From Bacteroidaceae bacterium (GTDB lineage Bacteria > Bacteroidota > Bacteroidia > Bacteroidales > Bacteroidaceae), in the NCBI GenBank assembly GCA_016291905.1, contig JAEEZS010000067.1:7926-71925 (forward strand): a stretch of DNA of 64,000 nt, read 5' to 3'. A program made the translations under genes and the position numbers. Shown here one piece after another: positions 1-64,000 of the stretch. The notes beneath the pieces were generated by a model, which did no database searches, was not told where the DNA came from, and worked only from the letters and a program-made list of their open reading frames with translations. Positions within the stretch are counted from its first letter, which is position 1, and the number at the start of each line of letters is the position of its first letter.

Positions 1-3000
1 TACAGAACTCAAAGCCGCCAGAAGCAGGTAATTGTGATAATACTCAAAGGTGCTGATGTTCATCTTGCCATCGAAAATGAGTTTGCGCACACCGTTCTCA
101 GTCGTATAGTAAACCTTGTTGATGTTGCTTTCTGGATCTTGGCTGTTATTGTAAAAAGTATCAAAGGTGTATGGTATGTGCAAATCAGAGTCGAACTTGT
201 TACTCCACTTGATGCAGGAATAAGCCACTTTCGTGGGATCCAAATCATCTTTCAGCAGCGAAGCATCGAACACATTTCTGTAATCCTCCTCATATATTTC
301 GTCAGAAAAAAATTCCTGCTCCAGCTTTTCAAGGAATTCTTCTTTGGTGTAAGTGGTTCCATCAATAACCTCTACCTTTTCCTTAAATTCGCGGACAAAT
401 CTATCCCAATCTATATAAGTAAGGTTCAGATAACCAGTCTGCTCTGGTTCACCGTTTTCTTCATCGTATTGCTTAATACCGACTGCGTTAAGCAGTGTCT
501 CATATTTGTTCTCCAGACGAATCATTTCCAGCTCACCGCCACATAGGGGTAGCATGCTGCCCGTTTCCAATTCAGGGAGCACGGCGAAAATCCAGATGTC
601 GTCAAGCACGTAGTCGCCACCATCGGTACTCGTGGCGTTATTGTCTATCTTCAAGTAGTATTCAACGGAGCCATTGCCGTAAAACTCGAAGTAGAACTGC
701 TGCCAGATAAAATCACCGACATTGCTGAATACTTTGTTGTCATCAGGATAGATGATAGAACCATCTGCCTTTTGGACATGGTAGGGGAGCTGTCCTGGAC
801 AGAACGAATAGACCTCTTCCTCCGTGTAAGTGCCGTCACCTTTGGGTTTACGACCCATCACGGTTAGTATTACGCTGCCAGGCGAGGTGTTAACTGTACC
901 ATTAGTAATTGTAAAGCCACCTTGCAGCGAAGCCATCCATCCAGAACACATCAGCAGCGACCCTTCGCAGAAGTCACCGTCGAACGACACCGTGGCCACC
1001 TGCCCGGGCATATCGGAGGCATCGACAAACAGGAAACCCGGGTCGTAAGTAGTATTCGTATTTGTATTTGGGTATGGAAGACCAGTATTTTGTTCACTGA
1101 GATAGTCATTGATGCTACGGATAATGTAGGTCTTGTTATTGTTTGTACTGGCCGTGGCTGAATGTGTATTACCTATGCCTGAGCTTCCCCAACCGGCAGC
1201 AAGACGTATGTTGCCTTTTCGCCGTGCATAGGCATAGTTGGTAGTACTGTATTCCAATGGCAAGGCAGCCATCATGGCTTCCGTCGTGGTCTGGAACGGA
1301 GAGGTGAAGCCAAAGGTACGGGGATAGTCAAAGTTAAGATGCGCCTTTGGATTGCCGCAGCGTTTTATCAAGGCATTGGGTGAGCGTTTTGCCCTGTTTT
1401 CAGGAACATCATCCCCCACAAAGTCCATGTAAGGCAGCGTCTCGGTACCACCATCGAAGATGATGGTGAATTTTGCCACGTTATATTCGTTCCCATGGCC
1501 GTCAGCGTCTTTGGCAAACACTTTGATGACTATCTTCGAACCGGCGGGCACCTCATGAGTAGAAGGATAGCTGAAGGAAATATGGCGTCGACGTTTGTGG
1601 CTGGTGTTCGACATAAACATACCATTGTCAGTTTCTTTCGACAATTGGACAAAATGTCCACCATTTTCAAGGTTTATGTCTATATTATTGGGTTTTTCGA
1701 GAACTATTCTATAGTACTTATCGAAATTGGTGCCGTCAACCTGGGCCATTGAGACAAGATTCTCATCGATGCGTTGTGCTGCATCGCCAGTGTAGTTCTT
1801 ATAGAACCAGTAGTTCTCAAGGTCGTTTTGTATAGGGATATACTCGTGACTCAGCCCTTGTGTGCGGCTAGGAAAGTGGATGGTGCGTTCTTCAAGCCAG
1901 TCATCATCGCCTGTCTTGCTCACAATCTTGTCGGCTATCACCTTGGCGTCAACGAGCTTCCATATCTGCCGAAGGCTCAGTGTGGGCTCTGTCAGATTGC
2001 CGGCTTCGCCCATGCTCGTAGCAGTGCCATTTTCAAACCGCATATCGGTCATATTTTGCTGGAGTTCGTAGCTGAAGTCGCAGGCAATGGTCACACTATC
2101 CTCGTTGGTAGGCAGGCGTCCAATGAGCGATAATCCCACATACATATCATAGGCGTCTGCCGCCGTCTTTTTGCTTAGGTTAATACCATCGTCGTTGATG
2201 AGTCCATTGCCCATCACAAGACCGTTCTGGTAGTAGAATGAGTTGTTGTTGTTGAAGGGCATGTGGTATTTGTGCTCTAAGGGCGTTTCGCTGTCGTAAA
2301 GATACCAACGCTGATAGGCAGCATGATGCGTTTTTGCCATACCGTTACTCGTTGTAATATACAGTCCCACGTATTCGCCCTGCTTGACATATCGCGTCAG
2401 CCGGTATTCGGGGGTATTTTGGACATCGACGCTTCCACCTCCCGATAGTGCTTTGTTCGTCAAACCAGATCCGGGCTTCAGGAATTCTTGGGGGAAGGCT
2501 CCACCCAAAGCGTTGGCGCGTTCCTGAAAATAGGAGGGCCGATGAATTACCCTGGAGTTTTTCGTAGCCTCATCGTACCAAGCATCATTGGTAGTTACTT
2601 TCTGGAAATAAATAGAGGCCCACTCCCTTTCGTTATATTCAGCGTTAGAACTATTGCTTAAGTTGCTGATTTCTTTCTCTATGAAATAGGTGCTATTGGG
2701 GACGGTTGTGGAGCCATAAAGTTTAGGTAGGAAGACCTTTCCTTCGTGCAATAGATAGTAACCGTATTCGCTGCTTGTCATGGTGAAATGGGCAGCTTTG
2801 GTATCATCGCTTGTGATGTAGTATTTGTTGTTGGTCGTGTCAAAGGCAATGTAGCGGTTGAATTCATTCTTAAAGCGATAGTAAAAGTCATCACCACTTA
2901 TTTCGGGATCCAACGCTGTCCAGGCCATTCCTCCATAGTTGGGGTAGAGGTTCATTAGATCGCAGTCTCCACCATGTTCCATTTCTACGTCGTACATGCC

Positions 3001-5343
3001 TCGCAGTTCATTATTCTTGAAGTAGAACACGTATTTTTCTCCATCTTCAAGTTCCGAAGGAATGAGATCTACACCAAAATAGGTGCTAATGGACACGGGC
3101 ACCTCCTTAAAGGAACTATTGCCTGCGTTGCCTTTTGTAGCCACGGTGGCACCTCCATAGAAATCACCTACGAGACGCGACAGGTGCCAGCCTGTCAGTT
3201 CGCGTGTAACAACAAACTGTGTGGCTTCATCTGCATTTGTAGTAGTGGTGTACCCATTAGTTCCATTCCACATCAAGTATTTCCCGCCGTACATGAAGGT
3301 GTAGATGCGGTTTTCACCACCATCATTGCCTACATACGTCACTTTCTTTGCACAAATGGGTGTGTCGTGGAAATAGAGCATATACCATTCGGACTCATTC
3401 AAAACCGTAGTCATTGTAGGACGTTGCGTTTCGACTTCATCGAGAGGGATAGAAGTATCTTCCTCAAACGTAAAGTAGGTGCTTGCCTTATCTGTATTGT
3501 TAGCATTCCTGCATTGATAGACCTCCTTGAAGGTGTTGCCTTCAGCTATCACTACTTTTACGTTAACGTAATCAGTGGTGACGCGCTCCAGATGCCAGCC
3601 CGAACGCTCGGCACGTATCTCGAACTTGGCTGCTTGTGAGGCATTGGTAGTATAAGCAAGTGTCGTACCGTTCCAATAAACATAGCGGCCTTTGTCGTGT
3701 TCAAGTGTATAATAGCCATCCGTACCGACGTGTGCCCTAATCAAGGTTTGCGGCAAACTACCACCGAACGACAATTTGTACCAATGGCCGTCCTCCATCG
3801 CGGGTACGTCTTGTGGCAACGGGTCATCGTTACGAATAAAGTCAAGTACTACTTTCTTGAAAGTATTAAAATTCGTGGCGTTTAAATCTGTAGTAGATCT
3901 AAACACGTATCTATGAGAACTACTATTCTCCATTTCGAATACTCCAGCAGGATTGGCTGCATCAGTAAGAGCTAGTTCATGGTCAACATCCCTTGTTCTG
4001 ATAATGAATGTTGCCTCCTTTGTTGGCTTGACGGTATAGACATTCCTGTTTCCCCATGCAGAATACTGGAAAGTGTTGCCTATATACAAGCCGTTATTAC
4101 TTTTAATGTAATAATTGCCTTCTGTGTCTGAACTTTCCAGCGTCCATGTCATACTCTTCATGTTTGCCGTAAAGGCTATCATGTTGTTGTTGTTGATTTT
4201 ATTTCCGCCAACTGTCGTTCCAGGGCTCTCAAAAAGTGCTGGATCATGTCCATTATAGGAGTCGGGGTATCCCAGTTCGTGAATGAATGCAGAATAGGTA
4301 TTATTGATAAACCTTATGAAATATGGCTGATTCACGGTGGGATAGTAATCTACCAGTTCCAATTCGTCATCAGTAGAATTCAGATTTTCAGACGATACAA
4401 TAAGCGATCCGGGGACGACTCTCTTATTGTCATCCACCGTTTGGGGACGCGCTACGAGGTCGCAGTCAGTGCCATCTGCATTTAATACTCGTAGCTTTGG
4501 ACGGGCGTATTCGCTATAATAAATTCGGAATCGGGTAGCTTGACTTTTGTCGGCTGTTGTCTTGAACTCTGTGCCGTCTAAAAAGATATAATGCTCTTGC
4601 AGATTACGCAGATATTTGCCGTCAACCCACTGCCAAAGTTTGTTGCTGGCATCTTCTTCAGTCAGGTTGTTTCCTCGAATGGTCATTGTCAAGGGTTGAT
4701 CCACGCCATTGTCGGTGGCAACAGGATAGGAGCCTACAGTAAATGCGTTTCGACTGGAGAAACGAATATAGAATGCTTCGGAAAAGGTCTCGTTATGATA
4801 GGAAAGAGCCTCAGTATAGGTGGTGGCTGTTCCGATGGCATATTTGGACTCGCTCCTTGATGGGACATCTACTATGTCAGCTCCGTCAACTGCTGCGCTA
4901 AAGCCCATCTCAAAGTCGGTCTGGTCTTTTCTGCGCAATTTAAGGTTGCCGTGAGCATCGGTAAAGGTTTCCATCGGCACAGCCTCGTTGCGGTTAGGAG
5001 TAACAGCATATTTTTGAGCGTTTGTATCGTAGCGAAGATAGCGGTTGTTAGAGTAGCAGACTAACAAATCTCCATCCCATCTCCAAAGACCTACTGGATC
5101 CGAATACAATCCTTGTTGCTCATTATCAGTTTGCATTCTACCCAATTCCAAACCGTTATCATCCGGCCATTTTGCTCTGACAAATCTACAATCGTTTTCA
5201 TTATCAATATTGACAAACTGGATGAAAAAGTATTCTTGTCCGTCAATAACAACAGCGTGGCTTTGTTGGCAAAACAATGTAGCCATTGCTCCGATGCAGA
5301 GCAATGTCCGAAGGATATGTTGGAAATATAGTCGTAGGCTCAT
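1..5343 (-). CDS. Giant secreted protein, 5' part only (>1780 aa; continues beyond the window start). Paralog of the 2047-aa protein at 7233-13376, with an extra N-terminal extension of about 790 aa
   Basis: Hand translation of the minus strand from the ATG (cat at 5341-5343) gives an uninterrupted frame down to nt 1. It is absent from the ORF track because no stop lies in the window. The N-terminus MSLRLYFQHILRTLLCIGAMATLFCQQSHA looks like a signal peptide. From about nt 2590 downward it aligns with the 2047-aa paralog: AYQRWYLYD/YYQRWYYYD, LTEPTLSLRQIWKLVDAKV/LTEPSLTIRHHFKLIDANV, WLEERTIHFP/WLEEHTIHFP, LLMCSGWMASL/KMMCSGWMTSI, GGDYVLDDIWIFAVLP/GGDYFLDDVWVYAKLP. Confidence 0.8.
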   Translation of the reverse strand, partial: MSLRLYFQHILRTLLCIGAMATLFCQQSHAVVIDGQEYFFIQFVNIDNENDCRFVRAKWPDDNGLELGRMQTDNEQQGLYSDPVGLWRWDGDLLVCYSNNRYLRYDTNAQKYAVTPNRNEAVPMETFTDAHGNLKLRRKDQTDFEMGFSAAVDGADIVDVPSRSESKYAIGTATTYTEALSYHNETFSEAFYIRFSSRNAFTVGSYPVATDNGVDQPLTMTIRGNNLTEEDASNKLWQWVDGKYLRNLQEHYIFLDGTEFKTTADKSQATRFRIYYSEYARPKLRVLNADGTDCDLVARPQTVDDNKRVVPGSLIVSSENLNSTDDELELVDYYPTVNQPYFIRFINNTYSAFIHELGYPDSYNGHDPALFESPGTTVGGNKINNNNMIAFTANMKSMTWTLESSDTEGNYYIKSNNGLYIGNTFQYSAWGNRNVYTVKPTKEATFIIRTRDVDHELALTDAANPAGVFEMENSSSHRYVFRSTTDLNATNFNTFKKVVLDFIRNDDPLPQDVPAMEDGHWYKLSFGGSLPQTLIRAHVGTDGYYTLEHDKGRYVYWNGTTLAYTTNASQAAKFEIRAERSGWHLERVTTDYVNVKVVIAEGNTFKEVYQCRNANNTDKASTYFTFEEDTSIPLDEVETQRPTMTTVLNESEWYMLYFHDTPICAKKVTYVGNDGGENRIYTFMYGGKYLMWNGTNGYTTTTNADEATQFVVTRELTGWHLSRLVGDFYGGATVATKGNAGNSSFKEVPVSISTYFGVDLIPSELEDGEKYVFYFKNNELRGMYDVEMEHGGDCDLMNLYPNYGGMAWTALDPEISGDDFYYRFKNEFNRYIAFDTTNNKYYITSDDTKAAHFTMTSSEYGYYLLHEGKVFLPKLYGSTTVPNSTYFIEKEISNLSNSSNAEYNEREWASIYFQKVTTNDAWYDEATKNSRVIHRPSYFQERANALGGAFPQEFLKPGSGLTNKALSGGGSVDVQNTPEYRLTRYVKQGEYVGLYITTSNGMAKTHHAAYQRWYLYDSETPLEHKYHMPFNNNNSFYYQNGLVMGNGLINDDGINLSKKTAADAYDMYVGLSLIGRLPTNEDSVTIACDFSYELQQNMTDMRFENGTATSMGEAGNLTEPTLSLRQIWKLVDAKVIADKIVSKTGDDDWLEERTIHFPSRTQGLSHEYIPIQNDLENYWFYKNYTGDAAQRIDENLVSMAQVDGTNFDKYYRIVLEKPNNIDINLENGGHFVQLSKETDNGMFMSNTSHKRRRHISFSYPSTHEVPAGSKIVIKVFAKDADGHGNEYNVAKFTIIFDGGTETLPYMDFVGDDVPENRAKRSPNALIKRCGNPKAHLNFDYPRTFGFTSPFQTTTEAMMAALPLEYSTTNYAYARRKGNIRLAAGWGSSGIGNTHSATASTNNNKTYIIRSINDYLSEQNTGLPYPNTNTNTTYDPGFLFVDASDMPGQVATVSFDGDFCEGSLLMCSGWMASLQGGFTITNGTVNTSPGSVILTVMGRKPKGDGTYTEEEVYSFCPGQLPYHVQKADGSIIYPDDNKVFSNVGDFIWQQFYFEFYGNGSVEYYLKIDNNATSTDGGDYVLDDIWIFAVLPELETGSMLPLCGGELEMIRLENKYETLLNAVGIKQYDEENGEPEQTGYLNLTYIDWDRFVREFKEKVEVIDGTTYTKEEFLEKLEQEFFSDEIYEEDYRNVFDASLLKDDLDPTKVAYSCIKWSNKFDSDLHIPYTFDTFYNNSQDPESNINKVYYTTENGVRKLIFDGKMNISTFEYYHNYLLLAALSSV

Positions 5344-5361
5344 AGTCGTTCGCTTTTCTCT

Positions 5362-6975
5362 TTATTGCTTAAGGATGTTATAGTTGAACTGATAGGCAAA
5401 GCCATCGAGTATAAGTTTTATCGTGACGGTGACCTGACCATTTTTATTGTCATCGTTAATCAGTTTGCCGACGATATCGCCCGAATCTAACTGAATGAAT
5501 CGCTGTTCAAAAATATTTAAATCGCCCGTTAGGACAATTCCCGTATAAATCGGTCCTGTCGTGTTTTCAGATGTTTTTTGGGTAAGGGACTCTGCCACGC
5601 CCGTGTCTGGTGTTGTCCATGCATATGGCTGAGAGCTGGTTACCGTCTGTTGCACAGCCGGTACTCCATTTACGATGTAGGGTTCTCCCTTAAGTTCGAA
5701 GGTGACGTTGCTATCATCGAAGCCGCGCCAGACGCCTTCGGGGTCGTCATTTTTACGGAACATGGGACGCAGGAAGATGTAACCACCGGAATTGAAGGTG
5801 ATGCTCAATGCATCCGCAGAAAGCACACGAGCCTGGAAACCGGCAATAGGCGGGAAGGGTAGTGCCTCCACACGGAATGTCCAGTCGTTGAAATCGATAG
5901 GAATCTTTATCCAGTCGTTACGGTGGATGTAGTCGAAACCTTTGGGGTCAATTCCTGTATTTACAGTGAAGCCATAGCGAAACTCTTCTACATCAGATGT
6001 GCCACGCCTTACTTTAATGCGGATGGAGTACTGGTTCTTATTCGGTTCCTCAGTGGATATGGCAGAGGCATTGGTCTCATTGACATAGAAGATAGGGGCT
6101 GTCTCTTGAGATGGCGGAGCATTTTCTACTTTTTTAGGCAAATAAAGAGAAGTGAGTGGATCCTTTTTTAAGTTTATGGCATAAGACTCTGTTTCATTGG
6201 CAGCAAGGATTGCAGGAAAGATTGGGTGTTCATCATCTGGTTCACTTCTTGGTTCGAGAAGGCTGACATAGTTTTCCTTGGCTAAGGGGGAAATTTCGAA
6301 GCCATCGATATACAAATCCTGCTGTGTACTGTTGAGGAACGTGAACTCCATCTTCGCCATGGCGCGGATGAGTTCTATTTCAAACGACTGGTTTTCGGCT
6401 TCGACGACCGTGATGGCTTGGCCGTTTATGTTGCTGGACATAGGAATTTTTCCCGTCCATCCGTTGGTAGTGGCAAGCCTTACGTTCGTCAAGTCTGGCA
6501 TGGATTCTCCTTTTGTAATCGCAGCTAAAGGAGTAAACACAAAAGAGGAAGGGTCGGTTACTGTGGCTTCTTTGGGTGTATATACTTTAACTAAAGAAGG
6601 TGACAATTGTAGAGAGGCTGTAGCAGGAGTGTATTCAGTTTCAGGTAGGTTGGCGAAGGCATAGGCGGTATAGTCCCCTGGGGGAAGAAAAAATTTGAAC
6701 GAGTGTTCTTCTGCACCGCCGGCAGTACCACGGGCAATTTCCTTGACAATATTATTATTGACAAATACCACGTAGTAATCGTGAATCAACTCGTTGTCGG
6801 AAACAGGGTCGAGTAAATCACCATAGGCGCGGGTGGCCTTATGGTAGGGCGCCGTGAGGTAAATCTCTACCTGCCCCATACCGGCGGGAATCGAATCGCT
6901 TGGTTCGTTACAAGCGCTCAACCCCAGTATAGCAGCGAGCGCAAGCAGACAATATATGGTGATGTTTTTTTTCAT
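5362..6975 (-). CDS. Type V pilin-like accessory lipoprotein (paralog of 13390-15000)
   Basis: 537-aa ORF. It has a lipoprotein signal (LLALAAILGLSAC) and the pilin-type propeptide cleavage motif YHKATRA. Both ends are very similar to the 536-aa paralog, including the block RNDWIK.P..F.DWTFR.EALPFPPIAGFQARVLS.DALSITFNSGGYIFLRPMFR. Confidence 0.8.
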   Translation of the reverse strand: MKKNITIYCLLALAAILGLSACNEPSDSIPAGMGQVEIYLTAPYHKATRAYGDLLDPVSDNELIHDYYVVFVNNNIVKEIARGTAGGAEEHSFKFFLPPGDYTAYAFANLPETEYTPATASLQLSPSLVKVYTPKEATVTDPSSFVFTPLAAITKGESMPDLTNVRLATTNGWTGKIPMSSNINGQAITVVEAENQSFEIELIRAMAKMEFTFLNSTQQDLYIDGFEISPLAKENYVSLLEPRSEPDDEHPIFPAILAANETESYAINLKKDPLTSLYLPKKVENAPPSQETAPIFYVNETNASAISTEEPNKNQYSIRIKVRRGTSDVEEFRYGFTVNTGIDPKGFDYIHRNDWIKIPIDFNDWTFRVEALPFPPIAGFQARVLSADALSITFNSGGYIFLRPMFRKNDDPEGVWRGFDDSNVTFELKGEPYIVNGVPAVQQTVTSSQPYAWTTPDTGVAESLTQKTSENTTGPIYTGIVLTGDLNIFEQRFIQLDSGDIVGKLINDDNKNGQVTVTIKLILDGFAYQFNYNILKQ

Positions 6976-6981
6976 ACTTGT

Positions 6982-7040
6982 TTAGATGTATATGATAGAA
7001 TGTTCTACCGAGATCTATTTTTGAAGAAAATACTAACCAT
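6982..7040 (-). pseudogene. Short relic of the 3' end of an Mfa1-family pilin gene (homologous to the end of 15007-16584)
   Basis: Nucleotides 6976-7035 align by eye at about 70-75% with 15001-15060. The alignment includes the stop codon position (tta at 6982-6984 versus 15007-15009), but there is an indel and no ORF. Confidence 0.35.
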
Positions 7041-7182
7041 CAACTCCTCGAGTGTACTGGACCCCGTAGTGGCATTGATGGAGAACCTATATCAATTGTT
7101 GTATACTATACCTTATTCCATAAAGTCGTGGTTTATGTTTACAGTGATTGATTCTAAATCTACAGCGTTTGATTCTATATTT

Positions 7183-7220
7183 TTATCGTATAACGCTGTG
7201 TTTACAGCGTTATACGATAA
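7183..7220 (-). terminator. Perfect 17-bp stem-loop immediately downstream of the giant gene stop (possible terminator or processing site)
   Basis: ttatcgtataacgctgt / gttt / acagcgttatacgataa. The stem is flanked by T5 and A4 runs. No canonical U-tract follows the stem on the minus-strand transcript. Confidence 0.45.
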
Positions 7221-7232
7221 AAAGTATGCCTA

Positions 7233-10200
7233 TTAATTGTGTACCTTCTTCGTCTGTTGTGTGGAGTCGGTCTGTGCCCTTACCACATAGGTGCCTCCTG
7301 ATAAGCTAAAATGGTGTTCGGCGCTGTTGGGTGTTGCCGCATAGACCTGTCGTCCGCCGGCATCATAGACACGCACTTCCGTGATGGGCTGATTCGTGGC
7401 GGAGGAAACGGTGATGCTGCCATCGCTGGCGAAGATTTGCAGATTGCTCTCGTCAATGGCCTCTTGCAAGTTCTCTCCCTTCACGATGAAGAAACGGTTC
7501 TGAGTGCGGCCTGGCATCCGAACCTTCATTCCTGACTTCAGAGGCAGCAACTCTTCCGTCTTCGCATCGTAGATCATCAGGTCGTCGCCCAAACTCTCCA
7601 CTCCGTCGAAGGTTACAATTGCCAGTTTATTGCTGTTGCTTTCTATGCCGATGGGCAGTACCCTGAAATCGTGGATGCGGTTGATACTTGTTGCCAAGCG
7701 GCCCGTCAGCGTGTAGATGACTGGAATGGACGAGCTGATGTCGCTGACGACGAAGGTTTCCAAGTCTTCTTCGGGAAGGAACTTGTTGCTGGCATCATGA
7801 CTTATCATCACCAGAGCCTCGCTGATATCACCGTCACGTTCTGCCTTGATGCGAAGGCCGGGAGCACCACCCCCTTGTGGATCCGGATCCTCCGTTGTGG
7901 TGGTCGTTCTGGGCGAATGTACCATCATATCGGCGGTGAATTTCAAGGTCAACTGGTTCATGTTTTCTTCTCCTTTTTTCTTTAGGAAGAAGGCGTAGCG
8001 CGGAGGAACAACTGTATTACCCGAACCTTCGTAATAGGCAAAGTTCATATCCGTCCACTTCCACTCAGCCCCATTGGGATTCAACGAAGAATCTTTTGGA
8101 TCGATATCGCTGTCCTTCATTACCAGATAGTAGGGATACACGACATCTGCATTCTTCGCGAAGAATTTTTGCATATCCAAACCGCAGATGAAGGGATTGC
8201 CGGCGAGGAAGTAGCCCATGCTGCCCTCTCCTTCGTTTTTCAGGGTCACTTCATACTCTGCTGTTGAATCAGGAGCAAAGAAGTCCGAGCGCAGACGACC
8301 GCGATTGTTCAACGTCACCGTGTTCGCTTCAGTCGCACCATCAAGCATTGGACGTCCGTCGTTAATGTAAACGCGAACACGTCTTTCAATCTCGTAGCCC
8401 TTTGTCCAGTCCCAAATATCGTAGTACTGGTCGTCCTTTGGCATACGGAAGATGGTCTTAATTTTTTCATCGTTATATGCTTTCAGGTTGTTGATGGGCA
8501 TTACGCTGAAGCCGCCATTGTCGTAGGGGACCGTATGGTCGTTGTGTGCGCCACTCCACGACCCGCGAACGGCAACGTTAACCTTACTGAGACCGAAGGG
8601 CTTATATACCAAACGATTCAGATATTCATCGGCATTACTACTATCCCATTCAAATCCCTGACCCGAACTCGACCAGTCACCTTCCTGCTCCTCTCCGAGG
8701 TTGTGATACTGGTCAGCATCATCGGCGCTCCACACAGCACCACGCTCGTAGAGTACGGCTTTTGCCTTGTCCCATTGACGCTGATAGACGGCTGGAGCGA
8801 AGCGGTCATAGTCAAGGCCTGCGGGATATGCTCCGCTGATGCCTGTCATAGCGATATGGTCGGTTACGTCAAAATTGATGGGCTCGAAGTAGGTGGTTTC
8901 TTGACGTCCGCTCCATGTCGGGGCATACCATTCTCCAGAGATGGTGCTTTGCAGAGGTGAACAGACAAGATGCCACTTGTTCTTAGGAAGAGCAAATTCC
9001 ACCCATGCCTTGCTATAGTTCAACAGATGGGCTTTCACGAGTTCTGTTTCAGACTGGAAGGCAATGTTCTCGCAAACGTTGGTTGAATAGAGTTCGGTTA
9101 TCATATCACCGTTTGCGCGGAAGTTCGTTGATACTCCGGATCCTTCAACAGACATTGTAGTTCTATCCCATTCGTGGGCTTGGAAGTCGTAACGGATAAG
9201 AGGCGAAGACGTATTTCGCAGGGCAGGGAAGCCCGTCAGCTCACCGTTTATCTCTTCATCTCCATCGTCGTATAGCAACGCAGACGCTTTTCTCTCATCC
9301 GTCATCATCAGGATATTGGTGCAGTAGAGCGGTGCGAAGCCCTGCATACGTTCACGGTCAGCAGCTGTGACAAAATTGGTGGTTTCAGGGTCGTCACCTT
9401 CTTTTCCGTTCGGCAGGTAATTGTTCTTCAAAGTTGTACCATTGTCGGCATACAACTCATCATAGTCAGCGCGACGCCAGTTCTCGTCGTTGCTCCAGTC
9501 TGTATTATCTGCTCCGCCTGTCCAAACCTCATAGTCGGGGACGATCTTTATGATGATGTCTGCATTACCATTACATGCAATTGAAAAACCTTCATTAAGA
9601 TCCTCAATATAATAGTATCGCAGGGTATAACTGTAGCCTTCGCGTACTTGGAAATCTTTGTTGAAATGAATTTTCAACATACGTTGCTCGTTCGGATAAG
9701 CATAGTTTGAAGGTGTAGGCCAATAATTGTCTTGCTTGGCCACCAAATAGTCAACCACACCACAAACAGGAGGCCAACTGTTGTTTTCATCAAAGATAAT
9801 GTTATCCATTATGTATTCTTGCATCAAGGCATCAGTGGAATTCGCAATCCTAACGTATTTAAGATTGTCGGAATTACTATTTATCACACCAACACTTTGA
9901 GGAATAACTACGTCAATGCTGCGTAGAGGAATATGTAACTCGCTAAAGCCTTTTCCGTCTTCATGGTCAACCAATTTCTCAAACTGGCTCTTAGAGATAC
10001 GAATACTCAACGTTCCCAAGTTGGAAGGATAGTGCTTTTCACTAAAGCCTACCTCCATGTGTGGAGCATGTTCACCCACTTTTACCTTGAAGGGCTGCGG
10101 TTCAGCACAGATATAGACAAAGTCTGTGACTCCTTCGTTAAGATTTGCTTCGATGGGGATAGCAACAAACTTTACATATTGGATAGTGTCACCGAGGTAT

Positions 10201-13200
10201 ATTTCAGTAAAAATGTTATCATCATTAATTTGGATATCTACGATTTGAGTATGAATGAAGAGCTGTGGTTTACTGCCGTCGGCAGGCGAGGCAAGCGATC
10301 GGAGATAGTCCAACATCCTTTGCGTAAAGGCGGGGATATTATGGTAAAGAGGATTTTGTCCCAATCGGATGTTGGGGGAATTGATATCGGTAATGTCGGG
10401 ATTCATGAAACGGAAGCACCTAACCGCATCGTAAAGATAGAGTCTTTTCTCATAGCCATCTTCCATATAGGTTATATATTGTTGCCTGTAGTTCTCTACG
10501 GTAGCAGGGACGCCATCAGGATTCTCTTCCGACTTGGGAAGTCCCATCCACCAGTCAAAATAGACATCATGCATAAGGACATAATCGCCAGGATGATGAA
10601 CACCATCTTCATCTTCATAGCCATCTGTTCTAGTATAACCTGCTAACTCCATGGCAAAGGTCTGAGTGGTATACGAACAGAACTCTAAATCGTCAATGGA
10701 AATACCACCGATAGTACCCAAAATCTCTATTTTAGGAGCAAACCAGAGGATGGAACGGTTGGAGCACTCGTTGAGTACGTTGTAATATATGTCGTAAAAA
10801 TCTATTGTTCCGATTTCGCCTTCGGTCATTGGCGTGTCGCGTACTGTTGTCAAGAGCGCATAGTTGTGGTAAAAGTCCCACTTGAAAGCACCCATGTAGC
10901 CATTGAAAAAGAGCCTTCGCTTACCGTTGTCTGTCATCCGATAGACAGTGTGCAGGGTATCCAGCGCCATCTCTGCAAATGAAAATTCTGGATGGTCATT
11001 ATAGAAACTGCTCCACTGAAAATTGCCAAAGATAACCTTGTTTTCGAGAGTGTCTCTGAGCATTGACTCGGAAAACGCCGTGTGGTAGATTGTACGATAA
11101 TCATCCCAATCGTAGATACCGGTGTTAATGTTTTCCTGTAGTTCGTGTGCAGTAACATTGATGCCCATATCTGCCAATCCCTCCTTGAACTTCAGCAAGA
11201 AGTTATCCCAATCAAGATAAACAAAGGAGAGATAGCCTGCTTCAGCCTCTTCTTGAGTCTCAGCTTCGGGTGTACCTGTCGATGTAAGCAATGCGTCGAA
11301 ATCAGTCTCAAGTTGCACCACTTCGAGATCGCCACCGCAAAGCGGGGTGGTCATCTCAGGGCCTACACTCGGCAATTTGGCATATACCCAAACGTCATCC
11401 AGAAAGTAGTCACCGCCCGATGTGGATTCGCAGTTGTTCTCAATACGTAGCTCATAGGAAACACAAGGGTCTTTGAGGATAAATTCAAAATAGAATTGTT
11501 GCCAACAGTATTCTCCAGAAGAATCCGTTAAGGTGCCGGGAGCATCGTTATATTTTCTATAGTATCTGCCTATCTGACCAGGACAGAAAGCGTAAATCTC
11601 AACCTCTTCTCCATTGGGCTTCGTTCCGATGACTTTCAGGATTACACTTCCTGGCATATTATTAGAGAATTTGTTATCTGTGATGCTGGTCATCCAACCA
11701 GAGCACATCATTTTAGTACCCATACAAAATGTACCTTGGAACGGTACGGAACCTACCGTGCCAGGCAAGTCAGAGGCATCAATATAAAGGAAACCAGATT
11801 CCAGATTTGCATCTAAGACTACACCAGTCTTTCGACTTACAGGATAGACTTTCAGTGCTTGACCCGATTCTTTTCCAATGCCATACTCACCCCAAACACA
11901 CCAGTTATATACATTGTCAACGGCAAATGGAGCATAGCCATAACTTGTATGTTTATAGGAAAGTGGCAAGGCTGAACTTTGAGGGAAAGCGGTGTTGGCA
12001 GCTGCTCCGCCGTTACCATGATACTTCGTTTGACCTTTAGGTGGATTCCTGAATGACTGGTTCTTGGGGTAGTCAAAATCGATATGGGCTACAGGATTGT
12101 TGCCTGATATTGTATGAAGTCCCTGAGGAGACCTTTTTTTGTTAAGGTCAGGATCGGCATTCGGACCGACAATATCCATCCATGGTAACACTTCAGAATC
12201 GCCGTCGAAAAACAATGTAAAGCGGGCCAGATTATATTTCCGTGCATCTGCAGCGGTGCCTTCGCGGGCATATACGCGGATTTCCATCTTTGAACCTGCA
12301 GGCACCTGACCACCCGTGGGATAAGAAAACTTGACCATACGGCGGCGAAGAAAGGTGGTATTCGTGATGTTTGAATAGCTGTTGGTCCTGTCTGAAGTTG
12401 GAGCTGGAATCAGGTCAATGCCACCAAACCCGAGATTCGTTCCATCAGGATAATAAAACTCGTAAGTGATATATTGTGATGCTGAAATATTCTGCAGATT
12501 GCCTTCTGCTTCTACCCCTCCACGATAGAACCAGTAGTCTTGCAATTCTAGATTCAAGGAAACATGGTCGTCACGCAACCCAATCGTCTTATTGGGGAAA
12601 TGGATAGTATGTTCTTCTAACCATTCATCGCCACCATACGTCTTTGACGTAAGCTGTCGAGCCATCACGTTAGCATCAATAAGTTTGAAATGATGACGAA
12701 TGGTGAGAGAGGGTTCAGTTAAATTGCCGGAGGCCTGAGCCGTTGTTCCATTTTGGGCATAGCTCATATCACTATAACGGGAAATATCACCACCTATTTC
12801 AAGACTCTCCATATTTTGGGGTAGTCTGCAAAGAAGAGAGGTTGAAACGGGTACTGTTCCATTGCTGAGATTTCGACCAGTGTCGTTATTGTACAACCTT
12901 TCGCCCATTACAAGCCCATTGCTGTAAACATACGCCTTAAATTCGGGAGCATAGTATTCTTCAGGCAAAGGTAATTCATTTCCGTTGGCATCATAGTAGT
13001 ACCAGCGTTGATAGTATTTATGATCCGAAGTGGAGGTGTTCTGTTTTGTTGTGAGAAACAAAGGAGCCCATGTTCCTTTTTTTACATAGCGGGTAGTATA
13101 GTAATCCGAAGTGTTCTGGACCTGTTTGCCATATTCATTGGTTTTCCAACCTTCGTTTTTCTGCAAAAACTCCTGAGGGAATGAGACGGTCATAGCGTCG

Positions 13201-13376
13201 GCTCTGTCGGCTAGAAACGACTGCTTATGCACGACTTTCAAGGATTGCGTGTTCTTGATGTAATTTGTAGAATTAAATGTTTGTGCCTCTACTTTGCTGT
13301 ATACCGCCACACCTGCTAGGAGCAGAATGGCTATGCGATGGAAGAGGCTATTGGAATAGTATTTCGTTTTCATCAT
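7233..13376 (-). CDS. Giant (2047 aa) secreted protein with a T9SS C-terminal sorting domain; Mfa5-like candidate pilus tip or adhesin cargo
   Basis: The ORF has a signal peptide (LFHRIAILLLAGVAVYSKVEAQ). The C-terminal ~75 aa (ITVSSATNQPITEVRVYDAGGRQVYAATPNSAEHHFSLSGGTYVVRAQTDSTQQTKKV) fit the T9SS type A CTD pattern. It lies last in a type V pilus operon unit. Confidence 0.85.
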   Translation of the reverse strand: MMKTKYYSNSLFHRIAILLLAGVAVYSKVEAQTFNSTNYIKNTQSLKVVHKQSFLADRADAMTVSFPQEFLQKNEGWKTNEYGKQVQNTSDYYTTRYVKKGTWAPLFLTTKQNTSTSDHKYYQRWYYYDANGNELPLPEEYYAPEFKAYVYSNGLVMGERLYNNDTGRNLSNGTVPVSTSLLCRLPQNMESLEIGGDISRYSDMSYAQNGTTAQASGNLTEPSLTIRHHFKLIDANVMARQLTSKTYGGDEWLEEHTIHFPNKTIGLRDDHVSLNLELQDYWFYRGGVEAEGNLQNISASQYITYEFYYPDGTNLGFGGIDLIPAPTSDRTNSYSNITNTTFLRRRMVKFSYPTGGQVPAGSKMEIRVYAREGTAADARKYNLARFTLFFDGDSEVLPWMDIVGPNADPDLNKKRSPQGLHTISGNNPVAHIDFDYPKNQSFRNPPKGQTKYHGNGGAAANTAFPQSSALPLSYKHTSYGYAPFAVDNVYNWCVWGEYGIGKESGQALKVYPVSRKTGVVLDANLESGFLYIDASDLPGTVGSVPFQGTFCMGTKMMCSGWMTSITDNKFSNNMPGSVILKVIGTKPNGEEVEIYAFCPGQIGRYYRKYNDAPGTLTDSSGEYCWQQFYFEFILKDPCVSYELRIENNCESTSGGDYFLDDVWVYAKLPSVGPEMTTPLCGGDLEVVQLETDFDALLTSTGTPEAETQEEAEAGYLSFVYLDWDNFLLKFKEGLADMGINVTAHELQENINTGIYDWDDYRTIYHTAFSESMLRDTLENKVIFGNFQWSSFYNDHPEFSFAEMALDTLHTVYRMTDNGKRRLFFNGYMGAFKWDFYHNYALLTTVRDTPMTEGEIGTIDFYDIYYNVLNECSNRSILWFAPKIEILGTIGGISIDDLEFCSYTTQTFAMELAGYTRTDGYEDEDGVHHPGDYVLMHDVYFDWWMGLPKSEENPDGVPATVENYRQQYITYMEDGYEKRLYLYDAVRCFRFMNPDITDINSPNIRLGQNPLYHNIPAFTQRMLDYLRSLASPADGSKPQLFIHTQIVDIQINDDNIFTEIYLGDTIQYVKFVAIPIEANLNEGVTDFVYICAEPQPFKVKVGEHAPHMEVGFSEKHYPSNLGTLSIRISKSQFEKLVDHEDGKGFSELHIPLRSIDVVIPQSVGVINSNSDNLKYVRIANSTDALMQEYIMDNIIFDENNSWPPVCGVVDYLVAKQDNYWPTPSNYAYPNEQRMLKIHFNKDFQVREGYSYTLRYYYIEDLNEGFSIACNGNADIIIKIVPDYEVWTGGADNTDWSNDENWRRADYDELYADNGTTLKNNYLPNGKEGDDPETTNFVTAADRERMQGFAPLYCTNILMMTDERKASALLYDDGDEEINGELTGFPALRNTSSPLIRYDFQAHEWDRTTMSVEGSGVSTNFRANGDMITELYSTNVCENIAFQSETELVKAHLLNYSKAWVEFALPKNKWHLVCSPLQSTISGEWYAPTWSGRQETTYFEPINFDVTDHIAMTGISGAYPAGLDYDRFAPAVYQRQWDKAKAVLYERGAVWSADDADQYHNLGEEQEGDWSSSGQGFEWDSSNADEYLNRLVYKPFGLSKVNVAVRGSWSGAHNDHTVPYDNGGFSVMPINNLKAYNDEKIKTIFRMPKDDQYYDIWDWTKGYEIERRVRVYINDGRPMLDGATEANTVTLNNRGRLRSDFFAPDSTAEYEVTLKNEGEGSMGYFLAGNPFICGLDMQKFFAKNADVVYPYYLVMKDSDIDPKDSSLNPNGAEWKWTDMNFAYYEGSGNTVVPPRYAFFLKKKGEENMNQLTLKFTADMMVHSPRTTTTTEDPDPQGGGAPGLRIKAERDGDISEALVMISHDASNKFLPEEDLETFVVSDISSSIPVIYTLTGRLATSINRIHDFRVLPIGIESNSNKLAIVTFDGVESLGDDLMIYDAKTEELLPLKSGMKVRMPGRTQNRFFIVKGENLQEAIDESNLQIFASDGSITVSSATNQPITEVRVYDAGGRQVYAATPNSAEHHFSLSGGTYVVRAQTDSTQQTKKVHN

Positions 13377-13389
13377 TTAGAATACGCTA

Positions 13390-15000
13390 TTAGTTTTTCT
13401 CATAGATATTATAGTTGAACTGGTAGGCAAAGCCATCCAGCTTGAGCTTTAGCGTGACCGTGACCATACCCACTGTTTTCGAGGGATCAGTGACATCAGT
13501 AGTCTTGCTGTTCGTTAGTTTGCCGACAATGTCGCCCGAGGGTAACTGAACAAATCGCTGTTCCAAAATGCCTAAGTCACCCGTGAGTACAATGCCCGTG
13601 CCTGTATCCGGATCAATGGACTCTGCTACGCTATTATGCGTAAGGGGCGTTGTCCATGCATACTGCTGAGTATCGGTTATCGTTTGTGCCACTGCCGGCT
13701 CTCCGTTTACAGTATAGGGCTCGGGCGGGAGCACGAAGGTGACGTCGCTGTCGTCGAAACCGCGCCACACGCCTTCGGGGTCGGCATTGTTGCGGAACAT
13801 TGGACGGAGGAAGATGTAACCGCCAGAATTGAAGGTAATGCTGAGTGCATCGGTGGAGAGCACGCGAGCCTGGAAGCCGGCAATAGGCGGGAAGGGGAGT
13901 GCTTCAATGCGGAATGTCCAGTCGGTGAACATGATGGGCAACTTGATCCAGTCGTTACGGCGGATATAGTTAAAGCCGTTGATGTTATCGCCTTCACCAT
14001 CCTCCTTTAGAGGGTCGAAACTCATCCCAGAAGTTTCGCTGTTTACTGTGAAACCATAGCGATAGTCGATAACATAATTATTTGGATCATCATCTTCATC
14101 ATCATCTTCTTCTGCATTGCGATAACGCCTTGCTTTAATTCGGATGGAGTATTGGTTCTCGGTAGATGTTGCAGAGGCGTTGGTCTCGTTGACATAGAAA
14201 GCCTTGGCAGTTTGGGATGTCGGAACTAACATAGTCGGAGTCATGGCTGGTAATTTGAGTGGATCATCTTCACGATTCACGGCAAATGACTCTGATTCGG
14301 TGGTAACGATATGTTCGGGATCCGTTGGTTCAAGGAGGCTGACATAATTGGTCTTAGTCAAGGGGGAAATCTCGTATCCGACGATGCCCATCCGTTGTTG
14401 TGAATTGTTGATGAAAGTAAGTTCAATCTTCGCCATAGTACGGATGAGTTCAATCTGGAACGTCTGGTTCTCGGCTTCATAAACCGTGACGCTTTGTCCG
14501 CCTGTATGACTGGTCATGGGAATGTTTCTCGTCCATCCGTTGGAGGTGGCAATTTTCATGGTCGTCAGATCGGGCAGGGCCGAGCCTTTTACGATACCCA
14601 ACGAGGAAAATGGCGTTCCGGGGATAGCGGGGTCTTCTCCATTTGCAGGAATGTCTTCAGGAAGGTTGGCGAAAGCATAGACGGTATAGTTCCCCGGGGG
14701 AAGCAGGAAACGGAATGTATCCTCTTCCTTGCCATTGGCATTGCCCTGGGCAATTTCTTCGACAATATTACTGCTGTTGACGAATACCACGTAGTAGTCG
14801 TGAATCAACTCTTCCGAGCGATTAGGATCGGGATCCAGCCAATCGCCGCTAGCGCGAGTGGCCTTATGGTAACGTGAAGTGAGACGTATCTCAACCTTCC
14901 CCATTCCTTCCGGGATGGAATTGTCATTTTCACTACAAGCGCTCAGCCCCAGTATGGTGGCGAGCGCAAGCAGACAGTATATGGTGATATTTCTTTTCAT
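13390..15000 (-). CDS. Type V pilin-like accessory lipoprotein
   Basis: 536-aa ORF with a lipoprotein signal (LGLSAC) and the YHKATRA propeptide motif. It is a paralog of 5362-6975 and carries an acidic insert (EEDDDEDDDPNN). Confidence 0.8.
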   Translation of the reverse strand: MKRNITIYCLLALATILGLSACSENDNSIPEGMGKVEIRLTSRYHKATRASGDWLDPDPNRSEELIHDYYVVFVNSSNIVEEIAQGNANGKEEDTFRFLLPPGNYTVYAFANLPEDIPANGEDPAIPGTPFSSLGIVKGSALPDLTTMKIATSNGWTRNIPMTSHTGGQSVTVYEAENQTFQIELIRTMAKIELTFINNSQQRMGIVGYEISPLTKTNYVSLLEPTDPEHIVTTESESFAVNREDDPLKLPAMTPTMLVPTSQTAKAFYVNETNASATSTENQYSIRIKARRYRNAEEDDDEDDDPNNYVIDYRYGFTVNSETSGMSFDPLKEDGEGDNINGFNYIRRNDWIKLPIMFTDWTFRIEALPFPPIAGFQARVLSTDALSITFNSGGYIFLRPMFRNNADPEGVWRGFDDSDVTFVLPPEPYTVNGEPAVAQTITDTQQYAWTTPLTHNSVAESIDPDTGTGIVLTGDLGILEQRFVQLPSGDIVGKLTNSKTTDVTDPSKTVGMVTVTLKLKLDGFAYQFNYNIYEKN

Positions 15001-15006
15001 ACTTGT

Positions 15007-16584
15007 TTAGACGTATATAATTGGATGCTCAACGGAAACCCATTTTTTGACGTAGATGCGTGCCTTCAGCTCCTCCGGATGACGAGGATCAGGCTCGGGA
15101 GTGCCGGGGCCTGTGGCGGCGTCGATGGAGAACCGATAGATGTTATTGCGCACGATACCGAACTCCATGGTATTGTGAACCACCTCCACTTTGTTGGAGT
15201 GGCGCATATAGACATAGTAGTAACATACACCGCCCTCATACTTCACCACTTTGCCGAAGTGACCCTTAGCGGTATTGGTGGCATAAGCATCGGCATCAAG
15301 CTTATTCTTGAAGTAAAGACGCTCGCTTTCGTCAATGGTCGGAGTGTTGAGTTCAACCATATAGAATGTCTCACCTAATGTATAGGTTCCCGTGGTTAAT
15401 GCATCGTTCTCTTTATCATAACTAATATAATAGTTATGTTTAGGAACAAAACGGCACTTCAGCTGCACGCCTGTAGTATATTCTGCAAAGGTGCAGGTGC
15501 GGTCGAAGGTGTTTTCATTGACATAGCCCAGAATCTGATTTTCTTTCGTCGGGTCAAGGTCAAAACGCGGTGTGGGTGTCGTGCCGAAGAGCGTTGTAAG
15601 CAGGGTGGTATTAGTGCGGTTGGCGTCAGTCTTTTGTGCAGAGTAGGGGTCGATGACATAGTTTGTGGCGACACCATTGGGGGTGGGAGTCTCGTCACCT
15701 AGATATGTTAGGTTTGTGCCATTAATATCGTTAGCCACACGTTTGATGAGATATGAGGGCTGAATGCTTCCGTTGACGATTTGCAACTCATCGAGATATA
15801 ACTCTGAAAGGAGGGTGCTCTCGCTGTTCTTTAATTGATAGACGAGGCTTTTACCGTCATTGGAAATGCGTGAGTAATTGTCTCGCTTAAAGTCGATGCG
15901 CGCTGCCAAACGCTCGATGGTTACATGCAGGCGTACGGGACTGTCAAGGGTTCCATAGCCATTATAATAGATAGCGTCGTTCTCGTTCGACATTACAAAA
16001 TTGCTGTATTGGGCAATTGTTTCTCCAGGTTCGAATGACTTTTCAGGCAGGAAGTCACGTAATACACCTAACGTAGTGACATTGGCAACAATATTACCCA
16101 CGTTGGCAGCTATGATGAAGCGAAGTTGACGCAGTCGCTCTTCGTTTTCAATGAATTCAGAAATGTTTTCTGTTCCTAGAGGTACGGCAACGTTGAATAC
16201 GTAGCTGAAAACATTTTTATTGACTCCTTTTAGAGGAATTTCCTCAAGGGATGTGGTAGCCGTCAATACTTCATCGTGATTAAAATAACGTGCAGCGACA
16301 AAAGACGTTGTAGCATCATCGTTGATATTGTTACCGTCCAACACGAAGAGGCAAAAATCATAAATGGAATTCTCATAGTCATATCCATACTCCCAGCCAT
16401 CGCCCTGCTCGCCTCCGTTGGGATTGGCGCGAGTGGCAGAATTGTTGCTTAAGTCAAGTGACAGCTGCACATAGAGACTATCGCCAAGCACCCTCTGTTC
16501 CGTGAGGTCTTCAATGCGTGAGTCTTTACATGCCGCCAAGCTCAGCAGCAGGAGAAGGATTGATATGTAGTGAAGCACTTTCAT
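15007..16584 (-). CDS. Mfa1-family (Fimbrillin_C-type) accessory pilin lipoprotein
   Basis: Lipoprotein signal LLLLSLAAC and an N-terminal SATRA cleavage motif. The C-terminal block GIVRNNIYRFSI...GPGTPEPDP...IYVKKWVSVE parallels GVLRNNWYKLTV...PEPVEPGPEPDD...IHVMPWTLRV of the neighbouring major pilin. Confidence 0.75.
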   Translation of the reverse strand: MKVLHYISILLLLLSLAACKDSRIEDLTEQRVLGDSLYVQLSLDLSNNSATRANPNGGEQGDGWEYGYDYENSIYDFCLFVLDGNNINDDATTSFVAARYFNHDEVLTATTSLEEIPLKGVNKNVFSYVFNVAVPLGTENISEFIENEERLRQLRFIIAANVGNIVANVTTLGVLRDFLPEKSFEPGETIAQYSNFVMSNENDAIYYNGYGTLDSPVRLHVTIERLAARIDFKRDNYSRISNDGKSLVYQLKNSESTLLSELYLDELQIVNGSIQPSYLIKRVANDINGTNLTYLGDETPTPNGVATNYVIDPYSAQKTDANRTNTTLLTTLFGTTPTPRFDLDPTKENQILGYVNENTFDRTCTFAEYTTGVQLKCRFVPKHNYYISYDKENDALTTGTYTLGETFYMVELNTPTIDESERLYFKNKLDADAYATNTAKGHFGKVVKYEGGVCYYYVYMRHSNKVEVVHNTMEFGIVRNNIYRFSIDAATGPGTPEPDPRHPEELKARIYVKKWVSVEHPIIYV

Positions 16585-16611
16585 GCTTTCGTTTCGTTCG
16601 TATCTTACTTA

Positions 16612-17766
16612 CTAATTAAGTTCAACATTCTGGAAGCGTTGTGTCCAGGGAAGCGTATGTATGCCCAGACTTAGGTACTCCCATTTATCGCCTACGAGGA
16701 TGAAGTCGAGGCGATAATCGTAGGCGCGATCAAGAAATCCCTGAGCCGTGTAGATATAGCGTTCTACAGCGCCGCGCCCTTGCTTGAGGATTTCGGGCAG
16801 GTTGATGGCTGCCACCGTCTTGTTGTCGGGACGATGGACGATGTAAAGCATAGCAGGAGCCACCGTACTGTTGCCAGAGCGCAGCATCAGACGGTTGAAG
16901 TCGATGTCGGCATGTGCGGTTTCTTCAACGGCATTGTCGTTGGAAGGCCGCTGGTCGTAGCTCTGGCCAGTGGTTCCGCTGTAATAGGTGTTCCATTCGT
17001 CGAACGGACGATAGGTGATAGTGGGTGTGCCGACGGTATCGACGGAATTATCCCACAAAAGCCGACCATTGATGTCAACAATGCGGATGTCGTAGTCGGC
17101 AATATCGCAATGGGCAGGGTCGTCGCTCTGTCGGAGCGAGATATGTAGGCGTTTGGTGTCGCGCACAAGGCTGACAATACATTTTGTCAGTTCGTATTTG
17201 TGGACGCTGACGGTCTGTGCGTCGACGAGCACGTCTTCTTCAGCGGCACGGGTGGGGTTCAGCGTATATTGTGCAGAACGCAAGGTGCCGTGCCAGAGGG
17301 TGTCAAGTTGTTGGGCGATTTGTGTGGCGGCTTGTGCGCCAGGTTGTGTGGCGAGTGTGACATTGAGGTCTGTCATAGGGCCATTTTCTCCGTCACGTAG
17401 GTAACGTACACCAGAAAGCTGGCTGATATCGGCGTACTGACGCTGGTTAGCCAGCGCCAGTAGCCGATATTCACCGGGCTGCAGTCCAACGACGGTCATG
17501 CGATAGTTCGGGTCGCGTAGGGGCTTGGCCGAGGAGGTGTTATCCTCGGTCTGCGTGCGCACCAGCTGGCCAGCCTCGTCGTAGACGTAGAGCGTGATGC
17601 TGCCCACATGGTCATTAAACATGTTGGCTCTTTCCACGTTATAGTCGTAAACAAACTCCACGCTGAGTCCCTGCGGACAGTCTTCAAGGCTGTCGGACAT
17701 CAGGGAGCAGGCCGTCAGGCTGGCGCAGGCTGCTATTGCTATGAATGTCTTATAAATGAACTGCAT
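16612..17766 (-). CDS. FimB/Mfa2-family fimbrial anchor or length-regulator lipoprotein
   Basis: Lipoprotein signal (ACASLTAC). It has Mfa2-like N-terminal features (EDCPQGLSVEFVYDYN...ITLYVYDEAGQLV) and sits directly after the major pilin gene. Confidence 0.7.
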   Translation of the reverse strand: MQFIYKTFIAIAACASLTACSLMSDSLEDCPQGLSVEFVYDYNVERANMFNDHVGSITLYVYDEAGQLVRTQTEDNTSSAKPLRDPNYRMTVVGLQPGEYRLLALANQRQYADISQLSGVRYLRDGENGPMTDLNVTLATQPGAQAATQIAQQLDTLWHGTLRSAQYTLNPTRAAEEDVLVDAQTVSVHKYELTKCIVSLVRDTKRLHISLRQSDDPAHCDIADYDIRIVDINGRLLWDNSVDTVGTPTITYRPFDEWNTYYSGTTGQSYDQRPSNDNAVEETAHADIDFNRLMLRSGNSTVAPAMLYIVHRPDNKTVAAINLPEILKQGRGAVERYIYTAQGFLDRAYDYRLDFILVGDKWEYLSLGIHTLPWTQRFQNVELN

Positions 17767-17819
17767 CTGTTTTACTTTCTAATGATTTTTTTGCAAATAG
17801 TTGGTCTAAATGCGAGAGA

Positions 17820-19649
17820 TCAGAGCTTGTAATTATCCTGAACACGGAGAGTCCAAGGCATTACGTGGATCTTCACGCTGATGTACTTGTCAACCTCGTC
17901 GTCGGGTTCGGGACCGGGTTCAACGGGTTCGGGCTTGCCGATGTGGCGGATGCCGGTGACAGTCAGCTTGTACCAGTTGTTGCGGAGAACGCCCCAACGA
18001 CCCAGATAATAGGCGGCACGATTTGTCACAGGATAGGTGTCGTTATATGCGGCACTCTGCTTGTTGACGGCATCCCACGGAGTCTCGTCGTTGGAAAAGT
18101 GCTGGATGGGTACATAGTAGTAAGCCATACCTTGAGGATAAACATAAATGGGCGAATTTGTCATCGTTTCCTCATACTTATCTTGTACATCAGTGAAGTC
18201 TACAGTAGCGGTACCGTTGTAATCAATGGCTACTTCAACATCCTCCAATTCAGTCTCTGTTAGGGTCACATCAATATCGTCTCTACCAATCCAAACACCA
18301 ATCTCTGTGTGGACAGCAGTTCGGAATGTTTCCCAAGCCGGCAGTCCAAGTACGATATTTTTGATGTGAGTTTTGACTCCAGCTTCGTCGTAAATGAAAT
18401 CAGTACCAGTTGTGCCAGGAAGGGTGTAGAACTTGTTTCCTCCATTCAGTTTAACGCCAACAGCCACATATGTAGTGTTCCGGTGTGTCATCAGGGTCTC
18501 GTCCATGGTGTTTTCGGTGGTGTACATAATATCACCCGTTTTCTTTGTATAGGCTGTGGTTGAGGGAACTCCATTGTCTAATAATTTGCCCGTTGTGTTG
18601 TCAACACCATAGTTCGGGTCCATACCCCAATAGGTGCGCCATACGCCGGAGTGTATAGGAGTATAGCCTACGAAGCGATATTTATAGTTTGCGCCAGGAG
18701 CGGCTTCTTGCGTTGCAGGAATTCCTTCACCAGGAGCATAAAGTTCCAGCCATGTGCTGTTGAACTGACGGCCAATGAAGAAGGTCTTGTTCGTGTTGCC
18801 AAGAGTCCATACAAATGACGTGGCATCGAAAGTCACATCAGTATTGCCCTCAATGGTTGTCGTTGAGGGGAAGTTCGTTGTTACTTCCACTTTGACGGCG
18901 GAGCGGCCTACGTACACTTCAGCAGCGGGGTTGCTGCGGGCCATTTCGCGGGTATTGTAGATTTTCGACTTGTCAAGTTTTGCAAGAGCGGTAACCTTTG
19001 CACCCTTCGGGTTTTCCGAGCCACCCTGCTTGTCGCTGTTGGGAGCGCTGGTCATCAGCATATTGCCCAGTTCGCCAATTCTTTGTGCAGCAAGTTCATA
19101 CTGTGTGAATTGTTCAAAAGTGACACTACCTGGCGTGAGTGGTTCGGTTGCGGTCTCGGTAACATTGTCACCTGCCACAGTAGCTTTTTTGACCGTCAGA
19201 GTCTGGTTAGCGGCATTCACATAGAACAGATTTTCAGTCTTACCATTAATGATGACATAAGCGTAGACTTCGTCAGTCGACTGTTCTTCCTTCTGCTGGA
19301 GCAGAGCTGTGAGACGAGCCTCGGTGGTACAGCCGTCGGTCGTGGTTTCATCAGTTTCGAAGGGCGTCGTATCCAGTTCGTAAGCGCTTTGGAATTTGGC
19401 GGAGGCCTCATCGGTTCCGGCGAAGATTACAAGGATTGCATCTTTCACTTGGTACTCTTCTGCAAGACCATCGTCCCAGTCATCGTTCGCACGGGTGCTG
19501 GAGGGAGTGGTGGGCAACATGATGTTGAAGGCAACGTAGCCCTCGCCGGTAGGACCATAAGGGCTATTGACTTTAACATCATCATTACTGCTGCAGGAAG
19601 CCAGTATGCAGGCCGCTACAGCCATCATGGAAAAAAAGAATTTTTTCAT
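17820..19649 (-). CDS. Mfa1-family major fimbrial subunit
   Basis: 609 aa with lipoprotein signal AACILASCSS, propeptide motif PSSTRAND and a Fimbrillin_C-like C-terminus. Confidence 0.75.
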   Translation of the reverse strand: MKKFFFSMMAVAACILASCSSNDDVKVNSPYGPTGEGYVAFNIMLPTTPSSTRANDDWDDGLAEEYQVKDAILVIFAGTDEASAKFQSAYELDTTPFETDETTTDGCTTEARLTALLQQKEEQSTDEVYAYVIINGKTENLFYVNAANQTLTVKKATVAGDNVTETATEPLTPGSVTFEQFTQYELAAQRIGELGNMLMTSAPNSDKQGGSENPKGAKVTALAKLDKSKIYNTREMARSNPAAEVYVGRSAVKVEVTTNFPSTTTIEGNTDVTFDATSFVWTLGNTNKTFFIGRQFNSTWLELYAPGEGIPATQEAAPGANYKYRFVGYTPIHSGVWRTYWGMDPNYGVDNTTGKLLDNGVPSTTAYTKKTGDIMYTTENTMDETLMTHRNTTYVAVGVKLNGGNKFYTLPGTTGTDFIYDEAGVKTHIKNIVLGLPAWETFRTAVHTEIGVWIGRDDIDVTLTETELEDVEVAIDYNGTATVDFTDVQDKYEETMTNSPIYVYPQGMAYYYVPIQHFSNDETPWDAVNKQSAAYNDTYPVTNRAAYYLGRWGVLRNNWYKLTVTGIRHIGKPEPVEPGPEPDDEVDKYISVKIHVMPWTLRVQDNYKL

Positions 19650-19708
19650 AATTTTTGATGATTAAAAAATAAATAATTAAAATGTTTAACTCTATATTCT
19701 ATTCACAA

Positions 19709-21199
19709 TTACTTTCTATCTTTGTAGGGTAACATCTTGCGGATGGCTTCGCGGTTGCGGCTGACGTCGATGCCCAGTTGCTCGGCACGGTCGAGCATGC
19801 GGCTGGCATCGTCGTAGCGTTCCTGAAGGATGTAGAGGGCTGCACGGGCGTTCAGAGCCTCGCCACTTTCGCCGGCATTCTTCAGAAGGGACTCGGCCTT
19901 CAACTTGTCTCCCTGATGAAGGGCTACATTGGCCAAGTTAATCATAGCCACGGTAGAATCAGGATAGGTGTTGTAGGCTCTTTGTATCACTTGATTGTAT
20001 TCGTCACTATAGGGCTCGAAGGTGTTGGCTACCTCCCAGAACTCGTGGAGCGAGAGGTGCTGGGGGCGTGTGGCATAAATTTGAAGGGCTTCCTCAAGGG
20101 TGAATTTACGAATGTCGAAGGATATCTCGTAATCGGAGCGACGCAGACCGGGATAAACATTCTGCAGCAGATAACGGTACTCCTGAGGATATTTCGACTT
20201 AAGGGCATGTTCATCTCGGTCAGCTTGGTTGGTGACACCACGGTCGAGGTCAGCAAGCACCTTGTCAATGAGCTGAAGAATCTCTGTGCGATGAGGCAGA
20301 ACGTCTGTTGTCATCTCGTCAACAGCCTGACGCAGTCCAATCCAGTTCTCAGGCGTAGCCTCAGCGGGAGCGAACACGTCAGCGGGCAGGTTGTATGCCT
20401 TGCGCACGTAGTCGGTAAGTGACTTGGCACGGTTGGTTGCCAGCATAGTGTTGTGCTTATAAGTGGCCTCAGGCGATGCCCAACCGTGAATCTTCACCTC
20501 GCGCACGGTAATGTTGGGGTCTTGCACCATGATGTCGAGCGTATCGGTAATCTTGCGCAGCTCACGGCGGTTGTCCATGTAGTCGGGCTTCATCTCCCAA
20601 CGGTCAACCACAAAGTTGATGAATGCTGTGCCATGCAGATTGATGGTAGGCTTCTCAAGCGAAGGCGTTTCGTTGACTAAGGCGATAAGCTCAACAGGAT
20701 CGGGCGGCAGGTCGCGACGCAGAGAGGGTACGTAAGGCATCGAAGAGAGGTCGCCGCAGGCGCAGAGGTCCTCCTCAAGGAGCAGCTGATAGCTGTCCAT
20801 CCACGACTCATAGGGAATGGTGCTGAGGTAGGACACGGTAAGGGGCTTGTTGTTCTTATGCTCTACGTGGCGAACATTCTTGTAAACCAAGTTGGAAAGC
20901 CCGCGTTGATAGAGCACATATTGAGCATGGCTGTCAATGACCAAGGGGTCGAAGGGGACGCGGTTGGTGCCATCAAGGGACGTGAGCACAGGATGAAGCA
21001 CCACCGACTGCTTATGGTTGAGGCTGAGTTCATCGAGACAGACGTCCATGGTCAGTAGCATCTGATTGTCCCTGGGGGTTAAGAGCGCATTCTTTACCAC
21101 GGTCTTTCCGTCGCTCAGCGTTTGAGCAAACAAAGGCTGGAAGGCCACCACGACAAGCAGCCCTGCAAGAATATAGCGTAACTTAATAGTCCTATACAT
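19709..21199 (-). CDS. DUF3868-like protein with an OmpA-like region and C-terminal TPR-like repeats (pilus-operon associated)
   Basis: Signal peptide, an OmpA-like motif (GWASPEATYKHNTMLATNRAKSLTDYV) and a helical repeat tail. It follows a DUF3575-like barrel gene, as is typical of Bacteroidales type V pilus loci. Confidence 0.6.
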   Translation of the reverse strand: MYRTIKLRYILAGLLVVVAFQPLFAQTLSDGKTVVKNALLTPRDNQMLLTMDVCLDELSLNHKQSVVLHPVLTSLDGTNRVPFDPLVIDSHAQYVLYQRGLSNLVYKNVRHVEHKNNKPLTVSYLSTIPYESWMDSYQLLLEEDLCACGDLSSMPYVPSLRRDLPPDPVELIALVNETPSLEKPTINLHGTAFINFVVDRWEMKPDYMDNRRELRKITDTLDIMVQDPNITVREVKIHGWASPEATYKHNTMLATNRAKSLTDYVRKAYNLPADVFAPAEATPENWIGLRQAVDEMTTDVLPHRTEILQLIDKVLADLDRGVTNQADRDEHALKSKYPQEYRYLLQNVYPGLRRSDYEISFDIRKFTLEEALQIYATRPQHLSLHEFWEVANTFEPYSDEYNQVIQRAYNTYPDSTVAMINLANVALHQGDKLKAESLLKNAGESGEALNARAALYILQERYDDASRMLDRAEQLGIDVSRNREAIRKMLPYKDRK

Positions 21200-21212
21200 T
21201 ATTAATATATAA

Positions 21213-21794
21213 TTAGAAGTTGTAAATTAGGTTAAGCGCGAGTTTCGTGGGACCGAAGTAGTTGTAGTGTCCGCTGCCTGTCTGCGTGCCGCATACCTCG
21301 CAGGGGAATTTTTTGTACTGAACGTAGTCGTAGCCGAGGCCGAGGACAGTCTCCACACTAAAGTGACGACTGACAGGCCATTGGTAACCATAAACGAAAC
21401 CGCCACCTGCATACCAACCTTCATAACGGTTGTTGTGCAGACAAGGGGCTATGCCAAAGGGGAACTTCACTCCGCCGGCATTGAACTCACCACCCATGAG
21501 ATGGAGGCCTATGAAATGTCCGTTGAATGCCTGGCAGAACCAATAGCGGAGTTCAGGCTGCAGAAGCCAGTGACGCCACTTCTTGTTGTCGCTGAATGTC
21601 CAAGGATTGATGCCGTAGGTGAGGTCGAATGTCCATTTGGGTGACAAACCCACCTCCATACTGACGTTTGGAGTAAGAGTGGCATCATAAAGCAGGTTGT
21701 TCTTCAATGAAATCTGGGCCTCGGCCTGATTGCTTGCTGCCAAGAAAATCACCAACAGCAACGTTCTGCCAATGGTCCTTTGTATGTGCTGCAT
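21213..21794 (-). CDS. DUF3575-like small outer-membrane beta-barrel protein
   Basis: The internal start MQHIQRTIGRTLLLVIFLAASNQAEAQ gives a signal peptide and lies downstream of the -7 box at 21851-21858. The longer ORF start (21914) lies upstream of that promoter. The sequence LKNNLLYDATLTPN...WRHWLLQPELRYWF is DUF3575-like. Confidence 0.7.
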   Translation of the reverse strand: MQHIQRTIGRTLLLVIFLAASNQAEAQISLKNNLLYDATLTPNVSMEVGLSPKWTFDLTYGINPWTFSDNKKWRHWLLQPELRYWFCQAFNGHFIGLHLMGGEFNAGGVKFPFGIAPCLHNNRYEGWYAGGGFVYGYQWPVSRHFSVETVLGLGYDYVQYKKFPCEVCGTQTGSGHYNYFGPTKLALNLIYNF

Positions 21795-21850
21795 ACGATT
21801 AGTTGGTATTGTTTTGATAGGGTTAAATCTTTTTTTAGCTAAAAACCGTG

Positions 21851-21875
21851 CAAAGGTAGCGTTTTTTTTTTTTTT
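21851..21875 (-). promoter_or_regulatory. Putative pilus-operon promoter (-7 box TACCTTTG) abutted by an A14/T14 homopolymer
   Basis: The minus strand reads A14-CGC-TACCTTTG-CAC. The box matches the Bacteroidetes TAnnTTTG consensus about 55 nt upstream of the 21794 start. T14 occupies 21862-21875 on the plus strand. Confidence 0.55.
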
Positions 21876-22050
21876 AGCCACGTAATATAAATACAAATAT
21901 TCATTTCTTAACATCTTTTAAAGAATTGCACATTTGGGTATGAAATGTTCATAGCGGCTGATTTGTTAGCGTTTTAGGCTTACACATCGCTCACGTTCAG
22001 ACTTGTTTTTTATCGATTCCTATAGGAAAATGCCGTCTGCAGAACAGTTA

Positions 22051-22262
22051 CTTTTTGGGGTTGTCAGCCGCTATTTTCCGAATGTCCTGCCGTAACGCAC
22101 TACTTCCTGCCCGTAACGCACTACGTCCTATCCGTAACGCACTACGTCCTGCCCGTAACGTAGTGGGCTGTGGCGCCAGCCCCTTGGGTTGAGCGCACAG
22201 CCCAAGCATCTGACGTCGTAGAAAAAGCTTTTACTCACATAGCGGCTGACAACCCAAAAAGG
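22051..22262. repeat. 23/24-bp inverted repeat pair flanking a 164-bp segment
   Basis: ctttttggggttgtcagccgctat (22051-22074) pairs with atagcggctgacaacccaaaaag (22239-22261); they are reverse complements apart from one C. Partial extra copies lie at 21951-21970 and 22308-22327. Confidence 0.7.
22086..22166. repeat. 21-bp tandem repeat (3 full copies plus 1 partial)
   Basis: The core ccgtaacgcactac(g/t)tcct recurs with cgtaacg starting at 22091, 22112, 22133 and 22154. The last copy is partly inverted, forming a cactacg/cgtagtg stem. Confidence 0.8.
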
Positions 22263-22379
22263 AAACTGTGCTATGGAAGGTACTTTTGTTTGAATAATTG
22301 AGGGCAAAGGGTTGTCAGCCTATTCGGATACCTTTTTCATAAAATTGGAAAATGAGGTCTGAGAAACGAAAAAAAGTAT

Positions 22380-22387
22380 TATCTTTG
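22380..22387 (+). promoter_or_regulatory. -7 promoter box TATCTTTG
   Basis: It matches TAnnTTTG 23 nt upstream of the 22410 ATG. Confidence 0.5.
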
Positions 22388-22409
22388 CACCGAGAATAAT
22401 CTATGTGAA

Positions 22410-24191
22410 ATGAAAAAGCTCATAATAATGTTGTTTTGCCTTTGGGCGGGAATGCCTGTGTCCCTGCAGGCTCAGGAAAAGGACCTGGCTGATACGCTGA
22501 AGGCTACTCAGGATTCGGTGGTGAAATTGCTGATGGCGCAGGTGCAGGAGCTGCAGCTGCAACGTATTCTGCTTCAGGAAGAACTGGACCGTTCGGGACT
22601 GAATGCCCGGATGGATTCCATTGCCCGAGCACAACGTCAGCATCGCATCGATTCGCTCCGTCAGATTACTCCCGGTTCGCCGCTTATCATTGATGACGAC
22701 ACCCTGCTTGTGCTCTATGCCCGCCAAGGGGGTATCCTGCCTGAGACGAGGGTAGAAGCGGCAAAGAAGAAAATCGAGGAACTGGGGCATAAACTGGTGT
22801 TGAAGCCGGATTCCATCTATGTCTATGATAGTGAGGGATCGTCCGACATTATGGCAGGCAACGACGTCATTCTCAGCATTACTGACACCGATGGCCTTTG
22901 GCAGAGCAAGTCGCGCACAAAGCTGGCTGAGGAGTATGCCTCTTCCATCCAGAAGAAAGTTCAGCAACTCCACAAGACTTATGGTCTGAAGCGCAAGCTG
23001 TGGAGTTTTCTGCTGGCCCTGCTTCTCATTGGGGTGCAGGTGTGGCTCATTAAGCTGACGAGCAGGCTGTTTGCCAAGGGGCGGTTCAAGGTGATGCGCA
23101 GACTGGCGCGAACGTTAAAACCCATTCGCTGGAAGGACTATGAATTCCTAAACATCCATCGTCAGGAAGTCGGCTGCATGTTCATTTATAAACTCTTGAA
23201 GTTTATTGTTATAGGCATTCAATTGTTCATCTCCGTGCCGATACTCTTCTCATTGTTTCCTGAGACGCGCACGTTTACGTTTACTGTCCTCGGATACATT
23301 TGGAATCCTGTAAAGGACATCTTTGGATCCATTCTTGGCTACCTGCCCAATGTCTTCAAGATAGTTATCATTTATCTCTGCTTCCGCTATCTGGTGCGCG
23401 GATTGAAGTACTTCGCTGGTGAGATAGAGACAGGACGCCTGAAGCTGGGCGGCTTCTATTCCGATTGGGCAAAGCCCACATACTACATCCTGCGCGTGTT
23501 GTGCTATGCGTTGATGTTGGTGATGATATGGCCTTTGCTGCCCAACTCAGACTCATCCGTGTTTCAGGGCGTGTCTGTGTTCATGGGTCTTGTGGTGTCG
23601 TTGGGCTCTACGTCCATTATTGGTAACATTGTGGCTGGTATGGTGATGACCTATATGCGTCCCTTCCACATTGGCGATTACATCAAGGTGGGCGACGTCG
23701 TAGGCGAGGTCATCGAGAAGAATGTCCTTGTCACCCGCATCCGCACCCGCAAGAACGAGATTGTTACCATTCAGAATTCCAACATGCTTAGTGCACAGAC
23801 ATCCAACTACACGGAGGCAGCCAAGACTTACGGCCTTATTGTCCACACGAAGGTTACCATAGGCTATGATGTTCCCTGGCAGCTGATAAAGCGCATTATG
23901 GAGGCTGCTGCAGCTGATACGCACGGCATCAAGAAGAATCCCAAACCCTTCATGATGACAACGGCGCTTGACGACTTCTATGTGGAGTATGAAATCAACG
24001 CCTATACGGATAACTCCGTCGGCCTGCCTCGCATCTATTCTGAATTGCATCAGAACCTTTTGAAGCGTTTCTTCGAGGCAGGCGTGGAAATCATGTCGCC
24101 CCATATTTACGCCCGACGTGACGGCATCGATACCCAGATGCCTGCAGATTACCTGCATCCCAATGAGGAGATTAAAAATCAAGAGCAATAA
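22410..24191 (+). CDS. Mechanosensitive (MscS-family) ion channel protein
   Basis: 593 aa with a signal/TM N-terminus, several TM segments and an MscS beta-domain signature (GNIVAGMVMTYMRPFHIGDYIKVGDVVGEVIEKNVLVTRIRTRKNEIVTIQNS). Confidence 0.85.
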   Translation: MKKLIIMLFCLWAGMPVSLQAQEKDLADTLKATQDSVVKLLMAQVQELQLQRILLQEELDRSGLNARMDSIARAQRQHRIDSLRQITPGSPLIIDDDTLLVLYARQGGILPETRVEAAKKKIEELGHKLVLKPDSIYVYDSEGSSDIMAGNDVILSITDTDGLWQSKSRTKLAEEYASSIQKKVQQLHKTYGLKRKLWSFLLALLLIGVQVWLIKLTSRLFAKGRFKVMRRLARTLKPIRWKDYEFLNIHRQEVGCMFIYKLLKFIVIGIQLFISVPILFSLFPETRTFTFTVLGYIWNPVKDIFGSILGYLPNVFKIVIIYLCFRYLVRGLKYFAGEIETGRLKLGGFYSDWAKPTYYILRVLCYALMLVMIWPLLPNSDSSVFQGVSVFMGLVVSLGSTSIIGNIVAGMVMTYMRPFHIGDYIKVGDVVGEVIEKNVLVTRIRTRKNEIVTIQNSNMLSAQTSNYTEAAKTYGLIVHTKVTIGYDVPWQLIKRIMEAAAADTHGIKKNPKPFMMTTALDDFYVEYEINAYTDNSVGLPRIYSELHQNLLKRFFEAGVEIMSPHIYARRDGIDTQMPADYLHPNEEIKNQEQ

Positions 24192-24193
24192 CT

Positions 24194-26245
24194 ATGAAAA
24201 AGACAACGATTCTTCTTATCATGATGGCTATATCCTTGTTTGCTCAGGCGCAGACGGCCCGAATGGTAGACCCATCTGAAATTCCGGCTAGCAGCCAGAA
24301 CTATGTGAACAACCGTGCTCCGTTGCCAGCAAATCCTTTCATCAAACTCCCCGTTACTTCCGTTACACCGCGTGGCTGGATAGGTGAAATGATTCGTCGT
24401 CAGAGCGAAGGACTTGCAGGCAAGCTGGGTGAAATCAGCGTTTGGCTCGATAAGAAAGACAATGCCTGGCTTAGCGAAGGTGGTTCGCATGGCTGGGAGG
24501 AAGTGCCCTATTGGCTACGCGGCTATAGCAACATGGCCTATATGCTAGGCGATAAGGATATGCTGGCAGAGACCAAACTATGGGTTGAAGCCATTCTACG
24601 CAGTAGTAAGGATGACGGTTTCCTTGGTCCTATTAACGACAGAGAAGGGCGTCGTGAAGTGTGGGCCAACATGCTTGCCTTGCAAATCCTTCAGGATTAT
24701 TACGACTACAGTGGCGACACACGTGTCATAGATGCCCTTACCGCTTATTATCGTTGGGAACTTAGTTACCCCGAGGAGAAGTTCCTGCGCCACTATTGGG
24801 AGAATTCGCGTGGAGGCGACAATTTGCTTTCAGTCATTTGGCTCTACAACCGCACAGGCGAGCCTTTCCTTTTGGAACTTGCTGAGAAGATACACCGCTG
24901 CACCGCTAATTGGATGCAGGAAAGCACACTACCCAACTGGCACAACGTCAATGTCGCCGAGTGTTTCCGTGAGCCTGCCGAGTACTATCTCGTTAGTCGC
25001 AATCCTGCGGCACTTCGTGCTACTTACGACGACTTCCACCTCATCCGTCGCATTTATGGCCAAGTGCCAGGCGGAATGTTTGGCTCTGACGAGAATTGTA
25101 GACACGGCTACATTGACCCTCGTCAGGGAACAGAGACGTGTGGCTTTGTCGAGCAGATGTTAAGCGATGAAATCTTGATGGCTCAGACGGGCGACCTGCT
25201 TTGGATGGAGAACCTCGAAGACGTGGCTTTCAATAGCCTGCCCGCTGCCTTCATGCCCGACCAGCGCTCGTTGCGCTACATCACCAGCCCCAACATGGTG
25301 CAAGCCGACAGCCGCAACCACCATCCTGGCATTGACAATCCAGGTCCCTATCTGATGATGAATCCTTTCTCGTCGCGCTGTTGCCAGCATAACCACACAA
25401 TGGCATGGCCTTATTATGCCCAGAACCTCGTTCTGGCGAGTGCCGATGGGGGTGCCGCATTGCTTATTTACGGCGATTGTTCTGCTACCCTTCGCGTGGC
25501 AGATGGGCAGCTTGTTACAATTGACGAGCAGACTCACTATCCTTTTGAAGAAGATGTCACTCTTACAATGTCCATTGGGAAGGACAAAAAGAAAGGTAAG
25601 AAAAGAGCAGAGAACGCTGTCGCATTTCCTCTCTATCTCCGCATCCCCACTTGGACGCCTGCTGCTCACGTTTCTGTGAATGGCACGTCAGTACCCTGTC
25701 AGGTAACTAGGGGAGGGTTGCTCTGTATTCAGCGTGAGTGGCACGCGGGTGATGAAGTCAAACTTCACTTCCCCATGAATCTTACTTTGCGTCGCTGGGC
25801 ACTTAACAAGAATAGCGTCAGTGTCGATTATGGTCCTCTTACGCTTAGCCTTCTTATCGGCGAACGGTACGAGGCGAAGAACTCGCGCCAGACTGCCCAG
25901 CACGATTCTGGCTGGCAGGAGGGTGTCGACGACAGCCAGTGGCCTTCCTACGAAATCTATCCCGAAACCCCATGGAACTACGGAATTGTCCCGTGTGTAG
26001 CCGACATGACGGTTGAGCGTCTCCCGTGGCCTGCTGATAACTATCCCTTCACGCTCACCAGTGTGCCTCTGCGCGTTACTGCTCATGGAGCACGCATTCC
26101 CTCTTGGGGACAGGACGAGACAGGACTATGCCAAATCCTTCCTGATGCTGATGCTCCACGTGGTTCATTAGAGGATATCACCCTTGTCCCCATGGGTGCT
26201 GCCCGTCTTCGCATCAGCGCGTTCCCGCCTGTGGAATTATACTAG
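24194..26245 (+). CDS. GH127-like (DUF1680) beta-L-arabinofuranosidase family protein
   Basis: 683 aa with a signal peptide. GTETCGF and SSRCCQHNH match the Glu/Cys and Cys-Cys Zn-site and nucleophile motifs known from HypBA1-type GH127 enzymes. Confidence 0.75.
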   Translation: MKKTTILLIMMAISLFAQAQTARMVDPSEIPASSQNYVNNRAPLPANPFIKLPVTSVTPRGWIGEMIRRQSEGLAGKLGEISVWLDKKDNAWLSEGGSHGWEEVPYWLRGYSNMAYMLGDKDMLAETKLWVEAILRSSKDDGFLGPINDREGRREVWANMLALQILQDYYDYSGDTRVIDALTAYYRWELSYPEEKFLRHYWENSRGGDNLLSVIWLYNRTGEPFLLELAEKIHRCTANWMQESTLPNWHNVNVAECFREPAEYYLVSRNPAALRATYDDFHLIRRIYGQVPGGMFGSDENCRHGYIDPRQGTETCGFVEQMLSDEILMAQTGDLLWMENLEDVAFNSLPAAFMPDQRSLRYITSPNMVQADSRNHHPGIDNPGPYLMMNPFSSRCCQHNHTMAWPYYAQNLVLASADGGAALLIYGDCSATLRVADGQLVTIDEQTHYPFEEDVTLTMSIGKDKKKGKKRAENAVAFPLYLRIPTWTPAAHVSVNGTSVPCQVTRGGLLCIQREWHAGDEVKLHFPMNLTLRRWALNKNSVSVDYGPLTLSLLIGERYEAKNSRQTAQHDSGWQEGVDDSQWPSYEIYPETPWNYGIVPCVADMTVERLPWPADNYPFTLTSVPLRVTAHGARIPSWGQDETGLCQILPDADAPRGSLEDITLVPMGAARLRISAFPPVELY

Positions 26246-28006
26246 TTCGCTGAGTTCAAGCCAGCGCATTGACTTTTCGTCGAGCTCGGCATTGAGGAGA
26301 GGGAGGCGTTTGGAAGCAGCGGTGAGGGCTTCGACAGAGAGTGTCCCGCTGCAGAGGGCATCTTCCAGTTGCTTCTTTTCTGCTTCGAGGGAAGCAATGT
26401 CCGTATCTAGCTGCTCAAATTCGCGCCGTTCCTTAAACGTCATGCGGCGCGGCCCTTCTGGTTTTGAAATCGTCTTTTCGTTTGCAGGCTTAGTCTTAGG
26501 TGCTGAGGTGGTTTTCTCGGCTTTTTCCTGCCATGCTGCCCACTCGCGATACTGGCTGTAATTACCGGGGAAATCTCGGACAGAGCCCGTTCCGTCGAAA
26601 ACGAGCAGATGGTCCACCATCTTGTCCATGAAATACCTGTCGTGGCTGACAACGATCAGGCATCCCTTCCAGGCCTTCAGGTATTCCTCAAGGATTTGCA
26701 AGGTGAGTATGTCGAGGTCATTCGTCGGCTCGTCTAGGATTAGGAAGTTGGGATTCCGCATGAGCACCGTGCAGAGATAGAGCCGACGGCGCTCGCCTCC
26801 GCTGAGCTTGTGGACGTAGTCGTATTGTTTCTTCGGACTGAAAAGGAAGTTCTGAAGGAGCTGGGAGGCGGAGAGGGAATTGCCGTCGCTCATGGGAATG
26901 TAGTCGGCAATGGCGCGGACGACGTCAATGACCTTTTGCGACGAAGGGTAATCCGTTAGCCCCTGCTGGCTGTAGTAACCGAAACGGATGGTGCTGCCTA
27001 CGTCGATAGTGCCGGATGTGGGCGTCAGTTCGCCCATCAGCAAACGGAGAAAGGTGGTTTTTCCTGTCCCATTGTCACCCACAATGCCGAGCTTCTCGTA
27101 GCGGGAGAAGGTGTAGCTGAAATGGGAAAGCAGCGGTTCCTTTTCCTTATTAATAATATAAGAGAAAGAAACATCGTCGAGCTCAATTATTTTGTTGCCG
27201 ATGTAACCTGCCTGCGTGCGAAGTTCCACGCGCTCGTCGCGGATAGTCTGGTGGGCTTTCTTCTCTAGTTCGTAGAATGCTTCCTGACGATAGCGGGCTT
27301 TGTGCCCTCGGGCGCAGGGCATGCGGCGCATCCAGTCAAGCTCGGTGCGGTAGAGGTTGTTGGCTCGGGCGATCTCTGCGCTCAAGGCGTCGATACGCTC
27401 TTGCCGTTTTTCGAGGTAGTAGGAATAGTTGCCATGATAGGTATAGACCGTATTGTCGTCAAGTTCCATAATGACGGAACAAATACGGTCGAGGAAATAG
27501 CGGTCGTGCGTGACCATCAGCAATGTGGAGGTGCTGTGCGAGAGTTCGCCCTCAAGCCATTCGATAGTGGAAAGGTCGAGGTGGTTGGTAGGCTCGTCAA
27601 GGATAAGGAAATCGGGCTTTGTGACAAGCACCTGTGCTAATGCTACACGCTTTTGCTGCCCGCCTGAAAGGCTGTTTGTAGGCAACGTCATATCCGTAAT
27701 GCCCATGACATGCAGCAGCGCCTCCTCCTCATGCGTGGGGCATACGTCGCGGATGATTGTTCCCTCAGGGAAAACGGGCGTCTGACGCAGATAACCTATG
27801 CGTAGCCCGTTCCGATAGACGATGGAGCCGCTGTCGTAGCCCTCCACACCGGCAAGGATGTCGAGCAGGGTGCTTTTGCCCGTACCGTTTTTGGCGATGA
27901 GGCCGATGCGTTGTCCTTGTGCTACACCAAAGGAGATGTCCTCGAAAAGCACATGCTCGCCGAAGGACTTCGTCAGATGGTCAACTTGCAGGTAGGGCGT
28001 TGGCAT
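26237..28006 (-). CDS. ABC-F family ATPase (Uup-like, two ABC domains plus C-terminal coiled coil)
   Basis: Two Walker A motifs (GKNGTGKST, GDNGTGKTT), two ABC signatures (LSGGQQKRV, LSGGERRRL), no TM domains and a charged helical tail. Confidence 0.9.
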   Translation of the reverse strand: MPTPYLQVDHLTKSFGEHVLFEDISFGVAQGQRIGLIAKNGTGKSTLLDILAGVEGYDSGSIVYRNGLRIGYLRQTPVFPEGTIIRDVCPTHEEEALLHVMGITDMTLPTNSLSGGQQKRVALAQVLVTKPDFLILDEPTNHLDLSTIEWLEGELSHSTSTLLMVTHDRYFLDRICSVIMELDDNTVYTYHGNYSYYLEKRQERIDALSAEIARANNLYRTELDWMRRMPCARGHKARYRQEAFYELEKKAHQTIRDERVELRTQAGYIGNKIIELDDVSFSYIINKEKEPLLSHFSYTFSRYEKLGIVGDNGTGKTTFLRLLMGELTPTSGTIDVGSTIRFGYYSQQGLTDYPSSQKVIDVVRAIADYIPMSDGNSLSASQLLQNFLFSPKKQYDYVHKLSGGERRRLYLCTVLMRNPNFLILDEPTNDLDILTLQILEEYLKAWKGCLIVVSHDRYFMDKMVDHLLVFDGTGSVRDFPGNYSQYREWAAWQEKAEKTTSAPKTKPANEKTISKPEGPRRMTFKERREFEQLDTDIASLEAEKKQLEDALCSGTLSVEALTAASKRLPLLNAELDEKSMRWLELSELV

Positions 28007-28013
28007 AGAAATG

Positions 28014-28047
28014 AAAAGCGGCGCGGTAAATGCCGCGCCGCTTTTTT
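28014..28047 (-). terminator. GC-rich hairpin terminator downstream of mutB (bidirectional shape)
   Basis: agcggcgcgg / taaatg / ccgcgccgct, flanked by an A-run on the left and a T-run on the right. Confidence 0.7.
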
Positions 28048-28048
28048 C

Positions 28049-30211
28049 TTATTCCTCCATGAGGAGTTCGCAAATCTTGGCAGCGGAGGTACAGACATTG
28101 GAGCCTGGACCGAATACAGCCGCTACACCAGCCTTGTAGAGGAAATCGTAGTCCTGAGCGGGGATGACACCGCCAGCGATAATCATAATGTCCTCTCGGC
28201 CGAGCTTCTTGAGCTCTTCGATGACTTGCGGGATGAGCGTCTTGTGTCCGGCAGCCAGTGAGCTGACACCGAGCACGTCAACGTCGTTCTCCACAGCCTG
28301 CTTGGCGCTCTCAGCGGGTGTCTGGAACAAGGGTCCCATATCCACGTCGAAACCGCAGTCGGCATAGCCGGTGGCAACCACTTTGGCACCACGGTCGTGG
28401 CCGTCCTGACCCATCTTGGCAATCATGATGCGGGGACGACGACCGTTCCGCTTGGCAAACTCTTCGGTGAGGGCGCAAGCACGCTGGTACTCGCTGTCCT
28501 TCTTGGTTTCTGAACTATACACTCCTGAAATGGTTCTGATGATGGCATTGTAACGGCCCACGATAGCCTCGCAGGCATCGCTGATTTCGCCGAGGGTGCA
28601 ACGCAGGCCGGCAGCCTTGACGGCAAGGTCAAGCAGGTTGTTCTCGCTGCGCTTGCCCTCGTTGAACTCCTTGACGCATTTCGTAATCTCCTCAAGAGCA
28701 GCCTTGCAGGCAGCCTCGTCGCGGCCTTCGCGCAATTTCTTCAGTCCTTCAATCTGCTCCAGACGCACAGCCGTGTTGTCGACCTCAAGGATGTCGATGG
28801 GGTCTTCCTTCTCCAGGCGGTACTTATTGGTGCCGACGATGGTCTGCACACCGCTGTCGATACGGGCCTGCGTGCGTGCGGAAGCCTCTTCGATACGCAT
28901 CTTGGGCAGGCCTGTTTCGATAGCCTTGGCCATACCGCCCAGCTGCTCAATCTCCTGGATGTGCTCCCACGCCTTGTGGGCAAGCTCGTTGGTGAGGCTC
29001 TCCACATAGTAGCTGCCGCCCCACGGGTCGACGTTCTTGCAGACGTAGGTCTCTTCCTGAATATAAATCTGGGTGTTACGGGCGATACGGGCGCTGAAGT
29101 CCGTCGGCAGGGCGATAGCCTCGTCGAGGGCGTTGGTGTGGAGGCTCTGGGTGTGGCCCAGGGCGGCTGCCATAGCCTCGATGCAGGTGCGGCCCACGTT
29201 GTTGAACGGGTCTTGCTCGGTGAGGCTCCAGCCAGACGTCTGCGAGTGGGTACGCAGGGCGAGTGACTTCGGGTTCTTCGGGTCGAAGCTGTGGACAATC
29301 TTAGCCCAGAGCATACGGGCGGCACGCATCTTCGCAATCTCCATGAAGTGGTTCATGCCGATAGCCCAGAAGAACGAGAGGCGGGGAGCAAAAGCGTCGA
29401 CGCTCATGCCAGCCTTCACACCGGCGCGGAGGTATTCCAGACCGTCGGACAGCGTGTAGGCAAGCTCAATGTCTGCAGTAGCACCAGCCTCCTGGATGTG
29501 GTAGCCGGAGATGGAGATGCTGTTGAACTTGGGCATGTTCTTGGAGGTGTACTCGAAGATGTCGGAGATAATCTTCATGGAGAACGCGGGCGGATAGATG
29601 TAGGTGTTACGCACCATGAACTCCTTGAGGATGTCGTTCTGGATGGTTCCAGCCATTTCCTCCAACTTGGCGCCCTGTTCAAGTCCGGCGTTGATGTAGA
29701 AGGCGAGGACGGGCAGCACGGCGCCGTTCATCGTCATGGAGACGGACATTTTGTTGAGGGGGATGCCATCGAAGAGCACCTTCATGTTCTCAAGCGAGCA
29801 GATGGACACGCCAGCCTTACCGACGTCACCCACGACACGCTCATGGTCAGGGTCGTAGCCACGATGGGTGGGGAGGTCAAAGGCAACCGAAAGACCCTTC
29901 TGACCAGAAGCCAGGTTGCGGCGATAGAAGGCGTTGGACTCCTCAGCCGTCGAGAAACCGGCATACTGACGGATGGTCCAGGGACGCATGACGTACATGG
30001 TGGAGTAGGGACCACGGAGGTTGGGGGCGATACCTGCAGCATAGTTCAGGTGCTCCATTCCCTCAAGGTCTTCCTTTGTGTAGACGGGCTTCACATCGAT
30101 GAGCTCCGGTGTGCGCCAGTTAGCCTCGATGTGGTTTTCCTTTTGCCATTCGGCACCATTCTGAGCGGTGAAACCGGCACAGATATCGATATCTTTGAAA
30201 TTCTTTCTCAT
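28049..30211 (-). CDS. mutB: Methylmalonyl-CoA mutase, large (alpha, B12-binding) subunit
   Basis: 720 aa. Strong family signatures ([45 protein letters not shown]) and a C-terminal B12-binding domain ([13 protein letters not shown]). Confidence 0.95.
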
Positions 30212-30222
30212 AGCGGTTCGGT

Positions 30223-32079
30223 TTATTTGATGTTCAGAATAGTGTTGAAGTTTTTCAGCGTGTCAAGCACGTTGCAGCGGATGTGGATGAAGTGCTCGAT
30301 GCCAGCGGCCTTGAGGTCGTCCATGCACGCGGGGGCACCAGCCACGATGTACATAGCACGTCCAGCGAGGTACTGGAAGGCGGGGATGGCATACTCGGCA
30401 TACTCGTCGTCGCTCGAGCAGAGCACCACGATGTCGGCACCTGCCTTCAGGGCAGCGTCAACACCTTCCTCGACGGTCTTAAAGCCGAGGTTGTCGATAA
30501 CCTGATAGCCGGCACAGGCGAGGAAGTTGCACGAGAACTGGGCACGGGCCTGGCGCATAGCCAGGTTGCCGATGGTAAGCATGAATGCCTTGGGGCGCTT
30601 GCCGCTCTTCTCGGTCTGCAGACGCAGAGCCTCAAACTCGCTGGCGGCGCGATGGAAGTCGAGCTTCTCGTAGGCGGGAGCTTCCTCTGAGCAGCTGCAG
30701 CAGCAGGGGCTGACAGGCTCCTTGCCGTTGGCCAGTTCATTGAAGTTGGGGTACTGGTTGGTGCCGAGCAGGATTTCCTTGCGCTTGCTGACAGCCTCGT
30801 GACGAGCCTTCCCACTGGCGTTGACGGCTTCCTGAACCTTATTGGCCTTGGCCTGGGCGAGGAACCCACCGTCCTCTTCCACAGCGAGGAACAGCTTCCA
30901 ACCCTCCTTGGCGAGGTTGTTGGTCAGGGTCTCAATGTAGTAGCTTCCGGCCGACGGGTCGACAATCTTGTCCATGTGGCTCTCTTCCTTGAGCAGCAGC
31001 TGCTGGTTGCGGGCGAGGCGCTCGCTGAAGGCGTCGGGAGTCTCGTAGGTCTTGTCGAAGGGGCAGACGGTGATGGAGTCAACACCCGCGATAGCGGCGC
31101 TCATAGCCTCCGTCTGACTGCGCAGCAGGTTCACGTGGGCGTCAAACACCGTCATGTTGAACGTGCTGGTTTCGGCGTGAGCCGCCATCTTGCAGGCACA
31201 GTCGCACTTGGGCTCATACTGCTTCACAATCTGTGCCCACAGCATACGGGCAGCGCGGAACTTGGCAATCTCGAAGAAGTAGTTGCCGCTGATGCCGAAG
31301 TTGAACTTGATAGCTTTTGCAGCCTTGTCAGCAGGCACGCCTGCCTCAGTCATCAGCTGCAGGTACTCGTTGCCCCAAGCCAGTGCGTAGCCCAGTTCCT
31401 GATAGATGTAGGCGCCGGCGTTGCAGAGGTTAACGGCATTGACAGCCACGGGACGGAAGCCGGGCATCTCCTCACAGACTTCCACCAGTGCTTTCAGCGT
31501 AGCCGTGAAGTCGCCTACCTCCTTGCCCTTGCTGACAATCTTGTTCATCGGGTCGAAGTTGATGGAGCCCTTCACCTCCTTCAGGTCGTAGCCCTTTGCG
31601 GTGAAATAAGCCTTCAGGATTTCAGCCAGTTCGACGACACGCTTGCCGCAGGTCTTGAAGTTCAGTTCCACAGCCGTGCAGACGATGCCGTCAAGCAGCG
31701 TGGCGATGAACTCGGCGCTGACGTCCTTGCCCTTGAAGTGGAACCCCAGCGAATCGACGCCGCGATCCAGTACGTAGAGGGCCTTTTCATTGGCCTCCTT
31801 CGGGCAGGTCACCTCAATGTTCTGGCGGATGCGCCACACATTGTTGTCCTTTTTTGTACCGCGGACGAACGGGAATTCGCCGGGCAGTGCTTTCGTGGTA
31901 GCCAGTCCCTCGATGTCTTCCAATCGGTAGAACGGCTGAACATTGAATCCCTCGTTCGTGCGCCAAACGAGTTTCTTCGCAAAGTCAGCACCCTTCAGAT
32001 CTTCGGTGATCTTCTCCATCCACGCTTCAGTGGAGGTCGGAGCAAACTCAGCGAACAGTTTCTCTTTACTATTTGCCAT
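30223..32079 (-). CDS. mutA: Methylmalonyl-CoA mutase, small (beta) subunit
   Basis: 618 aa, immediately upstream of mutB. It is mutase-like but lacks the catalytic signatures of the alpha subunit. Confidence 0.85.
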
Positions 32080-32144
32080 AGTCTTTTAGTTGATAATAAA
32101 TATATTATAAAAAATAATAAGTATATTCTTCGTAAATAAGTCTG

Positions 32145-32152
32145 CAAAGGTA
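32145..32152 (-). promoter_or_regulatory. -7 promoter box TACCTTTG for mutA-mutB
   Basis: The minus strand reads TTGCACTACCTTTGCAGAC about 65 nt upstream of the mutA ATG. It is part of a recurring promoter cassette. Confidence 0.5.
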
Positions 32153-32248
32153 GTGCAAGCCGAACGAAAAAACAAATTTATTTGGTTTTTTCTGAGGCGC
32201 CTCCTACCTAAAAGCCCCGAAGGGGATTAAAGGTAGGGTGAATTGCCC

Positions 32249-32293
32249 AAAAAAAAACATTCGCTGCGCCTCGTCGTTTGTGCGCAGCGAATG
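32249..32293 (-). terminator. Rho-independent terminator after the DUF853 gene
   Basis: On the minus strand, a cattcgctgcgc ... gcgcagcgaatg stem is followed by T9. Confidence 0.8.
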
Positions 32294-32320
32294 TCATAGG
32301 TTCTCTTTTACGGCTTGACT

Positions 32321-33955
32321 TTACTTCACCAGGTTGCCGAGGATGGAACGGAGGATGGAGCGGGTGGCGGAGGAGGCAGCGTTGCCGATGGCGTTGCCGG
32401 CTGAGCTCTGCACGGAGCCGCTCTTTGATTTGCCCTTGACGGCTTTCTTCACTTCCTTGCCGACGGCGCTGCCTACAGCGGCTGTGGCTGAGGTGACGAG
32501 GGCACCTGCGACGACCTTGCCCAGGCTTTTGTTGCCTTTGCTGCTCTTCTTGGTGACCTTGGCGGCCTTCTCGCCTCGGGCGGGGGTACGCTCGCTCTGG
32601 CGTGCGGCTTCGATGGCACGGCGCTCGGCTTCCACTTGGGCGGCTGCGGCTTCAGCGGCTTTGGCGGCAGCCTCGCTCTCGGCAAGCAGTATCTCAAAGG
32701 CGCTCTCGCGGTCTATCATCTTGTCGTACTTGCCGTAGATGCGGCTGCGGTTGATGATCATCTCGCGCTCCGAGGAGCTGATGGCGCCAATCTGGCTGAG
32801 CGGGAAGAGAATCTTAGCGCGCTGCACCATGCCCGGGATGCCCTTCTCGTCAAGGAACGAGACAAGCGCTTCGCCCGTGCCGAGCTGGGTGATAGCCTCG
32901 GAGGTGTCGAACTTGGGGTTGGGGCGGAAGGTGTCGGCCGAGACCTTGACAGCCTTCTGGTCCTTCGGCGTATAGGCGCGGAGGGCGTGCTGCACGCGGT
33001 TGCCGAGCTGGCCCAGGATGCTCTCGGGCAGGTCGGTGGGGTACTGCGTGACGAAATAGACGCCGACGCCCTTCGAGCGGATGAGGCGGATGACCTGTTC
33101 AATCTTCTCAATCAGCGCCTTGGACGTGTCGGTGAAGAGCATGTGCGCCTCGTCGAAGAAGAACACCAGGCGCGGCAGGTCCATGTCGCCCACCTCGGGC
33201 AGCTGGGCATACAGGTCGCTCAGCAGCCAGAGCAGGAAGGTGCTGTAAAGCTTGGGGTTGAGCATCAGCTTGTCGGCAGCGAGGACACTCATCACGCCGC
33301 GTCCCCCCTCGTTGGCCAGCAGGTCGAAGATGTCGAACGACGGCTCGGCGAAGAAGAGGTTGCCGCCCTGATCCTCCAGGGAGAGGAGCGAGCGCTGGAT
33401 GGCGCCGATGCTGGCAGAGGTCATCATGCCGTACTTGGTGGTGTACTCCTTGTGGTGCTCGCTGACGTAGTTCAGCATCGAGCGGAGATCCTTGATGTCG
33501 ATGAGCAGCAACCCGCGCTCGTCGGCAATGCGGAAGACGATGTTCAGCACGCCCGTCTGCGTCTCGTTGAGGTCCAGCAGACGCGCCAGCAGCTGCGGAC
33601 CCATGTTGCTGATGGTGGTGCGCATGGGGTGGCCCTGCTCGCCATAGACGTCGTAGAAGCGCACGGGGCAGCCCTCGAACTGCGGATTCTCAATGCCGAA
33701 CTCGGGGCAGCGTTTCTCGATGAAGGAGCTCATGGCGCCCGGACGGCTGATGCCGCTCAGGTCGCCTTTCATGTCGGCCATGAAGCAGGGCACGCCTGCC
33801 TGGCAGAATGTCTCAGCCAGCACTTGCAGGGTGACGGTCTTGCCCGTACCCGTAGCACCGGCAACCAGACCATGACGGTTGGCCATCTTGCCACAGAGGT
33901 TGATGGCACCCTCTTCGCAGTGGGCAATGTAGAGATTGTTGTCTTTTGTCAGCAT
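32321..33955 (-). CDS. DUF853 / HerA-like P-loop ATPase (YjgR family) with a Lys/Ala-rich tail
   Basis: Walker A motif GATGTGKTVTLQ and the FFFDEAH box. The start MLTKDNNLYIAHCEE at 33955 is preferred over the ORF maximum (34033), which would overlap rfbB. Confidence 0.85.
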   Translation of the reverse strand: MLTKDNNLYIAHCEEGAINLCGKMANRHGLVAGATGTGKTVTLQVLAETFCQAGVPCFMADMKGDLSGISRPGAMSSFIEKRCPEFGIENPQFEGCPVRFYDVYGEQGHPMRTTISNMGPQLLARLLDLNETQTGVLNIVFRIADERGLLLIDIKDLRSMLNYVSEHHKEYTTKYGMMTSASIGAIQRSLLSLEDQGGNLFFAEPSFDIFDLLANEGGRGVMSVLAADKLMLNPKLYSTFLLWLLSDLYAQLPEVGDMDLPRLVFFFDEAHMLFTDTSKALIEKIEQVIRLIRSKGVGVYFVTQYPTDLPESILGQLGNRVQHALRAYTPKDQKAVKVSADTFRPNPKFDTSEAITQLGTGEALVSFLDEKGIPGMVQRAKILFPLSQIGAISSSEREMIINRSRIYGKYDKMIDRESAFEILLAESEAAAKAAEAAAAQVEAERRAIEAARQSERTPARGEKAAKVTKKSSKGNKSLGKVVAGALVTSATAAVGSAVGKEVKKAVKGKSKSGSVQSSAGNAIGNAASSATRSILRSILGNLVK

Positions 33956-33966
33956 ATAAATGGATT

Positions 33967-35103
33967 TTAGCGGTTTTTGTACATGTCGTCGTAGTATTTC
34001 TGATAGTCGCCACTGGTGACGTTGTCCAGCCACTCCTGGTTGTCGAGGTACCAGCGGACGGTCTTCTCGATGCCCTCCTCGAACTGCAGGCTGGGCTCCC
34101 AGCCGAGTTCGCGCTGCAGCTTGCTGCTGTCGATGGCATAGCGCAGGTCGTGCCCCGCACGGTCGGTGACGTAGGTGATGAGGTCCATGTCGGCGCCCTC
34201 GGGACGTCCCAGCAGGCGGTCAACGGTGTTGATCAGCACGCGGATGATGTCGATGTTCTTCCACTCGTTGAAGCCTCCGATGTTGTACGTCTCGGCAATG
34301 GTGCCGCGATGGAAGATGACGTCGATGGCGCGGGCGTGGTCCTCGACGTAGAGCCAGTCGCGCACGTTCTCGCCCTTGCCGTACACGGGCAGGGGCTTGC
34401 GGTGGCGTATGTTGTTGATGAAGAGCGGGATGAGCTTCTCGGGGAACTGATAGGGGCCGTAGTTGTTCGAGCAGTTCGTCACGATGGTGGGCAGGCCGTA
34501 GGTGTCGTGGTAGGCGCGCACGAAGTGGTCGCTGGAGGCCTTGGCGGCGCTGTAGGGGCTGTGCGGCTGGTACTTCAGGTCTTCGGTGAAGAACAGTTCG
34601 CCGTAGGCCAGGTGGTGCTGCCCGCTGCTGGCTTTCGTCGTGAACGGCGGCTGTATGCCCTCGGGGTGCGTCATCTCCAGGGCGCCATACACCTCGTCGG
34701 TGCTGATGTGGTAGAAGCGCTTGCCCTCGTAGCCCTCCGGCAGGCTCTCCCAGTAGAGTTTCGCGGCCTGCAGCAGGCTGAGCGTGCCCATGACGTTCGT
34801 CTTCGCAAAGGTGAACGGGTCCTTGATGCTGCGGTCCACGTGGCTCTCGGCAGCGAGGTGGATGATGCCGTCGACGTGCTCGCGTTGCATGAGGGCGCAG
34901 ATGGTGTCGAAGTCGCAGATGTCGGCGCGGACGAAGGAGTAGTTCGGCTTGTCCTCAATGTCCTTCAGGTTGGCCAGGTTGCCTGCATACGTCAGTTTGT
35001 CCACGTTGATGACACGGTACTCGGGGTACTTGTTCACGAAGAGACGGACGACGTGGCTGCCGATGAAGCCTGCTCCACCTGTGACGATGAGGGTTCGGTT
35101 CAT
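33967..35103 (-). CDS. rfbB: dTDP-glucose 4,6-dehydratase
   Basis: 378 aa with an N-terminal Rossmann motif TGGAGFIGSH, an SDR catalytic YSAAK motif and overall RfbB-like sequence. Confidence 0.9.
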   Translation of the reverse strand: MNRTLIVTGGAGFIGSHVVRLFVNKYPEYRVINVDKLTYAGNLANLKDIEDKPNYSFVRADICDFDTICALMQREHVDGIIHLAAESHVDRSIKDPFTFAKTNVMGTLSLLQAAKLYWESLPEGYEGKRFYHISTDEVYGALEMTHPEGIQPPFTTKASSGQHHLAYGELFFTEDLKYQPHSPYSAAKASSDHFVRAYHDTYGLPTIVTNCSNNYGPYQFPEKLIPLFINNIRHRKPLPVYGKGENVRDWLYVEDHARAIDVIFHRGTIAETYNIGGFNEWKNIDIIRVLINTVDRLLGRPEGADMDLITYVTDRAGHDLRYAIDSSKLQRELGWEPSLQFEEGIEKTVRWYLDNQEWLDNVTSGDYQKYYDDMYKNR

Positions 35104-35154
35104 ATTCTGTGCTGAATATTATAGTATTACGATTCTTCTTTTGGATTATGGGTA

Positions 35155-35162
35155 CAAAGATA
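35155..35162 (-). promoter_or_regulatory. -7 promoter box TATCTTTG for rfbB
   Basis: The minus strand reads CCTTGCACTATCTTTGTACCC about 50 nt upstream of the rfbB ATG. The same cassette occurs at 40750-40775. Confidence 0.55.
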
Positions 35163-35368
35163 GTGCAAGGCGAGCGAAAAACCAAATATATTTGAGTTTT
35201 TCCGAGCCGCAGCCTATCTAAAAGCCTCCGAAGGAGGATTAAAGATAGTGAACCGAGCGAAAAACCAAATATATTTGGATTTTTCCGAGCCGCAGCCTAT
35301 CTAAAAGCCTCCGAAGGAGGATTAAAGATAGTGAACCGAGCGAAAAACCAAATATATTTGGATTTTTG
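35156..35368. repeat. About 84-bp tandem repeat (about 2.5 copies), each with a promoter-like cassette plus a cUUCGg/GAAG hairpin
   Basis: aaagatagtg recurs at 35156, 35241 and 35324. The units share ...gagcgaaaaaccaaatatatttgg(a/t)tttttccgagccgcagcctatctaaaagcctccgaaggaggattaaagatagtg. Confidence 0.85.
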
Positions 35369-35418
35369 AGGAATAAACTATTATTTTGACATTTTTTGGA
35401 ACTATCGAAAAATCTAAG

Positions 35419-35426
35419 TATATTTG
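35419..35426 (+). promoter_or_regulatory. -7 promoter box TATATTTG at the start of AT-rich island 1
   Basis: It matches TAnnTTTG about 100 nt upstream of the 35527 ATG. Confidence 0.4.
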
Positions 35427-35526
35427 CCGAGGAAAAGAAAACCCCAACCACTCGATATACGTATACAGCCTTTTGACGGCATCAAAAGAATGCTTTCCTT
35501 TGCAGAAAAAAGAAACACGATGGATT

Positions 35527-35784
35527 ATGGATGAAATACTAGTAGAACAAATCAGGTGCTTGAATCAGATTAGTGCGTGGGAAACCTTTGGAATGCACGC
35601 TGTTGCCGTGGTGAGCAAAGGCAATCCAGGCGAGTATGAGAACAACCCGACAGTTATTGAATATCAGGCAAAAGGCTACGAACTGGTTGATGCCAATATG
35701 TTTGGTCAGGGAGGAGAGACAGGCGAGATCTTGATATTCAATAAAGTCGAGGATGGGGATGTTAAGAGAGGATGGGGATGTTAA
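35527..35784 (+). CDS. Hypothetical small protein (85 aa)
   Basis: This is the ORF 35386-35784 trimmed to the first ATG downstream of the predicted promoter (MDEILVEQIRCLNQ...). No recognisable motif. Confidence 0.45.
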   Translation: MDEILVEQIRCLNQISAWETFGMHAVAVVSKGNPGEYENNPTVIEYQAKGYELVDANMFGQGGETGEILIFNKVEDGDVKRGWGC

Positions 35785-36617
35785 GAAATGACGGGTCGGA
35801 AAGAACGAAGTTGTTAAAAGAACAAAGCATGAACGAAGCAACGGATTTCCATTTTCAAAGCATTTTCAAGGTTAAGCGATATTATTATTGCCATTATAAC
35901 ATAAAGAAATGCCATTGGCCGGAGTTCAAACTATATTCGCCAGATTCGATATACTTTCAAACACTGGCAGAAGCGGAGGAATACGTACAACGCTTCTCCC
36001 AGTACTCCTGTCGCGATACATACGCATTTGTCGTCACTGAGTTGCCTTTAGGGTTTCAACTTAGGGATCGTATTTCCGAAGATTACTTTTCCGAACGAAT
36101 CTATCTTCCTGACGGTACTTTGTGGGGCGTAAACGACTATGCTGATATCATGCAAACGTGGACTCCTCTTTCAGTAGATGAAGCAGAGCTGGGGCATTAT
36201 TTGGGAAAGAAACGGATGTTTCATGGGCGCACACCCGAAGAAATCCGGTTCAAGCCAGGAGATATTGTAGAGGTGTTCTGTTATCCGGGAAACAGCTTCT
36301 GGGGCGATGATTACGTGAGTCTTGCCATTGTTGTTCAGACACCTCCCCCTGTGGATGAGGTGGCCAGAATGAGAGAAGATTACATGGCAACCCACAGCGA
36401 CTATGATCTTTCCGACCATAGTTTGGGCTATGAATTTGGAAGCCACCTTGACTGCTATATTGTCATACCCTATAATTTTGGCGACACCGACTATTCTCCG
36501 ACAATTGCAACAATGAGGCCATCATTGCCAATCTCAACCAGAAGGAAGAATTTGCTTATAAGCCAGTACGAACAATACCTTGCGGGAGAACTGAAACCAA
36601 AAGAAATCAACCAATGA
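35772..36617 (+). CDS. Hypothetical protein (281 aa; alternative start MNEATDF at 35829)
   Basis: Long ORF in the AT-rich island with no recognisable motif. Its 5' end lies inside a 19-bp tandem duplication, so the 35829 start may be the real one. Confidence 0.55.
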   Translation: MGMLRNDGSERTKLLKEQSMNEATDFHFQSIFKVKRYYYCHYNIKKCHWPEFKLYSPDSIYFQTLAEAEEYVQRFSQYSCRDTYAFVVTELPLGFQLRDRISEDYFSERIYLPDGTLWGVNDYADIMQTWTPLSVDEAELGHYLGKKRMFHGRTPEEIRFKPGDIVEVFCYPGNSFWGDDYVSLAIVVQTPPPVDEVARMREDYMATHSDYDLSDHSLGYEFGSHLDCYIVIPYNFGDTDYSPTIATMRPSLPISTRRKNLLISQYEQYLAGELKPKEINQ

Positions 36618-36673
36618 GACATTAAATAAAAATATTAGATAAGATTATTTTGGAAAGAAGGAAACAGAGTAGT

Positions 36674-37471
36674 ATGTTAGTGGAAGGCGTTCAATATAAT
36701 GAAAAGGAGGACTCCTTTACCTTTAATTTCCTAAATGATTCGAAACAGGATATTATCAAATTAACAAATCACGGACTACATAAGAGTGAGTTATATAATA
36801 AATGTTTCTTTTTCAAATATCAGTTTGATCCTGACGTGAGCAAGCCAATTAGGTCAAAGTATATTGAATATATTAAATTTCATGAGAATATGAAGGACAA
36901 TGATATTTCAACCTTCATTAAAAGGGCTGTTAATTCACTGGATAGCACTATCAATCTAAGAGGATACAATACCGTCGTTTATCCACAATCCATGTCAGAG
37001 ATTAATAGAGAAATGCTTTCGTATTTGAGGATGTTTGGCTATCCTGAATTCATCCCATTTGAACTTGCAAAGATTCCTCCATCTGAGATAGTATTTGATT
37101 ATGACTCATACAAACGTGAGGTTTTGGATTCCACACATCAAATCGGGAATAGGGTGTTTCCCAAATACACAGAAGAACAAAAACGTGAAAAACTCTCGGA
37201 TATAGAGAAAATGATGGACGAATTGAGGAAAAAGGATTATTTCACAATTGGTAATGATTCGAAAGTAAAATACCGCAATTATCTACATAATATTTTCCGT
37301 TTCAACAATGAAGAAGAACGGATGGCGTTTGAAAAACTAACCAAACCTAAAGTACTCATCATTGATGATGTTAAAACAAGTGGTGCGTCACTAAATTTCG
37401 TTATTGATACTTTATATAAGGTTAATCCGTCTGTGACGGTTGTAGTGTTTTCATTAATTGGAAAAGACTAG
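36674..37471 (+). CDS. ComF-like phosphoribosyltransferase-domain protein
   Basis: The C-terminal PRPP-binding loop VLIIDDVKTSGASL matches the type I PRTase motif (hydrophobic x4-DD-x-x-T/S-G-x-T/S). The ORF-track start is TTG at 36650; the first ATG is at 36674. Confidence 0.6.
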   Translation: MLVEGVQYNEKEDSFTFNFLNDSKQDIIKLTNHGLHKSELYNKCFFFKYQFDPDVSKPIRSKYIEYIKFHENMKDNDISTFIKRAVNSLDSTINLRGYNTVVYPQSMSEINREMLSYLRMFGYPEFIPFELAKIPPSEIVFDYDSYKREVLDSTHQIGNRVFPKYTEEQKREKLSDIEKMMDELRKKDYFTIGNDSKVKYRNYLHNIFRFNNEEERMAFEKLTKPKVLIIDDVKTSGASLNFVIDTLYKVNPSVTVVVFSLIGKD

Positions 37472-37520
37472 TAAATTTGAATTTAGGGGTATTTTTGCGG
37501 ATAATCATAATAAAGTGCTT

Positions 37521-37991
37521 ATGCCAAAGAAAGTGACAAAATTAACAGAGGACGAATTGGAAGATGTTGTTAAGGAATCTTTCAAAAGAGTCCATGACGA
37601 ATATGCCGTTGCTTTGAACGATGAAAACGGTAATAGGACTATTGGGAGGAACATAATCAACGAAATGGCAAGATTGAACAAGAAAGATGGCCCACAATCA
37701 CCTTTTCCTTCTGATAAGTACAAAATTTGGGTTCAAGGCGATAATTCACCCCACAAACCACCGCACATGCACATAAATTACCCGCAAGAAGGTTGGCAAA
37801 TCAAGGTTTATATTGAGAATGGAGAACTGTGGAGCGTTGTAAGTTATGGTAATAGGGGAAGAAATGACACATTTTCTGATGTTATAAATTGGGTCAAAAA
37901 ATGGTTTGAAATGCCCACCACAATGCCAGGACGTGTCGGAACAAATCAACAAGCAGCATTGAACGAATGGGATGCTTGTAATAATGATTAA
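37521..37991 (+). CDS. Hypothetical protein with a DUF4160-like C-terminal region
   Basis: SPHKPPHMHINYPQEGWQIKVYIENGEL resembles the H-x-PPH-x-H core of DUF4160. The ORF-track start is TTG at 37458; the first ATG is at 37521. Confidence 0.45.
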   Translation: MPKKVTKLTEDELEDVVKESFKRVHDEYAVALNDENGNRTIGRNIINEMARLNKKDGPQSPFPSDKYKIWVQGDNSPHKPPHMHINYPQEGWQIKVYIENGELWSVVSYGNRGRNDTFSDVINWVKKWFEMPTTMPGRVGTNQQAALNEWDACNND

Positions 37992-38108
37992 GCTGTGTTT
38001 TTTTCATACAGTTTTAACCCACCTATTCAGGATAATCTGCAATATCATTGCCTAAATATTTGCTTATTTGAAATAGTTTCATTAATTTTGCCACCAAATA
38101 TAGTGCAT

Positions 38109-38531
38109 ATGTATAGGAATGTTTTATTTGGCGATTATTTTCACTTGGGCTTTTCATTACCTCGATATGTTGACCTTCTAAAGCTTATTAGGCCTAAATC
38201 GTTCATAATGGTAGATAACGATGGTATTAAAGGATATATGTTATTGAAAAAAGGAAAGATGAAATTGCAAAATTACAACAATAGTAATGAAACATTACAT
38301 TTTCTTAGGATTTATGACCAAACAAATTTCGAAATATACCAAATAATATCGTTGTTTCAAAAAGAAGATAATGATGTCATTTATAATATCTTTGATAGAG
38401 TATTAGCTAAACTGAATAATGGAGATTACTTGTGGGGCAAAGCATATAATTCTTCCGACCATTATATATATCAAAAATTAGGCTTTATAAAACTAAGTGA
38501 CAAAATATATGGCTATCAGTATACATTATAA
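38109..38531 (+). CDS. Hypothetical protein (weak GNAT-like C-terminus)
   Basis: The ATG at 38109 is preceded by a TAATTTTG box at 38083-38090. Only the tail (IYQKLGFIKL) is reminiscent of acetyltransferases, and no Q/RxxGxG/A motif was seen. Confidence 0.4.
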   Translation: MYRNVLFGDYFHLGFSLPRYVDLLKLIRPKSFIMVDNDGIKGYMLLKKGKMKLQNYNNSNETLHFLRIYDQTNFEIYQIISLFQKEDNDVIYNIFDRVLAKLNNGDYLWGKAYNSSDHYIYQKLGFIKLSDKIYGYQYTL

Positions 38532-38997
38532 AGATGAGTAACCAAATCAATGAGTGCTCATTTCTTATAGTTATTTATGCCAAGTGCTATATTATTGCCA
38601 AAAAATATGGGATAAAATGATGGCATATTATAAAATGCTGGTCACTAACCTCAAATGTTTTTAGCTTTGGTATTGCAGTTCCAGATTTTATTAGTATATT
38701 TGCACAGAATATAGCGTGACGCAGCGAGCAGGTATTCCAGACGGGATTACTCTCTATGACTATGATTAAGAGTCGATTATTGAAAAAAGACCCCGGCTTT
38801 CAAATAAGAGAATGTGATTCAATGCGTTGAGATGGAGAAGGCAAAACAGGTTGTTCTATAGACTGTTGAGGTGCCGAAAACTACGGGACAGATGGCGCGG
38901 TCGGTTTCTGGCTGGCATTCAGCGTCATAAGGGATAGAATGGGAAGACTGCGTTTTCGTAAGGCTTTCATTCACTATCAGTTATTAAGCAGATTTGC

Positions 38998-39241
38998 AAA
39001 GGTGTCAAAGTGTCAAGGTGTCATGGTGTCATTTTGGGTTATGGGGTTTGGGCGTAGGCCGGACGGATGGGGAGGGGGAGACTGTAAGAAAATCCGAAGG
39101 AATATATTATAAATTATTATATATATTATTTAATTATATATTATAATTTATTATAATATATAATTAAGGCTTCTCCCGAAGGTGCATGCGGAATGCTTCA
39201 CCGAAAATGACACCATGACACTTTGACACTTTGACACCTTT
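38998..39241. repeat. Structured element: 38-bp inverted repeat built from 8-bp GTGTCA(A/T) iterons around an AT-rich quasi-palindromic core
   Basis: The left arm aaaggtgtcaaagtgtcaaggtgtcatggtgtcatttt (38998-39035) pairs with the right arm aaaatgacaccatgacactttgacactttgacaccttt (39204-39241) with one mismatch. The core at 39103-39168 consists entirely of A and T. Confidence 0.85.
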
Positions 39242-39628
39242 TTCACTCGGCTGGAAGTCAGCGACTTACAAAGGATGCTAAGGGCTAACTCACACTGGCA
39301 GACGTTGTTACGCACAGGAGGCGGGCAAGGGCGTTTTCAGGGGTAAGACGGCTGCTCCCCATACCCTCACCCTGCCCAGAATCCCACTGCGCTGTACTGA
39401 CAGCCCAGTGGACTGGGCGCACGACGCAGTGCGTTAGCGATTTATTCCAGTGGGCTTATCGGAGGGGAATTGGGCGTCTTGCCCTGGCGTAAATGAGGGA
39501 ATACTGGCATGGCGCAAATGAAGGAAATAGGACAGGGCAAACCGAGCGAAAAGGCAATTCTATGGGAGATTTGGTTAAAAAAGCCCTCTTATATTGGGTG
39601 AGGATTTCGGGATTTTCAAAAAAGTGTG

Positions 39629-39636
39629 TAATTTTG
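39629..39636 (+). promoter_or_regulatory. -7 promoter box TAATTTTG
   Basis: It lies 35 nt upstream of the 39671 ATG. Confidence 0.5.
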
Positions 39637-39670
39637 CAGCGAGAGAATGCTTGTCGTTAAAGTAGAAAAA

Positions 39671-40600
39671 ATGAAGAAACTCTGTCATTACCTATCGGAA
39701 TACATGGGGGTGCTGGTGCTGGCAGCTGCCTTGCTGGCGCTGGCTTTCCCGAATGTGCTGCAACAGGTGCGTCCGAAGGTTATCAACTATCTGCTGGGCG
39801 TCGTGATGTTTGGCATGGGACTGACGCTGAACCTAAGGGATTTCAAAATCGTCTTCAGCCGTCCGAAGGATGTCATCGTCGGCTGTCTGGCGCAGTTCAC
39901 CATCATGCCGCTGCTGGCCTGGGGGCTGGGGAGAGCCTTTCAGCTCGACGAGGCATTGGCTCTTGGCGTGGTGCTGGTGGGCTGTTGTCCTGGCGGCACG
40001 GCCTCGAATGTGATTACGTATCTGGCGAAGGGCGATCTGGCATTGTCTGTGGGAATGACAGGCGTTTCCACCTTGCTGGCACCCCTGCTGACGCCTCTGC
40101 TCACCTGGGCATTGGCCGGAAAGAGCGTCGATGTGGACGTGGCCGGTATGCTGTTGAGCATCCTCTGGGTGGTCATCTTGCCTATCGTCGTGGGGTTGAT
40201 TGTCAAGGGACTTTTGCCCCAACTTACGGAGAAGGCCACCGCCTACCTGCCCGCTGTCTCCACGCTTGCCATCGCCTTCATTGTGGCTATCGTTGTCGGG
40301 GCCAATGCCCACAAGCTGATGGCAGGCGGCTGGGTCATCGTCATGGTAGTCATGCTTCACAACCTCTGCGGACTGGGTCTTGGCTATCTGTTGGGGAGGC
40401 TGTTAGGGCTGTCTGAGCCGAAGAAGCGGGCCATCTCCATCGAGGTGGGCATGCAGAACTCCGGCCTCGCCTCGTCGCTGGCCACGCTCCATTTCGCGGC
40501 CTATCCCATGGCTGCGATTCCCGGTGCCATCTTCAGCGTGTGGCACAACATCAGCGGTGCGATGGTCGCCCGGCTTTACACGAGAAAACAAGCCGGCTGA
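39671..40600 (+). CDS. Bile acid:sodium symporter (BASS/ASBT-like) family transporter
   Basis: Multi-TM protein with CCPGGTASNV and MQNSGLA motifs typical of the BASS family. The start MKKLCHYLSEY lies downstream of the promoter box. Confidence 0.85.
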   Translation: MKKLCHYLSEYMGVLVLAAALLALAFPNVLQQVRPKVINYLLGVVMFGMGLTLNLRDFKIVFSRPKDVIVGCLAQFTIMPLLAWGLGRAFQLDEALALGVVLVGCCPGGTASNVITYLAKGDLALSVGMTGVSTLLAPLLTPLLTWALAGKSVDVDVAGMLLSILWVVILPIVVGLIVKGLLPQLTEKATAYLPAVSTLAIAFIVAIVVGANAHKLMAGGWVIVMVVMLHNLCGLGLGYLLGRLLGLSEPKKRAISIEVGMQNSGLASSLATLHFAAYPMAAIPGAIFSVWHNISGAMVARLYTRKQAG

Positions 40601-40763
40601 CCGGATGTCTCCGTCAGGGAGATGAAATCGACGCGAGAAGGGGTTGTGGGGCAAAAGTCTGAATGACAAAAAAGGATTTATTATCTTTGCAGCGGAAATG
40701 ATAAAAATGTGCCGATGGTGGATTTTTCGTTCTTATAAATTTGCTTTTTTGCTCACCTTGCAC

Positions 40764-40771
40764 TATCTTTG
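40764..40771 (+). promoter_or_regulatory. -7 promoter box TATCTTTG with an upstream TTTG (-33-like)
   Basis: aaaTTTGcttttttgctcaccttgcacTATCTTTGtaccc lies 31 nt upstream of the 40802 ATG. A second TATCTTTG sits at 40682-40689. Confidence 0.6.
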
Positions 40772-40801
40772 TACCCAAAACCAGAAAATCGAATCCCAAC
40801 A

Positions 40802-42808
40802 ATGAAAAAGACGTTGCTTTCCCTCGTTGCAGCCGTGCTGTGCGCATCGGCTGTCGTTGCCCAGCCGGGCGGCATGGACTGGAACTCCCTGCCCAGTCAC
40901 GACTTTCAGGTGAACCTCAAGAAGGTGGGTGCTCCCATCCAGCCCACCATGTACGGCATCTTCTTCGAGGACATCAACTACGGCGCCGATGGCGGCCTCT
41001 ATGCCGAGCTGGTGAAGAACCGCTCGTTTGACTTCCCCTATGCCTTCACGGGCTGGCAGGTGGCCGGCAACGTGGAGCTGCGCCAGGGCGACGGGCCGTT
41101 TGACCGTAACCCCAACTATGTGCGCCTCGGCTACAGCGGGCATCACGACAAGTTCACCGCCCTTACGAACGAGGGCTTCTTCGGCATCGGTGTCGAGCAG
41201 GGCAAGACGTACAACTTCTCCGTGTGGGCACGTGTCCCCGTAGGCTTCAAGACGGCCAAGGTGCGCGTGCAGCTGGCTATCCCCAACACCATGGGCGAGC
41301 GTCAGCAGTTCGTGGAGAAGGAGATCACCTTCGAGGGCAGCGTATGGAAGAAGTACGAGGTGGCCATCGAGTCGCCTATCACCCATCCGAAAGCACAGCT
41401 GCGCCTCTTCCTCGTGGGGAAGAACAGCGTGGACCTGGAGCACGTCAGCCTCTTCCCGGCTGATGCGTGGAGGGGCATCCTGCGCAACGACCTCGTGCAG
41501 GCGCTCGCCGACCTCCACCCCGGAGTGTTCCGCTTCCCCGGCGGGTGCATCGTGGAGGGCACTGACCTTGCCACGCGCTACAACTGGAAGAACACCGTGG
41601 GCCCGGCCGAGAACCGCCCGCTCAACGAGAACCGCTGGCACTATACCTTCGACTACCGCTTCTTCCCCGACTACTTCCAGACGTACGGCCTCGGCTTCTA
41701 CGAGTTCTTCTGCCTGTCGGAGGCCATCGGCGCAGCGCCGCTGCCTGTCATCAGCTGCGGCCTGGCATGCCAGTTCCAGAACCGTCCGGAGGAGAACGCC
41801 CATGTGCCCGTCGACGAGCTGCAGCCCTATGTGCAGGATGCCCTCGACCTCATTGAGTTTGCCAACGGCAGCGTGGATACGAAGTGGGGCAAGGTGCGTG
41901 CCGACATGGGACACCCCGAGCCCTTTGGGCTGAAGTTCCTGGCTGTGGGCAACGAGCAGTGGGGACAGGAGTACATCGACCATGTGGAGCCCTTCATCGC
42001 CGCCCTGCGGAAGGCTCACCCCGAAATCAACATCATCGGCACCGCAGGCCCCTACAACAGTGGTGAGATGTTCGACTTCCTCTGGCCCGAGATGCGCCGC
42101 CTGAAAGCCGACCTCGTGGACGAGCATTACTATGCGCCCGAGAGCTGGTTCATCAGCCATGCCAGCCGCTACGACACCTACGACCGCAAGGGCCCGAAGG
42201 TGTTTGCCGGAGAATATGCCTGCCACGGACGCGGCAAGAAGTACAACCACTTCAACGCCTCGCTCATGGAGGCTGCCTTCATGACGGGCCTCGAGCGCAA
42301 CGCCGACGTCGTCTATATGGCCACCTACGCCCCGCTCTTCGCCCATGTGGAGGGCTGGCAGTGGAGGCCCGACCTCATCTGGTACGACAACCTGCGCAGC
42401 GTCCGCACGTGCAGCTACTACGTGCAGCAGCTCTACAGCACCTACAAGGGCACCAACGTCCTCACGCTCACCGAGAACGGCAAGCCCGTGGCAGGCAGCG
42501 AGGTGCAGGACGGGCTGTTTGCCTCGGCTGTGCTGGACAAGGAGAAGAACCAGGTGATTGTGAAGGTGGTGAACACAGCCTCCGAGCCGCGCCGCTTCGA
42601 CCTCACCTTCAGCGGACTGAAGAAGAAGCAGACGCTGGTGGACGGTGAGCACATCATCTTCCACAGCGACAATCCCGATTTGGAGAACACCGTGCAGAAT
42701 CCCGCTGCCGTGCTGCCGCGCACCTTCCAGCAGCGCATCGAGGGCAACGTCATGCACGGACGGATGGCTCCCAACACCTTCTGCGTCTATGCGTTTACGA
42801 TACAGTAG
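40802..42808 (+). CDS. GH51-family alpha-L-arabinofuranosidase
   Basis: Signal peptide MKKTLLSLVAAVLCASAVVAQ. Motifs KNRSFDFP, FPGGCIVEG, LAVGNEQWG (acid/base Glu) and FAGEYA (nucleophile Glu). Confidence 0.85.
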   Translation: MKKTLLSLVAAVLCASAVVAQPGGMDWNSLPSHDFQVNLKKVGAPIQPTMYGIFFEDINYGADGGLYAELVKNRSFDFPYAFTGWQVAGNVELRQGDGPFDRNPNYVRLGYSGHHDKFTALTNEGFFGIGVEQGKTYNFSVWARVPVGFKTAKVRVQLAIPNTMGERQQFVEKEITFEGSVWKKYEVAIESPITHPKAQLRLFLVGKNSVDLEHVSLFPADAWRGILRNDLVQALADLHPGVFRFPGGCIVEGTDLATRYNWKNTVGPAENRPLNENRWHYTFDYRFFPDYFQTYGLGFYEFFCLSEAIGAAPLPVISCGLACQFQNRPEENAHVPVDELQPYVQDALDLIEFANGSVDTKWGKVRADMGHPEPFGLKFLAVGNEQWGQEYIDHVEPFIAALRKAHPEINIIGTAGPYNSGEMFDFLWPEMRRLKADLVDEHYYAPESWFISHASRYDTYDRKGPKVFAGEYACHGRGKKYNHFNASLMEAAFMTGLERNADVVYMATYAPLFAHVEGWQWRPDLIWYDNLRSVRTCSYYVQQLYSTYKGTNVLTLTENGKPVAGSEVQDGLFASAVLDKEKNQVIVKVVNTASEPRRFDLTFSGLKKKQTLVDGEHIIFHSDNPDLENTVQNPAAVLPRTFQQRIEGNVMHGRMAPNTFCVYAFTIQ

Positions 42809-43514
42809 CCTTGTTGTGCTATGGCTGCTGCTGGTGCTGCCGACGACAGCCATGGCACAATTTGTGCCCGACTCGCTCTGCACGGTGGACACGCTGCACT
42901 GGGAGCCCAACCCCGCCATGCAAGCGCGCCATGCAGCTGTGCTCAACGACCGGAATGCCATCCAGCTGGAGGCTGCCAAGCGCTTCGGCTTGCGCTCGCC
43001 CCTGCCGACACGCGAGGGTGCCGAGGCGGCAACGGCAGGGCTGACGTTCATTGAGAGCAACGATGCCTACACCGTCGATTCGCTTGAATACTCCATTCCC
43101 TTCCTCACGTCGGCAGCGGCAACGCTGGTGAACGACATCGGCGAGGCGTTCCGCGACAGCGTCCGAGCGGCCGAGCTGGGCGAATACCGCATCATCGTCA
43201 CCTCGGTGCTGCGCACCGTGGAGGACGTGGAGCGGCTGCGTGCCTCGGGCAACCGCAATGCCGTGCCCAACTCCACCCACTGCTTCGCAACCACCTTCGA
43301 CCTCTCCTACGAGCGCTTCTACCGCCTGGCCACTGCCGATGAATGGTTGAACGCCACCTTCGACCCTCATGAAGTGACTGGCATCCTCTATGCCGACCCC
43401 GAGGCGCTCACCAACATCCTCGTCGGCATCGTCACCCGGCTGCGTGCCCAGGGGCGCTGCTACAGCATCTTCGAGCGGGGCGAGAACTGCATCCACATCA
43501 CCGTCAGACGATAG
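42789..43514 (+). CDS. Secreted hypothetical protein, possibly an LAS/M15-type peptidase fold (DUF5715-like)
   Basis: The internal start MRLRYSSLVVLWLLLVLPTTAMAQ gives a signal peptide. NSTHCFATTFDLSY resembles the SxHxxGxAxD motif of VanY/M15 enzymes. It overlaps the GH51 stop by 20 nt. Confidence 0.5.
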   Translation: MRLRYSSLVVLWLLLVLPTTAMAQFVPDSLCTVDTLHWEPNPAMQARHAAVLNDRNAIQLEAAKRFGLRSPLPTREGAEAATAGLTFIESNDAYTVDSLEYSIPFLTSAAATLVNDIGEAFRDSVRAAELGEYRIIVTSVLRTVEDVERLRASGNRNAVPNSTHCFATTFDLSYERFYRLATADEWLNATFDPHEVTGILYADPEALTNILVGIVTRLRAQGRCYSIFERGENCIHITVRR

Positions 43515-43606
43515 GTTTTCAGCCGTTTCGCACCCTGCGGAAAGAGATTTTTGCAGAAAAAGTGTTCTTTTTTTGGAAAAAGGTTGTGGGAATGAAAAAA
43601 ACGGTG

Positions 43607-43614
43607 TATCTTTG
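43607..43614 (+). promoter_or_regulatory. -7 promoter box TATCTTTG for tRNA-Val
   Basis: It lies 19 nt upstream of the tRNA 5' end. Confidence 0.55.
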
Positions 43615-43632
43615 CAGCGAAAATCGTCAGAT

Positions 43633-43707
43633 AGGGGCGTAGCCCAGCTGGTTAAGAGCGCTGCAGTCACATTGCAGAGGTCATCGGTTCGAGCCCGATC
43701 GTCCCTA
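43633..43707 (+). tRNA. tRNA-Val (anticodon CAC)
   Basis: Hand-folded cloverleaf: acceptor AGGGGCG/CGTCCCT (one G-U pair), anticodon stem CTGCA/TGCAG with loop GTCACAT, T-arm ATCGG-TTCGAGC-CCGAT. The T-arm resembles Bacteroides tRNA-Val as I recall it. Confidence 0.8.
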
Positions 43708-43756
43708 CGAGAGGAATTGTTTTGTTCATGACGCCGGAGGTTATTCTCCGGAAATA

Positions 43757-43789
43757 CCACGCTCCCGAAAGGGGGCGTGGTTGTTTTTT
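43757..43789 (+). terminator. Terminator after tRNA-Val
   Basis: Stem ccacgctccc / loop gaaa / stem gggggcgtgg, followed by ttgtttttt. Confidence 0.7.
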
Positions 43790-43878
43790 GGGGGGTGGGA
43801 GAGATTGCCGGAATACCCGGAATATACGGAATTGCCGGAATGTCCGAAACGATGTGCTTTTTAGATGGCGTGGGGGAG

Positions 43879-43913
43879 TAAAAAAGAAGTTGGGGCGAAT
43901 TAACGTCCCAACT
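43879..43913 (-). terminator. Terminator after tRNA-Arg
   Basis: On the minus strand, agttgggacg / ttaatt / cgccccaact is followed by tcttttttac. Confidence 0.7.
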
Positions 43914-43919
43914 CTGATG

Positions 43920-43993
43920 TGACTCCTATAGGATTCAAACCTATAACCTTCTGATCCGTAGTCAGATGCTCTATTCAGTTGAGCTAAGGAGCC
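43920..43993 (-). tRNA. tRNA-Arg (anticodon ACG)
   Basis: Reverse-complement cloverleaf: acceptor GGCTCCT/AGGAGTC, D-arm GCTC-AACTGAATA-GAGC, anticodon stem TCTGA/TCAGA with loop CTACGGA, T-arm ATAGG-TTTGAAT-CCTAT. A TACCTTTG box lies at 44018-44025 on the minus strand. Confidence 0.85.
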
Positions 43994-44102
43994 GTGCTTC
44001 TTTTCAGAAAAGCGGTGCAAAGGTAAGGCACATTTTTGAATTGTGCAAGCAATAGGGGAAGTTTTTTCAAAAAAAGTTTCGTCGGCAACCCTTTTCGGGG
44101 GG

Positions 44103-46418
44103 CTACCGTTCGATGAAGCGGGTGTTGAAGAGCTGCCAGCCGACGGTGACGCCGACGCCCCAGGGGTTCAGCGGCGAACTGTTGTGCGTGAGGTAGGCGC
44201 TGGCAACGATGGTGGAGAAGCGGCCCACGAACGAGAGTTCCTCGATGTGTCCCAGACGGCTGAAGTACGAGCCGTAGTAGGGACGGTAGTTGCTGTCCTG
44301 CAGGATGGGGCGGAGGGGGAGGAAGGCATAGCCTTCGAGCCTGACGGAGAAGATGCTGGAGAGGTTATAGACGGGGATGAGGCCGGCGGCAACGTATTTG
44401 TTGGAGCGGAAGTAGCTGTTGTAGGTGAAGGTGGACGAGGCGGTGGGGGTGAAGGCGTTGGCCTGCATGAGGGTGGCGGTGAAGTTCTGCGCCAGGTTGC
44501 GCGACGAGTAGAACCCCTCGATGTAGGTGCCGAGGGTGAGCTTGCTGCTCAGCGGGTGGTAGCGCTGGTCCTTGAAGAGCACCTGCAGCCAGCTGAGGGT
44601 GGAGATGTCGGTCTGCGGCCCCAGCGGCGTGAGTCCTCGCGAGGCGTCGGTGTAGGTGCAGGTGCCTGAGAACACCTGGGCGAGGACGCTCTGTGCGCGG
44701 CCCTTGGTGGCATACTGCGGGCTGTTGAGGGAGTTCTGCCCGAAGAAGACCGAGCCGCCGAAGAGCATGTAGTCGTTGGTGCTATAGACGGGGTTCAGGA
44801 TGTCCAGCGTGCCGCCCGGCACATAGGTGTCGATGATGCGTCCGACGCCGACGCCGATTTCGGCCTTCTGATTCGAGAGGAACGGCAGGGCGCCCTTCAG
44901 CTTGACGAACGACTCACGTTCGCGGTTGAGCGAGGGCTCCGACGAGCCCGAGAAGAGGTAGTCCTGCTTGTAGTAGTCGATGGTGGAGTAGGCCACCAGC
45001 GCCCGCAGCGACACGGGGAGGTCCATGGAGAAGAAGTTGAACCGTGCCATCAGCTGCACGTTGTTGTACGTACGTCCCAGCTGTCCGTCCAGCAGCACTT
45101 CCATGGAGCGCCGGCGGAGGTGGTTGAAGTAGAATCCGAAGTAGATCTGGCTGATGTTGCCCGTGCTGAGTGCGCCGCCCAGCATCAGCGAGAGGTTGTC
45201 CTGCAGGGTGACGTCGAGCTGCAGGTCATACGAACGGTCGAAGGGGTTGTAGATGGCTGTGGGGCGGATTTCCGAGATGCTGTTGTCGGAGAGCAGGCGG
45301 AAGTAGGCCTTGCGCAGCTCCTCCAGCGAGAAGTACTCCTCGTCCTCGTCGCGAATCTCGCGCTTGATGTACTGCCGCTGCTCGTCGGTAGCCCCGCGGA
45401 CGTAGATGTTGCGGAAGCGAATCTCGGGGAACGAGGCCTTGAAAGCCTCGCGCCGCGCCCTGATGGTGTCGAGGGGCACCGTGCGGGGCACCTTGCTGCG
45501 GATACTGTCCAGCAGGTCCACCGTCGTCTGGTAGCCCAGGTCGTGCAGCTCCTTCACCTTCTGGAAGTCCAGCAGGCTCACCTCGCCCTTGAGGTCGAAC
45601 TTCATCAGGATGCCGTTGGAGTCGGGCAGCTCGTAGTTGGTGCGTGCCATGATCATCGTCTCCAGCTGCCCGATGACGTCGTCGGGCTCGGGGCGCTCCT
45701 GTCCGTAGGCCGTCACGCTGCCAATCATGAAGTCGGGGTGGAACTCCTCCTTCATGATGTCCACGGGGAAGTTGTTGAAGATGCCTCCGTCGTACGCCAG
45801 TTCGCCGTCCACCTCGATGGGCTTGAAGACGAAGGGGAACGTCATGGAGGCGCGGACGGCCGTGCCCAGGTCGCCGTGGTTGAAGATGAGCGGGCGCTTC
45901 TCATAGACGTTCGACGCCACGCAGCGGAACGGCACGAACAGCTTGTTGAAGTCCCCGTCGCACGCTGCCGTGGGCTGGGCAAACGTTTCCATGAACATCA
46001 GGTTCATATACACGGGGTTGATGAGGTTCGTGGGCAGCGAGGGCGAGAAGGCGATGCTGTCGGCGCCCAGGTCGGCGCGCACGGTCAGGAACTCTGGCGT
46101 GGGGTCGTTGCGCTTGATGTAGTAGAGGTTATCCTCGTCCATCGTGCCGGTGTAGGCGCGGTAGAAGTCCGGCGATGAGATGAAGTCCACCATCTCCCTG
46201 GGGCTGTAGCCCATGGCATAGAGCGAGGCCACCACGGCGCCCATCGAGGTGCCGGCCACGTAGTCGATGGGTATGCCGTTGTCCTCCAGCGCGTGGATGA
46301 TGCCAATGTGGGTGAGTCCCCTGGCGCCTCCGCCGCTCAGCACCAGTCCCACCGTCTGCGCCGGTGAGGCCACGCACAGCAGCATTGCCGCAAGCACTAT
46401 GACAGCCTTTTTCATCAT
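44103..46418 (-). CDS. Patatin-like phospholipase with a C-terminal outer-membrane beta-barrel (surface-antigen-like) domain
   Basis: Start MMKKAVIVLAAMLLCVASPAQ. Patatin motifs LSGGGARG and GTSMGA (catalytic Ser). The long C-terminal region is beta-rich with alternating aromatic residues. Confidence 0.85.
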   Translation of the reverse strand: MMKKAVIVLAAMLLCVASPAQTVGLVLSGGGARGLTHIGIIHALEDNGIPIDYVAGTSMGAVVASLYAMGYSPREMVDFISSPDFYRAYTGTMDEDNLYYIKRNDPTPEFLTVRADLGADSIAFSPSLPTNLINPVYMNLMFMETFAQPTAACDGDFNKLFVPFRCVASNVYEKRPLIFNHGDLGTAVRASMTFPFVFKPIEVDGELAYDGGIFNNFPVDIMKEEFHPDFMIGSVTAYGQERPEPDDVIGQLETMIMARTNYELPDSNGILMKFDLKGEVSLLDFQKVKELHDLGYQTTVDLLDSIRSKVPRTVPLDTIRARREAFKASFPEIRFRNIYVRGATDEQRQYIKREIRDEDEEYFSLEELRKAYFRLLSDNSISEIRPTAIYNPFDRSYDLQLDVTLQDNLSLMLGGALSTGNISQIYFGFYFNHLRRRSMEVLLDGQLGRTYNNVQLMARFNFFSMDLPVSLRALVAYSTIDYYKQDYLFSGSSEPSLNRERESFVKLKGALPFLSNQKAEIGVGVGRIIDTYVPGGTLDILNPVYSTNDYMLFGGSVFFGQNSLNSPQYATKGRAQSVLAQVFSGTCTYTDASRGLTPLGPQTDISTLSWLQVLFKDQRYHPLSSKLTLGTYIEGFYSSRNLAQNFTATLMQANAFTPTASSTFTYNSYFRSNKYVAAGLIPVYNLSSIFSVRLEGYAFLPLRPILQDSNYRPYYGSYFSRLGHIEELSFVGRFSTIVASAYLTHNSSPLNPWGVGVTVGWQLFNTRFIER

Positions 46419-46584
46419 CCTTCCGAAATCGGCTGCGAAGATAGTGAAAACTCCGCACAACGCCAAACGAAACCCCCGTCATTTTTTCCCTAAAAAACCA
46501 TTTTCCGAAACTTTTTCCCCTTGCGTCACCCGTTTCGCGTTTTTTTGACTAACTTTGTCCCCCAAACCGCAAAAATCCGCTTCT

Positions 46585-47997
46585 ATGAAAACAACTCTCC
46601 GTCCCGCTGTCTGCCGCTGCCTCCTCACCCTCGTGCTGCTCCCCCTCGCCCTTGCCGCCTTGGCCCAGCAGCCATCGCTCCACCAGCTTCAGCAGCAGTT
46701 CATCGACCGCCGCTTCGGCATGTTCATCCATTTCAACATGCCCACCTTCTGCAACCAGGACTGGCCCGACCCCGACGCCCCTGCCGACCTCTTCAACCCC
46801 ACGCAGCTCGACTGCCGCCAGTGGGCCCGCGCCGCCAAGACCGCCCACATGTCCTACGGCTGCCTCACCGCCAAGCACCACAGCGGCTTCTGCATCTGGG
46901 ACACCCAGACCACCGACTATAACGTCATGCACAGCCCCCTCCGCCGCGACGTCGTGCGCGAGTATGCCGACGCCTTCCGTGCCGAGGGCCTTGCCGTCTA
47001 TCTCTACTACTCCATCCTCGACACCCACCACCGTCTGCGCCCCCACAGCATCCAGCCCAGCCACGTCCAGCTGATCAAGGACCAGCTCACCGAGCTGCTC
47101 ACCAACTACGGCCCCATCGGCGCCCTCATCATCGACGGCTGGGACGCCCCCTGGAGCCGCATCTCCTACGACGACATCCCCTTCGAGGACATCTACCGCC
47201 ACATCAAGTCGCTCCAGCCCGACTGTCTCGTCATGGACCTCAACGCCGCCAAATACCCCCGCGAGGCCCTCTTCTACACCGACATCAAGTCCTACGAGCA
47301 GGGCGCCGGCCAGCGCATCAGCACCAGCCAGAACCGTCTGCCCGCCCTCGCCTGCCTGCCCCTACAGAGCAGCTGGTTCTGGAAGACCAGCTTCCCCACC
47401 GACCGCCTCAAGGACCCCGCCGAACTCGTGCGCGACAACATCGAGCCCTACGGCGACGCCTACTGCACCTTCATCCTCAACGTCGCCCCCAACCGCGACG
47501 GCCTCATGGATGCCAACGCCCTCGCCGCCCTGAAGGAGATAGGCCGCCTGTGGACGCGCACCGGCCACGTCGCCGACCTCCCCGAGACCTCCGCCCCCAT
47601 CATCAGCAGCAACCTCGCCAAGAACCGTCCCACCGAGGGCACGTGGAGCGACGACTATGCCATCTACGACTTTGCCAACGACGACAACTTCGGCACCTGC
47701 TGGAACGCCAACCGCGAGGTCATCACCCCCTGGTGGAGCGTCACCCTCGGGCGCGAGACCCCCTTCAACCTCGTCGTCATCACCGACCGCGACGCCGACC
47801 GCCTGCAGCGCTACCGCCTCGAGGCCCTCTGCGCCGGCCGCTGGCAGACCCTCTTCGAAGGCCACGCCCCCACGACCGAGCGCGTCAAGATACACCGTTT
47901 CCCCACCGTCTGGGGCAGTCAGGTGCGGCTGACGGTGCTTGAGAGCCGCGGCACCACCTCCATTGCCGAAGTCGGCGTCTATTGCGAGCGCAGGTGA
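46585..47997 (+). CDS. GH29 alpha-L-fucosidase with a C-terminal F5/8 type C (discoidin)-like domain
   Basis: Signal peptide MKTTLRPAVCRCLLTLVLLPLALAALAQQ. Motifs FGMFIHFNMPTF and AKHHSGFCIWDT. A TAACTTTG box lies at 46550-46557. Confidence 0.85.
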   Translation: MKTTLRPAVCRCLLTLVLLPLALAALAQQPSLHQLQQQFIDRRFGMFIHFNMPTFCNQDWPDPDAPADLFNPTQLDCRQWARAAKTAHMSYGCLTAKHHSGFCIWDTQTTDYNVMHSPLRRDVVREYADAFRAEGLAVYLYYSILDTHHRLRPHSIQPSHVQLIKDQLTELLTNYGPIGALIIDGWDAPWSRISYDDIPFEDIYRHIKSLQPDCLVMDLNAAKYPREALFYTDIKSYEQGAGQRISTSQNRLPALACLPLQSSWFWKTSFPTDRLKDPAELVRDNIEPYGDAYCTFILNVAPNRDGLMDANALAALKEIGRLWTRTGHVADLPETSAPIISSNLAKNRPTEGTWSDDYAIYDFANDDNFGTCWNANREVITPWWSVTLGRETPFNLVVITDRDADRLQRYRLEALCAGRWQTLFEGHAPTTERVKIHRFPTVWGSQVRLTVLESRGTTSIAEVGVYCERR

Positions 47998-48040
47998 TAA
48001 GATGTCGCCTGTTTCCTATTCCTTTTAATATAGTTTCCGC

Positions 48041-48928
48041 ATGAAGCCCGCTCTGATTTTCCACCAGTATATCTGGATTATCAATACGTTCCGAACCTTT
48101 GGGCGTCTGACTTTTGACGAACTTGCCCAAAAGTGGAAGGCTGACAAAGTAGCCAATGGCAATCCATTGCAGCGCTCGTCGTTTAACCGTCATCGTGATG
48201 CCATTCTCGATATGTTCGGCATTATCATCGACTGCGAGGCTAAAACCTATAAATACTATATCAGCAATCCCGAAGTCCTGAACGACGATGCCATAGAACG
48301 TTGGCTGCTCTCCACGCTTACCGTCCAAGGCGTGCTCTCCGACAGCGTTTCCATCAAGGAGCGGATTGTCTTGGAGGAAGTGCCTGCGGGCGAAGAATAC
48401 CTGCAAACCATCATTCGTGCCATCAAGTCCGGCAAGCGTCTTCGTCTTGGCTACCAACGTTTCGGCACGGAAAGCCACGAGACGACGGTTTCGCCCTATG
48501 CGCTGAAGCTGTTTCACCGGCGTTGGTATCTGCTGGCTTACACAGGGCGCCACATGGCAACCTATTCGTTGGATCGTATGACCAAGGTAGAGATGACGGA
48601 CGAAAGTTTCACCTTTCCTGCCGACTTCTCGGCTCAGGAATACTTTTCGGAGTATTACGGCGTGTTGGCCGACGAGACCCCGATGGCCCACGTTGTCATC
48701 AGAGCCCATGCCTGGACTCCTGACTATATCCGCACCCTTCCTTTGCATTCTTCCCAGCGCGAGATAGGGGCTACGGACATGTACGCCGATTTCTCCTACG
48801 ACCTTCGTCCCACAGCCGATTTTCTGGGCACGCTGCTCTCGCATGGCGACGGTATTGAGGTGCTCGAACCCCTTGAGCTGCGCGAGAAAATGAAGAAAAT
48901 GATAGCCGAAAATCTTAAAAGATATTAA
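48041..48928 (+). CDS. WYL-domain transcriptional regulator (wHTH-WYL-WCX, BrxR/CapW-like architecture)
   Basis: 295 aa with an N-terminal HTH-like region and a central WYL signature (VSPYALKLFHRRWYLLAY). The size and layout match defence-associated WYL regulators. Confidence 0.8.
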   Translation: MKPALIFHQYIWIINTFRTFGRLTFDELAQKWKADKVANGNPLQRSSFNRHRDAILDMFGIIIDCEAKTYKYYISNPEVLNDDAIERWLLSTLTVQGVLSDSVSIKERIVLEEVPAGEEYLQTIIRAIKSGKRLRLGYQRFGTESHETTVSPYALKLFHRRWYLLAYTGRHMATYSLDRMTKVEMTDESFTFPADFSAQEYFSEYYGVLADETPMAHVVIRAHAWTPDYIRTLPLHSSQREIGATDMYADFSYDLRPTADFLGTLLSHGDGIEVLEPLELREKMKKMIAENLKRY

Positions 48929-49003
48929 AATCGCGCAGGGTGTCCCGACTTTTGGGTCACCACCCCTCTTACTTTGCATCCGTAATCATAAAACAGTAGT
49001 ATT

Positions 49004-49348
49004 ATGGAAGCAAAGAAACTCTATTTCATGGATTGCCACCTTGCTGGCAGAATGTATTACGATGCCGACGAAGTATGGGATCAGCTGAAAGTCGGAACAA
49101 TGCTAAAACTGGAGCGCGACAAAGAGAATCATTATGACCCCCATGCCGTAATGGTTGTGTATGAGGACAATGCCGGCGAAGAATTCAAGTTGGGATACAT
49201 CCCTCGTGGCGAAAACGAAACCCTTGCCGGCTTGCTCGAAATGGGTTGGACGGACATCTTCGAGTGTCGCATCAATAAACTGAATCCTGACGCCCACCCC
49301 GAGCACCAGGTCTTTATGACAATAAAAATAAAAAGGAATAAGAAGTAG
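49004..49348 (+). CDS. Stand-alone HIRAN-domain protein
   Basis: 114 aa. LAGRMYYDADEVWDQLKVGTMLKLERDKENHYDPHAVMVVY...LGYIPRGENETLAGLL fits the HIRAN pattern (G..yy...G..l.L.re..N.yD..Av.v....lGyip). Confidence 0.8.
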   Translation: MEAKKLYFMDCHLAGRMYYDADEVWDQLKVGTMLKLERDKENHYDPHAVMVVYEDNAGEEFKLGYIPRGENETLAGLLEMGWTDIFECRINKLNPDAHPEHQVFMTIKIKRNKK

Positions 49349-49371
49349 ATAATAAATACAGAAATAAAACT

Positions 49372-49581
49372 ATGGCAACGTTTTACACAATAAAATGTCC
49401 GAAATGCGGGAAGGTCTTCCATGTCGCCAAGTGGGTGTTTGCGAATTGGGATTTTTCGAAACCCGTACCTGTTGAACTGCGGGACGAAACGCCGTTCCAT
49501 TGCCCCGAATGCAATCATACGATGTGCGTGCTGGACGATGATTTCCACGACAATGTGCTGGAAGTGATACATGGCGACTAG
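49372..49581 (+). CDS. Small zinc-ribbon protein (69 aa)
   Basis: Two CxxC knuckles (CPKCG ... CPECN). The gene lies 23 nt after the HIRAN gene. Confidence 0.6.
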   Translation: MATFYTIKCPKCGKVFHVAKWVFANWDFSKPVPVELRDETPFHCPECNHTMCVLDDDFHDNVLEVIHGD

Positions 49582-49665
49582 GGAGTATAATTCAATCTGT
49601 ATTTGCGTGAATAAAAAAAGAATCATTACCTTTACATTTAATATCACATTTAAAAAACTACAATT

Positions 49666-50304
49666 ATGCAAACGAAAAAGACAAAACGAATTTTCAACCT
49701 GATTATCGTCGATGAAAGCGGATCGATGTCCGTTATACGCAAGCAAGCTTTCGCTGGGATGAACGAGACGCTACAAACCATTAGGAAAATGCAGGAGAAG
49801 TATCCCAATCAAACGCAGCTGGTTACTCTGGTCACCTTTGATAGCGACCATTTCACTTGGCATTATGACAACACACCAGCTTCCGACACAAATGATTTGA
49901 AATGGAAAGACTATAATCCAGGTGGATGCACGCCTCTATACGATGCTATTGGAAAATCCGTCTCAAAAGTAAATGCGCAGATTGACGAAGATGACAACGT
50001 GCTTGTAACTATCATCACGGATGGCGAAGAGAACAGTTCCATAGAGTGGACACTCAAAATGGTTCGCACCCTGATTGAGAAACTAAAGAAACAACATTGG
50101 ACTTTTACACTCATCGGAACAGACAATCTGGATGTAGAGACTATGGCTCGCGGTTTTGCGATAGACGAGCATTTAAAGTTCCAGCAAGACGAAGAAGGAA
50201 CAAAAGCTATGTTCGCTCGCGAACGTCGTAGCCGCGAACGATACAACTGCAGTATTGAGGAAGACATACCACTTCCATCAGGCTCGTTCTTCGAAGAAGA
50301 ATAA
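49666..50304 (+). CDS. von Willebrand factor A (vWA) domain protein with a complete MIDAS motif
   Basis: The motifs IIVDESGSMS (DxSxS), GGCTPLYDAIG (Thr) and IITDGEENSS (Asp) are all present. 212 aa, no signal peptide. Confidence 0.8.
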   Translation: MQTKKTKRIFNLIIVDESGSMSVIRKQAFAGMNETLQTIRKMQEKYPNQTQLVTLVTFDSDHFTWHYDNTPASDTNDLKWKDYNPGGCTPLYDAIGKSVSKVNAQIDEDDNVLVTIITDGEENSSIEWTLKMVRTLIEKLKKQHWTFTLIGTDNLDVETMARGFAIDEHLKFQQDEEGTKAMFARERRSRERYNCSIEEDIPLPSGSFFEEE

Positions 50305-50490
50305 ACAGTATTATCTCAAAGGGACTTTCTTGGCTCAGCTTATCCAAGTCCCTTTGTTTTTCAAAAAAGTCATAGCCTATTTTTTTATTTATCAAATAAT
50401 CCTTAACTTTGTTCCGCAATAAGGAAAAGGAAAGTTATTCTACATTTTTCTTTAATAAGTAAAGAGTGTAATCATTAAAAGGAAGATACC

Positions 50491-51867
50491 ATGAGTGTAT
50501 GTGTTTATTTTAAGACAGAGAAGCAATTAGAGCCTAAAGAAATATTCAAGGCTGTTGCTGATAAAGGAGAGCAGATAATGGTTGTATCATCTGAGTTTCC
50601 AAGTTTGAAATTCGGCAGGATGTATGCAGCTTTGAGGGGCTTGGAAGTAAATCAAGAGGAAGAAGGATTTGAAATCAGAATATGTGCAAACGCTTCCAGA
50701 GAGGATTATCGGCTGTATCCTGTGGTTATAGATGTAATGAACGAGTTAACATCGATAAAAGCTAAAAATGAAGACGATGAGGACATTAATAACCCATATG
50801 AAATATTCAATGATGAATGGATCGACGACCAGATGAAGGCAGATAGAAATGTCACTTGCGCTTTAATAAGATCTTCTGGCGCGTCAATTACATATAACGG
50901 AATGTTCTCGGACTTTTGTCTTGGTTTTCACATCATGAACGGGTTCGAAGTGGATATCAAGAACCCAGATGAATCTAAATATAACGGACTGCTGGAGTAT
51001 CTGGTTAGTGTTCAATGGATGTTGAAAGATAAAAAGGATACAAGCTCTAGGATTTTGATTCAGAATCCTAATGATAAAGAAGAGACGAGGAGCGTGTCTT
51101 TAATCTCCATTAAGAATAACCAACTTGACAAATTTGACTATATCTCACATGCTTCTTTGTTTTGTATAATGAATCAAGATACCGGAGAAGTGGCTATAAT
51201 GCCTTTTGAGCATCTTCCCAAAATAGTGAGAAGCAAGAGCCTTAAAATCATCGATGAATTTTCTTTTTTCAAAGATGGCAGGTTGATGGTCAATAGCGTT
51301 AAGGAAATGATGACATTGGCCAAGCGATATCAGCCACGCGACTTGTTCTATAGGCCTACTTTCCCAGGTAGTGGCTATGACAAAAAACAGCATACCTTTA
51401 TCCTGAAATGGAACCCAGCCATTTCCAGCGTAAAGATGGAAGACCATCTGGAAGGATTACGCAACATTTGGGTAGATGATTTTAACTGGAGTGTATATGA
51501 ATGGGAGAAAGCCGAAATGGGCGATCGCTTCTATCTTGTTAGGGTAGGTGAAGGTAACACAGGAATCGTTATGTCTGGTGTGTTTAGCTCACAACCTTAT
51601 GTTTTAGATGATTGGAGTGGTAGGGGTCGAACTGTTTATTATATGGAGATGAAGCCTAATGTTATCATTGATCCTGATAGAGCTCCAATGATTACAACGA
51701 AGGAATTAGACGAAGCCATTCCTGATTTTACATGGAATGGTGGTCATTCTGGCCACATGCTTACCGATGACCAAGCAATGAAACTGGAGAAACTCTTCGC
51801 GAAATATTTCAAGAAGATTGAGGATAAAGATGATGGCGAAACAATCAACGTGCTTCATCGTTTTTAA
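50491..51867 (+). CDS. Hypothetical 458-aa protein with a C-terminal PUA-like (EVE/ASCH-like) region
   Basis: The N-terminal ~310 aa show no recognisable motif. The C-terminus HTFILKWNPAISS...FNWSVYEWEKAEMGDRFYLVRVGEGNTGIVMSGVFSSQPY resembles the EVE/PUA pattern (W.lK.NP..w...W.v.....GD.f.ly....GIvg.g.v.s.py). A TAACTTTG box lies about 80 nt upstream. Confidence 0.6.
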   Translation: MSVCVYFKTEKQLEPKEIFKAVADKGEQIMVVSSEFPSLKFGRMYAALRGLEVNQEEEGFEIRICANASREDYRLYPVVIDVMNELTSIKAKNEDDEDINNPYEIFNDEWIDDQMKADRNVTCALIRSSGASITYNGMFSDFCLGFHIMNGFEVDIKNPDESKYNGLLEYLVSVQWMLKDKKDTSSRILIQNPNDKEETRSVSLISIKNNQLDKFDYISHASLFCIMNQDTGEVAIMPFEHLPKIVRSKSLKIIDEFSFFKDGRLMVNSVKEMMTLAKRYQPRDLFYRPTFPGSGYDKKQHTFILKWNPAISSVKMEDHLEGLRNIWVDDFNWSVYEWEKAEMGDRFYLVRVGEGNTGIVMSGVFSSQPYVLDDWSGRGRTVYYMEMKPNVIIDPDRAPMITTKELDEAIPDFTWNGGHSGHMLTDDQAMKLEKLFAKYFKKIEDKDDGETINVLHRF

Positions 51868-51872
51868 TTCTT

Positions 51873-52841
51873 ATGTTAGGAGCGATAATTGGTGATATCG
51901 TAGGGAGCCGATGGGAGTTCAATCCTACCAACGACTACAACTTTGAGCTGTTCTCAGACGAGAACGACTTTACCGACGACACCATCTGTACGGTTGCTGT
52001 GGCTGATGCGTTGTTGAAAGGGCGTGACTTTGGCCAGAGCATCCACGACTGGTGCCGACGCTATCCTCATCCGATGGGCGGATATGGATGCTCGTTTGTC
52101 GGATGGGTTCAAAGCGATAATCCCCAACCCTATGGCAGCTATGGTAACGGGGCAGCCATGAGGGTTAGCCCTGTGGCACATTGGTACGAGGAAGTCGGTC
52201 AGGTCCTTGATGCTGCAGCTGCAACAGCCCTTCCATCCCACAACCACGAAGAGGCTATCAAGGGCGCGCAGACGGTGGCATTAGCCATCTTCAAGGCTCT
52301 TGAGTACAAGAGATACCGAGAAGCTGCTTTGCACATCGACGAAATCCTCGCCGAGTGCGTACAGTTCTCCGGCTACGATATAAACATGCCAAAAGCCTCC
52401 GTCCTGAACAAGTTCGACGAAACCTGTCAGGGAACCGTGCCTGTCGCTTTGAAGATTATCAGCATGGCTACCTGTTTTGAGGATGCCGTGCGTCTGGCTG
52501 TCAGCCTTGGTGCCGATGCCGACACGTTAGGAGCCATCACAGGCAGCATCGCCGAGGCAATCTGGGGCATACCGTCAAAGTTGCGAAGGCCGTTTGAAAA
52601 GTTCCTGCCTGACGACATGCTGTCTGTCCTGAATGAGTTCCATCAAGCACGTCCTCGTTCTTTCATTCCCCTCATCGATACCTGTTTTTCGGGCGATGAT
52701 TTTAGCGATGTTTGTTGGGAAATCCTTTATGACGTGGATGGCAAAGAGGGCTACGACAAGATAAAGAGCAAGACGATGAGCGAGCATGAACAGAAACGCA
52801 TGCTGATGGCAGCACGCGCCAAAGCGAGGGAGGTTTGGTAA
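51873..52841 (+). CDS. ADP-ribosylglycohydrolase (ARH/DraG-family) protein
   Basis: The N-terminus MLGAIIGDIVGSRWEF, and GNGAAMRVSP and GADADTLGAITGSIAEA, are hallmark ARH motifs. It starts 5 nt after the preceding gene. Confidence 0.85.
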   Translation: MLGAIIGDIVGSRWEFNPTNDYNFELFSDENDFTDDTICTVAVADALLKGRDFGQSIHDWCRRYPHPMGGYGCSFVGWVQSDNPQPYGSYGNGAAMRVSPVAHWYEEVGQVLDAAAATALPSHNHEEAIKGAQTVALAIFKALEYKRYREAALHIDEILAECVQFSGYDINMPKASVLNKFDETCQGTVPVALKIISMATCFEDAVRLAVSLGADADTLGAITGSIAEAIWGIPSKLRRPFEKFLPDDMLSVLNEFHQARPRSFIPLIDTCFSGDDFSDVCWEILYDVDGKEGYDKIKSKTMSEHEQKRMLMAARAKAREVW

Positions 52842-52884
52842 AAGTATCTTTCATGATTGTTTTGAAAAAAACAAAAAAATGAGT

Positions 52885-52892
52885 TATCTTTG
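52885..52892 (+). promoter_or_regulatory. -7 promoter box TATCTTTG
   Basis: It lies 31 nt upstream of the 52923 ATG. Confidence 0.55.
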
Positions 52893-52922
52893 CATCGAAA
52901 TAATAAAACATAGTCAAATATC

Positions 52923-54632
52923 ATGAGTAAAATAACAGGAAAGGAATATCCCATTTGCGATATTTTCACTTATAAGTTTGAGTATCACATACCTAGTTAT
53001 CAACGTCCTTATGCATGGGAAAAAGAACAAGCTGAAACTTTGTTCGATGATTTATTGGATTTCTACAAGAATCAGCCTAAAGATGACAATTATTTCTTGG
53101 GAAGTATTGTTCTTATCAAGGAAGACGATGAAAACAAACCTTATTCAGACGTGATAGATGGACAGCAGAGATTGACCTCGTTGACAATTCTTCTCTCAGT
53201 AATAGCATCTGTAATAGAAGATGTAAAATTGAGAACAAAGGTCGAAAAATATCTTTATGAGGATGGAGACGAACTAATTGGATTGGCACCTCAACCAAGG
53301 CTCTTTCTTAGACCAAAAGAAAGGGACTTTTTCAAAGATTTCATACAGGATGTGCAAATAGATAAACTGCTCTCATTAAAACCAGATAGCCCAGTTTTTG
53401 ATACGGAAGCCAAAAAGCACATCAGAATCAATTGTCAGGCTTTTAAGGATAGATTAGAGCAGAATTTTGTGCCGGAAAGTGATGATTTCAAGAAATTTGT
53501 TAGTTTTATACTTAAGCGCTGTTATCTAATATCAGTAATGACACCCAGTCAGACTTCCGCCTTCAGAGTGTTTTCTGTTATGAATAGTCGGGGATTGGAT
53601 TTGTTGCCGATTGATATTTTTAAAGCGGATATTATTGGAGAAATTCCTTCTGGTCTTCAGAATTATTATACCCAAAAATGGGAAGATATGGAGAATGATT
53701 TGTCCCGTCAGGGATTCAACGAATTGTTTGTCCATATTAGAATGATTTATGCTAAAGAGAAACTTCGCGAGGAACTTGTTACCAATTTTAAGAAAACGGT
53801 AATATCACAAATAAGTAAATCGGAAGATTTTATCGACAAAGTCCTGTTTCCTTATTGTAAGGCTTTTAATACAATCCGAAAATGTGACTATTCTTCAACG
53901 TCTGATACAGCTAAGCAAATAAATGAAATGTTTAAATGGCTTAACAAAGGATTTAACTATGACTGGATTCCTGCTACATTAAAGTTCATGCTTAGTTATG
54001 GAAACGATTCAAATTACCTGCTGTGGTTTCTTAAAAAAATGGAACGGCTTGCTACGTGTTTAATGGCAACGGGTCAGGATGTCAACAAGCGTATAAACCG
54101 ATATGTCCAAATTCTAAATGAGTTGGAGAATAGAACTAACCATAGTCTATCTTCGCCTTTGGTTTCAATTGAACTTACTGAAGAAGAGAAAGCCTTATTT
54201 ATTGACGTCTTGAGTAAAGATATTTATAATATGACATCAAGATATAGGAATTACATTATTCAACGTCTTGACTCTTTTGTCTCAGATGGAGCTGCCACAT
54301 ATGATGAAAAAGTATTTACGATAGAACACGTTTTACCACAGACCGTCAATCCTGATTCTCAATGGGCTCATCTTTGGCCAGACGAAGCAAAAAGAACCTT
54401 TTGGTTGCACAAAATTGCCAATCTTGTTCCTCTTGCTCGTAGAATTAATTCTGCTGCTCAGAACTACGACTTTGATGAGAAAAAAGAAAAATATTTCACT
54501 AATTCTAGAACAGGTACATCCTCATATAATCTTACTACTCAAGTATTATCCATTCCTGTTTGGACTGAAGAGGTCGTAGAACAACGTCAAAACAATTTGA
54601 TAAACGTTTTCAAAGCAAATTGGGAATTATAA
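52923..54632 (+). CDS. GmrSD-like type IV restriction enzyme (DUF262 + DUF1524)
   Basis: The N-terminal DUF262 motifs are IPSYQRPYAWEKEQAETLFDDL and DGQQRLTSL. The C-terminal DUF1524 His-Me finger motifs are TIEHVLPQ and IANLVPLARRINSAAQNYDF. Confidence 0.85.
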   Translation: MSKITGKEYPICDIFTYKFEYHIPSYQRPYAWEKEQAETLFDDLLDFYKNQPKDDNYFLGSIVLIKEDDENKPYSDVIDGQQRLTSLTILLSVIASVIEDVKLRTKVEKYLYEDGDELIGLAPQPRLFLRPKERDFFKDFIQDVQIDKLLSLKPDSPVFDTEAKKHIRINCQAFKDRLEQNFVPESDDFKKFVSFILKRCYLISVMTPSQTSAFRVFSVMNSRGLDLLPIDIFKADIIGEIPSGLQNYYTQKWEDMENDLSRQGFNELFVHIRMIYAKEKLREELVTNFKKTVISQISKSEDFIDKVLFPYCKAFNTIRKCDYSSTSDTAKQINEMFKWLNKGFNYDWIPATLKFMLSYGNDSNYLLWFLKKMERLATCLMATGQDVNKRINRYVQILNELENRTNHSLSSPLVSIELTEEEKALFIDVLSKDIYNMTSRYRNYIIQRLDSFVSDGAATYDEKVFTIEHVLPQTVNPDSQWAHLWPDEAKRTFWLHKIANLVPLARRINSAAQNYDFDEKKEKYFTNSRTGTSSYNLTTQVLSIPVWTEEVVEQRQNNLINVFKANWEL

Positions 54633-54730
54633 TTCCGATTGCTGCAAAAAACCAAAAAAGAATCTCTGGGAGAGAGACGATAAAAAATGTATAAAATGTA
54701 AAAGTATTGGGAAAATAAAAAAAATCTATA

Positions 54731-54825
54731 TATATTTGCACCCGATAAGAGTGGCAACCGATGCACTTGTGGTTCTGAGCGAGGAATGAGTAGGTTGTCG
54801 CTCTTATTCTTAATATAGTTTTTAT
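54731..54825 (+). ncRNA. Candidate small structured RNA (orphan promoter + 15-bp stem + U-run)
   Basis: A TATATTTG box lies at 54731-54738. AUAAGAGUGGCAACC (54745-54759) pairs with GGUUGUCGCUCUUAU (54793-54807) as 13 Watson-Crick and 2 G-U pairs. T5 occupies 54819-54823. There is no ORF. Confidence 0.3.
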
Positions 54826-55058
54826 CTTCGTGATAGACCAGCAAATCAAAATATTGCTGGAATTATAAGACATTAGGCTTCATGATGAAATAAATTTTAG
54901 GCGGTAGCCAGTCAAAGAATACTATATCTTGTGGACAAATACATCTCAGATGAGGCAAGGGCTAAAGGAGAAGAGCTGATGAGAAAGTATGACGTTTATT
55001 ATCCGATAATAAGGCGTAGGATATGTTAGGGGAAAGGCTTTCAAATAATCCGCCCGGA

Positions 55059-55125
55059 CGGATTTTGACACTTGGAAAATGATTTTGACCAAATGACCAA
55101 ATGACCAAATGACCGCACGCGAATC
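55059..55125. repeat. 67-bp direct repeat, copy 1 (solo arm of the GGTCATTT-iteron element)
   Basis: cggattttgacacttggaaaatgattttgaccaaatgaccaaatgaccaaatgaccgcacgcgaatc. It is identical to 55756-55822 apart from 2 mismatches. Confidence 0.85.
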
Positions 55126-55287
55126 GTATCAGTAGCCGAAGTCGCCCGAAGAGAATCGCCAGGGACAGGACAACCGATCCGCTGAATTATAGTTCCCCCG
55201 ATACGCCACAATGTATTTTTGCTATATCTTTGCAGATATATACTCCTTGATTTTTGAAATAAGCTGGCGGGCAGGTGCTACGTATGG

Positions 55288-55530
55288 CTACAGTTTCTCT
55301 TTGTCAGCCTCAAAGAAACAATTATAATCGGCATTATCACGCATGATAACCAAATCGGAGAACAAAGCGCCATCTTCCTTCGAGAAGAGTCCACTCTTGA
55401 CATAATGCTCACCAAACAATGCCATTACACCCCGATGGCTTTTCACATTGTGGCCATCGCTTATCAGCAATGCTGGCCACCTGCCGGATGCTGTCTATAA
55501 CCTTTGTTCCTTCCATAAATCTATATCTCT
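55288..55530 (-). pseudogene. Decayed HEPN-domain (toxin-antitoxin type) gene remnant
   Basis: The 60-aa ORF ...LLISDGHNVKSHRGVMALFGEHYVKSGLFSKEDGALFSDLVIMRDNADYN matches the C-terminal two-thirds of HEPN proteins (KSHxGxxxxF...R..ADY). The N-terminal part is in another frame or behind a stop, and there is no MNT partner gene. Confidence 0.5.
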
Positions 55531-55655
55531 ATCAGACAAACGCCGCTGCAAAAAAAACGTATATAATGAGGAAAAGCAAGAAATTGGACGACTTTTTTAT
55601 ATGAAGCGAATGCTTTTTTCCCGAATATAGTTCCCAATGGGTTGTCCAGTTGTCT

Positions 55656-55822
55656 GGTCAAAGTGGTCATTTGGTCATTTGGTCATTTGTCATTTTCGTT
55701 TTCTGATTCGGTCATTTGCTCACTATATATAAATATAATATTTATTATATAGTGGCGGATTTTGACTCTTGGAAAACGATTTTGACCAAATGACCAAATG
55801 ACCAAATGACCGCACGCGAATC
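55656..55822. repeat. Structured element: inverted arms of (GGTCATTT)3-4 iterons around an AT-only palindromic core; the right arm lies within the 67-bp direct repeat copy 2 (55756-55822)
   Basis: Left arm ggtcaaagtggtcatttggtcatttggtcatttgtcatttt (55656-55696). Core cactatatataaatataatatttattatatagtg (55721-55754). Right arm ...gattttgaccaaatgaccaaatgaccaaatgacc (55773-55811). Confidence 0.85.
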
Positions 55823-56206
55823 AAAAAATCGGGCTCTAGTGCGATGTCATAACTTTTGGGGGTTTGATGTTTGATTACGACAAAGGTATCGGCTATTGGA
55901 GAAAAGCAAAGAATTATTGATGGAAGTTTGTGTTTCTAACATTTTCGATGGCACTATGCTCGTAGCGTTAAGGGCTGTGCCGACAGCGTTTAACTTTGTG
56001 CTCGTAGCGTTAAGGGCTGTGCCGACAGCCCATTGGGCTATAACAGTTCATAGTTCATAATTCATAGTTCATAATTCTTAGTTCATCCCACATTTGGACA
56101 AAAACTGAAAACAACCTACGCAAAAAAACGAGCGAGTTGCCGAAAATTACCCCAACGAAACGATGCAAAAACCAGAAAACCGTTTGGCGGGGTGGGATTG
56201 TTTTTG

Positions 56207-56214
56207 TACCTTTG
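56207..56214 (+). promoter_or_regulatory. -7 promoter box TACCTTTG
   Basis: It lies 29 nt upstream of the 56243 ATG. Confidence 0.55.
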
Positions 56215-56242
56215 CACCATCATCATCAACCAACCGCAAAAA

Positions 56243-57367
56243 ATGAGAATACTGACATGGATGACGGCTGCCCTCGTGGCCTTGACGGCCGGGGCGCAGC
56301 AGACAGGGAAGACGTTCACCGTAGTGAAAGAGCTGCCGATTACCAGCGTGAAAAACCAATACCGCAGCGGGACGTGCTGGGACTACGGCACACTGGGCTT
56401 CCTGGAGAGCGAGATACTGCGACGCACGGGCAGGACGTACGACCTGTGCGAGATGTACGTGGTGAACAAGGACTACATGGACTGCGCCACGCACTACGTG
56501 CGCATGCACGGCTACAGCCAGATCTCGGAGGGTGGCTCGTGCGACGACGTGGTGGAGGTCATACGCCAGCACGGCATCTGCCCCGAGGAGGCCATGCCGG
56601 CACCGGGCTCGCTGACGGGCGACTCGCTGGCGAACTTCAAGGTGTTCTTCCCCGAGCTGGAGCGCACGGTGAGCAGCATCGTCAGGCCTGCCGCCGACCT
56701 CAACCGCATCACCGAAGGAGACCCCTCGGTGGCCGTCGTGAAGGAGCCGCGACCCCATTGGCGCGACAGCGTGCAGGCGGTGATAGAGAGGTACGTGGGC
56801 CGCTGCCCCGAGACGTTTGTCTATGAGGGGAAGACCTACACGCCACAGTCGTTTGCCGAGAGCTTGGGGCTGGACCTCGACGACTACGTGAGCCTGACGA
56901 GCTTCACGCACCATCCGTTTGGCGAGTGGTTCGTCATAGAGGCTCCCTACAAGTGGCGGCTGAAGCCGAGCTACAACATCCCCATCGAGCAGCTGATGGA
57001 GGTGCTGGACAGGGCGCTGGACGCGGGCTACACGGTGGCATGGGGCGGCGACGTGACGGGCGACTTCCTGCGCAAGGAGGGGCTGGCCATGCTGCCCGAC
57101 GGCGTGGTGCCCACACAGCAGCTACGGCAGGAGCAGTGGGACGACTGGCGCTTCACCTACGACCACGTGATGCTCATCTATGGCAAGGCGACGGACGAGG
57201 CGGGGAAGCCCTACTACCTGGTGAAGAACTCGTGGGGCGAGAGCGGACCGTACAAGGGCACGTGGTATATGTCACGCGACTACATGGCGCTGAACACCAC
57301 CTACCTGTTCCTGAACCGTCACGCGCTGCCCAGGGCGCTGCGCAAGGCCGTTCATAGACTTTTTTAG
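56243..57367 (+). CDS. Secreted C1-family (papain/aminopeptidase C-like) cysteine peptidase
   Basis: The start MRILTWMTAALVALTAGAQQ gives a signal peptide. Active-site Cys motif VKNQYRSGTCWDYG. C-terminal NSWGESGPYKG block. Confidence 0.8.
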   Translation: MRILTWMTAALVALTAGAQQTGKTFTVVKELPITSVKNQYRSGTCWDYGTLGFLESEILRRTGRTYDLCEMYVVNKDYMDCATHYVRMHGYSQISEGGSCDDVVEVIRQHGICPEEAMPAPGSLTGDSLANFKVFFPELERTVSSIVRPAADLNRITEGDPSVAVVKEPRPHWRDSVQAVIERYVGRCPETFVYEGKTYTPQSFAESLGLDLDDYVSLTSFTHHPFGEWFVIEAPYKWRLKPSYNIPIEQLMEVLDRALDAGYTVAWGGDVTGDFLRKEGLAMLPDGVVPTQQLRQEQWDDWRFTYDHVMLIYGKATDEAGKPYYLVKNSWGESGPYKGTWYMSRDYMALNTTYLFLNRHALPRALRKAVHRLF

Positions 57368-57416
57368 TTAAGAGTCGTTTGTTGGTTAAGAATTAAGAGT
57401 TAAGAGTTAAGAAAAA

Positions 57417-57457
57417 ATGTCCCGTTTGCAGTACACCGCTTACGGGGCATTTTTTTC
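57417..57457 (+). terminator. Rho-independent terminator after the peptidase gene
   Basis: atgtcccg ... cggggcat stem (one G-U pair) followed by T7. Confidence 0.7.
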
Positions 57458-57576
57458 TTCATTCTTCATTTTTCATTGTGCGAAGCGCGACATTTTGTCA
57501 GCCGGCGGGGGAGTGGCAGACTTTTTGCACACGGTGGTTTGTGGAAATGAACAACCAAACAAATCGACATAGCACT

Positions 57577-59628
57577 ATGCAAAAAGGTAACATCGGGGTT
57601 ACGACAGAGAACATCTTCCCCGTCATCAAAAAGTTCCTCTATTCCGACCATGAGATTTTCCTGCGCGAGATGGTGTCGAACGCCGTCGACGCCACGCAGA
57701 AGCTGAAGACCGTGCAGCTGAAGGGCGACTTCAACGGCGAGCTGGGCGACCTGACCATCCGCGTCGCACTCGACAAGGAGAAGGGCACCATCACCATCAG
57801 CGACCACGGCGTGGGCATGACCGAGGAGGAGATTGACAAGTACATCAACCAGATTGCCTTCTCGGGCGCCAACGACTTCCTGGAGAAGTACAAGAACGAC
57901 GCGGGCGCCATCATCGGACACTTCGGACTGGGCTTCTACAGCGCCTTCATGGTGTCGAAGTCGGTGGACATCGTCACCCGCTCGTATCAGGAGGGGGCGA
58001 AGGCGGTGAAGTGGACGTGCGACGGCTCGCCCGAGTTCACCATGACCGAGGCCGACCGCGCCGAACGTGGCACGGACATCGTGCTCCACATCGACGACGA
58101 CTGCAAGGAGTTCCTCGAGGAGGGCCGCCTCGAAGGGCTGCTGCGCAAGTACTGCCGCTTCCTGCCCATCGCCATCGCCTTCGGCAAGAAGAAGGAGTGG
58201 AAGGACGGCAAGCAGGTGGAGACCGACGAGGACAACATCGTCAACAACACCAACCCCCTGTGGACGCGCACGCCCAGCGAGCTGAAGGACGAGGACTACC
58301 GCACGTTCTACCGCGACCTCTACCCGATGTCGGACGAGCCGCTGTTCTGGATTCACCTCAACGTGGACTACCCCTTCCACCTCACCGGCATCCTCTACTT
58401 CCCCCGCGTGAAGAGCAGCATCGACCTGCAGCGCAACAAGATTCAGCTGTTCTGCAACCAGGTGTTCGTGACCGACTCGGTGGAGGGCATCGTGCCGGAC
58501 TTCCTGACGCTGCTGCACGGCGTCATCGACAGCCCCGACATTCCGCTGAACGTCAGCCGCAGCTACCTGCAGAGCGACGCCAATGTGAAGAAAATCTCCA
58601 CCTACATCACCAAGAAGGTGAGCGACAGGCTGAGCGCCATCTTCAAGGACAACCGCAAGGAGTTTGAGGAGAAGTGGGACAACCTGAAAATCTTCATCAA
58701 CTACGGCATGCTGACGCAGGACGACTTCTACGAGAAGGCCGAGAAATTTGCCCTGCTGAAGGACACCGATAATAAGTACTACACCTACGACGAGTACAAG
58801 ACGCTCATCAGTGCCAACCAAACTGACAAAAATGGCAATCTTGTCTATCTGTACGCTGCCAACCCCGAGGAGCAGTACACCTACATCCAGACGGCCGAGG
58901 CAAAGGGCTACAATGTGCTGCTGCTGGACGGCCAGCTGGACGTGGCGATGGTGAGCCTCTGGGAGCGCAAGACGGAGAAGACACGCTTTGCCCGCGTGGA
59001 TGCCGACGTGCTGGACCGCCTGATTGAGAAGGACGACACCAACGTGGGCGAGGTGGATGCCGACAAGCGGCTGAGCCTCTCCACCATCTTCGAGAGTTCC
59101 ATGCCCAAGCGGGAGAAGGTGGAGTACCATGTGGAGACTGCCTGCCTGGGCGAGACGGCTGTGCCCGTGATGATTACACAGAGTGAATACATGCGCCGCA
59201 TGAAGGAGATGGCTGCCATTGAGAGCGGCATGGGCTTCTACGGCGAGATGCCCGACATGTACACCGTGGTGGTGAACGCCGACCACCGGCTGGTGAAGAG
59301 CATCCTCGACGCCGAGGACGGCGCCTGCAGCGAGAAACTCCGTCCGCTGATGGAGGAGAACACACGGCTGCGTGCCCGCCAGGACGAGCTGGAGGCTGCC
59401 CACAAGGGGAAGAAGGACGATGAAATCCCCGTGCCGGAGAAGGACGAGCTGAACACCCTGAAGGAGCGCATCGAGGCTATCCGCCACGAGCGTGAGGAGA
59501 TCCTCCGCGCCTTTGCTGCCGACAACACCACCGTGCACCAGCTAGTGGACCTTGCCCTGCTGCAAAACGGCATGCTGAAGGGCGAAGCCTTAGCCAACTT
59601 CGTCAGACGTAGCTTTGAAGTGCTGTGA
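57577..59628 (+). CDS. htpG: Molecular chaperone HtpG (Hsp90 family)
   Basis: The start MQKGNIGVTTENIFPVIKKFLYSDHEIFLREMVSNAVDA is the canonical HtpG N-terminal ATPase signature, and the GHFGLGFYSAFMV motif is present. Confidence 0.95.
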   Translation: MQKGNIGVTTENIFPVIKKFLYSDHEIFLREMVSNAVDATQKLKTVQLKGDFNGELGDLTIRVALDKEKGTITISDHGVGMTEEEIDKYINQIAFSGANDFLEKYKNDAGAIIGHFGLGFYSAFMVSKSVDIVTRSYQEGAKAVKWTCDGSPEFTMTEADRAERGTDIVLHIDDDCKEFLEEGRLEGLLRKYCRFLPIAIAFGKKKEWKDGKQVETDEDNIVNNTNPLWTRTPSELKDEDYRTFYRDLYPMSDEPLFWIHLNVDYPFHLTGILYFPRVKSSIDLQRNKIQLFCNQVFVTDSVEGIVPDFLTLLHGVIDSPDIPLNVSRSYLQSDANVKKISTYITKKVSDRLSAIFKDNRKEFEEKWDNLKIFINYGMLTQDDFYEKAEKFALLKDTDNKYYTYDEYKTLISANQTDKNGNLVYLYAANPEEQYTYIQTAEAKGYNVLLLDGQLDVAMVSLWERKTEKTRFARVDADVLDRLIEKDDTNVGEVDADKRLSLSTIFESSMPKREKVEYHVETACLGETAVPVMITQSEYMRRMKEMAAIESGMGFYGEMPDMYTVVVNADHRLVKSILDAEDGACSEKLRPLMEENTRLRARQDELEAAHKGKKDDEIPVPEKDELNTLKERIEAIRHEREEILRAFAADNTTVHQLVDLALLQNGMLKGEALANFVRRSFEVL

Positions 59629-59630
59629 AA

Positions 59631-59758
59631 AGTTAGGAGTTAAGAATTAAGAGTTATGAAAAATAGTTGGGAAACGGGATTGTCCGCCGGCGACAGAGGG
59701 AAAAAGGGATGTCGCATATAAAGCATTTTCTCTTAACTCTTAACTCTTAATTCTTAAC
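59631..59758. repeat. Inverted repeat of TTAAGAG-type words between convergent htpG and the DUF2007 gene
   Basis: gttaagaattaagagtta (59638-59655) pairs with taactcttaattcttaac (59740-59757), a perfect 18-bp match. The same 28-nt word string also occurs at 57386-57413. Confidence 0.8.
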
Positions 59759-59765
59759 TAAAAAA

Positions 59766-59999
59766 CTATTCCTCCTCTGTCACTTCAAGCACCGCCTTAG
59801 CCGCGGGAAGGTCATGCTCCAGTACCTCCACGTCGAAGATGCTTGGAAATGCGTAGGGGGAGGTGTACATGGTGACACCCGTACTCCGGTCGCGAATGGC
59901 TGATAGGATGCCCTCTGCCTTCAGACGGCCCACGACCAGCTCAGCCTCGAAAAGTTCGTTGCAGGTCTTGACGATGACCATTTTTTCTTCATCTAACAT
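59766..59999 (-). CDS. DUF2007-like small protein (putative signal-transducing, PII-like fold)
   Basis: 77 aa. MVIVKTCNELFEAELVVGRLKAEGI... is typical of DUF2007. A TATATTTG box lies on the minus strand at 60027-60034. Confidence 0.65.
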   Translation of the reverse strand: MLDEEKMVIVKTCNELFEAELVVGRLKAEGILSAIRDRSTGVTMYTSPYAFPSIFDVEVLEHDLPAAKAVLEVTEEE

Positions 60000-60130
60000 A
60001 AGTGGAAATCTTTCTGTTCAGCGGGGCAAATATAGACATCCTTTCTCGAACCGCCAAGCAACGTGCTCTTTTTTTACTAATAATATGGTTAAAAACACAA
60101 AATTTACTTTGTAGAACGTGCGTTTTAACG

Positions 60131-60138
60131 TACCTTTG
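60131..60138 (+). promoter_or_regulatory. -7 promoter box TACCTTTG for lon
   Basis: It lies 22 nt upstream of the 60160 ATG and supports the internal start. Confidence 0.55.
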
Positions 60139-60159
60139 CACCAATTTTCCGAAGACTAT

Positions 60160-62639
<2,480 letters not shown>

Positions 62640-62643
<4 letters not shown>

Positions 62644-63770
62644 CGTTTGAGCTGACTGCCACCGACTGCCAGACTAATGCCCGCGCCGGGCGTATAACCA
62701 CCGACCACGGTGTTATCGAGACACCCATCTTCATGCCGGTGGGGACGGTGGGCTCGGTGAAGGCGGTGCAGCTCTACGAACTGAAGGACGACATCAAGGC
62801 GCAGATTATCCTCGGCAACACCTACCACCTCTACCTCCGCCCGGGGCTCAACGTCTTGGAGCGGGCAGGGGGACTGCATCGCTTCAACGGCTTCGACCGC
62901 CCCATGCTCACCGACAGCGGCGGCTTTCAGGTGTTCTCCCTCAGCGGCATCCGCAAGATGACCGAGGAGGGCGTGGAGTTCCGCAGCCATATCGACGGCT
63001 CGAAGCTCTTCTTCTCCCCCGAGGGGGTGATGGACATCGAGCGCACCATCGGCGCCGACATCATGATGGCCTTCGACGAGTGTACTCCCGGCACGGCCGA
63101 CTATGCCTACGCCAAGCAGTCGATGGAGCGCACCCACCGCTGGCTCGACCGCTGCTGGCAGCGTTTCAACGAAACCGAGCCGAAGTACAGCTACCGGCAG
63201 AGCCTTTTCCCCATCGTGCAGGGCTGCACCTATCGCGACCTCCGTGAGCAGTCGGCCGAGAAAGTCGCCTCGCTGGGTGCCGACGGTAATGCCATCGGAG
63301 GACTGGCGGTGGGAGAGCCCACGGAGGTGATGTATGAGATGATTGAGCTGGTGAACGCCATACTGCCGAAGGACAAGCCCCGCTACCTGATGGGCGTGGG
63401 CACCCCTGCCAACCTCCTGGAGGCCATCGAGCGGGGCGTGGATATGTTCGACTGCGTGATGCCCACCCGCAACGGGCGCAACGGTATGCTCTTCACCAAG
63501 CACGGCATCATGAACATGAAGAACGAGAAGTGGAGCACCGACTTCAGCCCCATCGAGGAAGAGGGCGCCAGCCGCGTCGATACCCTCTACAGCCGTGCCT
63601 ATCTGCGCCACTTGTTCCATTCGCAGGAGTTCCTTGCCATGCAGATTGCCTCGGTTCACAACCTGGCGTTCTACCTCTGGCTCGTGGGCGAGGCACGACG
63701 TCACATCATCAATGGCGACTTTGCCGCGTGGAAGCGCGCCACCCTGCCCGAAGTAACCCGCCGCCTATGA
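62640..63770 (+). CDS. tgt: Queuine tRNA-ribosyltransferase (tRNA-guanine transglycosylase)
   Basis: The start [36 protein letters not shown] forms an ATGA overlap with the lon stop. Motifs LTDSGGFQVFSL and a CxCxxC-like Zn site region. Confidence 0.95.
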
Positions 63771-64000
63771 AGATAAGGGATAAGCTTTTCAAGCGCATCG
63801 ATGGCTACATCATCGGCAAGTTCCTGGGCACCTTCTTCTTCTCGTTGGCGCTCATCCTTGCCATCGCCGTGGTGTTCGACTACAACGAGCACGTTGACCA
63901 GTTCGTGCAGAACGAAGCCCCCTGGCATGCCATCATCTTCGACTACTACCTGAACTTCATCCCCTATTTCGGGCATCTGTTCAGCCCGCTGTTTGTCTTC
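63767..64000 (+). CDS. LptF/LptG-family (YjgP/YjgQ) permease, 5' fragment running off the window
   Basis: Hand translation gives MKIRDKLFKRIDGYIIGKFLGTFFFSLALILAIAVVFDYNEHVDQFV..., which overlaps the tgt stop (ATGA). It is not in the ORF track because no stop lies in the window. Confidence 0.7.
   Translation, partial: MKIRDKLFKRIDGYIIGKFLGTFFFSLALILAIAVVFDYNEHVDQFVQNEAPWHAIIFDYYLNFIPYFGHLFSPLFVF

Follow-up and report, generated by a model that had tools for sequence, protein, structure and literature searches.

The closest described counterpart of the locus studied here is the Mfa system of Porphyromonas gingivalis, in which Mfa3, Mfa4 and Mfa5 depend on one another to form a tip complex and the T9SS is required for Mfa5 (PMC5954841, PMC8313007). 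P. gingivalis mfa5 genotypes D and E, which lack a vWA domain, and tandem mfa5 genes have also been published (PMC8313007). The combination of vWA/MIDAS and isopeptide Ig domains belongs to genotypes A-C. The P. gingivalis Fim system, with the accessory pilins FimC-E (FimD being the tip adhesin), likewise has accessory pilins matured as lipoproteins but lacks a T9SS-dependent component. A second point of comparison is provided by RemA and RemZ (Fjoh_0803) of Flavobacterium johnsoniae, which are type A T9SS substrates.

We analyzed a window of 64,000 nt (the whole stretch of DNA considered here) from a Bacteroidaceae bacterium (GCA_016291905.1, contig JAEEZS010000067.1, positions 7,926-71,925, forward strand). 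The host is a rumen member of the Bacteroidales, and the window carries an Mfa-type (type V) pilus operon of nine genes, all on the minus strand. The genes are arranged in the order DUF3575, DUF3868 with TPR, Mfa1-like pilin, Mfa2-like anchor and second Mfa1-family pilin, followed by two consecutive pairs of a lipoprotein and a giant protein. The leading features are as follows.

21851..21858, minus strand: putative Bacteroidetes-type -7 promoter motif TAccTTTG (motif match), 57 nt 5' of the DUF3575 start codon.
21213..21794, minus strand: DUF3575 protein with signal peptide, first gene of the operon (Pfam PF12099, E 1e-71).
19709..21199, minus strand: DUF3868 protein with C-terminal TPR repeats (Pfam PF12984, E 5e-10; TPR matches weak).
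17820..19649, minus strand: Mfa1-family lipoprotein pilin, 609 aa (NF038041, 166 bits; Fimbrillin_C, E 4.5e-25).
16612..17766, minus strand: Mfa2-like anchor/terminator pilin, 384 aa (Pfam PF08842, E 2.6e-43).
15007..16584, minus strand: second Mfa1-family pilin, 525 aa, in the mfa3 position (NF038041, 138.5 bits; Fimbrillin_C, E 4.7e-13).

The open reading frames and the Pfam and NCBIfam assignments confirm the nine co-directional pilus genes reported in a first-pass annotation. The NF038041 (cut-off 130 bits), Fimbrillin_C and PF08842 matches agree with its assignment to an Mfa-type type V operon, as the locus has both a major subunit of the Mfa1/FimA fimbrillin family and an Mfa2/FimB-type anchor gene. 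That annotation had called the second gene "DUF3868/OmpA-like"; the DUF3868 part stands, and Pfam gave no OmpA match. The DUF3575 reading frame is open up to 21914, but translation likely begins with the ATG at 21794, matching the call in the related locus L001 (193 aa). Gaps between genes measure 6-59 nt; only the one from giant A to lipoprotein B is longer, at 257 nt. The TRA motifs described earlier are present in the 609-, 525-, 536- and 537-aa proteins, each of which has a lipobox Cys with the motif 25-35 residues beyond it, so that cleavage is predicted from sequence motifs. The 609-aa protein (lipobox LASC, site STR↓A) is likely the shaft subunit, and the 525-aa pilin has lipobox LAAC and site ATR↓A. 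No T9SS genes were seen within the 64-kb window. An upstream inverted repeat was considered as an invertible switch; L001, the sole related assembly covering it (97.6% identical), carries the repeat in the same orientation, and thus no inversion was seen.

The shaft, anchor, accessory pilin, Mfa4-type lipoprotein and large predicted Sec/T9SS protein follow the same order as P. gingivalis mfa1-mfa5, and the lipoproteins with Arg maturation sites are a further likeness. Unlike the P. gingivalis operon, the one described here is headed by the DUF3575 and DUF3868 genes, and its duplicated unit takes in the Mfa4-like gene rather than an mfa5-like gene alone. The duplicated genes and the regions of the giants discussed below are as follows.

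13390..15000, minus strand: lipoprotein A, Mfa4-like, 536 aa (profile A5 against PDB).
7233..13376, minus strand: giant A, 2047 aa, with Sec signal peptide (…VEA↓Q), beta-sandwich/jelly-roll array, conserved C-terminal third and CTD.
7242..8231, minus strand: Mfa5/RemZ-homologous C-terminal module, giant A residues 1716-2045 (profile A3 against 8gl8_D; hmmsearch, hhalign).
7236..7484, minus strand: T9SS type A CTD, giant A residues ~1965-2047 (TIGR04183; Foldseek).
5362..6975, minus strand: lipoprotein B, Mfa4-like, 537 aa (58% identical to lipoprotein A; Pfam Mfa2, E 3.6e-5).
1..5343, minus strand: giant B, residues 1-1781 of 3003, running to the window edge (the rest, including the CTD, from contig L004).
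2596..5256, minus strand: N-terminal extension of giant B, residues 30-916 (~885 aa), missing from giant A, with internal ~130-aa repeats.

Judged by their sequences, lipoproteins A and B are specifically Mfa4-like. The best PDB match of the family profile A5 (23 members) was P. gingivalis Mfa4/PG49 (4rdb_A, E 2.7e-5), with 5dhm_C at E 2e-4; the matches span profile positions 40-288, and the C-terminal ~190 positions have no counterpart in Mfa4, the lipoproteins here being ~200 aa longer. Within their N-terminal ~200 aa, both A and B also match the FimD tip adhesin model NF052322 weakly (E 1e-11 and 6e-5), a likeness to the Fim system whose score of 44 bits falls far short of the cut-off of 170, and the N-terminus of lipoprotein A (lipobox LSAC, site KATR↓A) weakly matches NF038041. 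The two lipoproteins are 58% identical (568 bits). Their ends, earlier described as near-identical, are less alike than that, with 78% identity over residues 1-50 and 55-65% at the extreme C-terminus; identity reaches 90% over residues 351-400.

When both giants were searched by sequence in Pfam, NCBIfam and PDB, the CTD was the only part recognized. Giant A is a T9SS type A cargo by its C-terminal sorting domain, and its export is predicted: TIGR04183 matches residues 1987-2045 with 27.9 bits against a cut-off of 23, in agreement with the first-pass annotation, while Pfam PF18962 scores 18 bits, under its cut-off of 27. The modeled CTD fits that of RemA (8gl6_D) with a target-normalized TM of 0.79 and an rmsd of 1.8 A, and Foldseek matched the model also to the CTDs of RemZ, NucA and RgpB; on the CTDs of RemZ and RemA, the predicted fold superposes at 1.8-1.9 A. 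Alignment A2 shows no variation at Lys2044, the conserved C-terminal Lys. The first-pass annotation saw a CTD on the complete copy only; contig L004, which matches the window at 100% identity over 15.9 kb, extends giant B to its full 3,003 aa and shows that it has a type A CTD of its own. Giant B also has its own signal peptide.

The homology of the giants to Mfa5 is confined to their C-terminal end. The module at giant A 1716-2045 comprises an NPFxCGLDM domain, a pre-CTD Ig-like domain and the CTD. P. gingivalis Mfa5 was obtained via the Mfa4 sequence from the PDB alignment, by scanning metagenome contigs for mfa loci. The last ~330 aa of the giants match Mfa5 residues 909-1244 (hhalign 95.7%, E 8.5e-9; hmmsearch ~50 bits, domain E ~1e-16 in a targeted search with Z=1). 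This segment of Mfa5 lies within the region common to mfa5-1 and mfa5-2, which are 85% identical from residue 684 on; no counterpart of residues 684-908, the first part of that common region, was detected in the giants. The profile A3 of the same module also matches RemZ (8gl8_D, E 1.2e-13) over residues 760-1103, ~340 aa including the CTD. RemZ differs from the giants in its length (1,114 aa), in an N-terminal part without match to them and in not lying beside type V pilin genes; RemA travels along the cell surface within the gliding machinery.

The first ~1,700 residues of the giants matched nothing described, and showed no similarity to the retrieved Mfa5 genotypes, including the mfa5-2 N-terminus. 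Structure models predict beta-sandwich/jelly-roll arrays for this part. Foldseek searches with two AlphaFold models returned, for residues 1-1835, generic beta-sandwich arrays, including CBM4-2, MAM and galactose-binding-like jelly rolls, and no vWA, enzyme or pilin fold; neither 6tnj nor 6to1 was among the best 50 matches per model. No ligand-binding site was identified among these generic matches. No VWA Pfam match was obtained for either giant, whereas P. gingivalis Mfa5, used as a control in the same test, gave VWA_2 at 3.6e-16; the absence of a vWA MIDAS noted earlier is borne out by both the Pfam and the Foldseek searches. ARM2 and isopeptide Ig domains, known from Mfa5, are likewise missing. 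Given the lack of a vWA and the Mfa5-homologous last ~330 aa, the giants are, on sequence criteria, vWA-less proteins at the mfa5 position, paralleling genotypes D/E and the tandem mfa5-1/mfa5-2. The suggestion of a distinct tip-protein family does not hold in full, given the Mfa5-homologous tail.

Residues 33-2047 of giant A can be aligned to residues 917-3003 of giant B with 46% identity (1745 bits, far beyond chance), which substantiates the common core proposed previously, and their conserved C-terminal part is 62-76% identical. The two pairs are homologous, as expected of a tandemly duplicated module; the ~885-aa extension of giant B makes the modules unequal in length. Self-comparison of this extension revealed ~130-aa repeats (E down to 9e-14), and the corresponding extensions of relatives gave weak beta-trefoil matches (Fascin, RicinB_lectin_2, CCL2-like); thus, the repeats are probably beta-trefoil lectin-like. 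Two features lie between the modules.

7176..7223, minus strand: perfect 20-bp hairpin directly 3' of the giant A stop (-27 kcal/mol, z-score -9.3).
6976..7118, minus strand: degenerate 3' remnant of a 525-like pilin gene (78% identical to 15001-15140; 21-nt deletion; repeat D3).

By its sequence, the remnant shows where the duplicated unit is bounded on its upstream side. The hairpin is possibly a terminator, an attenuator or an RNA-stability element; L001 has a hairpin at the same site with a different stem sequence. Loci with two modules are L001 and L002 (two ENA assemblies, ~90% identity), L004-L007 and L008 (MAG UBA1189).

An exhaustive HMMER search placed the giants in a family of 804 clusters (50% identity, E<=1e-30), the best 150 matches all being family members. 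A C-terminal alignment profile, searched against 5.8 billion proteins, returned family fragments and unrelated CTD proteins only, and not Mfa5. Members of 2,000-4,800 aa, compared with 1,228-2,204 aa for Mfa5, fill the mfa5 position in Prevotella, Paraprevotella, Alloprevotella, Muribaculaceae, Parabacteroides and Porphyromonadaceae, and a Sec signal peptide together with a type A CTD is present in every member examined. Most hosts are Prevotella-like bacteria of the rumen and gut. Across other species, 77 loci repeat the order Mfa1-like, Mfa2-like, 525-like, lipoprotein, giant, and the lipoprotein gene lies directly upstream of the giant gene (its end within 400 nt) in 50 of the 62 testable cases from other genomes. 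The arrangement of lipoprotein plus giant is thus widespread yet undescribed in Prevotella and relatives. Where giants occur in tandem (the window, L003, L020 and L014), their C-terminal 700-800 aa are alike (45-90% in most 100-aa segments) and their N-termini differ (20-53%), much as the tandem paralogues mfa5-1 and mfa5-2 have a common C-terminal part and differing N-termini. Nothing informative emerged from the gene neighborhoods of P0071 and P0115, two shorter and remote relatives.

With moderate confidence, we interpret the locus as encoding a type V pilus of the Mfa type for which two alternative accessory modules are available. By analogy with P. gingivalis Mfa1 fimbriae, we infer from the gene content and homologies described above that the giants are incorporated into the pilus. 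The 609-aa lipoprotein would be exported, cleaved at its TRA site on the C-terminal side of the Arg, and polymerized into the shaft by strand exchange, with the 384-aa Mfa2-like protein anchoring and terminating the shaft. The 525-aa pilin and an Mfa4-like lipoprotein would make up the accessory complex, to which each giant, partnered with its own upstream lipoprotein, could be held through the conserved C-terminal part ending in the Mfa5-like ~330 residues. The diverged N-terminal ~1,200-2,100 residues, with their beta-sandwich/jelly-roll arrays and the ~130-aa repeats of giant B, would form the ligand-binding end. Such partnering would make each lipoprotein and giant a functional cassette, and with two cassettes a single type of shaft may give the cell two specificities of adhesion. 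The most economical reading is still that the two giant adhesins are alternative or co-displayed, as proposed at the outset.

RemZ has not been described as a pilus protein, and the C-terminal module may therefore only mean "surface-retained T9SS cargo". The giants could accordingly be free-standing surface adhesins of the RemA/RemZ type, exported by the T9SS, retained at the outer membrane by A-LPS or a partner lipoprotein and co-regulated with the pilus while remaining outside the filament, in which case the Mfa4-like lipoprotein would be a docking partner and not a pilus subunit. The module's match to the homologue of a gliding adhesin rather than to a pilin points in this direction, as do the closer tie of the giant to the lipoprotein than to the shaft genes (the pair being the duplicated unit), the strong hairpin separating modules A and B, and the reported transcription of P. 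gingivalis mfa5 apart from mfa1-4. We nevertheless consider this rather unlikely. Wherever enough upstream sequence is available, the pair is nearly always found 3' of, and co-directional with, the Mfa1-, Mfa2- and 525-like genes; the TRA site of the lipoproteins, typical of anchor-released pilins, fits an incorporated subunit better than a permanent anchor; and Mfa5, which bears the same module, has been recovered in purified P. gingivalis fimbriae according to the literature.

It is less probable still that the giants are not adhesins but surface scaffolds that bind or degrade carbohydrates and capture plant fiber, with the pilus genes serving as a tether only. The rumen and gut habitat, the carbohydrate-binding folds among the structural matches and the lectin-like matches of relatives would suit such a role, but carbohydrate-binding modules suit adhesion equally, searches of Pfam, NCBIfam and PDB sequences found no catalytic domain in the giants, and the operon has no neighboring polysaccharide-utilization genes. 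The pseudogenized 525-like fragment upstream of lipoprotein B might suggest that module B lacks a function of its own, being either a duplicate in decay or a product of misassembly. This is effectively refuted, as both module-B genes are intact long open reading frames and the two-module arrangement is present in four independent assemblies; giant B moreover combines its signal peptide and intact CTD with a unique 885-aa extension.

Returning to the pilus with two accessory modules, we tentatively raise the possibility that the ~330-aa module of the giants, Mfa5 and RemA/RemZ acts as a general hand-over from T9SS export to a cognate Mfa4-like lipoprotein. The Mfa4-like lipoprotein and giant might then constitute a self-contained, horizontally exchangeable adhesin cassette that places varied ligand-binding heads on a common type V shaft. 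If true, such cassettes would be a major, unrecognized means by which Prevotella of the rumen and gut diversify their adhesion. How the T9SS cargo Mfa5 joins a pilus of lipoprotein pilins is a question in P. gingivalis too, on which the locus bears: a very large unannotated T9SS protein family fills the mfa5 position while keeping only the Mfa5/RemZ-like tail, and this tail, together with the near-constant Mfa4-like pairing, narrows candidate docking to one module and one partner. Docking studies could draw on the family's many natural variants and on at least one carrier in culture, Prevotellamassilia timonensis An873 (locus L051), and the locus points to a modular route by which surface adhesion may diversify in dominant rumen and gut Bacteroidales.

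Recombination between the modules was also considered as a source of variation, the first-pass annotation having proposed that the repeats drive copy-number or chimera variation. At the DNA level, modules A and B are 70-75% identical with a longest exact match of 23 nt, making them a poor substrate for inter-repeat recombination, which is unlikely to drive such variation. Between-strain comparison instead revealed that related strains are mosaic at the pilus locus.

We identified nine co-directional minus-strand genes that fill the left 21.8 kb of the window, in the order read from the sequence at first pass. HMM searches bear out this order and supplied the identities listed below. They also confirm the gene first called DUF3868/OmpA-like as DUF3868, but returned no OmpA match for its product.

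Genes of the pilus operon
21213-21794, minus strand, DUF3575 protein (E 1e-71)
19709-21199, minus strand, DUF3868 protein with TPR repeats (HMM search)
17820-19649, minus strand, Mfa1-family fimbrillin (NF038041, 166 bits, cut-off 130)
16612-17766, minus strand, Mfa2-type anchor (E 3e-43)
15007-16584, minus strand, second Mfa1-family pilin (NF038041, 138.5 bits)
13390-15000, minus strand, lipoprotein A, 536 aa (weak N-terminal matches to NF038041, the Mfa1 family, and to FimD)
7233-13376, minus strand, giant A, 2047 aa, with a type A C-terminal sorting domain (CTD)
5362-6975, minus strand, lipoprotein B, 537 aa (Pfam Mfa2, E 3.6e-5)
1-5343, minus strand, giant B, incomplete at the window edge

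The genes are spaced 6-59 nt apart, except for 257 nt ahead of lipoprotein B, and a Bacteroidetes-type TAccTTTG motif lies 57 nt 5' of the operon's first start codon. The 609-, 525-, 536- and 537-aa proteins each carry a lipobox Cys followed, 25-35 residues on, by a TRA site.

As judged from sequence, the duplication of the lipoprotein-giant module is real and old. The ENA assemblies L001 and L002 and the MAG UBA1189 (L008) show the same two-module layout, which rules out an assembly artefact as the source of the second module and bears out the tandem duplication first described. A decayed copy of the 525-aa pilin gene's 3' end (~140 nt, 78% identity, 21-nt deletion) is found upstream of lipoprotein B, indicating that the original duplicated unit began within that gene and took in the giant. 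Lipoprotein A shares 58% identity with lipoprotein B; the diverged middle reported earlier is seen as many indels, but the ends are not near-identical, as residues 1-50 share 78% identity and conservation peaks at residues ~345-450 (74-90%). A public contig (L004), 100% identical to the window across 15.9 kb, provides the remainder of giant B, which is 3,003 aa long with its own signal peptide and CTD (75% identical to that of giant A over the last 47 residues). The CTD, at first visible only on the complete copy, is thus present in both giants. The common core proposed for the giants holds: residues 33-2047 of giant A can be aligned over their full length to residues 917-3003 of giant B (46% identity). 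Up to about residue 1,300 of A the identity is 26-47%, and beyond it, as far as the CTD, 62-76%. Specific to giant B is an N-terminal extension of ~885 aa built of ~130-aa repeats; the matching region in relatives gives weak beta-trefoil matches (Fascin, RicinB_lectin_2, CCL2-like).

The first-pass annotation had suggested copy-number or chimera variation driven by these repeats. Recombination between them is unlikely, given DNA identity of only 70-75% and a longest exact match of 23 nt. The locus is mosaic among related strains. Compared with L001, the stretch that starts at the flanking MscS gene and takes in most of lipoprotein A is 97% identical; identity is 89% across giant A, lipoprotein B and giant B up to codon ~265, and only a patchy 66-74% in the rest of giant B within the window. 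In the comparison with L008, the pilin genes either show ~82% identity or cannot be aligned, and giant A and the giant B N-terminus are 93-94% identical. This pattern indicates that segments have been exchanged between strains.

The predicted type A CTD of giant A scores above the TIGR04183 cut-off (27.9 versus 23 bits). A family alignment of 56 sequences served to compute AlphaFold models of two segments, residues 1-1200 (mean pLDDT 78.8) and 1201-2047 (mean pLDDT 68.1). In these, the final ~80 residues can be overlaid on the translocon-bound CTDs of RemA, RemZ and NucA and on that of RgpB (best match TM 0.79, rmsd 1.8 A). As in RgpB, an Ig-like domain sits ahead of the CTD. The remainder is a string of beta-sandwich/jelly-roll domains with only generic matches (MAM, CBM4-2, reelin and complement-type arrays). 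No vWA fold was among the 50 best structural matches listed per model, and neither giant has a Pfam VWA match, in line with the missing MIDAS motif first noted; Porphyromonas gingivalis Mfa5 was clearly positive in the same Pfam test.

The best solved relative of a lipoprotein profile (23 homologues) is P. gingivalis Mfa4 (4rdb_A, E 2.7e-5), so the duplicated pair corresponds to an Mfa4-like lipoprotein plus a protein at the mfa5 position. With the Mfa4 sequence from the PDB alignment as query, we retrieved P. gingivalis mfa loci from metagenome contigs. A giant C-terminal profile built from 21 diverse family members matches Mfa5 residues 909-1244 in a targeted search (~50 bits, domain E ~1e-16); hhalign gives 95.7% probability (E 8.5e-9) over 318 columns, equivalent to residues 1716-2045 of giant A. 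When run on the whole PDB sequence set, this profile matches Flavobacterium johnsoniae RemZ residues 760-1103 (E 1.2e-13). Published mfa5 genotypes D and E lack the vWA, all genotypes have the C-terminal half and CTD in common, and some strains carry a tandem pair of mfa5 genes (PMC8313007). In the retrieved tandem pair, mfa5-1 and mfa5-2 have their C-terminal part in common, starting at residue 684 (85% identity over the retrieved part); the N-terminal 1,630 aa of mfa5-2 show no Pfam domain and no similarity to the giants. The N-terminal signal of the mfa5-2 protein (L088 8643-14495; L090 11549-16567) resembles that of a lipoprotein (…FSLGSC) and is not a plain signal peptide. Given the tail homology and the published vWA-less and tandem mfa5 genes, the giants are best described as mfa5-position proteins that lack a vWA and combine an Mfa5/RemZ-type tail with a novel body. 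The distinct tip-protein family proposed earlier does lack a vWA, but its separateness from Mfa5 was overstated.

By homology and synteny with P. gingivalis, in which the accessory proteins Mfa3, Mfa4 and Mfa5 depend on one another to form a complex and Mfa5 requires the T9SS (PMC5954841), the giants would act as pilus accessory proteins. The main rival is that they are RemA-like surface adhesins outside the filament, retained by the partner lipoprotein, a reading kept alive by their RemZ homology and by the tight lipoprotein-giant pairing. The step of direct pairing is weakened in both the pilus model and this rival. The earlier observation of the locus as a whole was sound, and its interpretation largely right.

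The unannotated giant family is large and ubiquitous, with a common C-terminal module of ~330 aa now delimited and a conserved pairing with an Mfa4-like lipoprotein. A first database search returned 71 relatives of 1,310-3,462 aa, nearly all missing precomputed Pfam domains. An exhaustive HMMER search with the C-terminal profile, run on 1.84 billion cluster representatives, gave 804 proteins when the limit was E<=1e-30 and 2,016 when it was E<=1e-10; the best 150 are mostly 1,600-4,800 aa, besides some fragments, and the ten of these looked up are all without a name. Scanning species-representative genomes yielded 77 loci in rumen and gut Prevotella and Prevotellaceae MAGs, Paraprevotella, Alloprevotella, Muribaculaceae, Parabacteroides, Porphyromonadaceae and the cultured Prevotellamassilia timonensis An873. 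Two contigs with this Bacteroidales-type locus (L046, L049) are filed under MAGs named 'Clostridiales bacterium' and 'Oribacterium sp.', labels that probably reflect binning contamination. The order Mfa1-like, Mfa2-like, 525-like, lipoprotein, giant is repeated at nearly all loci with sufficient upstream DNA. Upstream sequence of 1.5 kb or more was available for 62 giant genes; in 50 of these cases a gene of the lipoprotein A/B family ends within 400 nt of the giant, and two of the giants directly follow another giant. Other tandem layouts also occur: we found giant-giant (L003, L020) and lipoprotein-lipoprotein-giant-giant (L027) arrangements, and a whole or partial second module in five others (L014, L025, L035, L071, L082). 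Tandem paralogues are usually similar over the C-terminal 700-800 aa and differ at their N-termini.

Between the operon and a divergent MscS-like gene (22410-24191), a 48-nt inverted repeat (22027-22286; 79% complementary, core ATAGCGGCTGACAACCC) encloses 164 nt in which a 21-nt unit is repeated three times in tandem (22090-22160), and GGCTGACAACCC occurs a third time near 22310. The TAccTTTG motif, which resembles a promoter, is outside this element, and no inversion was seen in the one related assembly compared (L001, identical orientation). A perfect 20-bp hairpin (7176-7223; -27 kcal/mol, z-score -9.3) directly follows the giant A stop. In L001 this position also holds a hairpin, with a stem that differs in sequence, suggesting that the modules are separated by a conserved RNA or terminator element; the whole spacer is missing in L008. 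Beyond the window, 3' of giant B, L004 carries three tandem copies of CAGATTAGAAAGGCCTTCTGC (19620-19690) and then a GC-rich hairpin, just past the giant B stop and before a convergent AhpC/Redoxin gene.

The G+C content of the pilus operon is 44-51% (window 1-26000) versus 54-64% in housekeeping genes elsewhere (26000-35000, 40000-48000 and 56000-64000; methylmalonyl-CoA mutase, HerA-like, Hsp90, Lon), and the operon may be laterally acquired or compositionally distinct. A low-GC island (48000-56000, G+C 39-47%) looks like a defence island.

Genes of the 48000-56000 island
49666-50304, small VWA-domain protein
458-aa ORF of no known identity
51873-52841, ADP-ribosylglycohydrolase
52923-54632, GmrSD-type nuclease (PADLOC Orf5, E 2e-151)

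A second low-GC island (35700-39600, G+C 38-41%) holds four ORFs of 177-281 aa, none with a Pfam match; one, at 36650-37471, has a weak PADLOC match to ShosT (E 1e-5).

Follow-up and report, generated by a model that had tools for sequence, protein, structure and literature searches.

Does the AT-rich islet lying between rfbB and a BASS transporter gene in this Prevotella-like Bacteroidaceae genome from the rumen encode one co-evolved system, or did its five genes come together from separate sources? The preliminary description had taken them for one horizontally acquired operon, possibly a nucleotide-targeting defence or addiction module. Herein the window, i.e. the whole stretch of 64,000 nucleotides analysed, was examined for composition, borders and gene arrangement, and the relatives of each gene were compared across phages and bacterial chromosomes.

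Composition and borders of the islet

The GC content falls from ~0.62 in rfbB and a HerA-like gene to 0.27-0.48 over positions ~35100-39250. The abrupt drop reported earlier is real, but its onset is at ~35100, the end of rfbB, and not at ~35370. As the windowed calculation confirmed, the segment 35386-38531 is compositionally foreign, with a GC of 0.369 vs about 0.60 in the host, a value as low being reached by 1.9% of the equal-sized windows in the 64 kb; moreover GC3 is low in all five ORFs (0.28-0.47), vs 0.74-0.91 in the HerA-like gene, rfbB, BASS and Abf. The atypical composition is real and marks foreign DNA. It is not homogeneous, since GC is 0.44-0.45 in ORF1-2 and 0.27-0.39 in ORF3-5 (0.335 in ORF3). 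A second low-GC island, with defence-type genes, is present in the same window.

The site between rfbB and BASS had been given correctly, but its description as an insertion found no counterpart in relatives: rfbB lies within 10 kb of BASS in 0/80 related genomes, and no empty site was found among them. Around the islet neither an integrase-like ORF, an adjacent tRNA nor a flanking direct repeat was found, and no prophage is recognisable, since the flanks within the window lack an integrase, an att site and phage structural genes. The two borders (Table 1) are dissimilar, with tandem repeats on the left and an unrelated inverted repeat on the right. Each 83-bp unit of the left border carries a short GC hairpin and the palindrome AAAAACCAAATATATTTGGATTTTT, whose two strands both contain TAnnTTTG boxes; the pattern occurs 3 times vs 0 expected. 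The inverted repeat consists of 53-nt arms of GTGTCAAR octamers with an AT-rich core between them (2 pattern matches vs 0 expected); its DNA fold has an energy of -65.6 kcal/mol with a z of -12.8, and no Rfam family matches it. Beyond it, TAATTTTG at 39629 is the promoter box of BASS.

Because its copies are 99.98-100% identical across five contigs from several independent rumen assemblies, the islet is at least stably carried. The contigs of the window's own strain are identical, and are broken inside or beside the islet.

Gene arrangement

Table 1. Features of the islet and its flanks (window positions)
Feature	Position	Strand	Remarks
rfbB	33967..35103	-	left neighbour
Left border	35171..35366	.	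~2.4 tandem copies of an 83-bp unit, 98% identity between copies
ORF1	35527..35784	+	85 aa; small conserved protein, first gene of the ORF1+ORF2 pair
Tandem duplication	35749..35786	+	perfect, 19 bp, at the ORF1 3' end; 100% identity
ORF2	35829..36617	+	262 aa from M20; maximal ORF from 35772
ORF3	36650..37471	+	273 aa; alternative ATG start 36674; PRPP loop VLIIDDVKTSGAS
ORF4	37521..37991	+	156 aa from M22; maximal ORF from 37458
ORF5 unit	38053..38603	+	CDS 38109-38531 (140 aa); same DNA boundaries in other contigs
Right border	38604..39646	.	non-coding; AT-rich to ~39250, then GC-rich spacer and BASS promoter box
Inverted repeat	38987..39252		within the right border
BASS	39647..40600		right neighbour

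The five ORFs described earlier exist and are co-directional, but they touch or overlap only as maximal reading frames; with the homolog-supported starts of ORF1, ORF2, ORF4 and ORF5 listed in Table 1, the intergenic gaps are 44, 32, 49 and 117 nt. All five frames are intact and align along the full length of their homologs. TAnnTTTG promoter-like boxes precede ORF1 (~100 nt upstream), ORF4 (boxes of its own, 30-50 nt upstream) and ORF5, and the 32-nt gap between ORF2 and ORF3 has none. As an argument for separate units these boxes are weak, because they are frequent in AT-rich DNA (13 in 4.6 kb of it vs 0.6 per kb window-wide). Moreover no terminator-like site was found between the five genes, which, together with the tight co-directional packing, makes co-transcription or functional coupling in this strain possible.

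ORF1, ORF2, ORF4 and ORF5

In agreement with the earlier statement that ORF1, ORF2 and ORF5 carry no recognisable motif, none of them has a match in Pfam, PADLOC, PHROG or NCBIfam. ORF1 is 62% identical (E 5e-29) to a 76-aa gene located directly upstream of the ORF2 homolog in loci L090-93, and ORF1+ORF2, conserved there, is the sole recurring pair among the five genes. ORF1 is also 57% identical to a 73-aa gene of a phage-like contig (L184) which holds an ORF4 relative as well. In the alignment, the 19-bp duplication swaps the usual C-terminus of ORF1 for a 10-residue extension in the window copy only. For ORF2, 102 homologs were obtained, mostly of 250-260 aa and spanning 85-92% of the long ORF; its AlphaFold model (pLDDT 90.5, pTM 0.88) is beta-rich with a Tudor/SH3-like beta-barrel subdomain, and no PDB match to it lies below E 0.07. 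In the near-identical loci L094-97, the ORF2 homolog is directly preceded by a DprA-like gene.

ORF4 has 25 homologs of ~150 aa each, with a highly conserved C-terminal tail, MPGRVGTNQ...EWDACN. The DUF4160-like core noted before is present as HKPPHMH, and this H-x-PPH-x-H core is what ORF4 shares with the DUF4160/DhiT toxins (PF13711, NF048015). The matches are sub-threshold, at 18.6-18.8 bits for PF13711 (cut-off 23) and 15.2 bits for NF048015 (cut-off 100), while 13 of 20 family members match DUF4160 at E<=0.01 (best 1.1e-4), and a remote relationship of ORF4 with DUF4160 is likely from these profiles. Unlike those toxins, ORF4 is twice as long as the domain and is conserved in its additional N- and C-terminal parts as well. 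The toxin-antitoxin pairing suggested for such genes is not borne out here: the ORF4 relatives in L178-184 are solo and monocistronic between unrelated genes, with no antitoxin-like partner. As for ORF5 in the role of antitoxin, it has no family match, and the two genes are never together elsewhere.

ORF5 homologs form only 5 clusters among 1.84 billion representatives, and all align from residue 39. In fact the whole unit of ~550 bp (~55 bp of promoter-like upstream sequence, the CDS and a conserved 3' tail of ~70 bp) begins and ends at the same points in three contexts, namely the window, an IMG/VR contig (L199, 87.7% identity) and L194-198 (78%), and on these alignments it behaves as a self-contained single-gene cassette. 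In L199 it is located in a prophage-like accessory region, with an IS1595 transposase and one gene of no assigned function on one side and two GmrSD genes on the other.

ORF3, a probable divergent PRTase-fold protein

By its sequence and modelled structure, ORF3 is probably a divergent type I phosphoribosyltransferase (PRTase)-fold protein, remotely ComF/ShosT-like; its PRPP loop is intact. Four beta strands make up its N-terminal domain, which is followed by the segment YPQSMSEIN, similar to a PPi loop, and by the PRPP loop. The loop pointed out earlier as VLIIDDVKTSGASL is present, and VLIIDDVKTSGAS fits the PRPP motif, which has four hydrophobic residues, DD, x2, T/S, G/A, x and T/S. Across the family (27 and 11 sequences), D239 and D240 are invariant and T243, G245 and T247 at least 90% conserved; P112 and K141 are also invariant, a TSG motif is kept, and the window copy retains every invariant residue.

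The profile matches of ORF3 are all sub-threshold and cover only a stretch of ~60 residues (about 207-272) that encloses the PRPP loop near the C-terminus. For PF00156 of Pfam, E is 4.7e-4 with 19.9 bits, below the gathering threshold of 26.3, and several family members carry a precomputed PF00156 match; the PADLOC ShosT model, the sole PADLOC match in the islet, gives E 1.2e-5 over residues 215-272 only. ORF3 stays far below the ComF/ComFC family model too: TIGR00201 comF gives E 4e-5 over residues 207-270 with 23.6 bits vs a cut-off of 233.55. In the structure model (pLDDT 80), residues 13-59 form four predicted beta strands. PRTases dominate the Foldseek matches, the best being ComF 7p0h, ShosT 8zvd/8zvb and purine PRTases (XGPRT, APRT, HGPRT); these matches have probabilities of 0.7-0.98, E 5e-3 to 1e-1 and TMq 0.24-0.34.

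Compared with H. pylori ComF (PDB 7p0h), its best PDB fold match (E 5.3e-3), ORF3 likewise has the PRPP loop near the C-terminus and a P-x-S/H-type PPi-loop segment after the second core strand. However, ORF3 has a single cysteine (C53) and hence no four-Cys zinc finger, the family alignment shows no conserved Cys pairs, and around it lie orphan genes, rfbB and BASS instead of competence genes. In the anti-phage system ShosTA the toxin is ShosT (PDB 8zvb/8zvc/8zvd; PMC11961720, PMC12961424), whose ~400 aa include a HAD-like inorganic pyrophosphatase domain at the N-terminus (PMC11961720). ORF3 resembles it in having, at the C-terminus, a type I PRTase-fold module that contains a canonical PRPP loop, yet the likeness is remote (Foldseek to 8zvd/8zvb E 1.5-2e-2, probability 0.95, TM 0.34), and the 273-aa ORF3 has a small beta-strand N-domain with no HAD-type family match. 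The preliminary description had already set the islet apart from ShosTA for want of a DprA-like partner; this holds, as ORF1, ORF2, ORF4 and ORF5 match neither PF02481 nor any SLOG family, and it is reinforced by the missing pyrophosphatase domain.

The PPi-loop-like segment and the PRPP loop are kept from the window copy to the jumbo-phage homologs located in replication and nucleotide modules. We favour an enzymatic reading, in which ORF3 would most likely bind PRPP and pass its phosphoribosyl group on to a base-like acceptor; our best guess for the acceptor would be a purine or 7-deazapurine-type base.

The ORF3 family in phages

A phage context is given by gp114 of PAU, a Sphingomonas (Sphingobacterium) jumbo phage. 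This unannotated protein is a true homolog of ORF3: it shows 40% identity across 98% of the ORF3 sequence, is equally long and shares the invariant residues. It sits in a replication and nucleotide module with DNA polymerase and dUTPase, whereas the window ORF3 belongs to a bacterial chromosome, with unrelated orphan genes around it. Distant homologs are found in IMG/VR contigs of 126-296 kb, and rumen Prevotellaceae hold many solo copies. The phage-like loci have Metallophos, FGase and sigma-70 genes in common, and one locus (L001) has a GC of 0.34, similar to that of ORF3. When neighbours were clustered over 36 long loci, no conserved neighbour was found. The ORF3 family is a small, uncharacterised, PAU gp114-like family of putative phage enzymes, and its mainly phage-borne distribution in nucleotide-metabolism modules speaks for an auxiliary enzyme of phages no less than for a defence effector of the host.

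In large viral contigs, ORF3 homologs adjoin complete gene clusters for 7-deazaguanine (preQ0/preQ1, Que) biosynthesis. Moreover SLOG proteins adjoin the PRTase in two viral contigs (L190 and L191, the latter additionally encoding a canonical PRTase) and are fused to it in P0035, which recalls ShosT with its DprA-like ShosA, although the ORF3 family differs from ShosT in being mostly phage-encoded or solo. This Que/SLOG context comes from homologs that are only 21-30% identical to the window ORF3. No DpdA/TGT family match was found among the scanned ORFs of the viral contig stretches, and how 7-deazaguanine enters the DNA of some phages without DpdA is an acknowledged open question (PMC6884629). 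It is conceivable, though we consider it improbable, that this undescribed phage PRTase family, together with the small SLOG protein, acts without DpdA on modified bases such as 7-deazapurine, and that the captured host copy intercepts the same chemistry. If so, the two proteins would make or recycle modified nucleotides, bypassing the DpdA transglycosylase, and the solo host copy, possibly with ORF1-ORF2, would serve salvage or a single-gene counter-measure to modified-DNA phages.

One operon or a mosaic

The distribution of the relatives does not uphold a single five-gene operon. Outside the window's own strain there are 93 loci with ORF3 only, 8 with ORF2 only (4 of them with ORF1), 7 with ORF4 only and 6 with ORF5 only; none of ~110 such loci combines members of ORF2-5, although the families are sparse in databases (25-102 proteins; 5 clusters for ORF5) and many contigs short, so that a co-occurring block could be missed. 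Homologs of ORF1, ORF2, ORF4 or ORF5 occur in none of the 93 ORF3 loci (80 metagenome and 13 other), and an ORF3 homolog in 0/8 ORF2 loci. Relatives of each unit are found without the other units, both in phage or phage-like contigs and solo at unrelated chromosomal sites, and this scatter together with the foreign composition makes horizontal acquisition, as proposed before, very likely.

We thus regard the islet of ~4 kb, with a probability of about 0.6, as a horizontally acquired mosaic of separately distributed accessory genes of large Bacteroidota phages, and not as a co-evolved five-gene system. It would have been assembled from at least 3-4 independent units, namely [ORF1+ORF2], [ORF3], [ORF4] and [ORF5], all taken from the pool of accessory genes that large Bacteroidota (Prevotella-type) phages carry, and each product would act alone. 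Like phage morons or accessory cassettes, the genes are small, AT-rich, independently promoted and patchy in phages and host chromosomes, and the ORF5 unit travels with its promoter-like region and 3' tail; they differ from morons in lying outside any recognisable prophage. As for ORF3, its phage homologs would be partnered with a small SLOG protein beside preQ0/preQ1 genes, a context which the window copy may have lost or never had, so it may be a stand-alone host salvage or base-handling enzyme, or a recently captured passenger.

Among the alternatives, the islet could be a functionless, decaying scrap of phage DNA, left by a prophage or by transduction and not yet purged. The missing partner and pathway context of ORF3, the altered C-terminus of ORF1, the completely unameliorated GC3 and the absence of mobility genes would all fit; five intact frames aligning over full length, the complete set of invariant residues in ORF3 and the stable carriage noted above speak against decay, and we judge this reading rather unlikely.

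More doubtful is a three-gene module of ORF1-ORF2-ORF3, in which ORF2 (with ORF1) would replace the SLOG/DprA-like partner to give a toxin/neutraliser pair resembling ShosTA or else a pair that modifies nucleotides, with ORF4 and ORF5 as unrelated passengers. It draws on the SLOG-PRTase neighbours and fusion described above, on the DprA-like gene upstream of the ORF2 homolog in L094-97, on the conserved ORF1+ORF2 pair and on the position of ORF2 directly upstream of the PRTase, with no box in between. However, each link amounts to about one independent observation, as L094-97 are near-identical and the ORF2-ORF3 adjacency occurs in this strain only; ORF2 and ORF3 homologs never share a locus, the GC of ORF1-2 and of ORF3 suggests separate origins, and ORF2 is beta-rich with its Tudor/SH3-like barrel instead of a Rossmann-type SLOG fold.

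The originally proposed anti-phage defence or addiction operon with the PRTase as effector is very improbable, since its compact layout uninterrupted by terminator-like sites, the ShosT likeness of ORF3 in PADLOC and Foldseek, the other low-GC island with defence-type genes and the GmrSD restriction genes beside an ORF5 homolog in a prophage, the single contextual hint of defence, stand against genes that are combined nowhere outside this strain, a largely phage-borne or solo ORF3 family, an ORF3 with neither the pyrophosphatase domain nor a DprA-like partner within the window, PADLOC silence on the other four ORFs and ORF4 relatives devoid of toxin-antitoxin pairs. For such a role itself there is no positive evidence, the only PADLOC match being the ShosT PRPP-loop region.

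Implications

The ORF3 family offers a concrete candidate for a DpdA-free 7-deazaguanine route, with a member in the jumbo phage PAU, whose DNA is heavily modified, and its association with SLOG proteins would be a third example of a PRTase-SLOG partnership, after ComF-DprA and ShosT-ShosA. More generally, the mosaic reading of the islet calls for caution, as a tight AT-rich co-directional array that resembles a defence operon may have arisen by chance stacking of independently mobile genes from the phage pool, and such stacks can be quickly revealed by co-occurrence tests.

Composition and borders of the island

Measured in 400-nt windows, the GC content is 0.57-0.64 in the flanking HerA-like gene and rfbB, 0.27-0.48 from ~35100 to ~39250, and back at 0.58-0.65 in the BASS gene and the arabinofuranosidase gene, which bears out the AT-rich island of the preliminary description as well as its named neighbours, an rfbB-type dTDP-glucose 4,6-dehydratase and an SBF/BASS transporter. 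The drop and its end at ~39250, by the repeat then placed at 38998-39241, also stand, while the onset, then set just after ~35370, moves to ~35100. The windowed-GC and codon check proposed at that stage has now been run: the stretch 35386-38531 has a GC content of 0.369, equally low in just 1.9% of the same-length windows across the 64 kb, and the five ORFs have a GC3 of 0.28-0.47 as against 0.74-0.91 in four flanking genes. The island itself is two-toned, with GC of 0.44-0.45 in ORF1-2 and 0.27-0.39 in ORF3-5. It is not a unique anomaly but part of a mosaic genome, since the window has further low-GC stretches at 1-25 kb (0.44-0.50, core ~0.60) and 48.5-56 kb (0.35-0.49). The second of these is probably a defence island; in the identical contig L004 the region 48000-56000 is annotated with WYL-WCX, HIRAN and VWA-like genes, and a 569-aa ORF within it has weak tblastx similarity to a GmrSD gene of the viral contig L199.

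The island borders have no tRNA, integrase or Rfam element next to them. In the tandem repeat between rfbB and ORF1, each unit holds a CCTCCTTCGGAGG hairpin and a 24-nt palindrome in which TAnnTTTG boxes occur on both strands; a 46-nt relative of this repeat recurs upstream of the arabinofuranosidase gene (~40700) and in the locus L031. The inverted repeat near the other border has four GTGTCAAR octamers in its arms and a palindromic, extremely AT-rich spacer core, folds as DNA at -65.6 kcal/mol (z -12.8), and belongs to no Rfam family. With iteron-like arms and an AT-rich core it may resemble an origin or a protein-binding array, a specific role being without support. As it is confined to the window's strain among the 198 loci compared, it lends no support to the idea of a mobile-element marker, which is rejected.

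Coordinates of the features discussed in the text
Feature	Sequence	Position	Remark
Overlap of longest HerA-like ORF with rfbB 3' end	window	33967-34033	67 nt, same strand; GTG start 34033
Tandem repeat	window	35171-35366	~2.4 copies of 83-bp unit, between rfbB and ORF1
ORF1 start	window	35527	homolog alignments
19-bp tandem duplication	window	35749-35786	perfect; ORF1/ORF2 junction
ORF2 start	window	35829	homolog alignments
ORF4 start	window	37521	homolog alignments
ORF5 block	window	38053-38603	limits of homology with L199
ORF5 start	window	38109	homolog alignments
Inverted repeat	window	38987-39252	53-nt arms, 87% complementary, 160-nt spacer
569-aa ORF	window	52923-54632	
NAD-salvage genes	L001 (ENA ERZ27291632 k119_861589)	9370-13268	immediately downstream of ORF3 homolog
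gp117, gp118	L009 (PAU)	9878-11070	adjacent; ~1 kb downstream of gp114
Solo ORF3-subfamily gene	L020	2159-2962	~3 kb upstream of BASS ortholog, opposite strand
Gene set with ORF2 homolog	L094-L097	3136-8534	
ORF3-family PRTase at head of Que cluster	L189 (IMGVR_UViG_3300045988_099147, 162 kb)	9929-17061	
SLOG adjoining ORF3-family PRTase	L191 (IMGVR_UViG_3300007609_000924)	2651-10537	viral contig
SLOG adjoining ORF3-family PRTase	L190	9565-10711	viral contig

Gene models and transcription signals

The five ORFs are co-directional as first described; their seeming contact and overlap arose because the longest reading frames were taken, and with homolog-supported starts the gaps from ORF1 to ORF5 are 44, 32, 49 and 117 nt in order. 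The longest HerA-like ORF runs over the 3' end of rfbB, and the real start of this gene is probably further downstream. The duplication at the ORF1/ORF2 junction (GAGGATGGGGATGTTAAGA x2) adds to ORF1 a 10-residue C-terminal extension that is absent in its homologs, and looks like a recent slippage event.

TAnnTTTG boxes, the Bacteroidota-type -7 element, lie ~100 nt upstream of ORF1, 30-50 nt upstream of ORF4, 26 nt upstream of ORF5 and 18 nt upstream of BASS, and none lies directly upstream of ORF2 or ORF3. Boxes of this kind occur often in AT-rich DNA, and their pattern would fit the units ORF1-ORF2-(ORF3), ORF4 and ORF5. Scans of the island for sigma-70 promoters and terminators performed no better than on shuffled sequence.

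The five genes are not one unit

The preliminary description had taken the island as a single operon, possibly a defence or addiction module. ORF3 has just 35 relatives among 5.8 billion proteins, and beside its homologs in L001-L003, the jumbo phage PAU, 80 metagenome loci and 8 viral loci, homologs of ORF1, ORF2, ORF4 and ORF5 are absent. Moreover, when neighbours within 6 kb were clustered over 36 long loci, no conserved neighbour of the ORF3 homologs emerged. Outside the window's strain we found 93 loci with ORF3 only, eight with ORF2 only (four of them with ORF1), seven with ORF4 only and six with ORF5 only, and in those loci no combination of ORF2-5. The five genes are thus not one unit. 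We consider, at a probability of about 0.6, that the island is a stack of independently mobile genes from a phage pool instead of a five-gene system. That ORF1, ORF2 and ORF3 cooperate in this strain is a thin possibility. A role in defence or addiction, whether like that of ShosTA or of another kind, may exist but finds no support in the membership tests or in co-occurrence.

ORF1 and ORF2 form a genuine two-gene cassette. The nearest of the 102 ORF2 relatives on a long contig (L090-93, a bacterial chromosome, 64% identity) lies in the order Fic gene, 76-aa gene, ORF2 homolog and Mrp/ParA-type gene, where the 76-aa gene is an ORF1 homolog (62% identical, E 5e-29). A distant ORF2 relative (45% identity) is found in phage-like contigs of 60-112 kb, where genes for primase, DnaB and a DprA-like protein of 208 aa precede it. 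The phage-like contigs L094-L097, which bear an ORF2 homolog, encode ADP-ribosylglycohydrolase, NADAR, nucleoside 2-deoxyribosyltransferase-like and DprA-like proteins, a set that points to counter-defence against ADP-ribosylation or to a nucleotide-directed one. The AlphaFold model of ORF2 (pLDDT 90.5, pTM 0.88) has no significant PDB neighbour, its sole resemblance being to Tudor/SH3-like barrels at E>0.07, and ORF1 and ORF5 have no family match in protein libraries.

The HKPPHMH motif noticed earlier is present in ORF4, which appears from profile matches to be distantly related to DUF4160: at E<=0.01 this domain is matched by 13 of 20 family members, with the window copy under the curated cut-off, and additional, very conserved segments flank the DUF4160-like part. 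Its 25 relatives, of ~150 aa, are monocistronic; in one bacterial lineage they lie between outer-membrane protein and PBP1a genes, and the others lie in phage-like contigs, one of which (L184) has an ORF1-like gene ahead of an FGase gene.

For ORF5, which behaves as a cassette, 1.84 billion representatives yielded 5 clusters. The 48-kb IMG/VR viral contig L199 carries a homolog of 89% protein and 87.7% DNA identity, with homology limited to a block that five other short contigs share within the same limits at 78% identity. This block consists of a promoter-like region (-33 TTTG, -7 TAATTTTG), a 140-aa CDS and a ~70 bp 3' tail. The order in L199 is IS1595 transposase, a gene without known function, the ORF5 homolog and two GmrSD type IV restriction genes, with a cI-like repressor and RecT beyond. 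This site is the accessory or defence region of a prophage, and nowhere else does gene context hint that an island gene has a role in conflict. The reading of ORF5 as a degenerate GNAT acetyltransferase, suggested by a C-terminal 'YQKLGF' motif, was dropped as unsupported by any library.

Host, acquisition and source pool

The host is a rumen Prevotella-like bacterium, since MAGs of rumen Prevotella, Prevotellaceae or Bacteroidales are the source of every BASS relative of 72-90% amino acid identity. A BASS-based contig search of 80 related genomes found neither rfbB nor the HerA-like gene nor the arabinofuranosidase within 10 kb of BASS in any of them, so the neighbourhood of rfbB and BASS is itself not conserved. 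Exact-protein look-ups with ORF3 and rfbB gave no match, and that with BASS matched same-strain contigs only, hence no empty site. The identical BASS protein occurs in five contigs with 99.98-100% identity to the window, which end inside or just beside the island; these breaks fit population-level variability, and are no proof of it. The argument for horizontal acquisition is therefore drawn from base composition and from how widely scattered the relatives of each gene are, and by it the acquisition first proposed is very likely right. In another Prevotellaceae MAG (L020), a solo ORF3-subfamily gene lies near the BASS ortholog in a lower-GC stretch, which may be coincidence or mark a recombination-prone spot.

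As to the source, phage-like loci with ORF1-, ORF2-, ORF3- and ORF4-type genes have Metallophos, FGase and sigma-70 genes in common, and L002 shares a protein with the viral contig L186 (126 kb) at 55% identity. Furthermore, the 87-kb phage-like contig L001 has a GC content of 0.34, equal to that of ORF3. Because of these shared genes and this composition, the island genes appear to be taken from the pool of accessory genes that large Bacteroidota phages carry. Viral-contig scans with the ORF1, ORF2 and ORF4 family alignments gave no match; against phage genomes, tblastn with ORF4 and ORF5 also gave none, and ORF2 gave a single weak partial match to an unannotated 4-kb 'Bacteriophage sp.' record. 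Many Prevotellaceae chromosomes carry a solo gene of an ORF3 subfamily of 39% identity, with GC following the local genome (0.39-0.58); this subfamily is a long-term resident, unlike the window copy.

The ORF3 family and its setting in large phages

The PRPP loop first noticed in ORF3 is present, and library matches are weak and limited to the C-terminal ~60 residues around it (~207-272): PF00156 at 19.9 bits (cut-off 26.3), TIGR00201 comF at 23.6 bits (cut-off 233.55) and PADLOC ShosT at E 1.2e-5. A 27-member family profile likewise matches solved PRTases at the PRPP loop alone. The AlphaFold model (pLDDT 80, pTM 0.67) begins with a beta unit of four strands and continues as an alpha/beta core, with a strand and P-x-S-x-S loop at residues 108-116 and the PRPP-loop strand at 234-241. 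Foldseek places H. pylori ComF on top (E 5.3e-3), with ShosT and the PRTases for purines, uracil and orotate behind it, all with TM ~0.25-0.34; among viral proteins the best match is to one of 321 aa from Caudovirales, itself uncharacterised (E 2e-7). The ~400-aa ShosT carries a HAD-like pyrophosphatase at its N terminus and depends on the DprA-like ShosA (PMC11961720, PMC12961424). ORF3 has neither this domain nor such a partner, in agreement with the earlier statement that the island is not ShosTA, and having one cysteine it also misses the zinc finger of ComF. Without these features, ORF3 is predicted to be a type I PRTase-fold protein of a separate family, neither ShosT nor ComF. Invariant in ORF3 and its phage homologs are G13, D34, P112, K141, L236, D239 and D240.

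In L001 the ORF3 homolog is followed by isochorismatase/PncA-like, NAPRTase, NAD synthase (NadE) and NMNAT-Nudix genes, a full NAD-salvage set that would resemble the phage NAD-reconstitution pathways countering NAD-depleting defences. This context suggested a PRPP synthetase or NAD-salvage enzyme, which is not favoured because L001 already has an NAPRTase and ORF3 stops ~28 residues past the PRPP loop; Prs, unlike ORF3, does not end so soon after it.

In PAU, gp114 is a full-length homolog of 40% identity and lies with the genes for DNA polymerase and dUTPase. Extensive modification of PAU DNA has been reported (PMC7824862). No Que genes were found in gp111-gp121. Of the neighbours of gp114, gp117 and gp118, which bear no annotation beyond these names, match GmrSD_N (DUF262) at E ~1e-13. 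A viral-contig scan with the single ORF3 protein gave no match, and an IMG/VR scan with the family profile gave seven further viral contigs, the largest of 126-296 kb. In L189 the order is ORF3 homolog, YhhQ/Vut_1-type transporter, SDR, QueF, QueC, HNH homing endonuclease, QueD, QueE and FolE, thus a complete FolE-QueD-QueE-QueC-QueF set, with an intein in QueF. L191 runs through RecA, FEN, a PRTase of canonical type (166 aa), DnaB, RNR, ORF3 homolog, 114-aa SLOG (YAcAr), FolE, QueD, a gene without known function, a radical-SAM enzyme and PolB. In L190 a 137-aa SLOG/DprA-like gene overlaps the start of the ORF3 homolog, and the family protein P0035 is a SLOG-PRTase fusion, which parallels the ComF-DprA and ShosT-ShosA pairings. 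L186 has two tandem ORF3 paralogs downstream of a dCMP deaminase gene.

No TGT or DpdA match was obtained among the ORFs scanned in stretches of L189 (20 kb) and L191. The 7-deazaguanine literature leaves open a DpdA-independent route via modified nucleotides (PMC6884629), and our literature search found no paper tying a PRTase or SLOG protein to it. The viral homologs with Que or SLOG context have 21-30% identity to ORF3, and L191 has an ordinary PRTase too; judged from gene order, the association may serve as a lead to function at the level of the family. What is most interesting in the residue of this analysis is the ORF3 (PAU gp114-like) PRTase family, which in large phages is associated with SLOG proteins and 7-deazaguanine genes.

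Follow-up and report, generated by a model that had tools for sequence, protein, structure and literature searches.

An iteron-armed A/T palindrome held at a fixed locus in a Bacteroidaceae chromosome resembles the origins of self-loading helicases

The locus and its genes

The stretch of DNA analysed here (the window, 64 kb) derives from a Prevotella-like Bacteroidaceae metagenome genome, and its genes include those designated DUF5715, SBF and fimbrial Mfa. The backbone, covering roughly 25-64 kb of the window, exhibits a G+C content of 56-62%, while the left 24 kb, in which the fimbrial locus is located, shows about 45-50%. Two A/T-rich islands were identified. Island 1 carries five poorly characterised ORFs, all on the plus strand, one of which has a weak ShosT/PRTase match. 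Island 2 encodes WYL, HIRAN (PADLOC candidate PDC-M03B), VWA, ADP-ribosylglycohydrolase and GmrSD proteins and looks like a defence island. Pfam matches among the neighbouring genes represent a transporter, a dehydratase, defence genes and fimbriae. No integrase, transposase, relaxase, Rep/Mob, primase or helicase-type initiator was found in the 64-kb window by Pfam searches or by tblastn with primase-helicases.

Two non-coding elements of the same design, designated here as E1 and E2, are described below. E1 is positioned in the middle of the divergent intergenic region between rfbB and SBF, within a gap (38532-39646) that had been annotated as ORF-free and that was indeed shown to hold only mechanical ORFs of at most 57 aa.

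Anatomy of E1

E1 (38999-39240) is an intergenic, non-coding palindromic element of 242 bp with the following parts:

38999-39036, plus strand: left arm, with GTGTCA at 39002, 39010, 39018 and 39026 and the inner boundary GTCATTTTGG
39037-39100, no strand: left inner spacer, G-rich (ggatggggagggggag), with ccgaagg at its end
39101-39167, no strand: A/T-only quasi-palindromic core of 67 nt, a candidate DNA-unwinding region
39168-39202, no strand: right inner spacer, holding the second ccgaagg word
39203-39240, minus strand: right arm, with TGACAC at 39208, 39216, 39224 and 39232, mirroring the left arm with one mismatch

The arms, of 38 nt each, are reverse complements with a single mismatch in the third unit (AAGG versus AAAG), and each is composed of four 8-bp units (GGTGTCAA, AGTGTCAA, GGTGTCAT and GGTGTCAT), with four GTGTCA hexamers per arm at 8-bp phasing. 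Inspection of the sequence bore out the initial annotation with respect to the arms, their mismatch and their four units. The enclosed segment likewise contains the G-rich run, the two ccgaagg words and the A/T-only run that had been reported for it, with a length of 166 nt in place of about 168 bp, and with the A/T-only stretch placed 1-2 nt away from the coordinates originally assigned. The left inner spacer has no mirror on the right side and was shown to diverge freely between relatives.

The spaced pair GTGTCA-N2-GTGTCA was found six times in the window, in every case within E1, against an expectation of 0.43, and a count of six was reached by none of 100 shuffles. As single-stranded DNA, E1 has a fold energy of -63.4 kcal/mol (z = -13.5 versus shuffles). 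E1 is thus a real, non-random sequence feature.

At gathering and E-value thresholds, Rfam searches returned only tRNAs and one chance match, a miRNA precursor scoring 20 bits versus a gathering score of 200, and identity of E1 with a known RNA family was rejected. A scan for promoters and terminators yielded nothing above shuffles, and E1 was free of terminator-like sites.

E1 in relatives that lack island 1

Three relatives were shown to be free of island 1, i.e. L273 and L275 (about 97-98% identical to the window) and L276 (about 89-93% identical). The divergent rfbB-SBF gap measures 1.3 kb in these three relatives versus 4.5 kb in the window. Their homology to the window extends up to about 35201 plus one 83-bp repeat unit and resumes at 38758, which delimits island 1 to roughly 35354-38757 and leaves about 240 bp between its right end and E1. 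In the alignment, E1 was present at the same rfbB-SBF locus in all three island-free relatives. Since L273, L275 and L276 carry E1 without the island, the role in the acquisition of island 1 that had been suggested for E1 is unsupported; presence of the element at the locus in island-free relatives is an observation that the initial annotation had itself given as grounds for discarding that role. From this synteny, E1 predates island 1, is held at a fixed locus and did not bring the island in; it does not mark a mobile end of island 1. Among more distant SBF homologues (P0046, P0032 and P0076), synteny was lost and no empty site was located.

The interior of E1 has the same orientation in 5/5 contigs spanning both arms (L001, L002, L273, L275 and L276), L003 having been excluded from this comparison as it starts within the left arm. 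An invertible promoter (inverton) was rejected on the basis of this single orientation and of the lack of a recombinase in the window.

Constraint on the hexamers and concerted change of the arms

When the window was compared with L276 (roughly 90% identical), none of the 48 hexamer positions had changed, versus 13 of the 28 remaining arm positions (Fisher p = 2.5e-7) and 71 of 289 flank positions (Fisher p = 5e-6), p-values that are overstated if homogenisation occurs among the tandem and inverted copies, as the 48 hexamer positions are then not independent. The spacers in the same units are not homogenised, and the contrast between hexamers and spacers therefore stands. The hexamers thus represent the constrained unit, as expected of a protein recognition word. 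Those of the left arm are unchanged in both L273 and L276, and the two inner non-A/T spacers together differ between window and L276 at 38 of 100 positions. The A/T core varies by indels, being 17 nt shorter in L273 and longer in L276, and is A/T-only throughout.

The arms of E1 evolve in concert. Both arms of L276 share a 1-nt deletion, resulting in 7-bp spacing, together with the same outer substitutions, and the arms of L273 constitute a perfect repeat. Template-switch and gene-conversion repair are known for quasi-palindromes, and arm symmetry is kept either by such repair or by selection for pairing.

E2 and a solo copy of its right half

A second element with the same architecture and another 8-bp word had been noted at 55656-55822, and its presence was corroborated by six matches of its 16-mer in the window against 0.09 expected. 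E2 contains three to four copies of GGTCATTT, inverted around a 28-nt A/T run that sits inside the core CACTATATA...TATATAGTG. It shares the design of E1 and differs in its word, GGTCAT. The parts of E2 and of an associated half-copy are as follows:

55656-55700, plus strand: E2 left arm, three copies of GGTCATTT with degenerate flanking units; ends GTCATTTTCG, like E1
55709-55720, plus strand: E2 single core-proximal iteron, cGGTCATTTgct, with a mirrored single iteron at 55757-55769 (ggattttgactct)
55721-55754, no strand: E2 core, CACTATATATAAATATAATATTTATTATATAGTG, with a 28-nt A/T-only run
55780-55822, minus strand: E2 right arm, with TGAC at 55783, 55791, 55799 and 55807 and the conserved 11-nt tail gcacgcgaatc
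55059-55125, minus strand: solo copy of the E2 right half, 67 nt, comprising single iteron, array and tail

An isolated iteron beside the core was also observed in elements of other genomes related to E2, and the E2 core is homologous to the cores of L157 and L161, which lie in another Bacteroidales MAG.

The solo right-arm copy at 55059-55125 constitutes a third element, which the initial annotation had missed. It is identical to 55756-55822 at 65 of 67 positions (two mismatches), and its homology starts exactly at the boundary of core and arm and stops 11 nt past the last iteron. The boundary of island 2 coincides exactly with the core-proximal edge of this solo arm. The intact E2 is located about 530 bp further on, and the interval may contain a fragment of a HEPN gene (Pfam E = 0.15, a weak match). 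A remnant arm paired with a full element, similar to E2 and its solo arm, was found at L210. The centres of long A/T palindromes are fragile, for example through SbcCD-type hairpin cleavage, and the position of the junction between island 2 and the solo arm hints at breakage or recombination at a palindrome centre. Breakage of this kind would make palindrome centres sites where foreign DNA accumulates. With respect to the cargo of island 2, the window differs from L273 and L275 from 49656 onward. Exact-protein look-ups for relatives across E2 returned the same strain only, and a homologue with 83% identity was without synteny.

A family of iteron-armed palindromes in Bacteroidales

A genome scan for four GTGTCA units returned at least 120 matches, mostly unrelated arrays from many phyla, and a generic scan for four GTCA-N4 units also returned at least 120, mostly unrelated 8-bp arrays. 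Among the matches listed, full elements of the same design were identified at L157 and L161 (one MAG), L176 (rumen), L260 and L210 (horse faeces), which represent four Bacteroidales MAGs, and also in one Clostridium MAG (L248). From the outside inwards, these elements were shown to consist of an outer (G)GGTGTCA, three to five phased units, an inner GTCAAACTC or GTCATTTTC, a segment of about 20-30 nt that often includes one isolated iteron, and the A/T palindrome. In the Bacteroidales copies, GTGTCA is invariant and the 2-nt spacers are variable. The cores of L157 and L161 (CACTATATA-(A/T)n-TATATAGTG) correspond to that of E2, despite the different word of E2. On this basis, E1, E2, L157/L161 and related elements constitute one family with a variable iteron word, an iteron-palindrome family that was previously uncurated.

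Solo arms were observed at L203, L166 and L190, and the remnant at L210 lies at L210:2565-2585. The solo arms L166 and L203, located 16 kb apart on JAEDEY010000025, bracket housekeeping genes, and no transposase-bearing autonomous element ending in such arms was seen in the loci fetched among the matches listed. An all-against-all comparison of ORFs around the Bacteroidales elements revealed no neighbouring gene common to the loci, the neighbours being type I R-M genes (L176 and L190), a YhcG nuclease (L161), ribH (L260) and unknowns; family members were found upstream of hsdM, beside ribH and beside yhcG. No primase, VapE, helicase or Rep gene was detected by tblastn or Pfam searches in the fetched 8-kb loci around the Bacteroidales chromosomal copies. 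BLAST searches of E1 against plasmids and phages returned no match, and those of E2 and L161 returned short iteron-array matches only.

The possibility that these are ubiquitous intergenic repeats of the REP/BIME kind, which the initial annotation had itself named as the alternative to a role at island borders, was rejected, as the window holds only 2.5 copies in 64 kb (E1, E2 and the half-copy) and about 94 kb of sequence from relatives holds none apart from the E1 orthologue.

A related reading is that of a MITE-like, non-autonomous palindromic element, whose iteron arms would be bound at multiple sites by a trans-acting transposase or recombinase and whose copies would be old insertions. 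The small size of the elements (about 155-242 bp), their non-coding, intergenic nature and their terminal inverted arms (38 nt with one mismatch in E1) agree with such an origin, as do the occurrence of at least two to three same-hexamer copies per MAG (L157 and L161; L260, L203 and L166), the solo arms and tandem half-copies (55059-55125; L210:2565-2585; L203; L166) and the lack of neighbouring proteins common to the loci. Large surveys moreover report many Bacteroidota/Prevotella MITEs that are also found in phages. However, no consistent direct repeat indicative of a target-site duplication was observed at any of eight elements, no insertion polymorphism was seen, E1 being present in all three relatives, and no transposase lies nearby. 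Copies within a genome are diverged and not near-identical, and their density is low, as nothing beyond the orthologue of E1 was found in about 94 kb of sequence from relatives of the organism analysed here. Furthermore, E2 and L157/L161 share a conserved core and differ in the arm word, which inverts the pattern usual for MITEs. On balance, a MITE-like nature is considered quite unlikely.

The same design beside replication genes elsewhere

Arrays of the same design were found to adjoin replication genes on viral contigs and on numerous small replicons. At L032 and L051, TGACAAAA arrays are located next to genes for homologous proteins (about 815 aa) with matches to DNA-primase families of PHROGs. 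The 5.6-kb contig of L126, on which a serine recombinase is encoded as well, carries its array (GTGTCACC) after the gene for a PriCT_2-VapE/DUF5906 protein, and at L126, L287 and L288 the word GGTGTCACC, with the same hexamer as E1, is located beside primase-helicase genes. Homologues of the L126 helicase are 750-870 aa in length (BT4734-like_N, PriCT_2, VapE) and are mostly encoded on contigs of 4.2-6.5 kb, which suggests small circular replicons. At L473, opposed GTGTCAC arrays lie between a DUF3987 protein and a Toprim/zinc-ribbon primase and adjoin an integrase and an actin-like partition protein.

In total, 80 metagenomic loci encoding homologues of the L126 protein were examined downstream of the stop codon. 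The typical region contains replicon-specific iterons in both orientations and a centre that is A/T-rich or of alternating purine-pyrimidine sequence. For example, at L351 and L355, ACAGATAA arrays begin about 30 bp past the stop codon of the BT4734_N-PriCT_2-VapE gene and are accompanied by A/T runs of 31 and 29 nt, respectively, while GGTTGTA arrays at L318-320 lie about 25 bp past the stop. Other downstream arrays were found at L322 (GTAGTCA), L337 (TAGTCAC at 8-bp phasing), L360, L363 and L287/L288. The commonest downstream 7-mer, a replicon-specific word, occurred at least twice in each orientation at 51 of 69 primase-helicase loci.

In control scans, scrambled hexamers at the same phasing matched 15 and 21 viral loci versus 31 for GTGTCA, showing that GTGTCA arrays are not special as such, and arrays of 8-bp units alone are not diagnostic. 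A scan of viral contigs for the core motif CACTATATA-N-TATATAGTG yielded 90 loci, mostly unrelated A/T palindromes, of which L419/L385 alone resemble the design; these adjoin a capsid gene. VapE integrated elements of Muribaculaceae (L371-L379) were rejected as carriers of the design, the region downstream holding only a short CTTACCC hairpin without E1-type architecture.

Arrays of 8-bp units were also observed in two plasmids. pPAL8-04 carries a direct array of eight (GCTCATTT) units, 17 bp past parA-parG, and the Leuconostoc rolling-circle plasmid pCI411 carries iterons (GGTCATTTGGTCATTTGGTCAAAATGG) beside a nick hairpin upstream of cop-rep.

The pPAL8-04 array bears on the reading that the arms bind a DNA-binding protein of the host or of a mobile element that is not an initiator, for example one of the ribbon-helix-helix type (ParG, omega or MetJ), and would serve as a centromere-like site, as an operator or insulator of rfbB/SBF, or as a boundary beside A/T-rich foreign DNA. 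Ribbon-helix-helix arrays such as MetJ metboxes and ParG boxes typically consist of repeats phased at 7-8 bp, of which the 8-bp phasing of E1 is typical. The position of E1 between divergent genes, its conservation with the locus and the constraint on its hexamers fit such a protein as well. However, known ParG-type centromeres and operators adjoin par or regulator genes, and no par or ribbon-helix-helix gene is adjacent here. An operator, moreover, has no need of two opposed arrays that are separated by about 170 bp and enclose an A/T-only core of 67 nt, and a locus-specific regulator is at odds with the unrelated gene contexts of the family (hsdM, ribH and yhcG). This reading is therefore regarded as quite unlikely.

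A rolling-circle double-strand origin or oriT-like nick site, at which an HUH Rep or relaxase, bound to the iterons, would cut within the A/T hairpin and thereby allow mobilisation of neighbouring DNA, is highly improbable: an oriT had been proposed in the initial annotation and the pCI411 iterons are almost identical to the E2 right arm, but this match represents 29 nt of simple repeat and may be due to chance, rolling-circle origins have one-sided iterons unlike the symmetric 4+4 arrays, the motifs TACTACG/A, TAATATTAC, TAGTATTAC and CTTGATA are absent in or near E1 and E2, and Rep, relaxase and Mob genes were not found in the window.

A candidate orphan origin of self-loading helicases

The reading that we favour, tentatively and at slightly less than even confidence, is that E1, E2 and the half-copy are orphan binding sites, of the origin type, for a self-loading helicase initiator. 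An origin of the theta type, at which helicases are loaded, is indicated by the arrangement as a whole, in which two opposed arrays enclose an A/T core within about 150-250 bp, and the four-plus-four opposed hexamers of E1 around its 67-nt A/T core reproduce the layout of the SaPI origin (PMC9371898). The architecture, and in E2 also the core, is kept while the word differs, which is the pattern expected if an initiator changes together with its iterons; in a transposon family, by contrast, the ends are the conserved part. An orphan origin would thus explain the anatomy, the constraint on the hexamers, the diversity of words on a fixed plan and core, and the association with primases and helicases elsewhere. 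Of the function first proposed for these elements, the origin-like phased iterons and the meltable core gain support from the comparison with primase/helicase replicons and SaPI, while the role in island acquisition does not.

In mechanistic terms, the iterons would be read by the DNA-binding domains of a self-loading primase-helicase, two helicase rings would assemble, one on either side of the A/T region, and this region would then melt; plasmids, phages and phage satellites with an initiator of this type use the same layout. As no cognate initiator is encoded nearby, any activity would have to come in trans, or the site is a relic. The initiator would be supplied by a mobile element with matching iteron specificity; if E1 is a relic, its hexamers would be maintained for another reason. 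The possible consequences of binding comprise local replication, titration of the initiator or, for a relic, none. Both the binding of a helicase-type initiator at E1 and any such consequence are inferred from analogy with these replicons.

Several observations sit less easily with an orphan origin. Adjacency to rep, a hallmark of the SaPI type, fails for E1 within the 64-kb window and for the Bacteroidales chromosomal copies within the fetched 8-kb loci, and inheritance of E1 at one chromosomal locus down to about 90% identity is unusual for the origin of a mobile element. The several same-word orphan copies per genome could equally mean self-propagation. Concerted change of the spacers is not required by protein binding, and may mean a hairpin or cruciform function or simply template-switch repair. 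Arrays of 8-bp units also serve other roles, as in pPAL8-04 (parA-parG) and pCI411 (nick hairpin). An explanation outside the four readings set out here is unlikely, though it deserves appreciable weight.

A more specific version of the orphan origin, namely that E1 and E2 are chromosomal origins selected for their action on an invading plasmid, phage or satellite, is distinctly improbable. The initiator of the invader could be titrated or 'handcuffed', making iteron-based incompatibility a form of immunity, or firing in situ could amplify the adjacent defence islands or feed lateral transduction. The location of E1 and E2 at variable defence hotspots would then be functional and not accidental.

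If the arms do bind initiators, gut Bacteroidales would harbour origins that are separated from replication genes, conserved in place and under selection, with traffic in trans between the chromosome and small primase-helicase replicons in the form of hitch-hiking, local amplification or decoy immunity. The design would also serve as a simple motif by which to locate the origins of small replicons of about 5-6 kb, a large class that has barely been described. If the elements instead represent a repeat family without target-site duplications, the arms would be a new kind of multi-site target for a recombinase or transposase.

Comparison with known systems

MITEs and palindromic repeats (Correia, RUP, ERIC and REP/BIME) resemble the E1 family in their small size, their inverted termini and their non-coding, intergenic nature, as well as in the presence of several copies per genome and of occasional half-copies. 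In contrast, the E1 family displays neither target-site duplication nor observed insertion polymorphism, its copy number is low, and its arms consist of phased iterons with a word that differs between members around a common core.

ParG (type Ib) arrays and the 'bind' iterons of pMV158-family double-strand origins share the tandem 8-bp units, and the unit of pCI411 (GGTCATTT) is that of E2. However, those arrays are direct and one-sided and lie beside parFG or beside a nick hairpin and rep, whereas E1 and E2 are found in neither context.

In phage P4, ori and crr contain octamer type I iterons in both orientations, which are read by the alpha primase-helicase. E1 resembles this system in the octamer size of its iterons and in their two orientations. 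In P4, by contrast, ori and crr are distinct regions, and the alpha gene is carried in cis.

Similar in design are the BT4734_N-PriCT_2-VapE replicons and viral contigs (L351, L318, L126/L287, L322, L337 and L473), the origins of which were not found curated in the literature. Their opposed arrays, each of two to five 7-10-bp iterons, flank a centre that is either A/T-rich or composed of alternating purines and pyrimidines, over a span of 120-250 bp, and the word of L126, L287 and L473, GTGTCAC, contains the hexamer of E1. In contrast to E1 and E2, which are chromosomal, orphan and gut- or rumen-associated, these arrays lie 0-30 bp past the helicase gene or within the replication module, mostly on freshwater contigs of about 5-6 kb that are probably circular.

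SaPI origins lie directly after rep and comprise 6-12 iterons of five or six nucleotides, which are divided equally between the two sides of an A/T-rich centre, with at least two per side and with opposite directions on the two sides (PMC9371898). A self-loading helicase recognises the iterons through its winged-helix domain, and one hexamer of it per side is thought to be loaded (PMC9371898). E1 matches this anatomy in its hexanucleotide-size iterons (4+4 versus 6-12 in total in SaPI), in the four GTGTCA hexamers that oppose another four across a central A/T-rich region (67 nt in E1 and 28 nt in E2) and in its element-specific word. The earlier view that no named class of element fits was thus too strong, as iteron origins of the SaPI/PICI type match the anatomy. 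The differences concern context and regularity. The SaPI origin lies directly downstream of its own rep on an excisable island of a staphylococcus, whereas E1 and E2 reside in a member of the Bacteroidota, where tblastn detected no rep or primase-helicase homologue, either across the 64 kb of the window or at the other Bacteroidales loci, and the iterons of E1 are strictly phased at 8 bp in arms that form a near-perfect 38-nt inverted repeat. By this analogy, the elements come closest to the SaPI/PICI-type origins that self-loading helicases use, in comparison with which the orphan, chromosomally fixed and constrained state of these elements is the unusual part.

Islands 1 and 2 as a variable hotspot

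In comparison with relatives lacking island 1 (L273, L275 and L276), the two A/T-rich islands of the window represent a variable, defence-like hotspot.

35156-35367: left island 1 junction, with an 83-bp unit repeated in tandem (2.5 copies)
35354-38757: island 1, missing from L273, L275 and L276
49656-55058: island 2, with cargo differing from that of L273 and L275

Each copy of the 83-bp repeat contains a hairpin, gcctccgaaggaggat. Since this repeat is present as a single copy in the relatives without island 1, its duplication coincides with the island 1 insertion. The WYL, HIRAN and 69-aa ORF of island 2 are common to the window and L273/L275, whereas from position 49656 onwards the latter carry a 370-aa gene and the window carries VWA and the genes following it.

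Surroundings of E2

The GGTCAT iteron palindrome E2 (55656-55822) has the following features in its surroundings, the first of which separates it from the solo arm (55059-55125), a copy of the right half of E2.

55288-55470, minus strand: 60-aa ORF, with the solo arm on one side and E2 on the other
55964-56029 and 56045-56086: short tandem repeat clusters just right of E2
57385-57477 and 59633-59759: short tandem repeat clusters around the genes following E2

For the 60-aa ORF, Pfam gives a match under the cut-off (E=0.15, 12.7 bits) to a HEPN domain, of which the ORF resembles the C-terminal half; it may represent a decayed toxin gene. Repeat units in the clusters comprise a 21-bp unit (three copies), AGTTCAT (six copies) and TTAAGAA-type 7-mers, with some of the 7-mer arrays being mutually inverted.

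Iteron arrays in other genomes and replicons

A scan of genome contigs (L153-L272) for the word of E1, the GTGTCA iteron palindrome at 38999-39240, found arrays with at least four GTGTCA-N2 units in at least 120 places, spread over widely separated phyla (Omnitrophota, Chloroflexota, Nitrospirota, Planctomycetota, Streptomyces and cyanobacteria). Among the matches listed, several arrays per MAG were often observed, and the majority were one-sided and intergenic. Contig JAEDEY010000025.1 carries two solo arms of the GTGTCA type, 16 kb apart in 'outward' order, which bracket ordinary housekeeping and PUL genes.

L166:323-352: solo right arm
L203:275-315: solo left arm

A control scan of viral contigs with a scrambled hexamer, TCGTGA, also retrieved small contigs of 4-6 kb (L489 and L503) on which two opposed arrays are separated by 30-50 bp. 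The opposed-array design seems to be general and not tied to a particular word.

BT4734_N-PriCT_2-VapE primase-helicases of 750-870 aa were recurrent on contigs of ~4.2-6.5 kb (metagenome loci L287-L366, and L126), many of them from freshwater lakes. These contigs appear to form a large family of small circular replicons, every one possessing its own iteron word directly after the helicase gene, and several also have a second SF2 helicase gene downstream.

Comparison with plasmid pCI411

The E2 right arm (55780-55811) is nearly identical to the GGTCATTTGGTCATTTGGTCAAAATGG iterons at 1218-1246 of pCI411 (L471), a Leuconostoc rolling-circle plasmid, in which they adjoin the nick hairpin. This sequence likeness could be a coincidence, or could reflect a DNA-binding specificity common across phyla.
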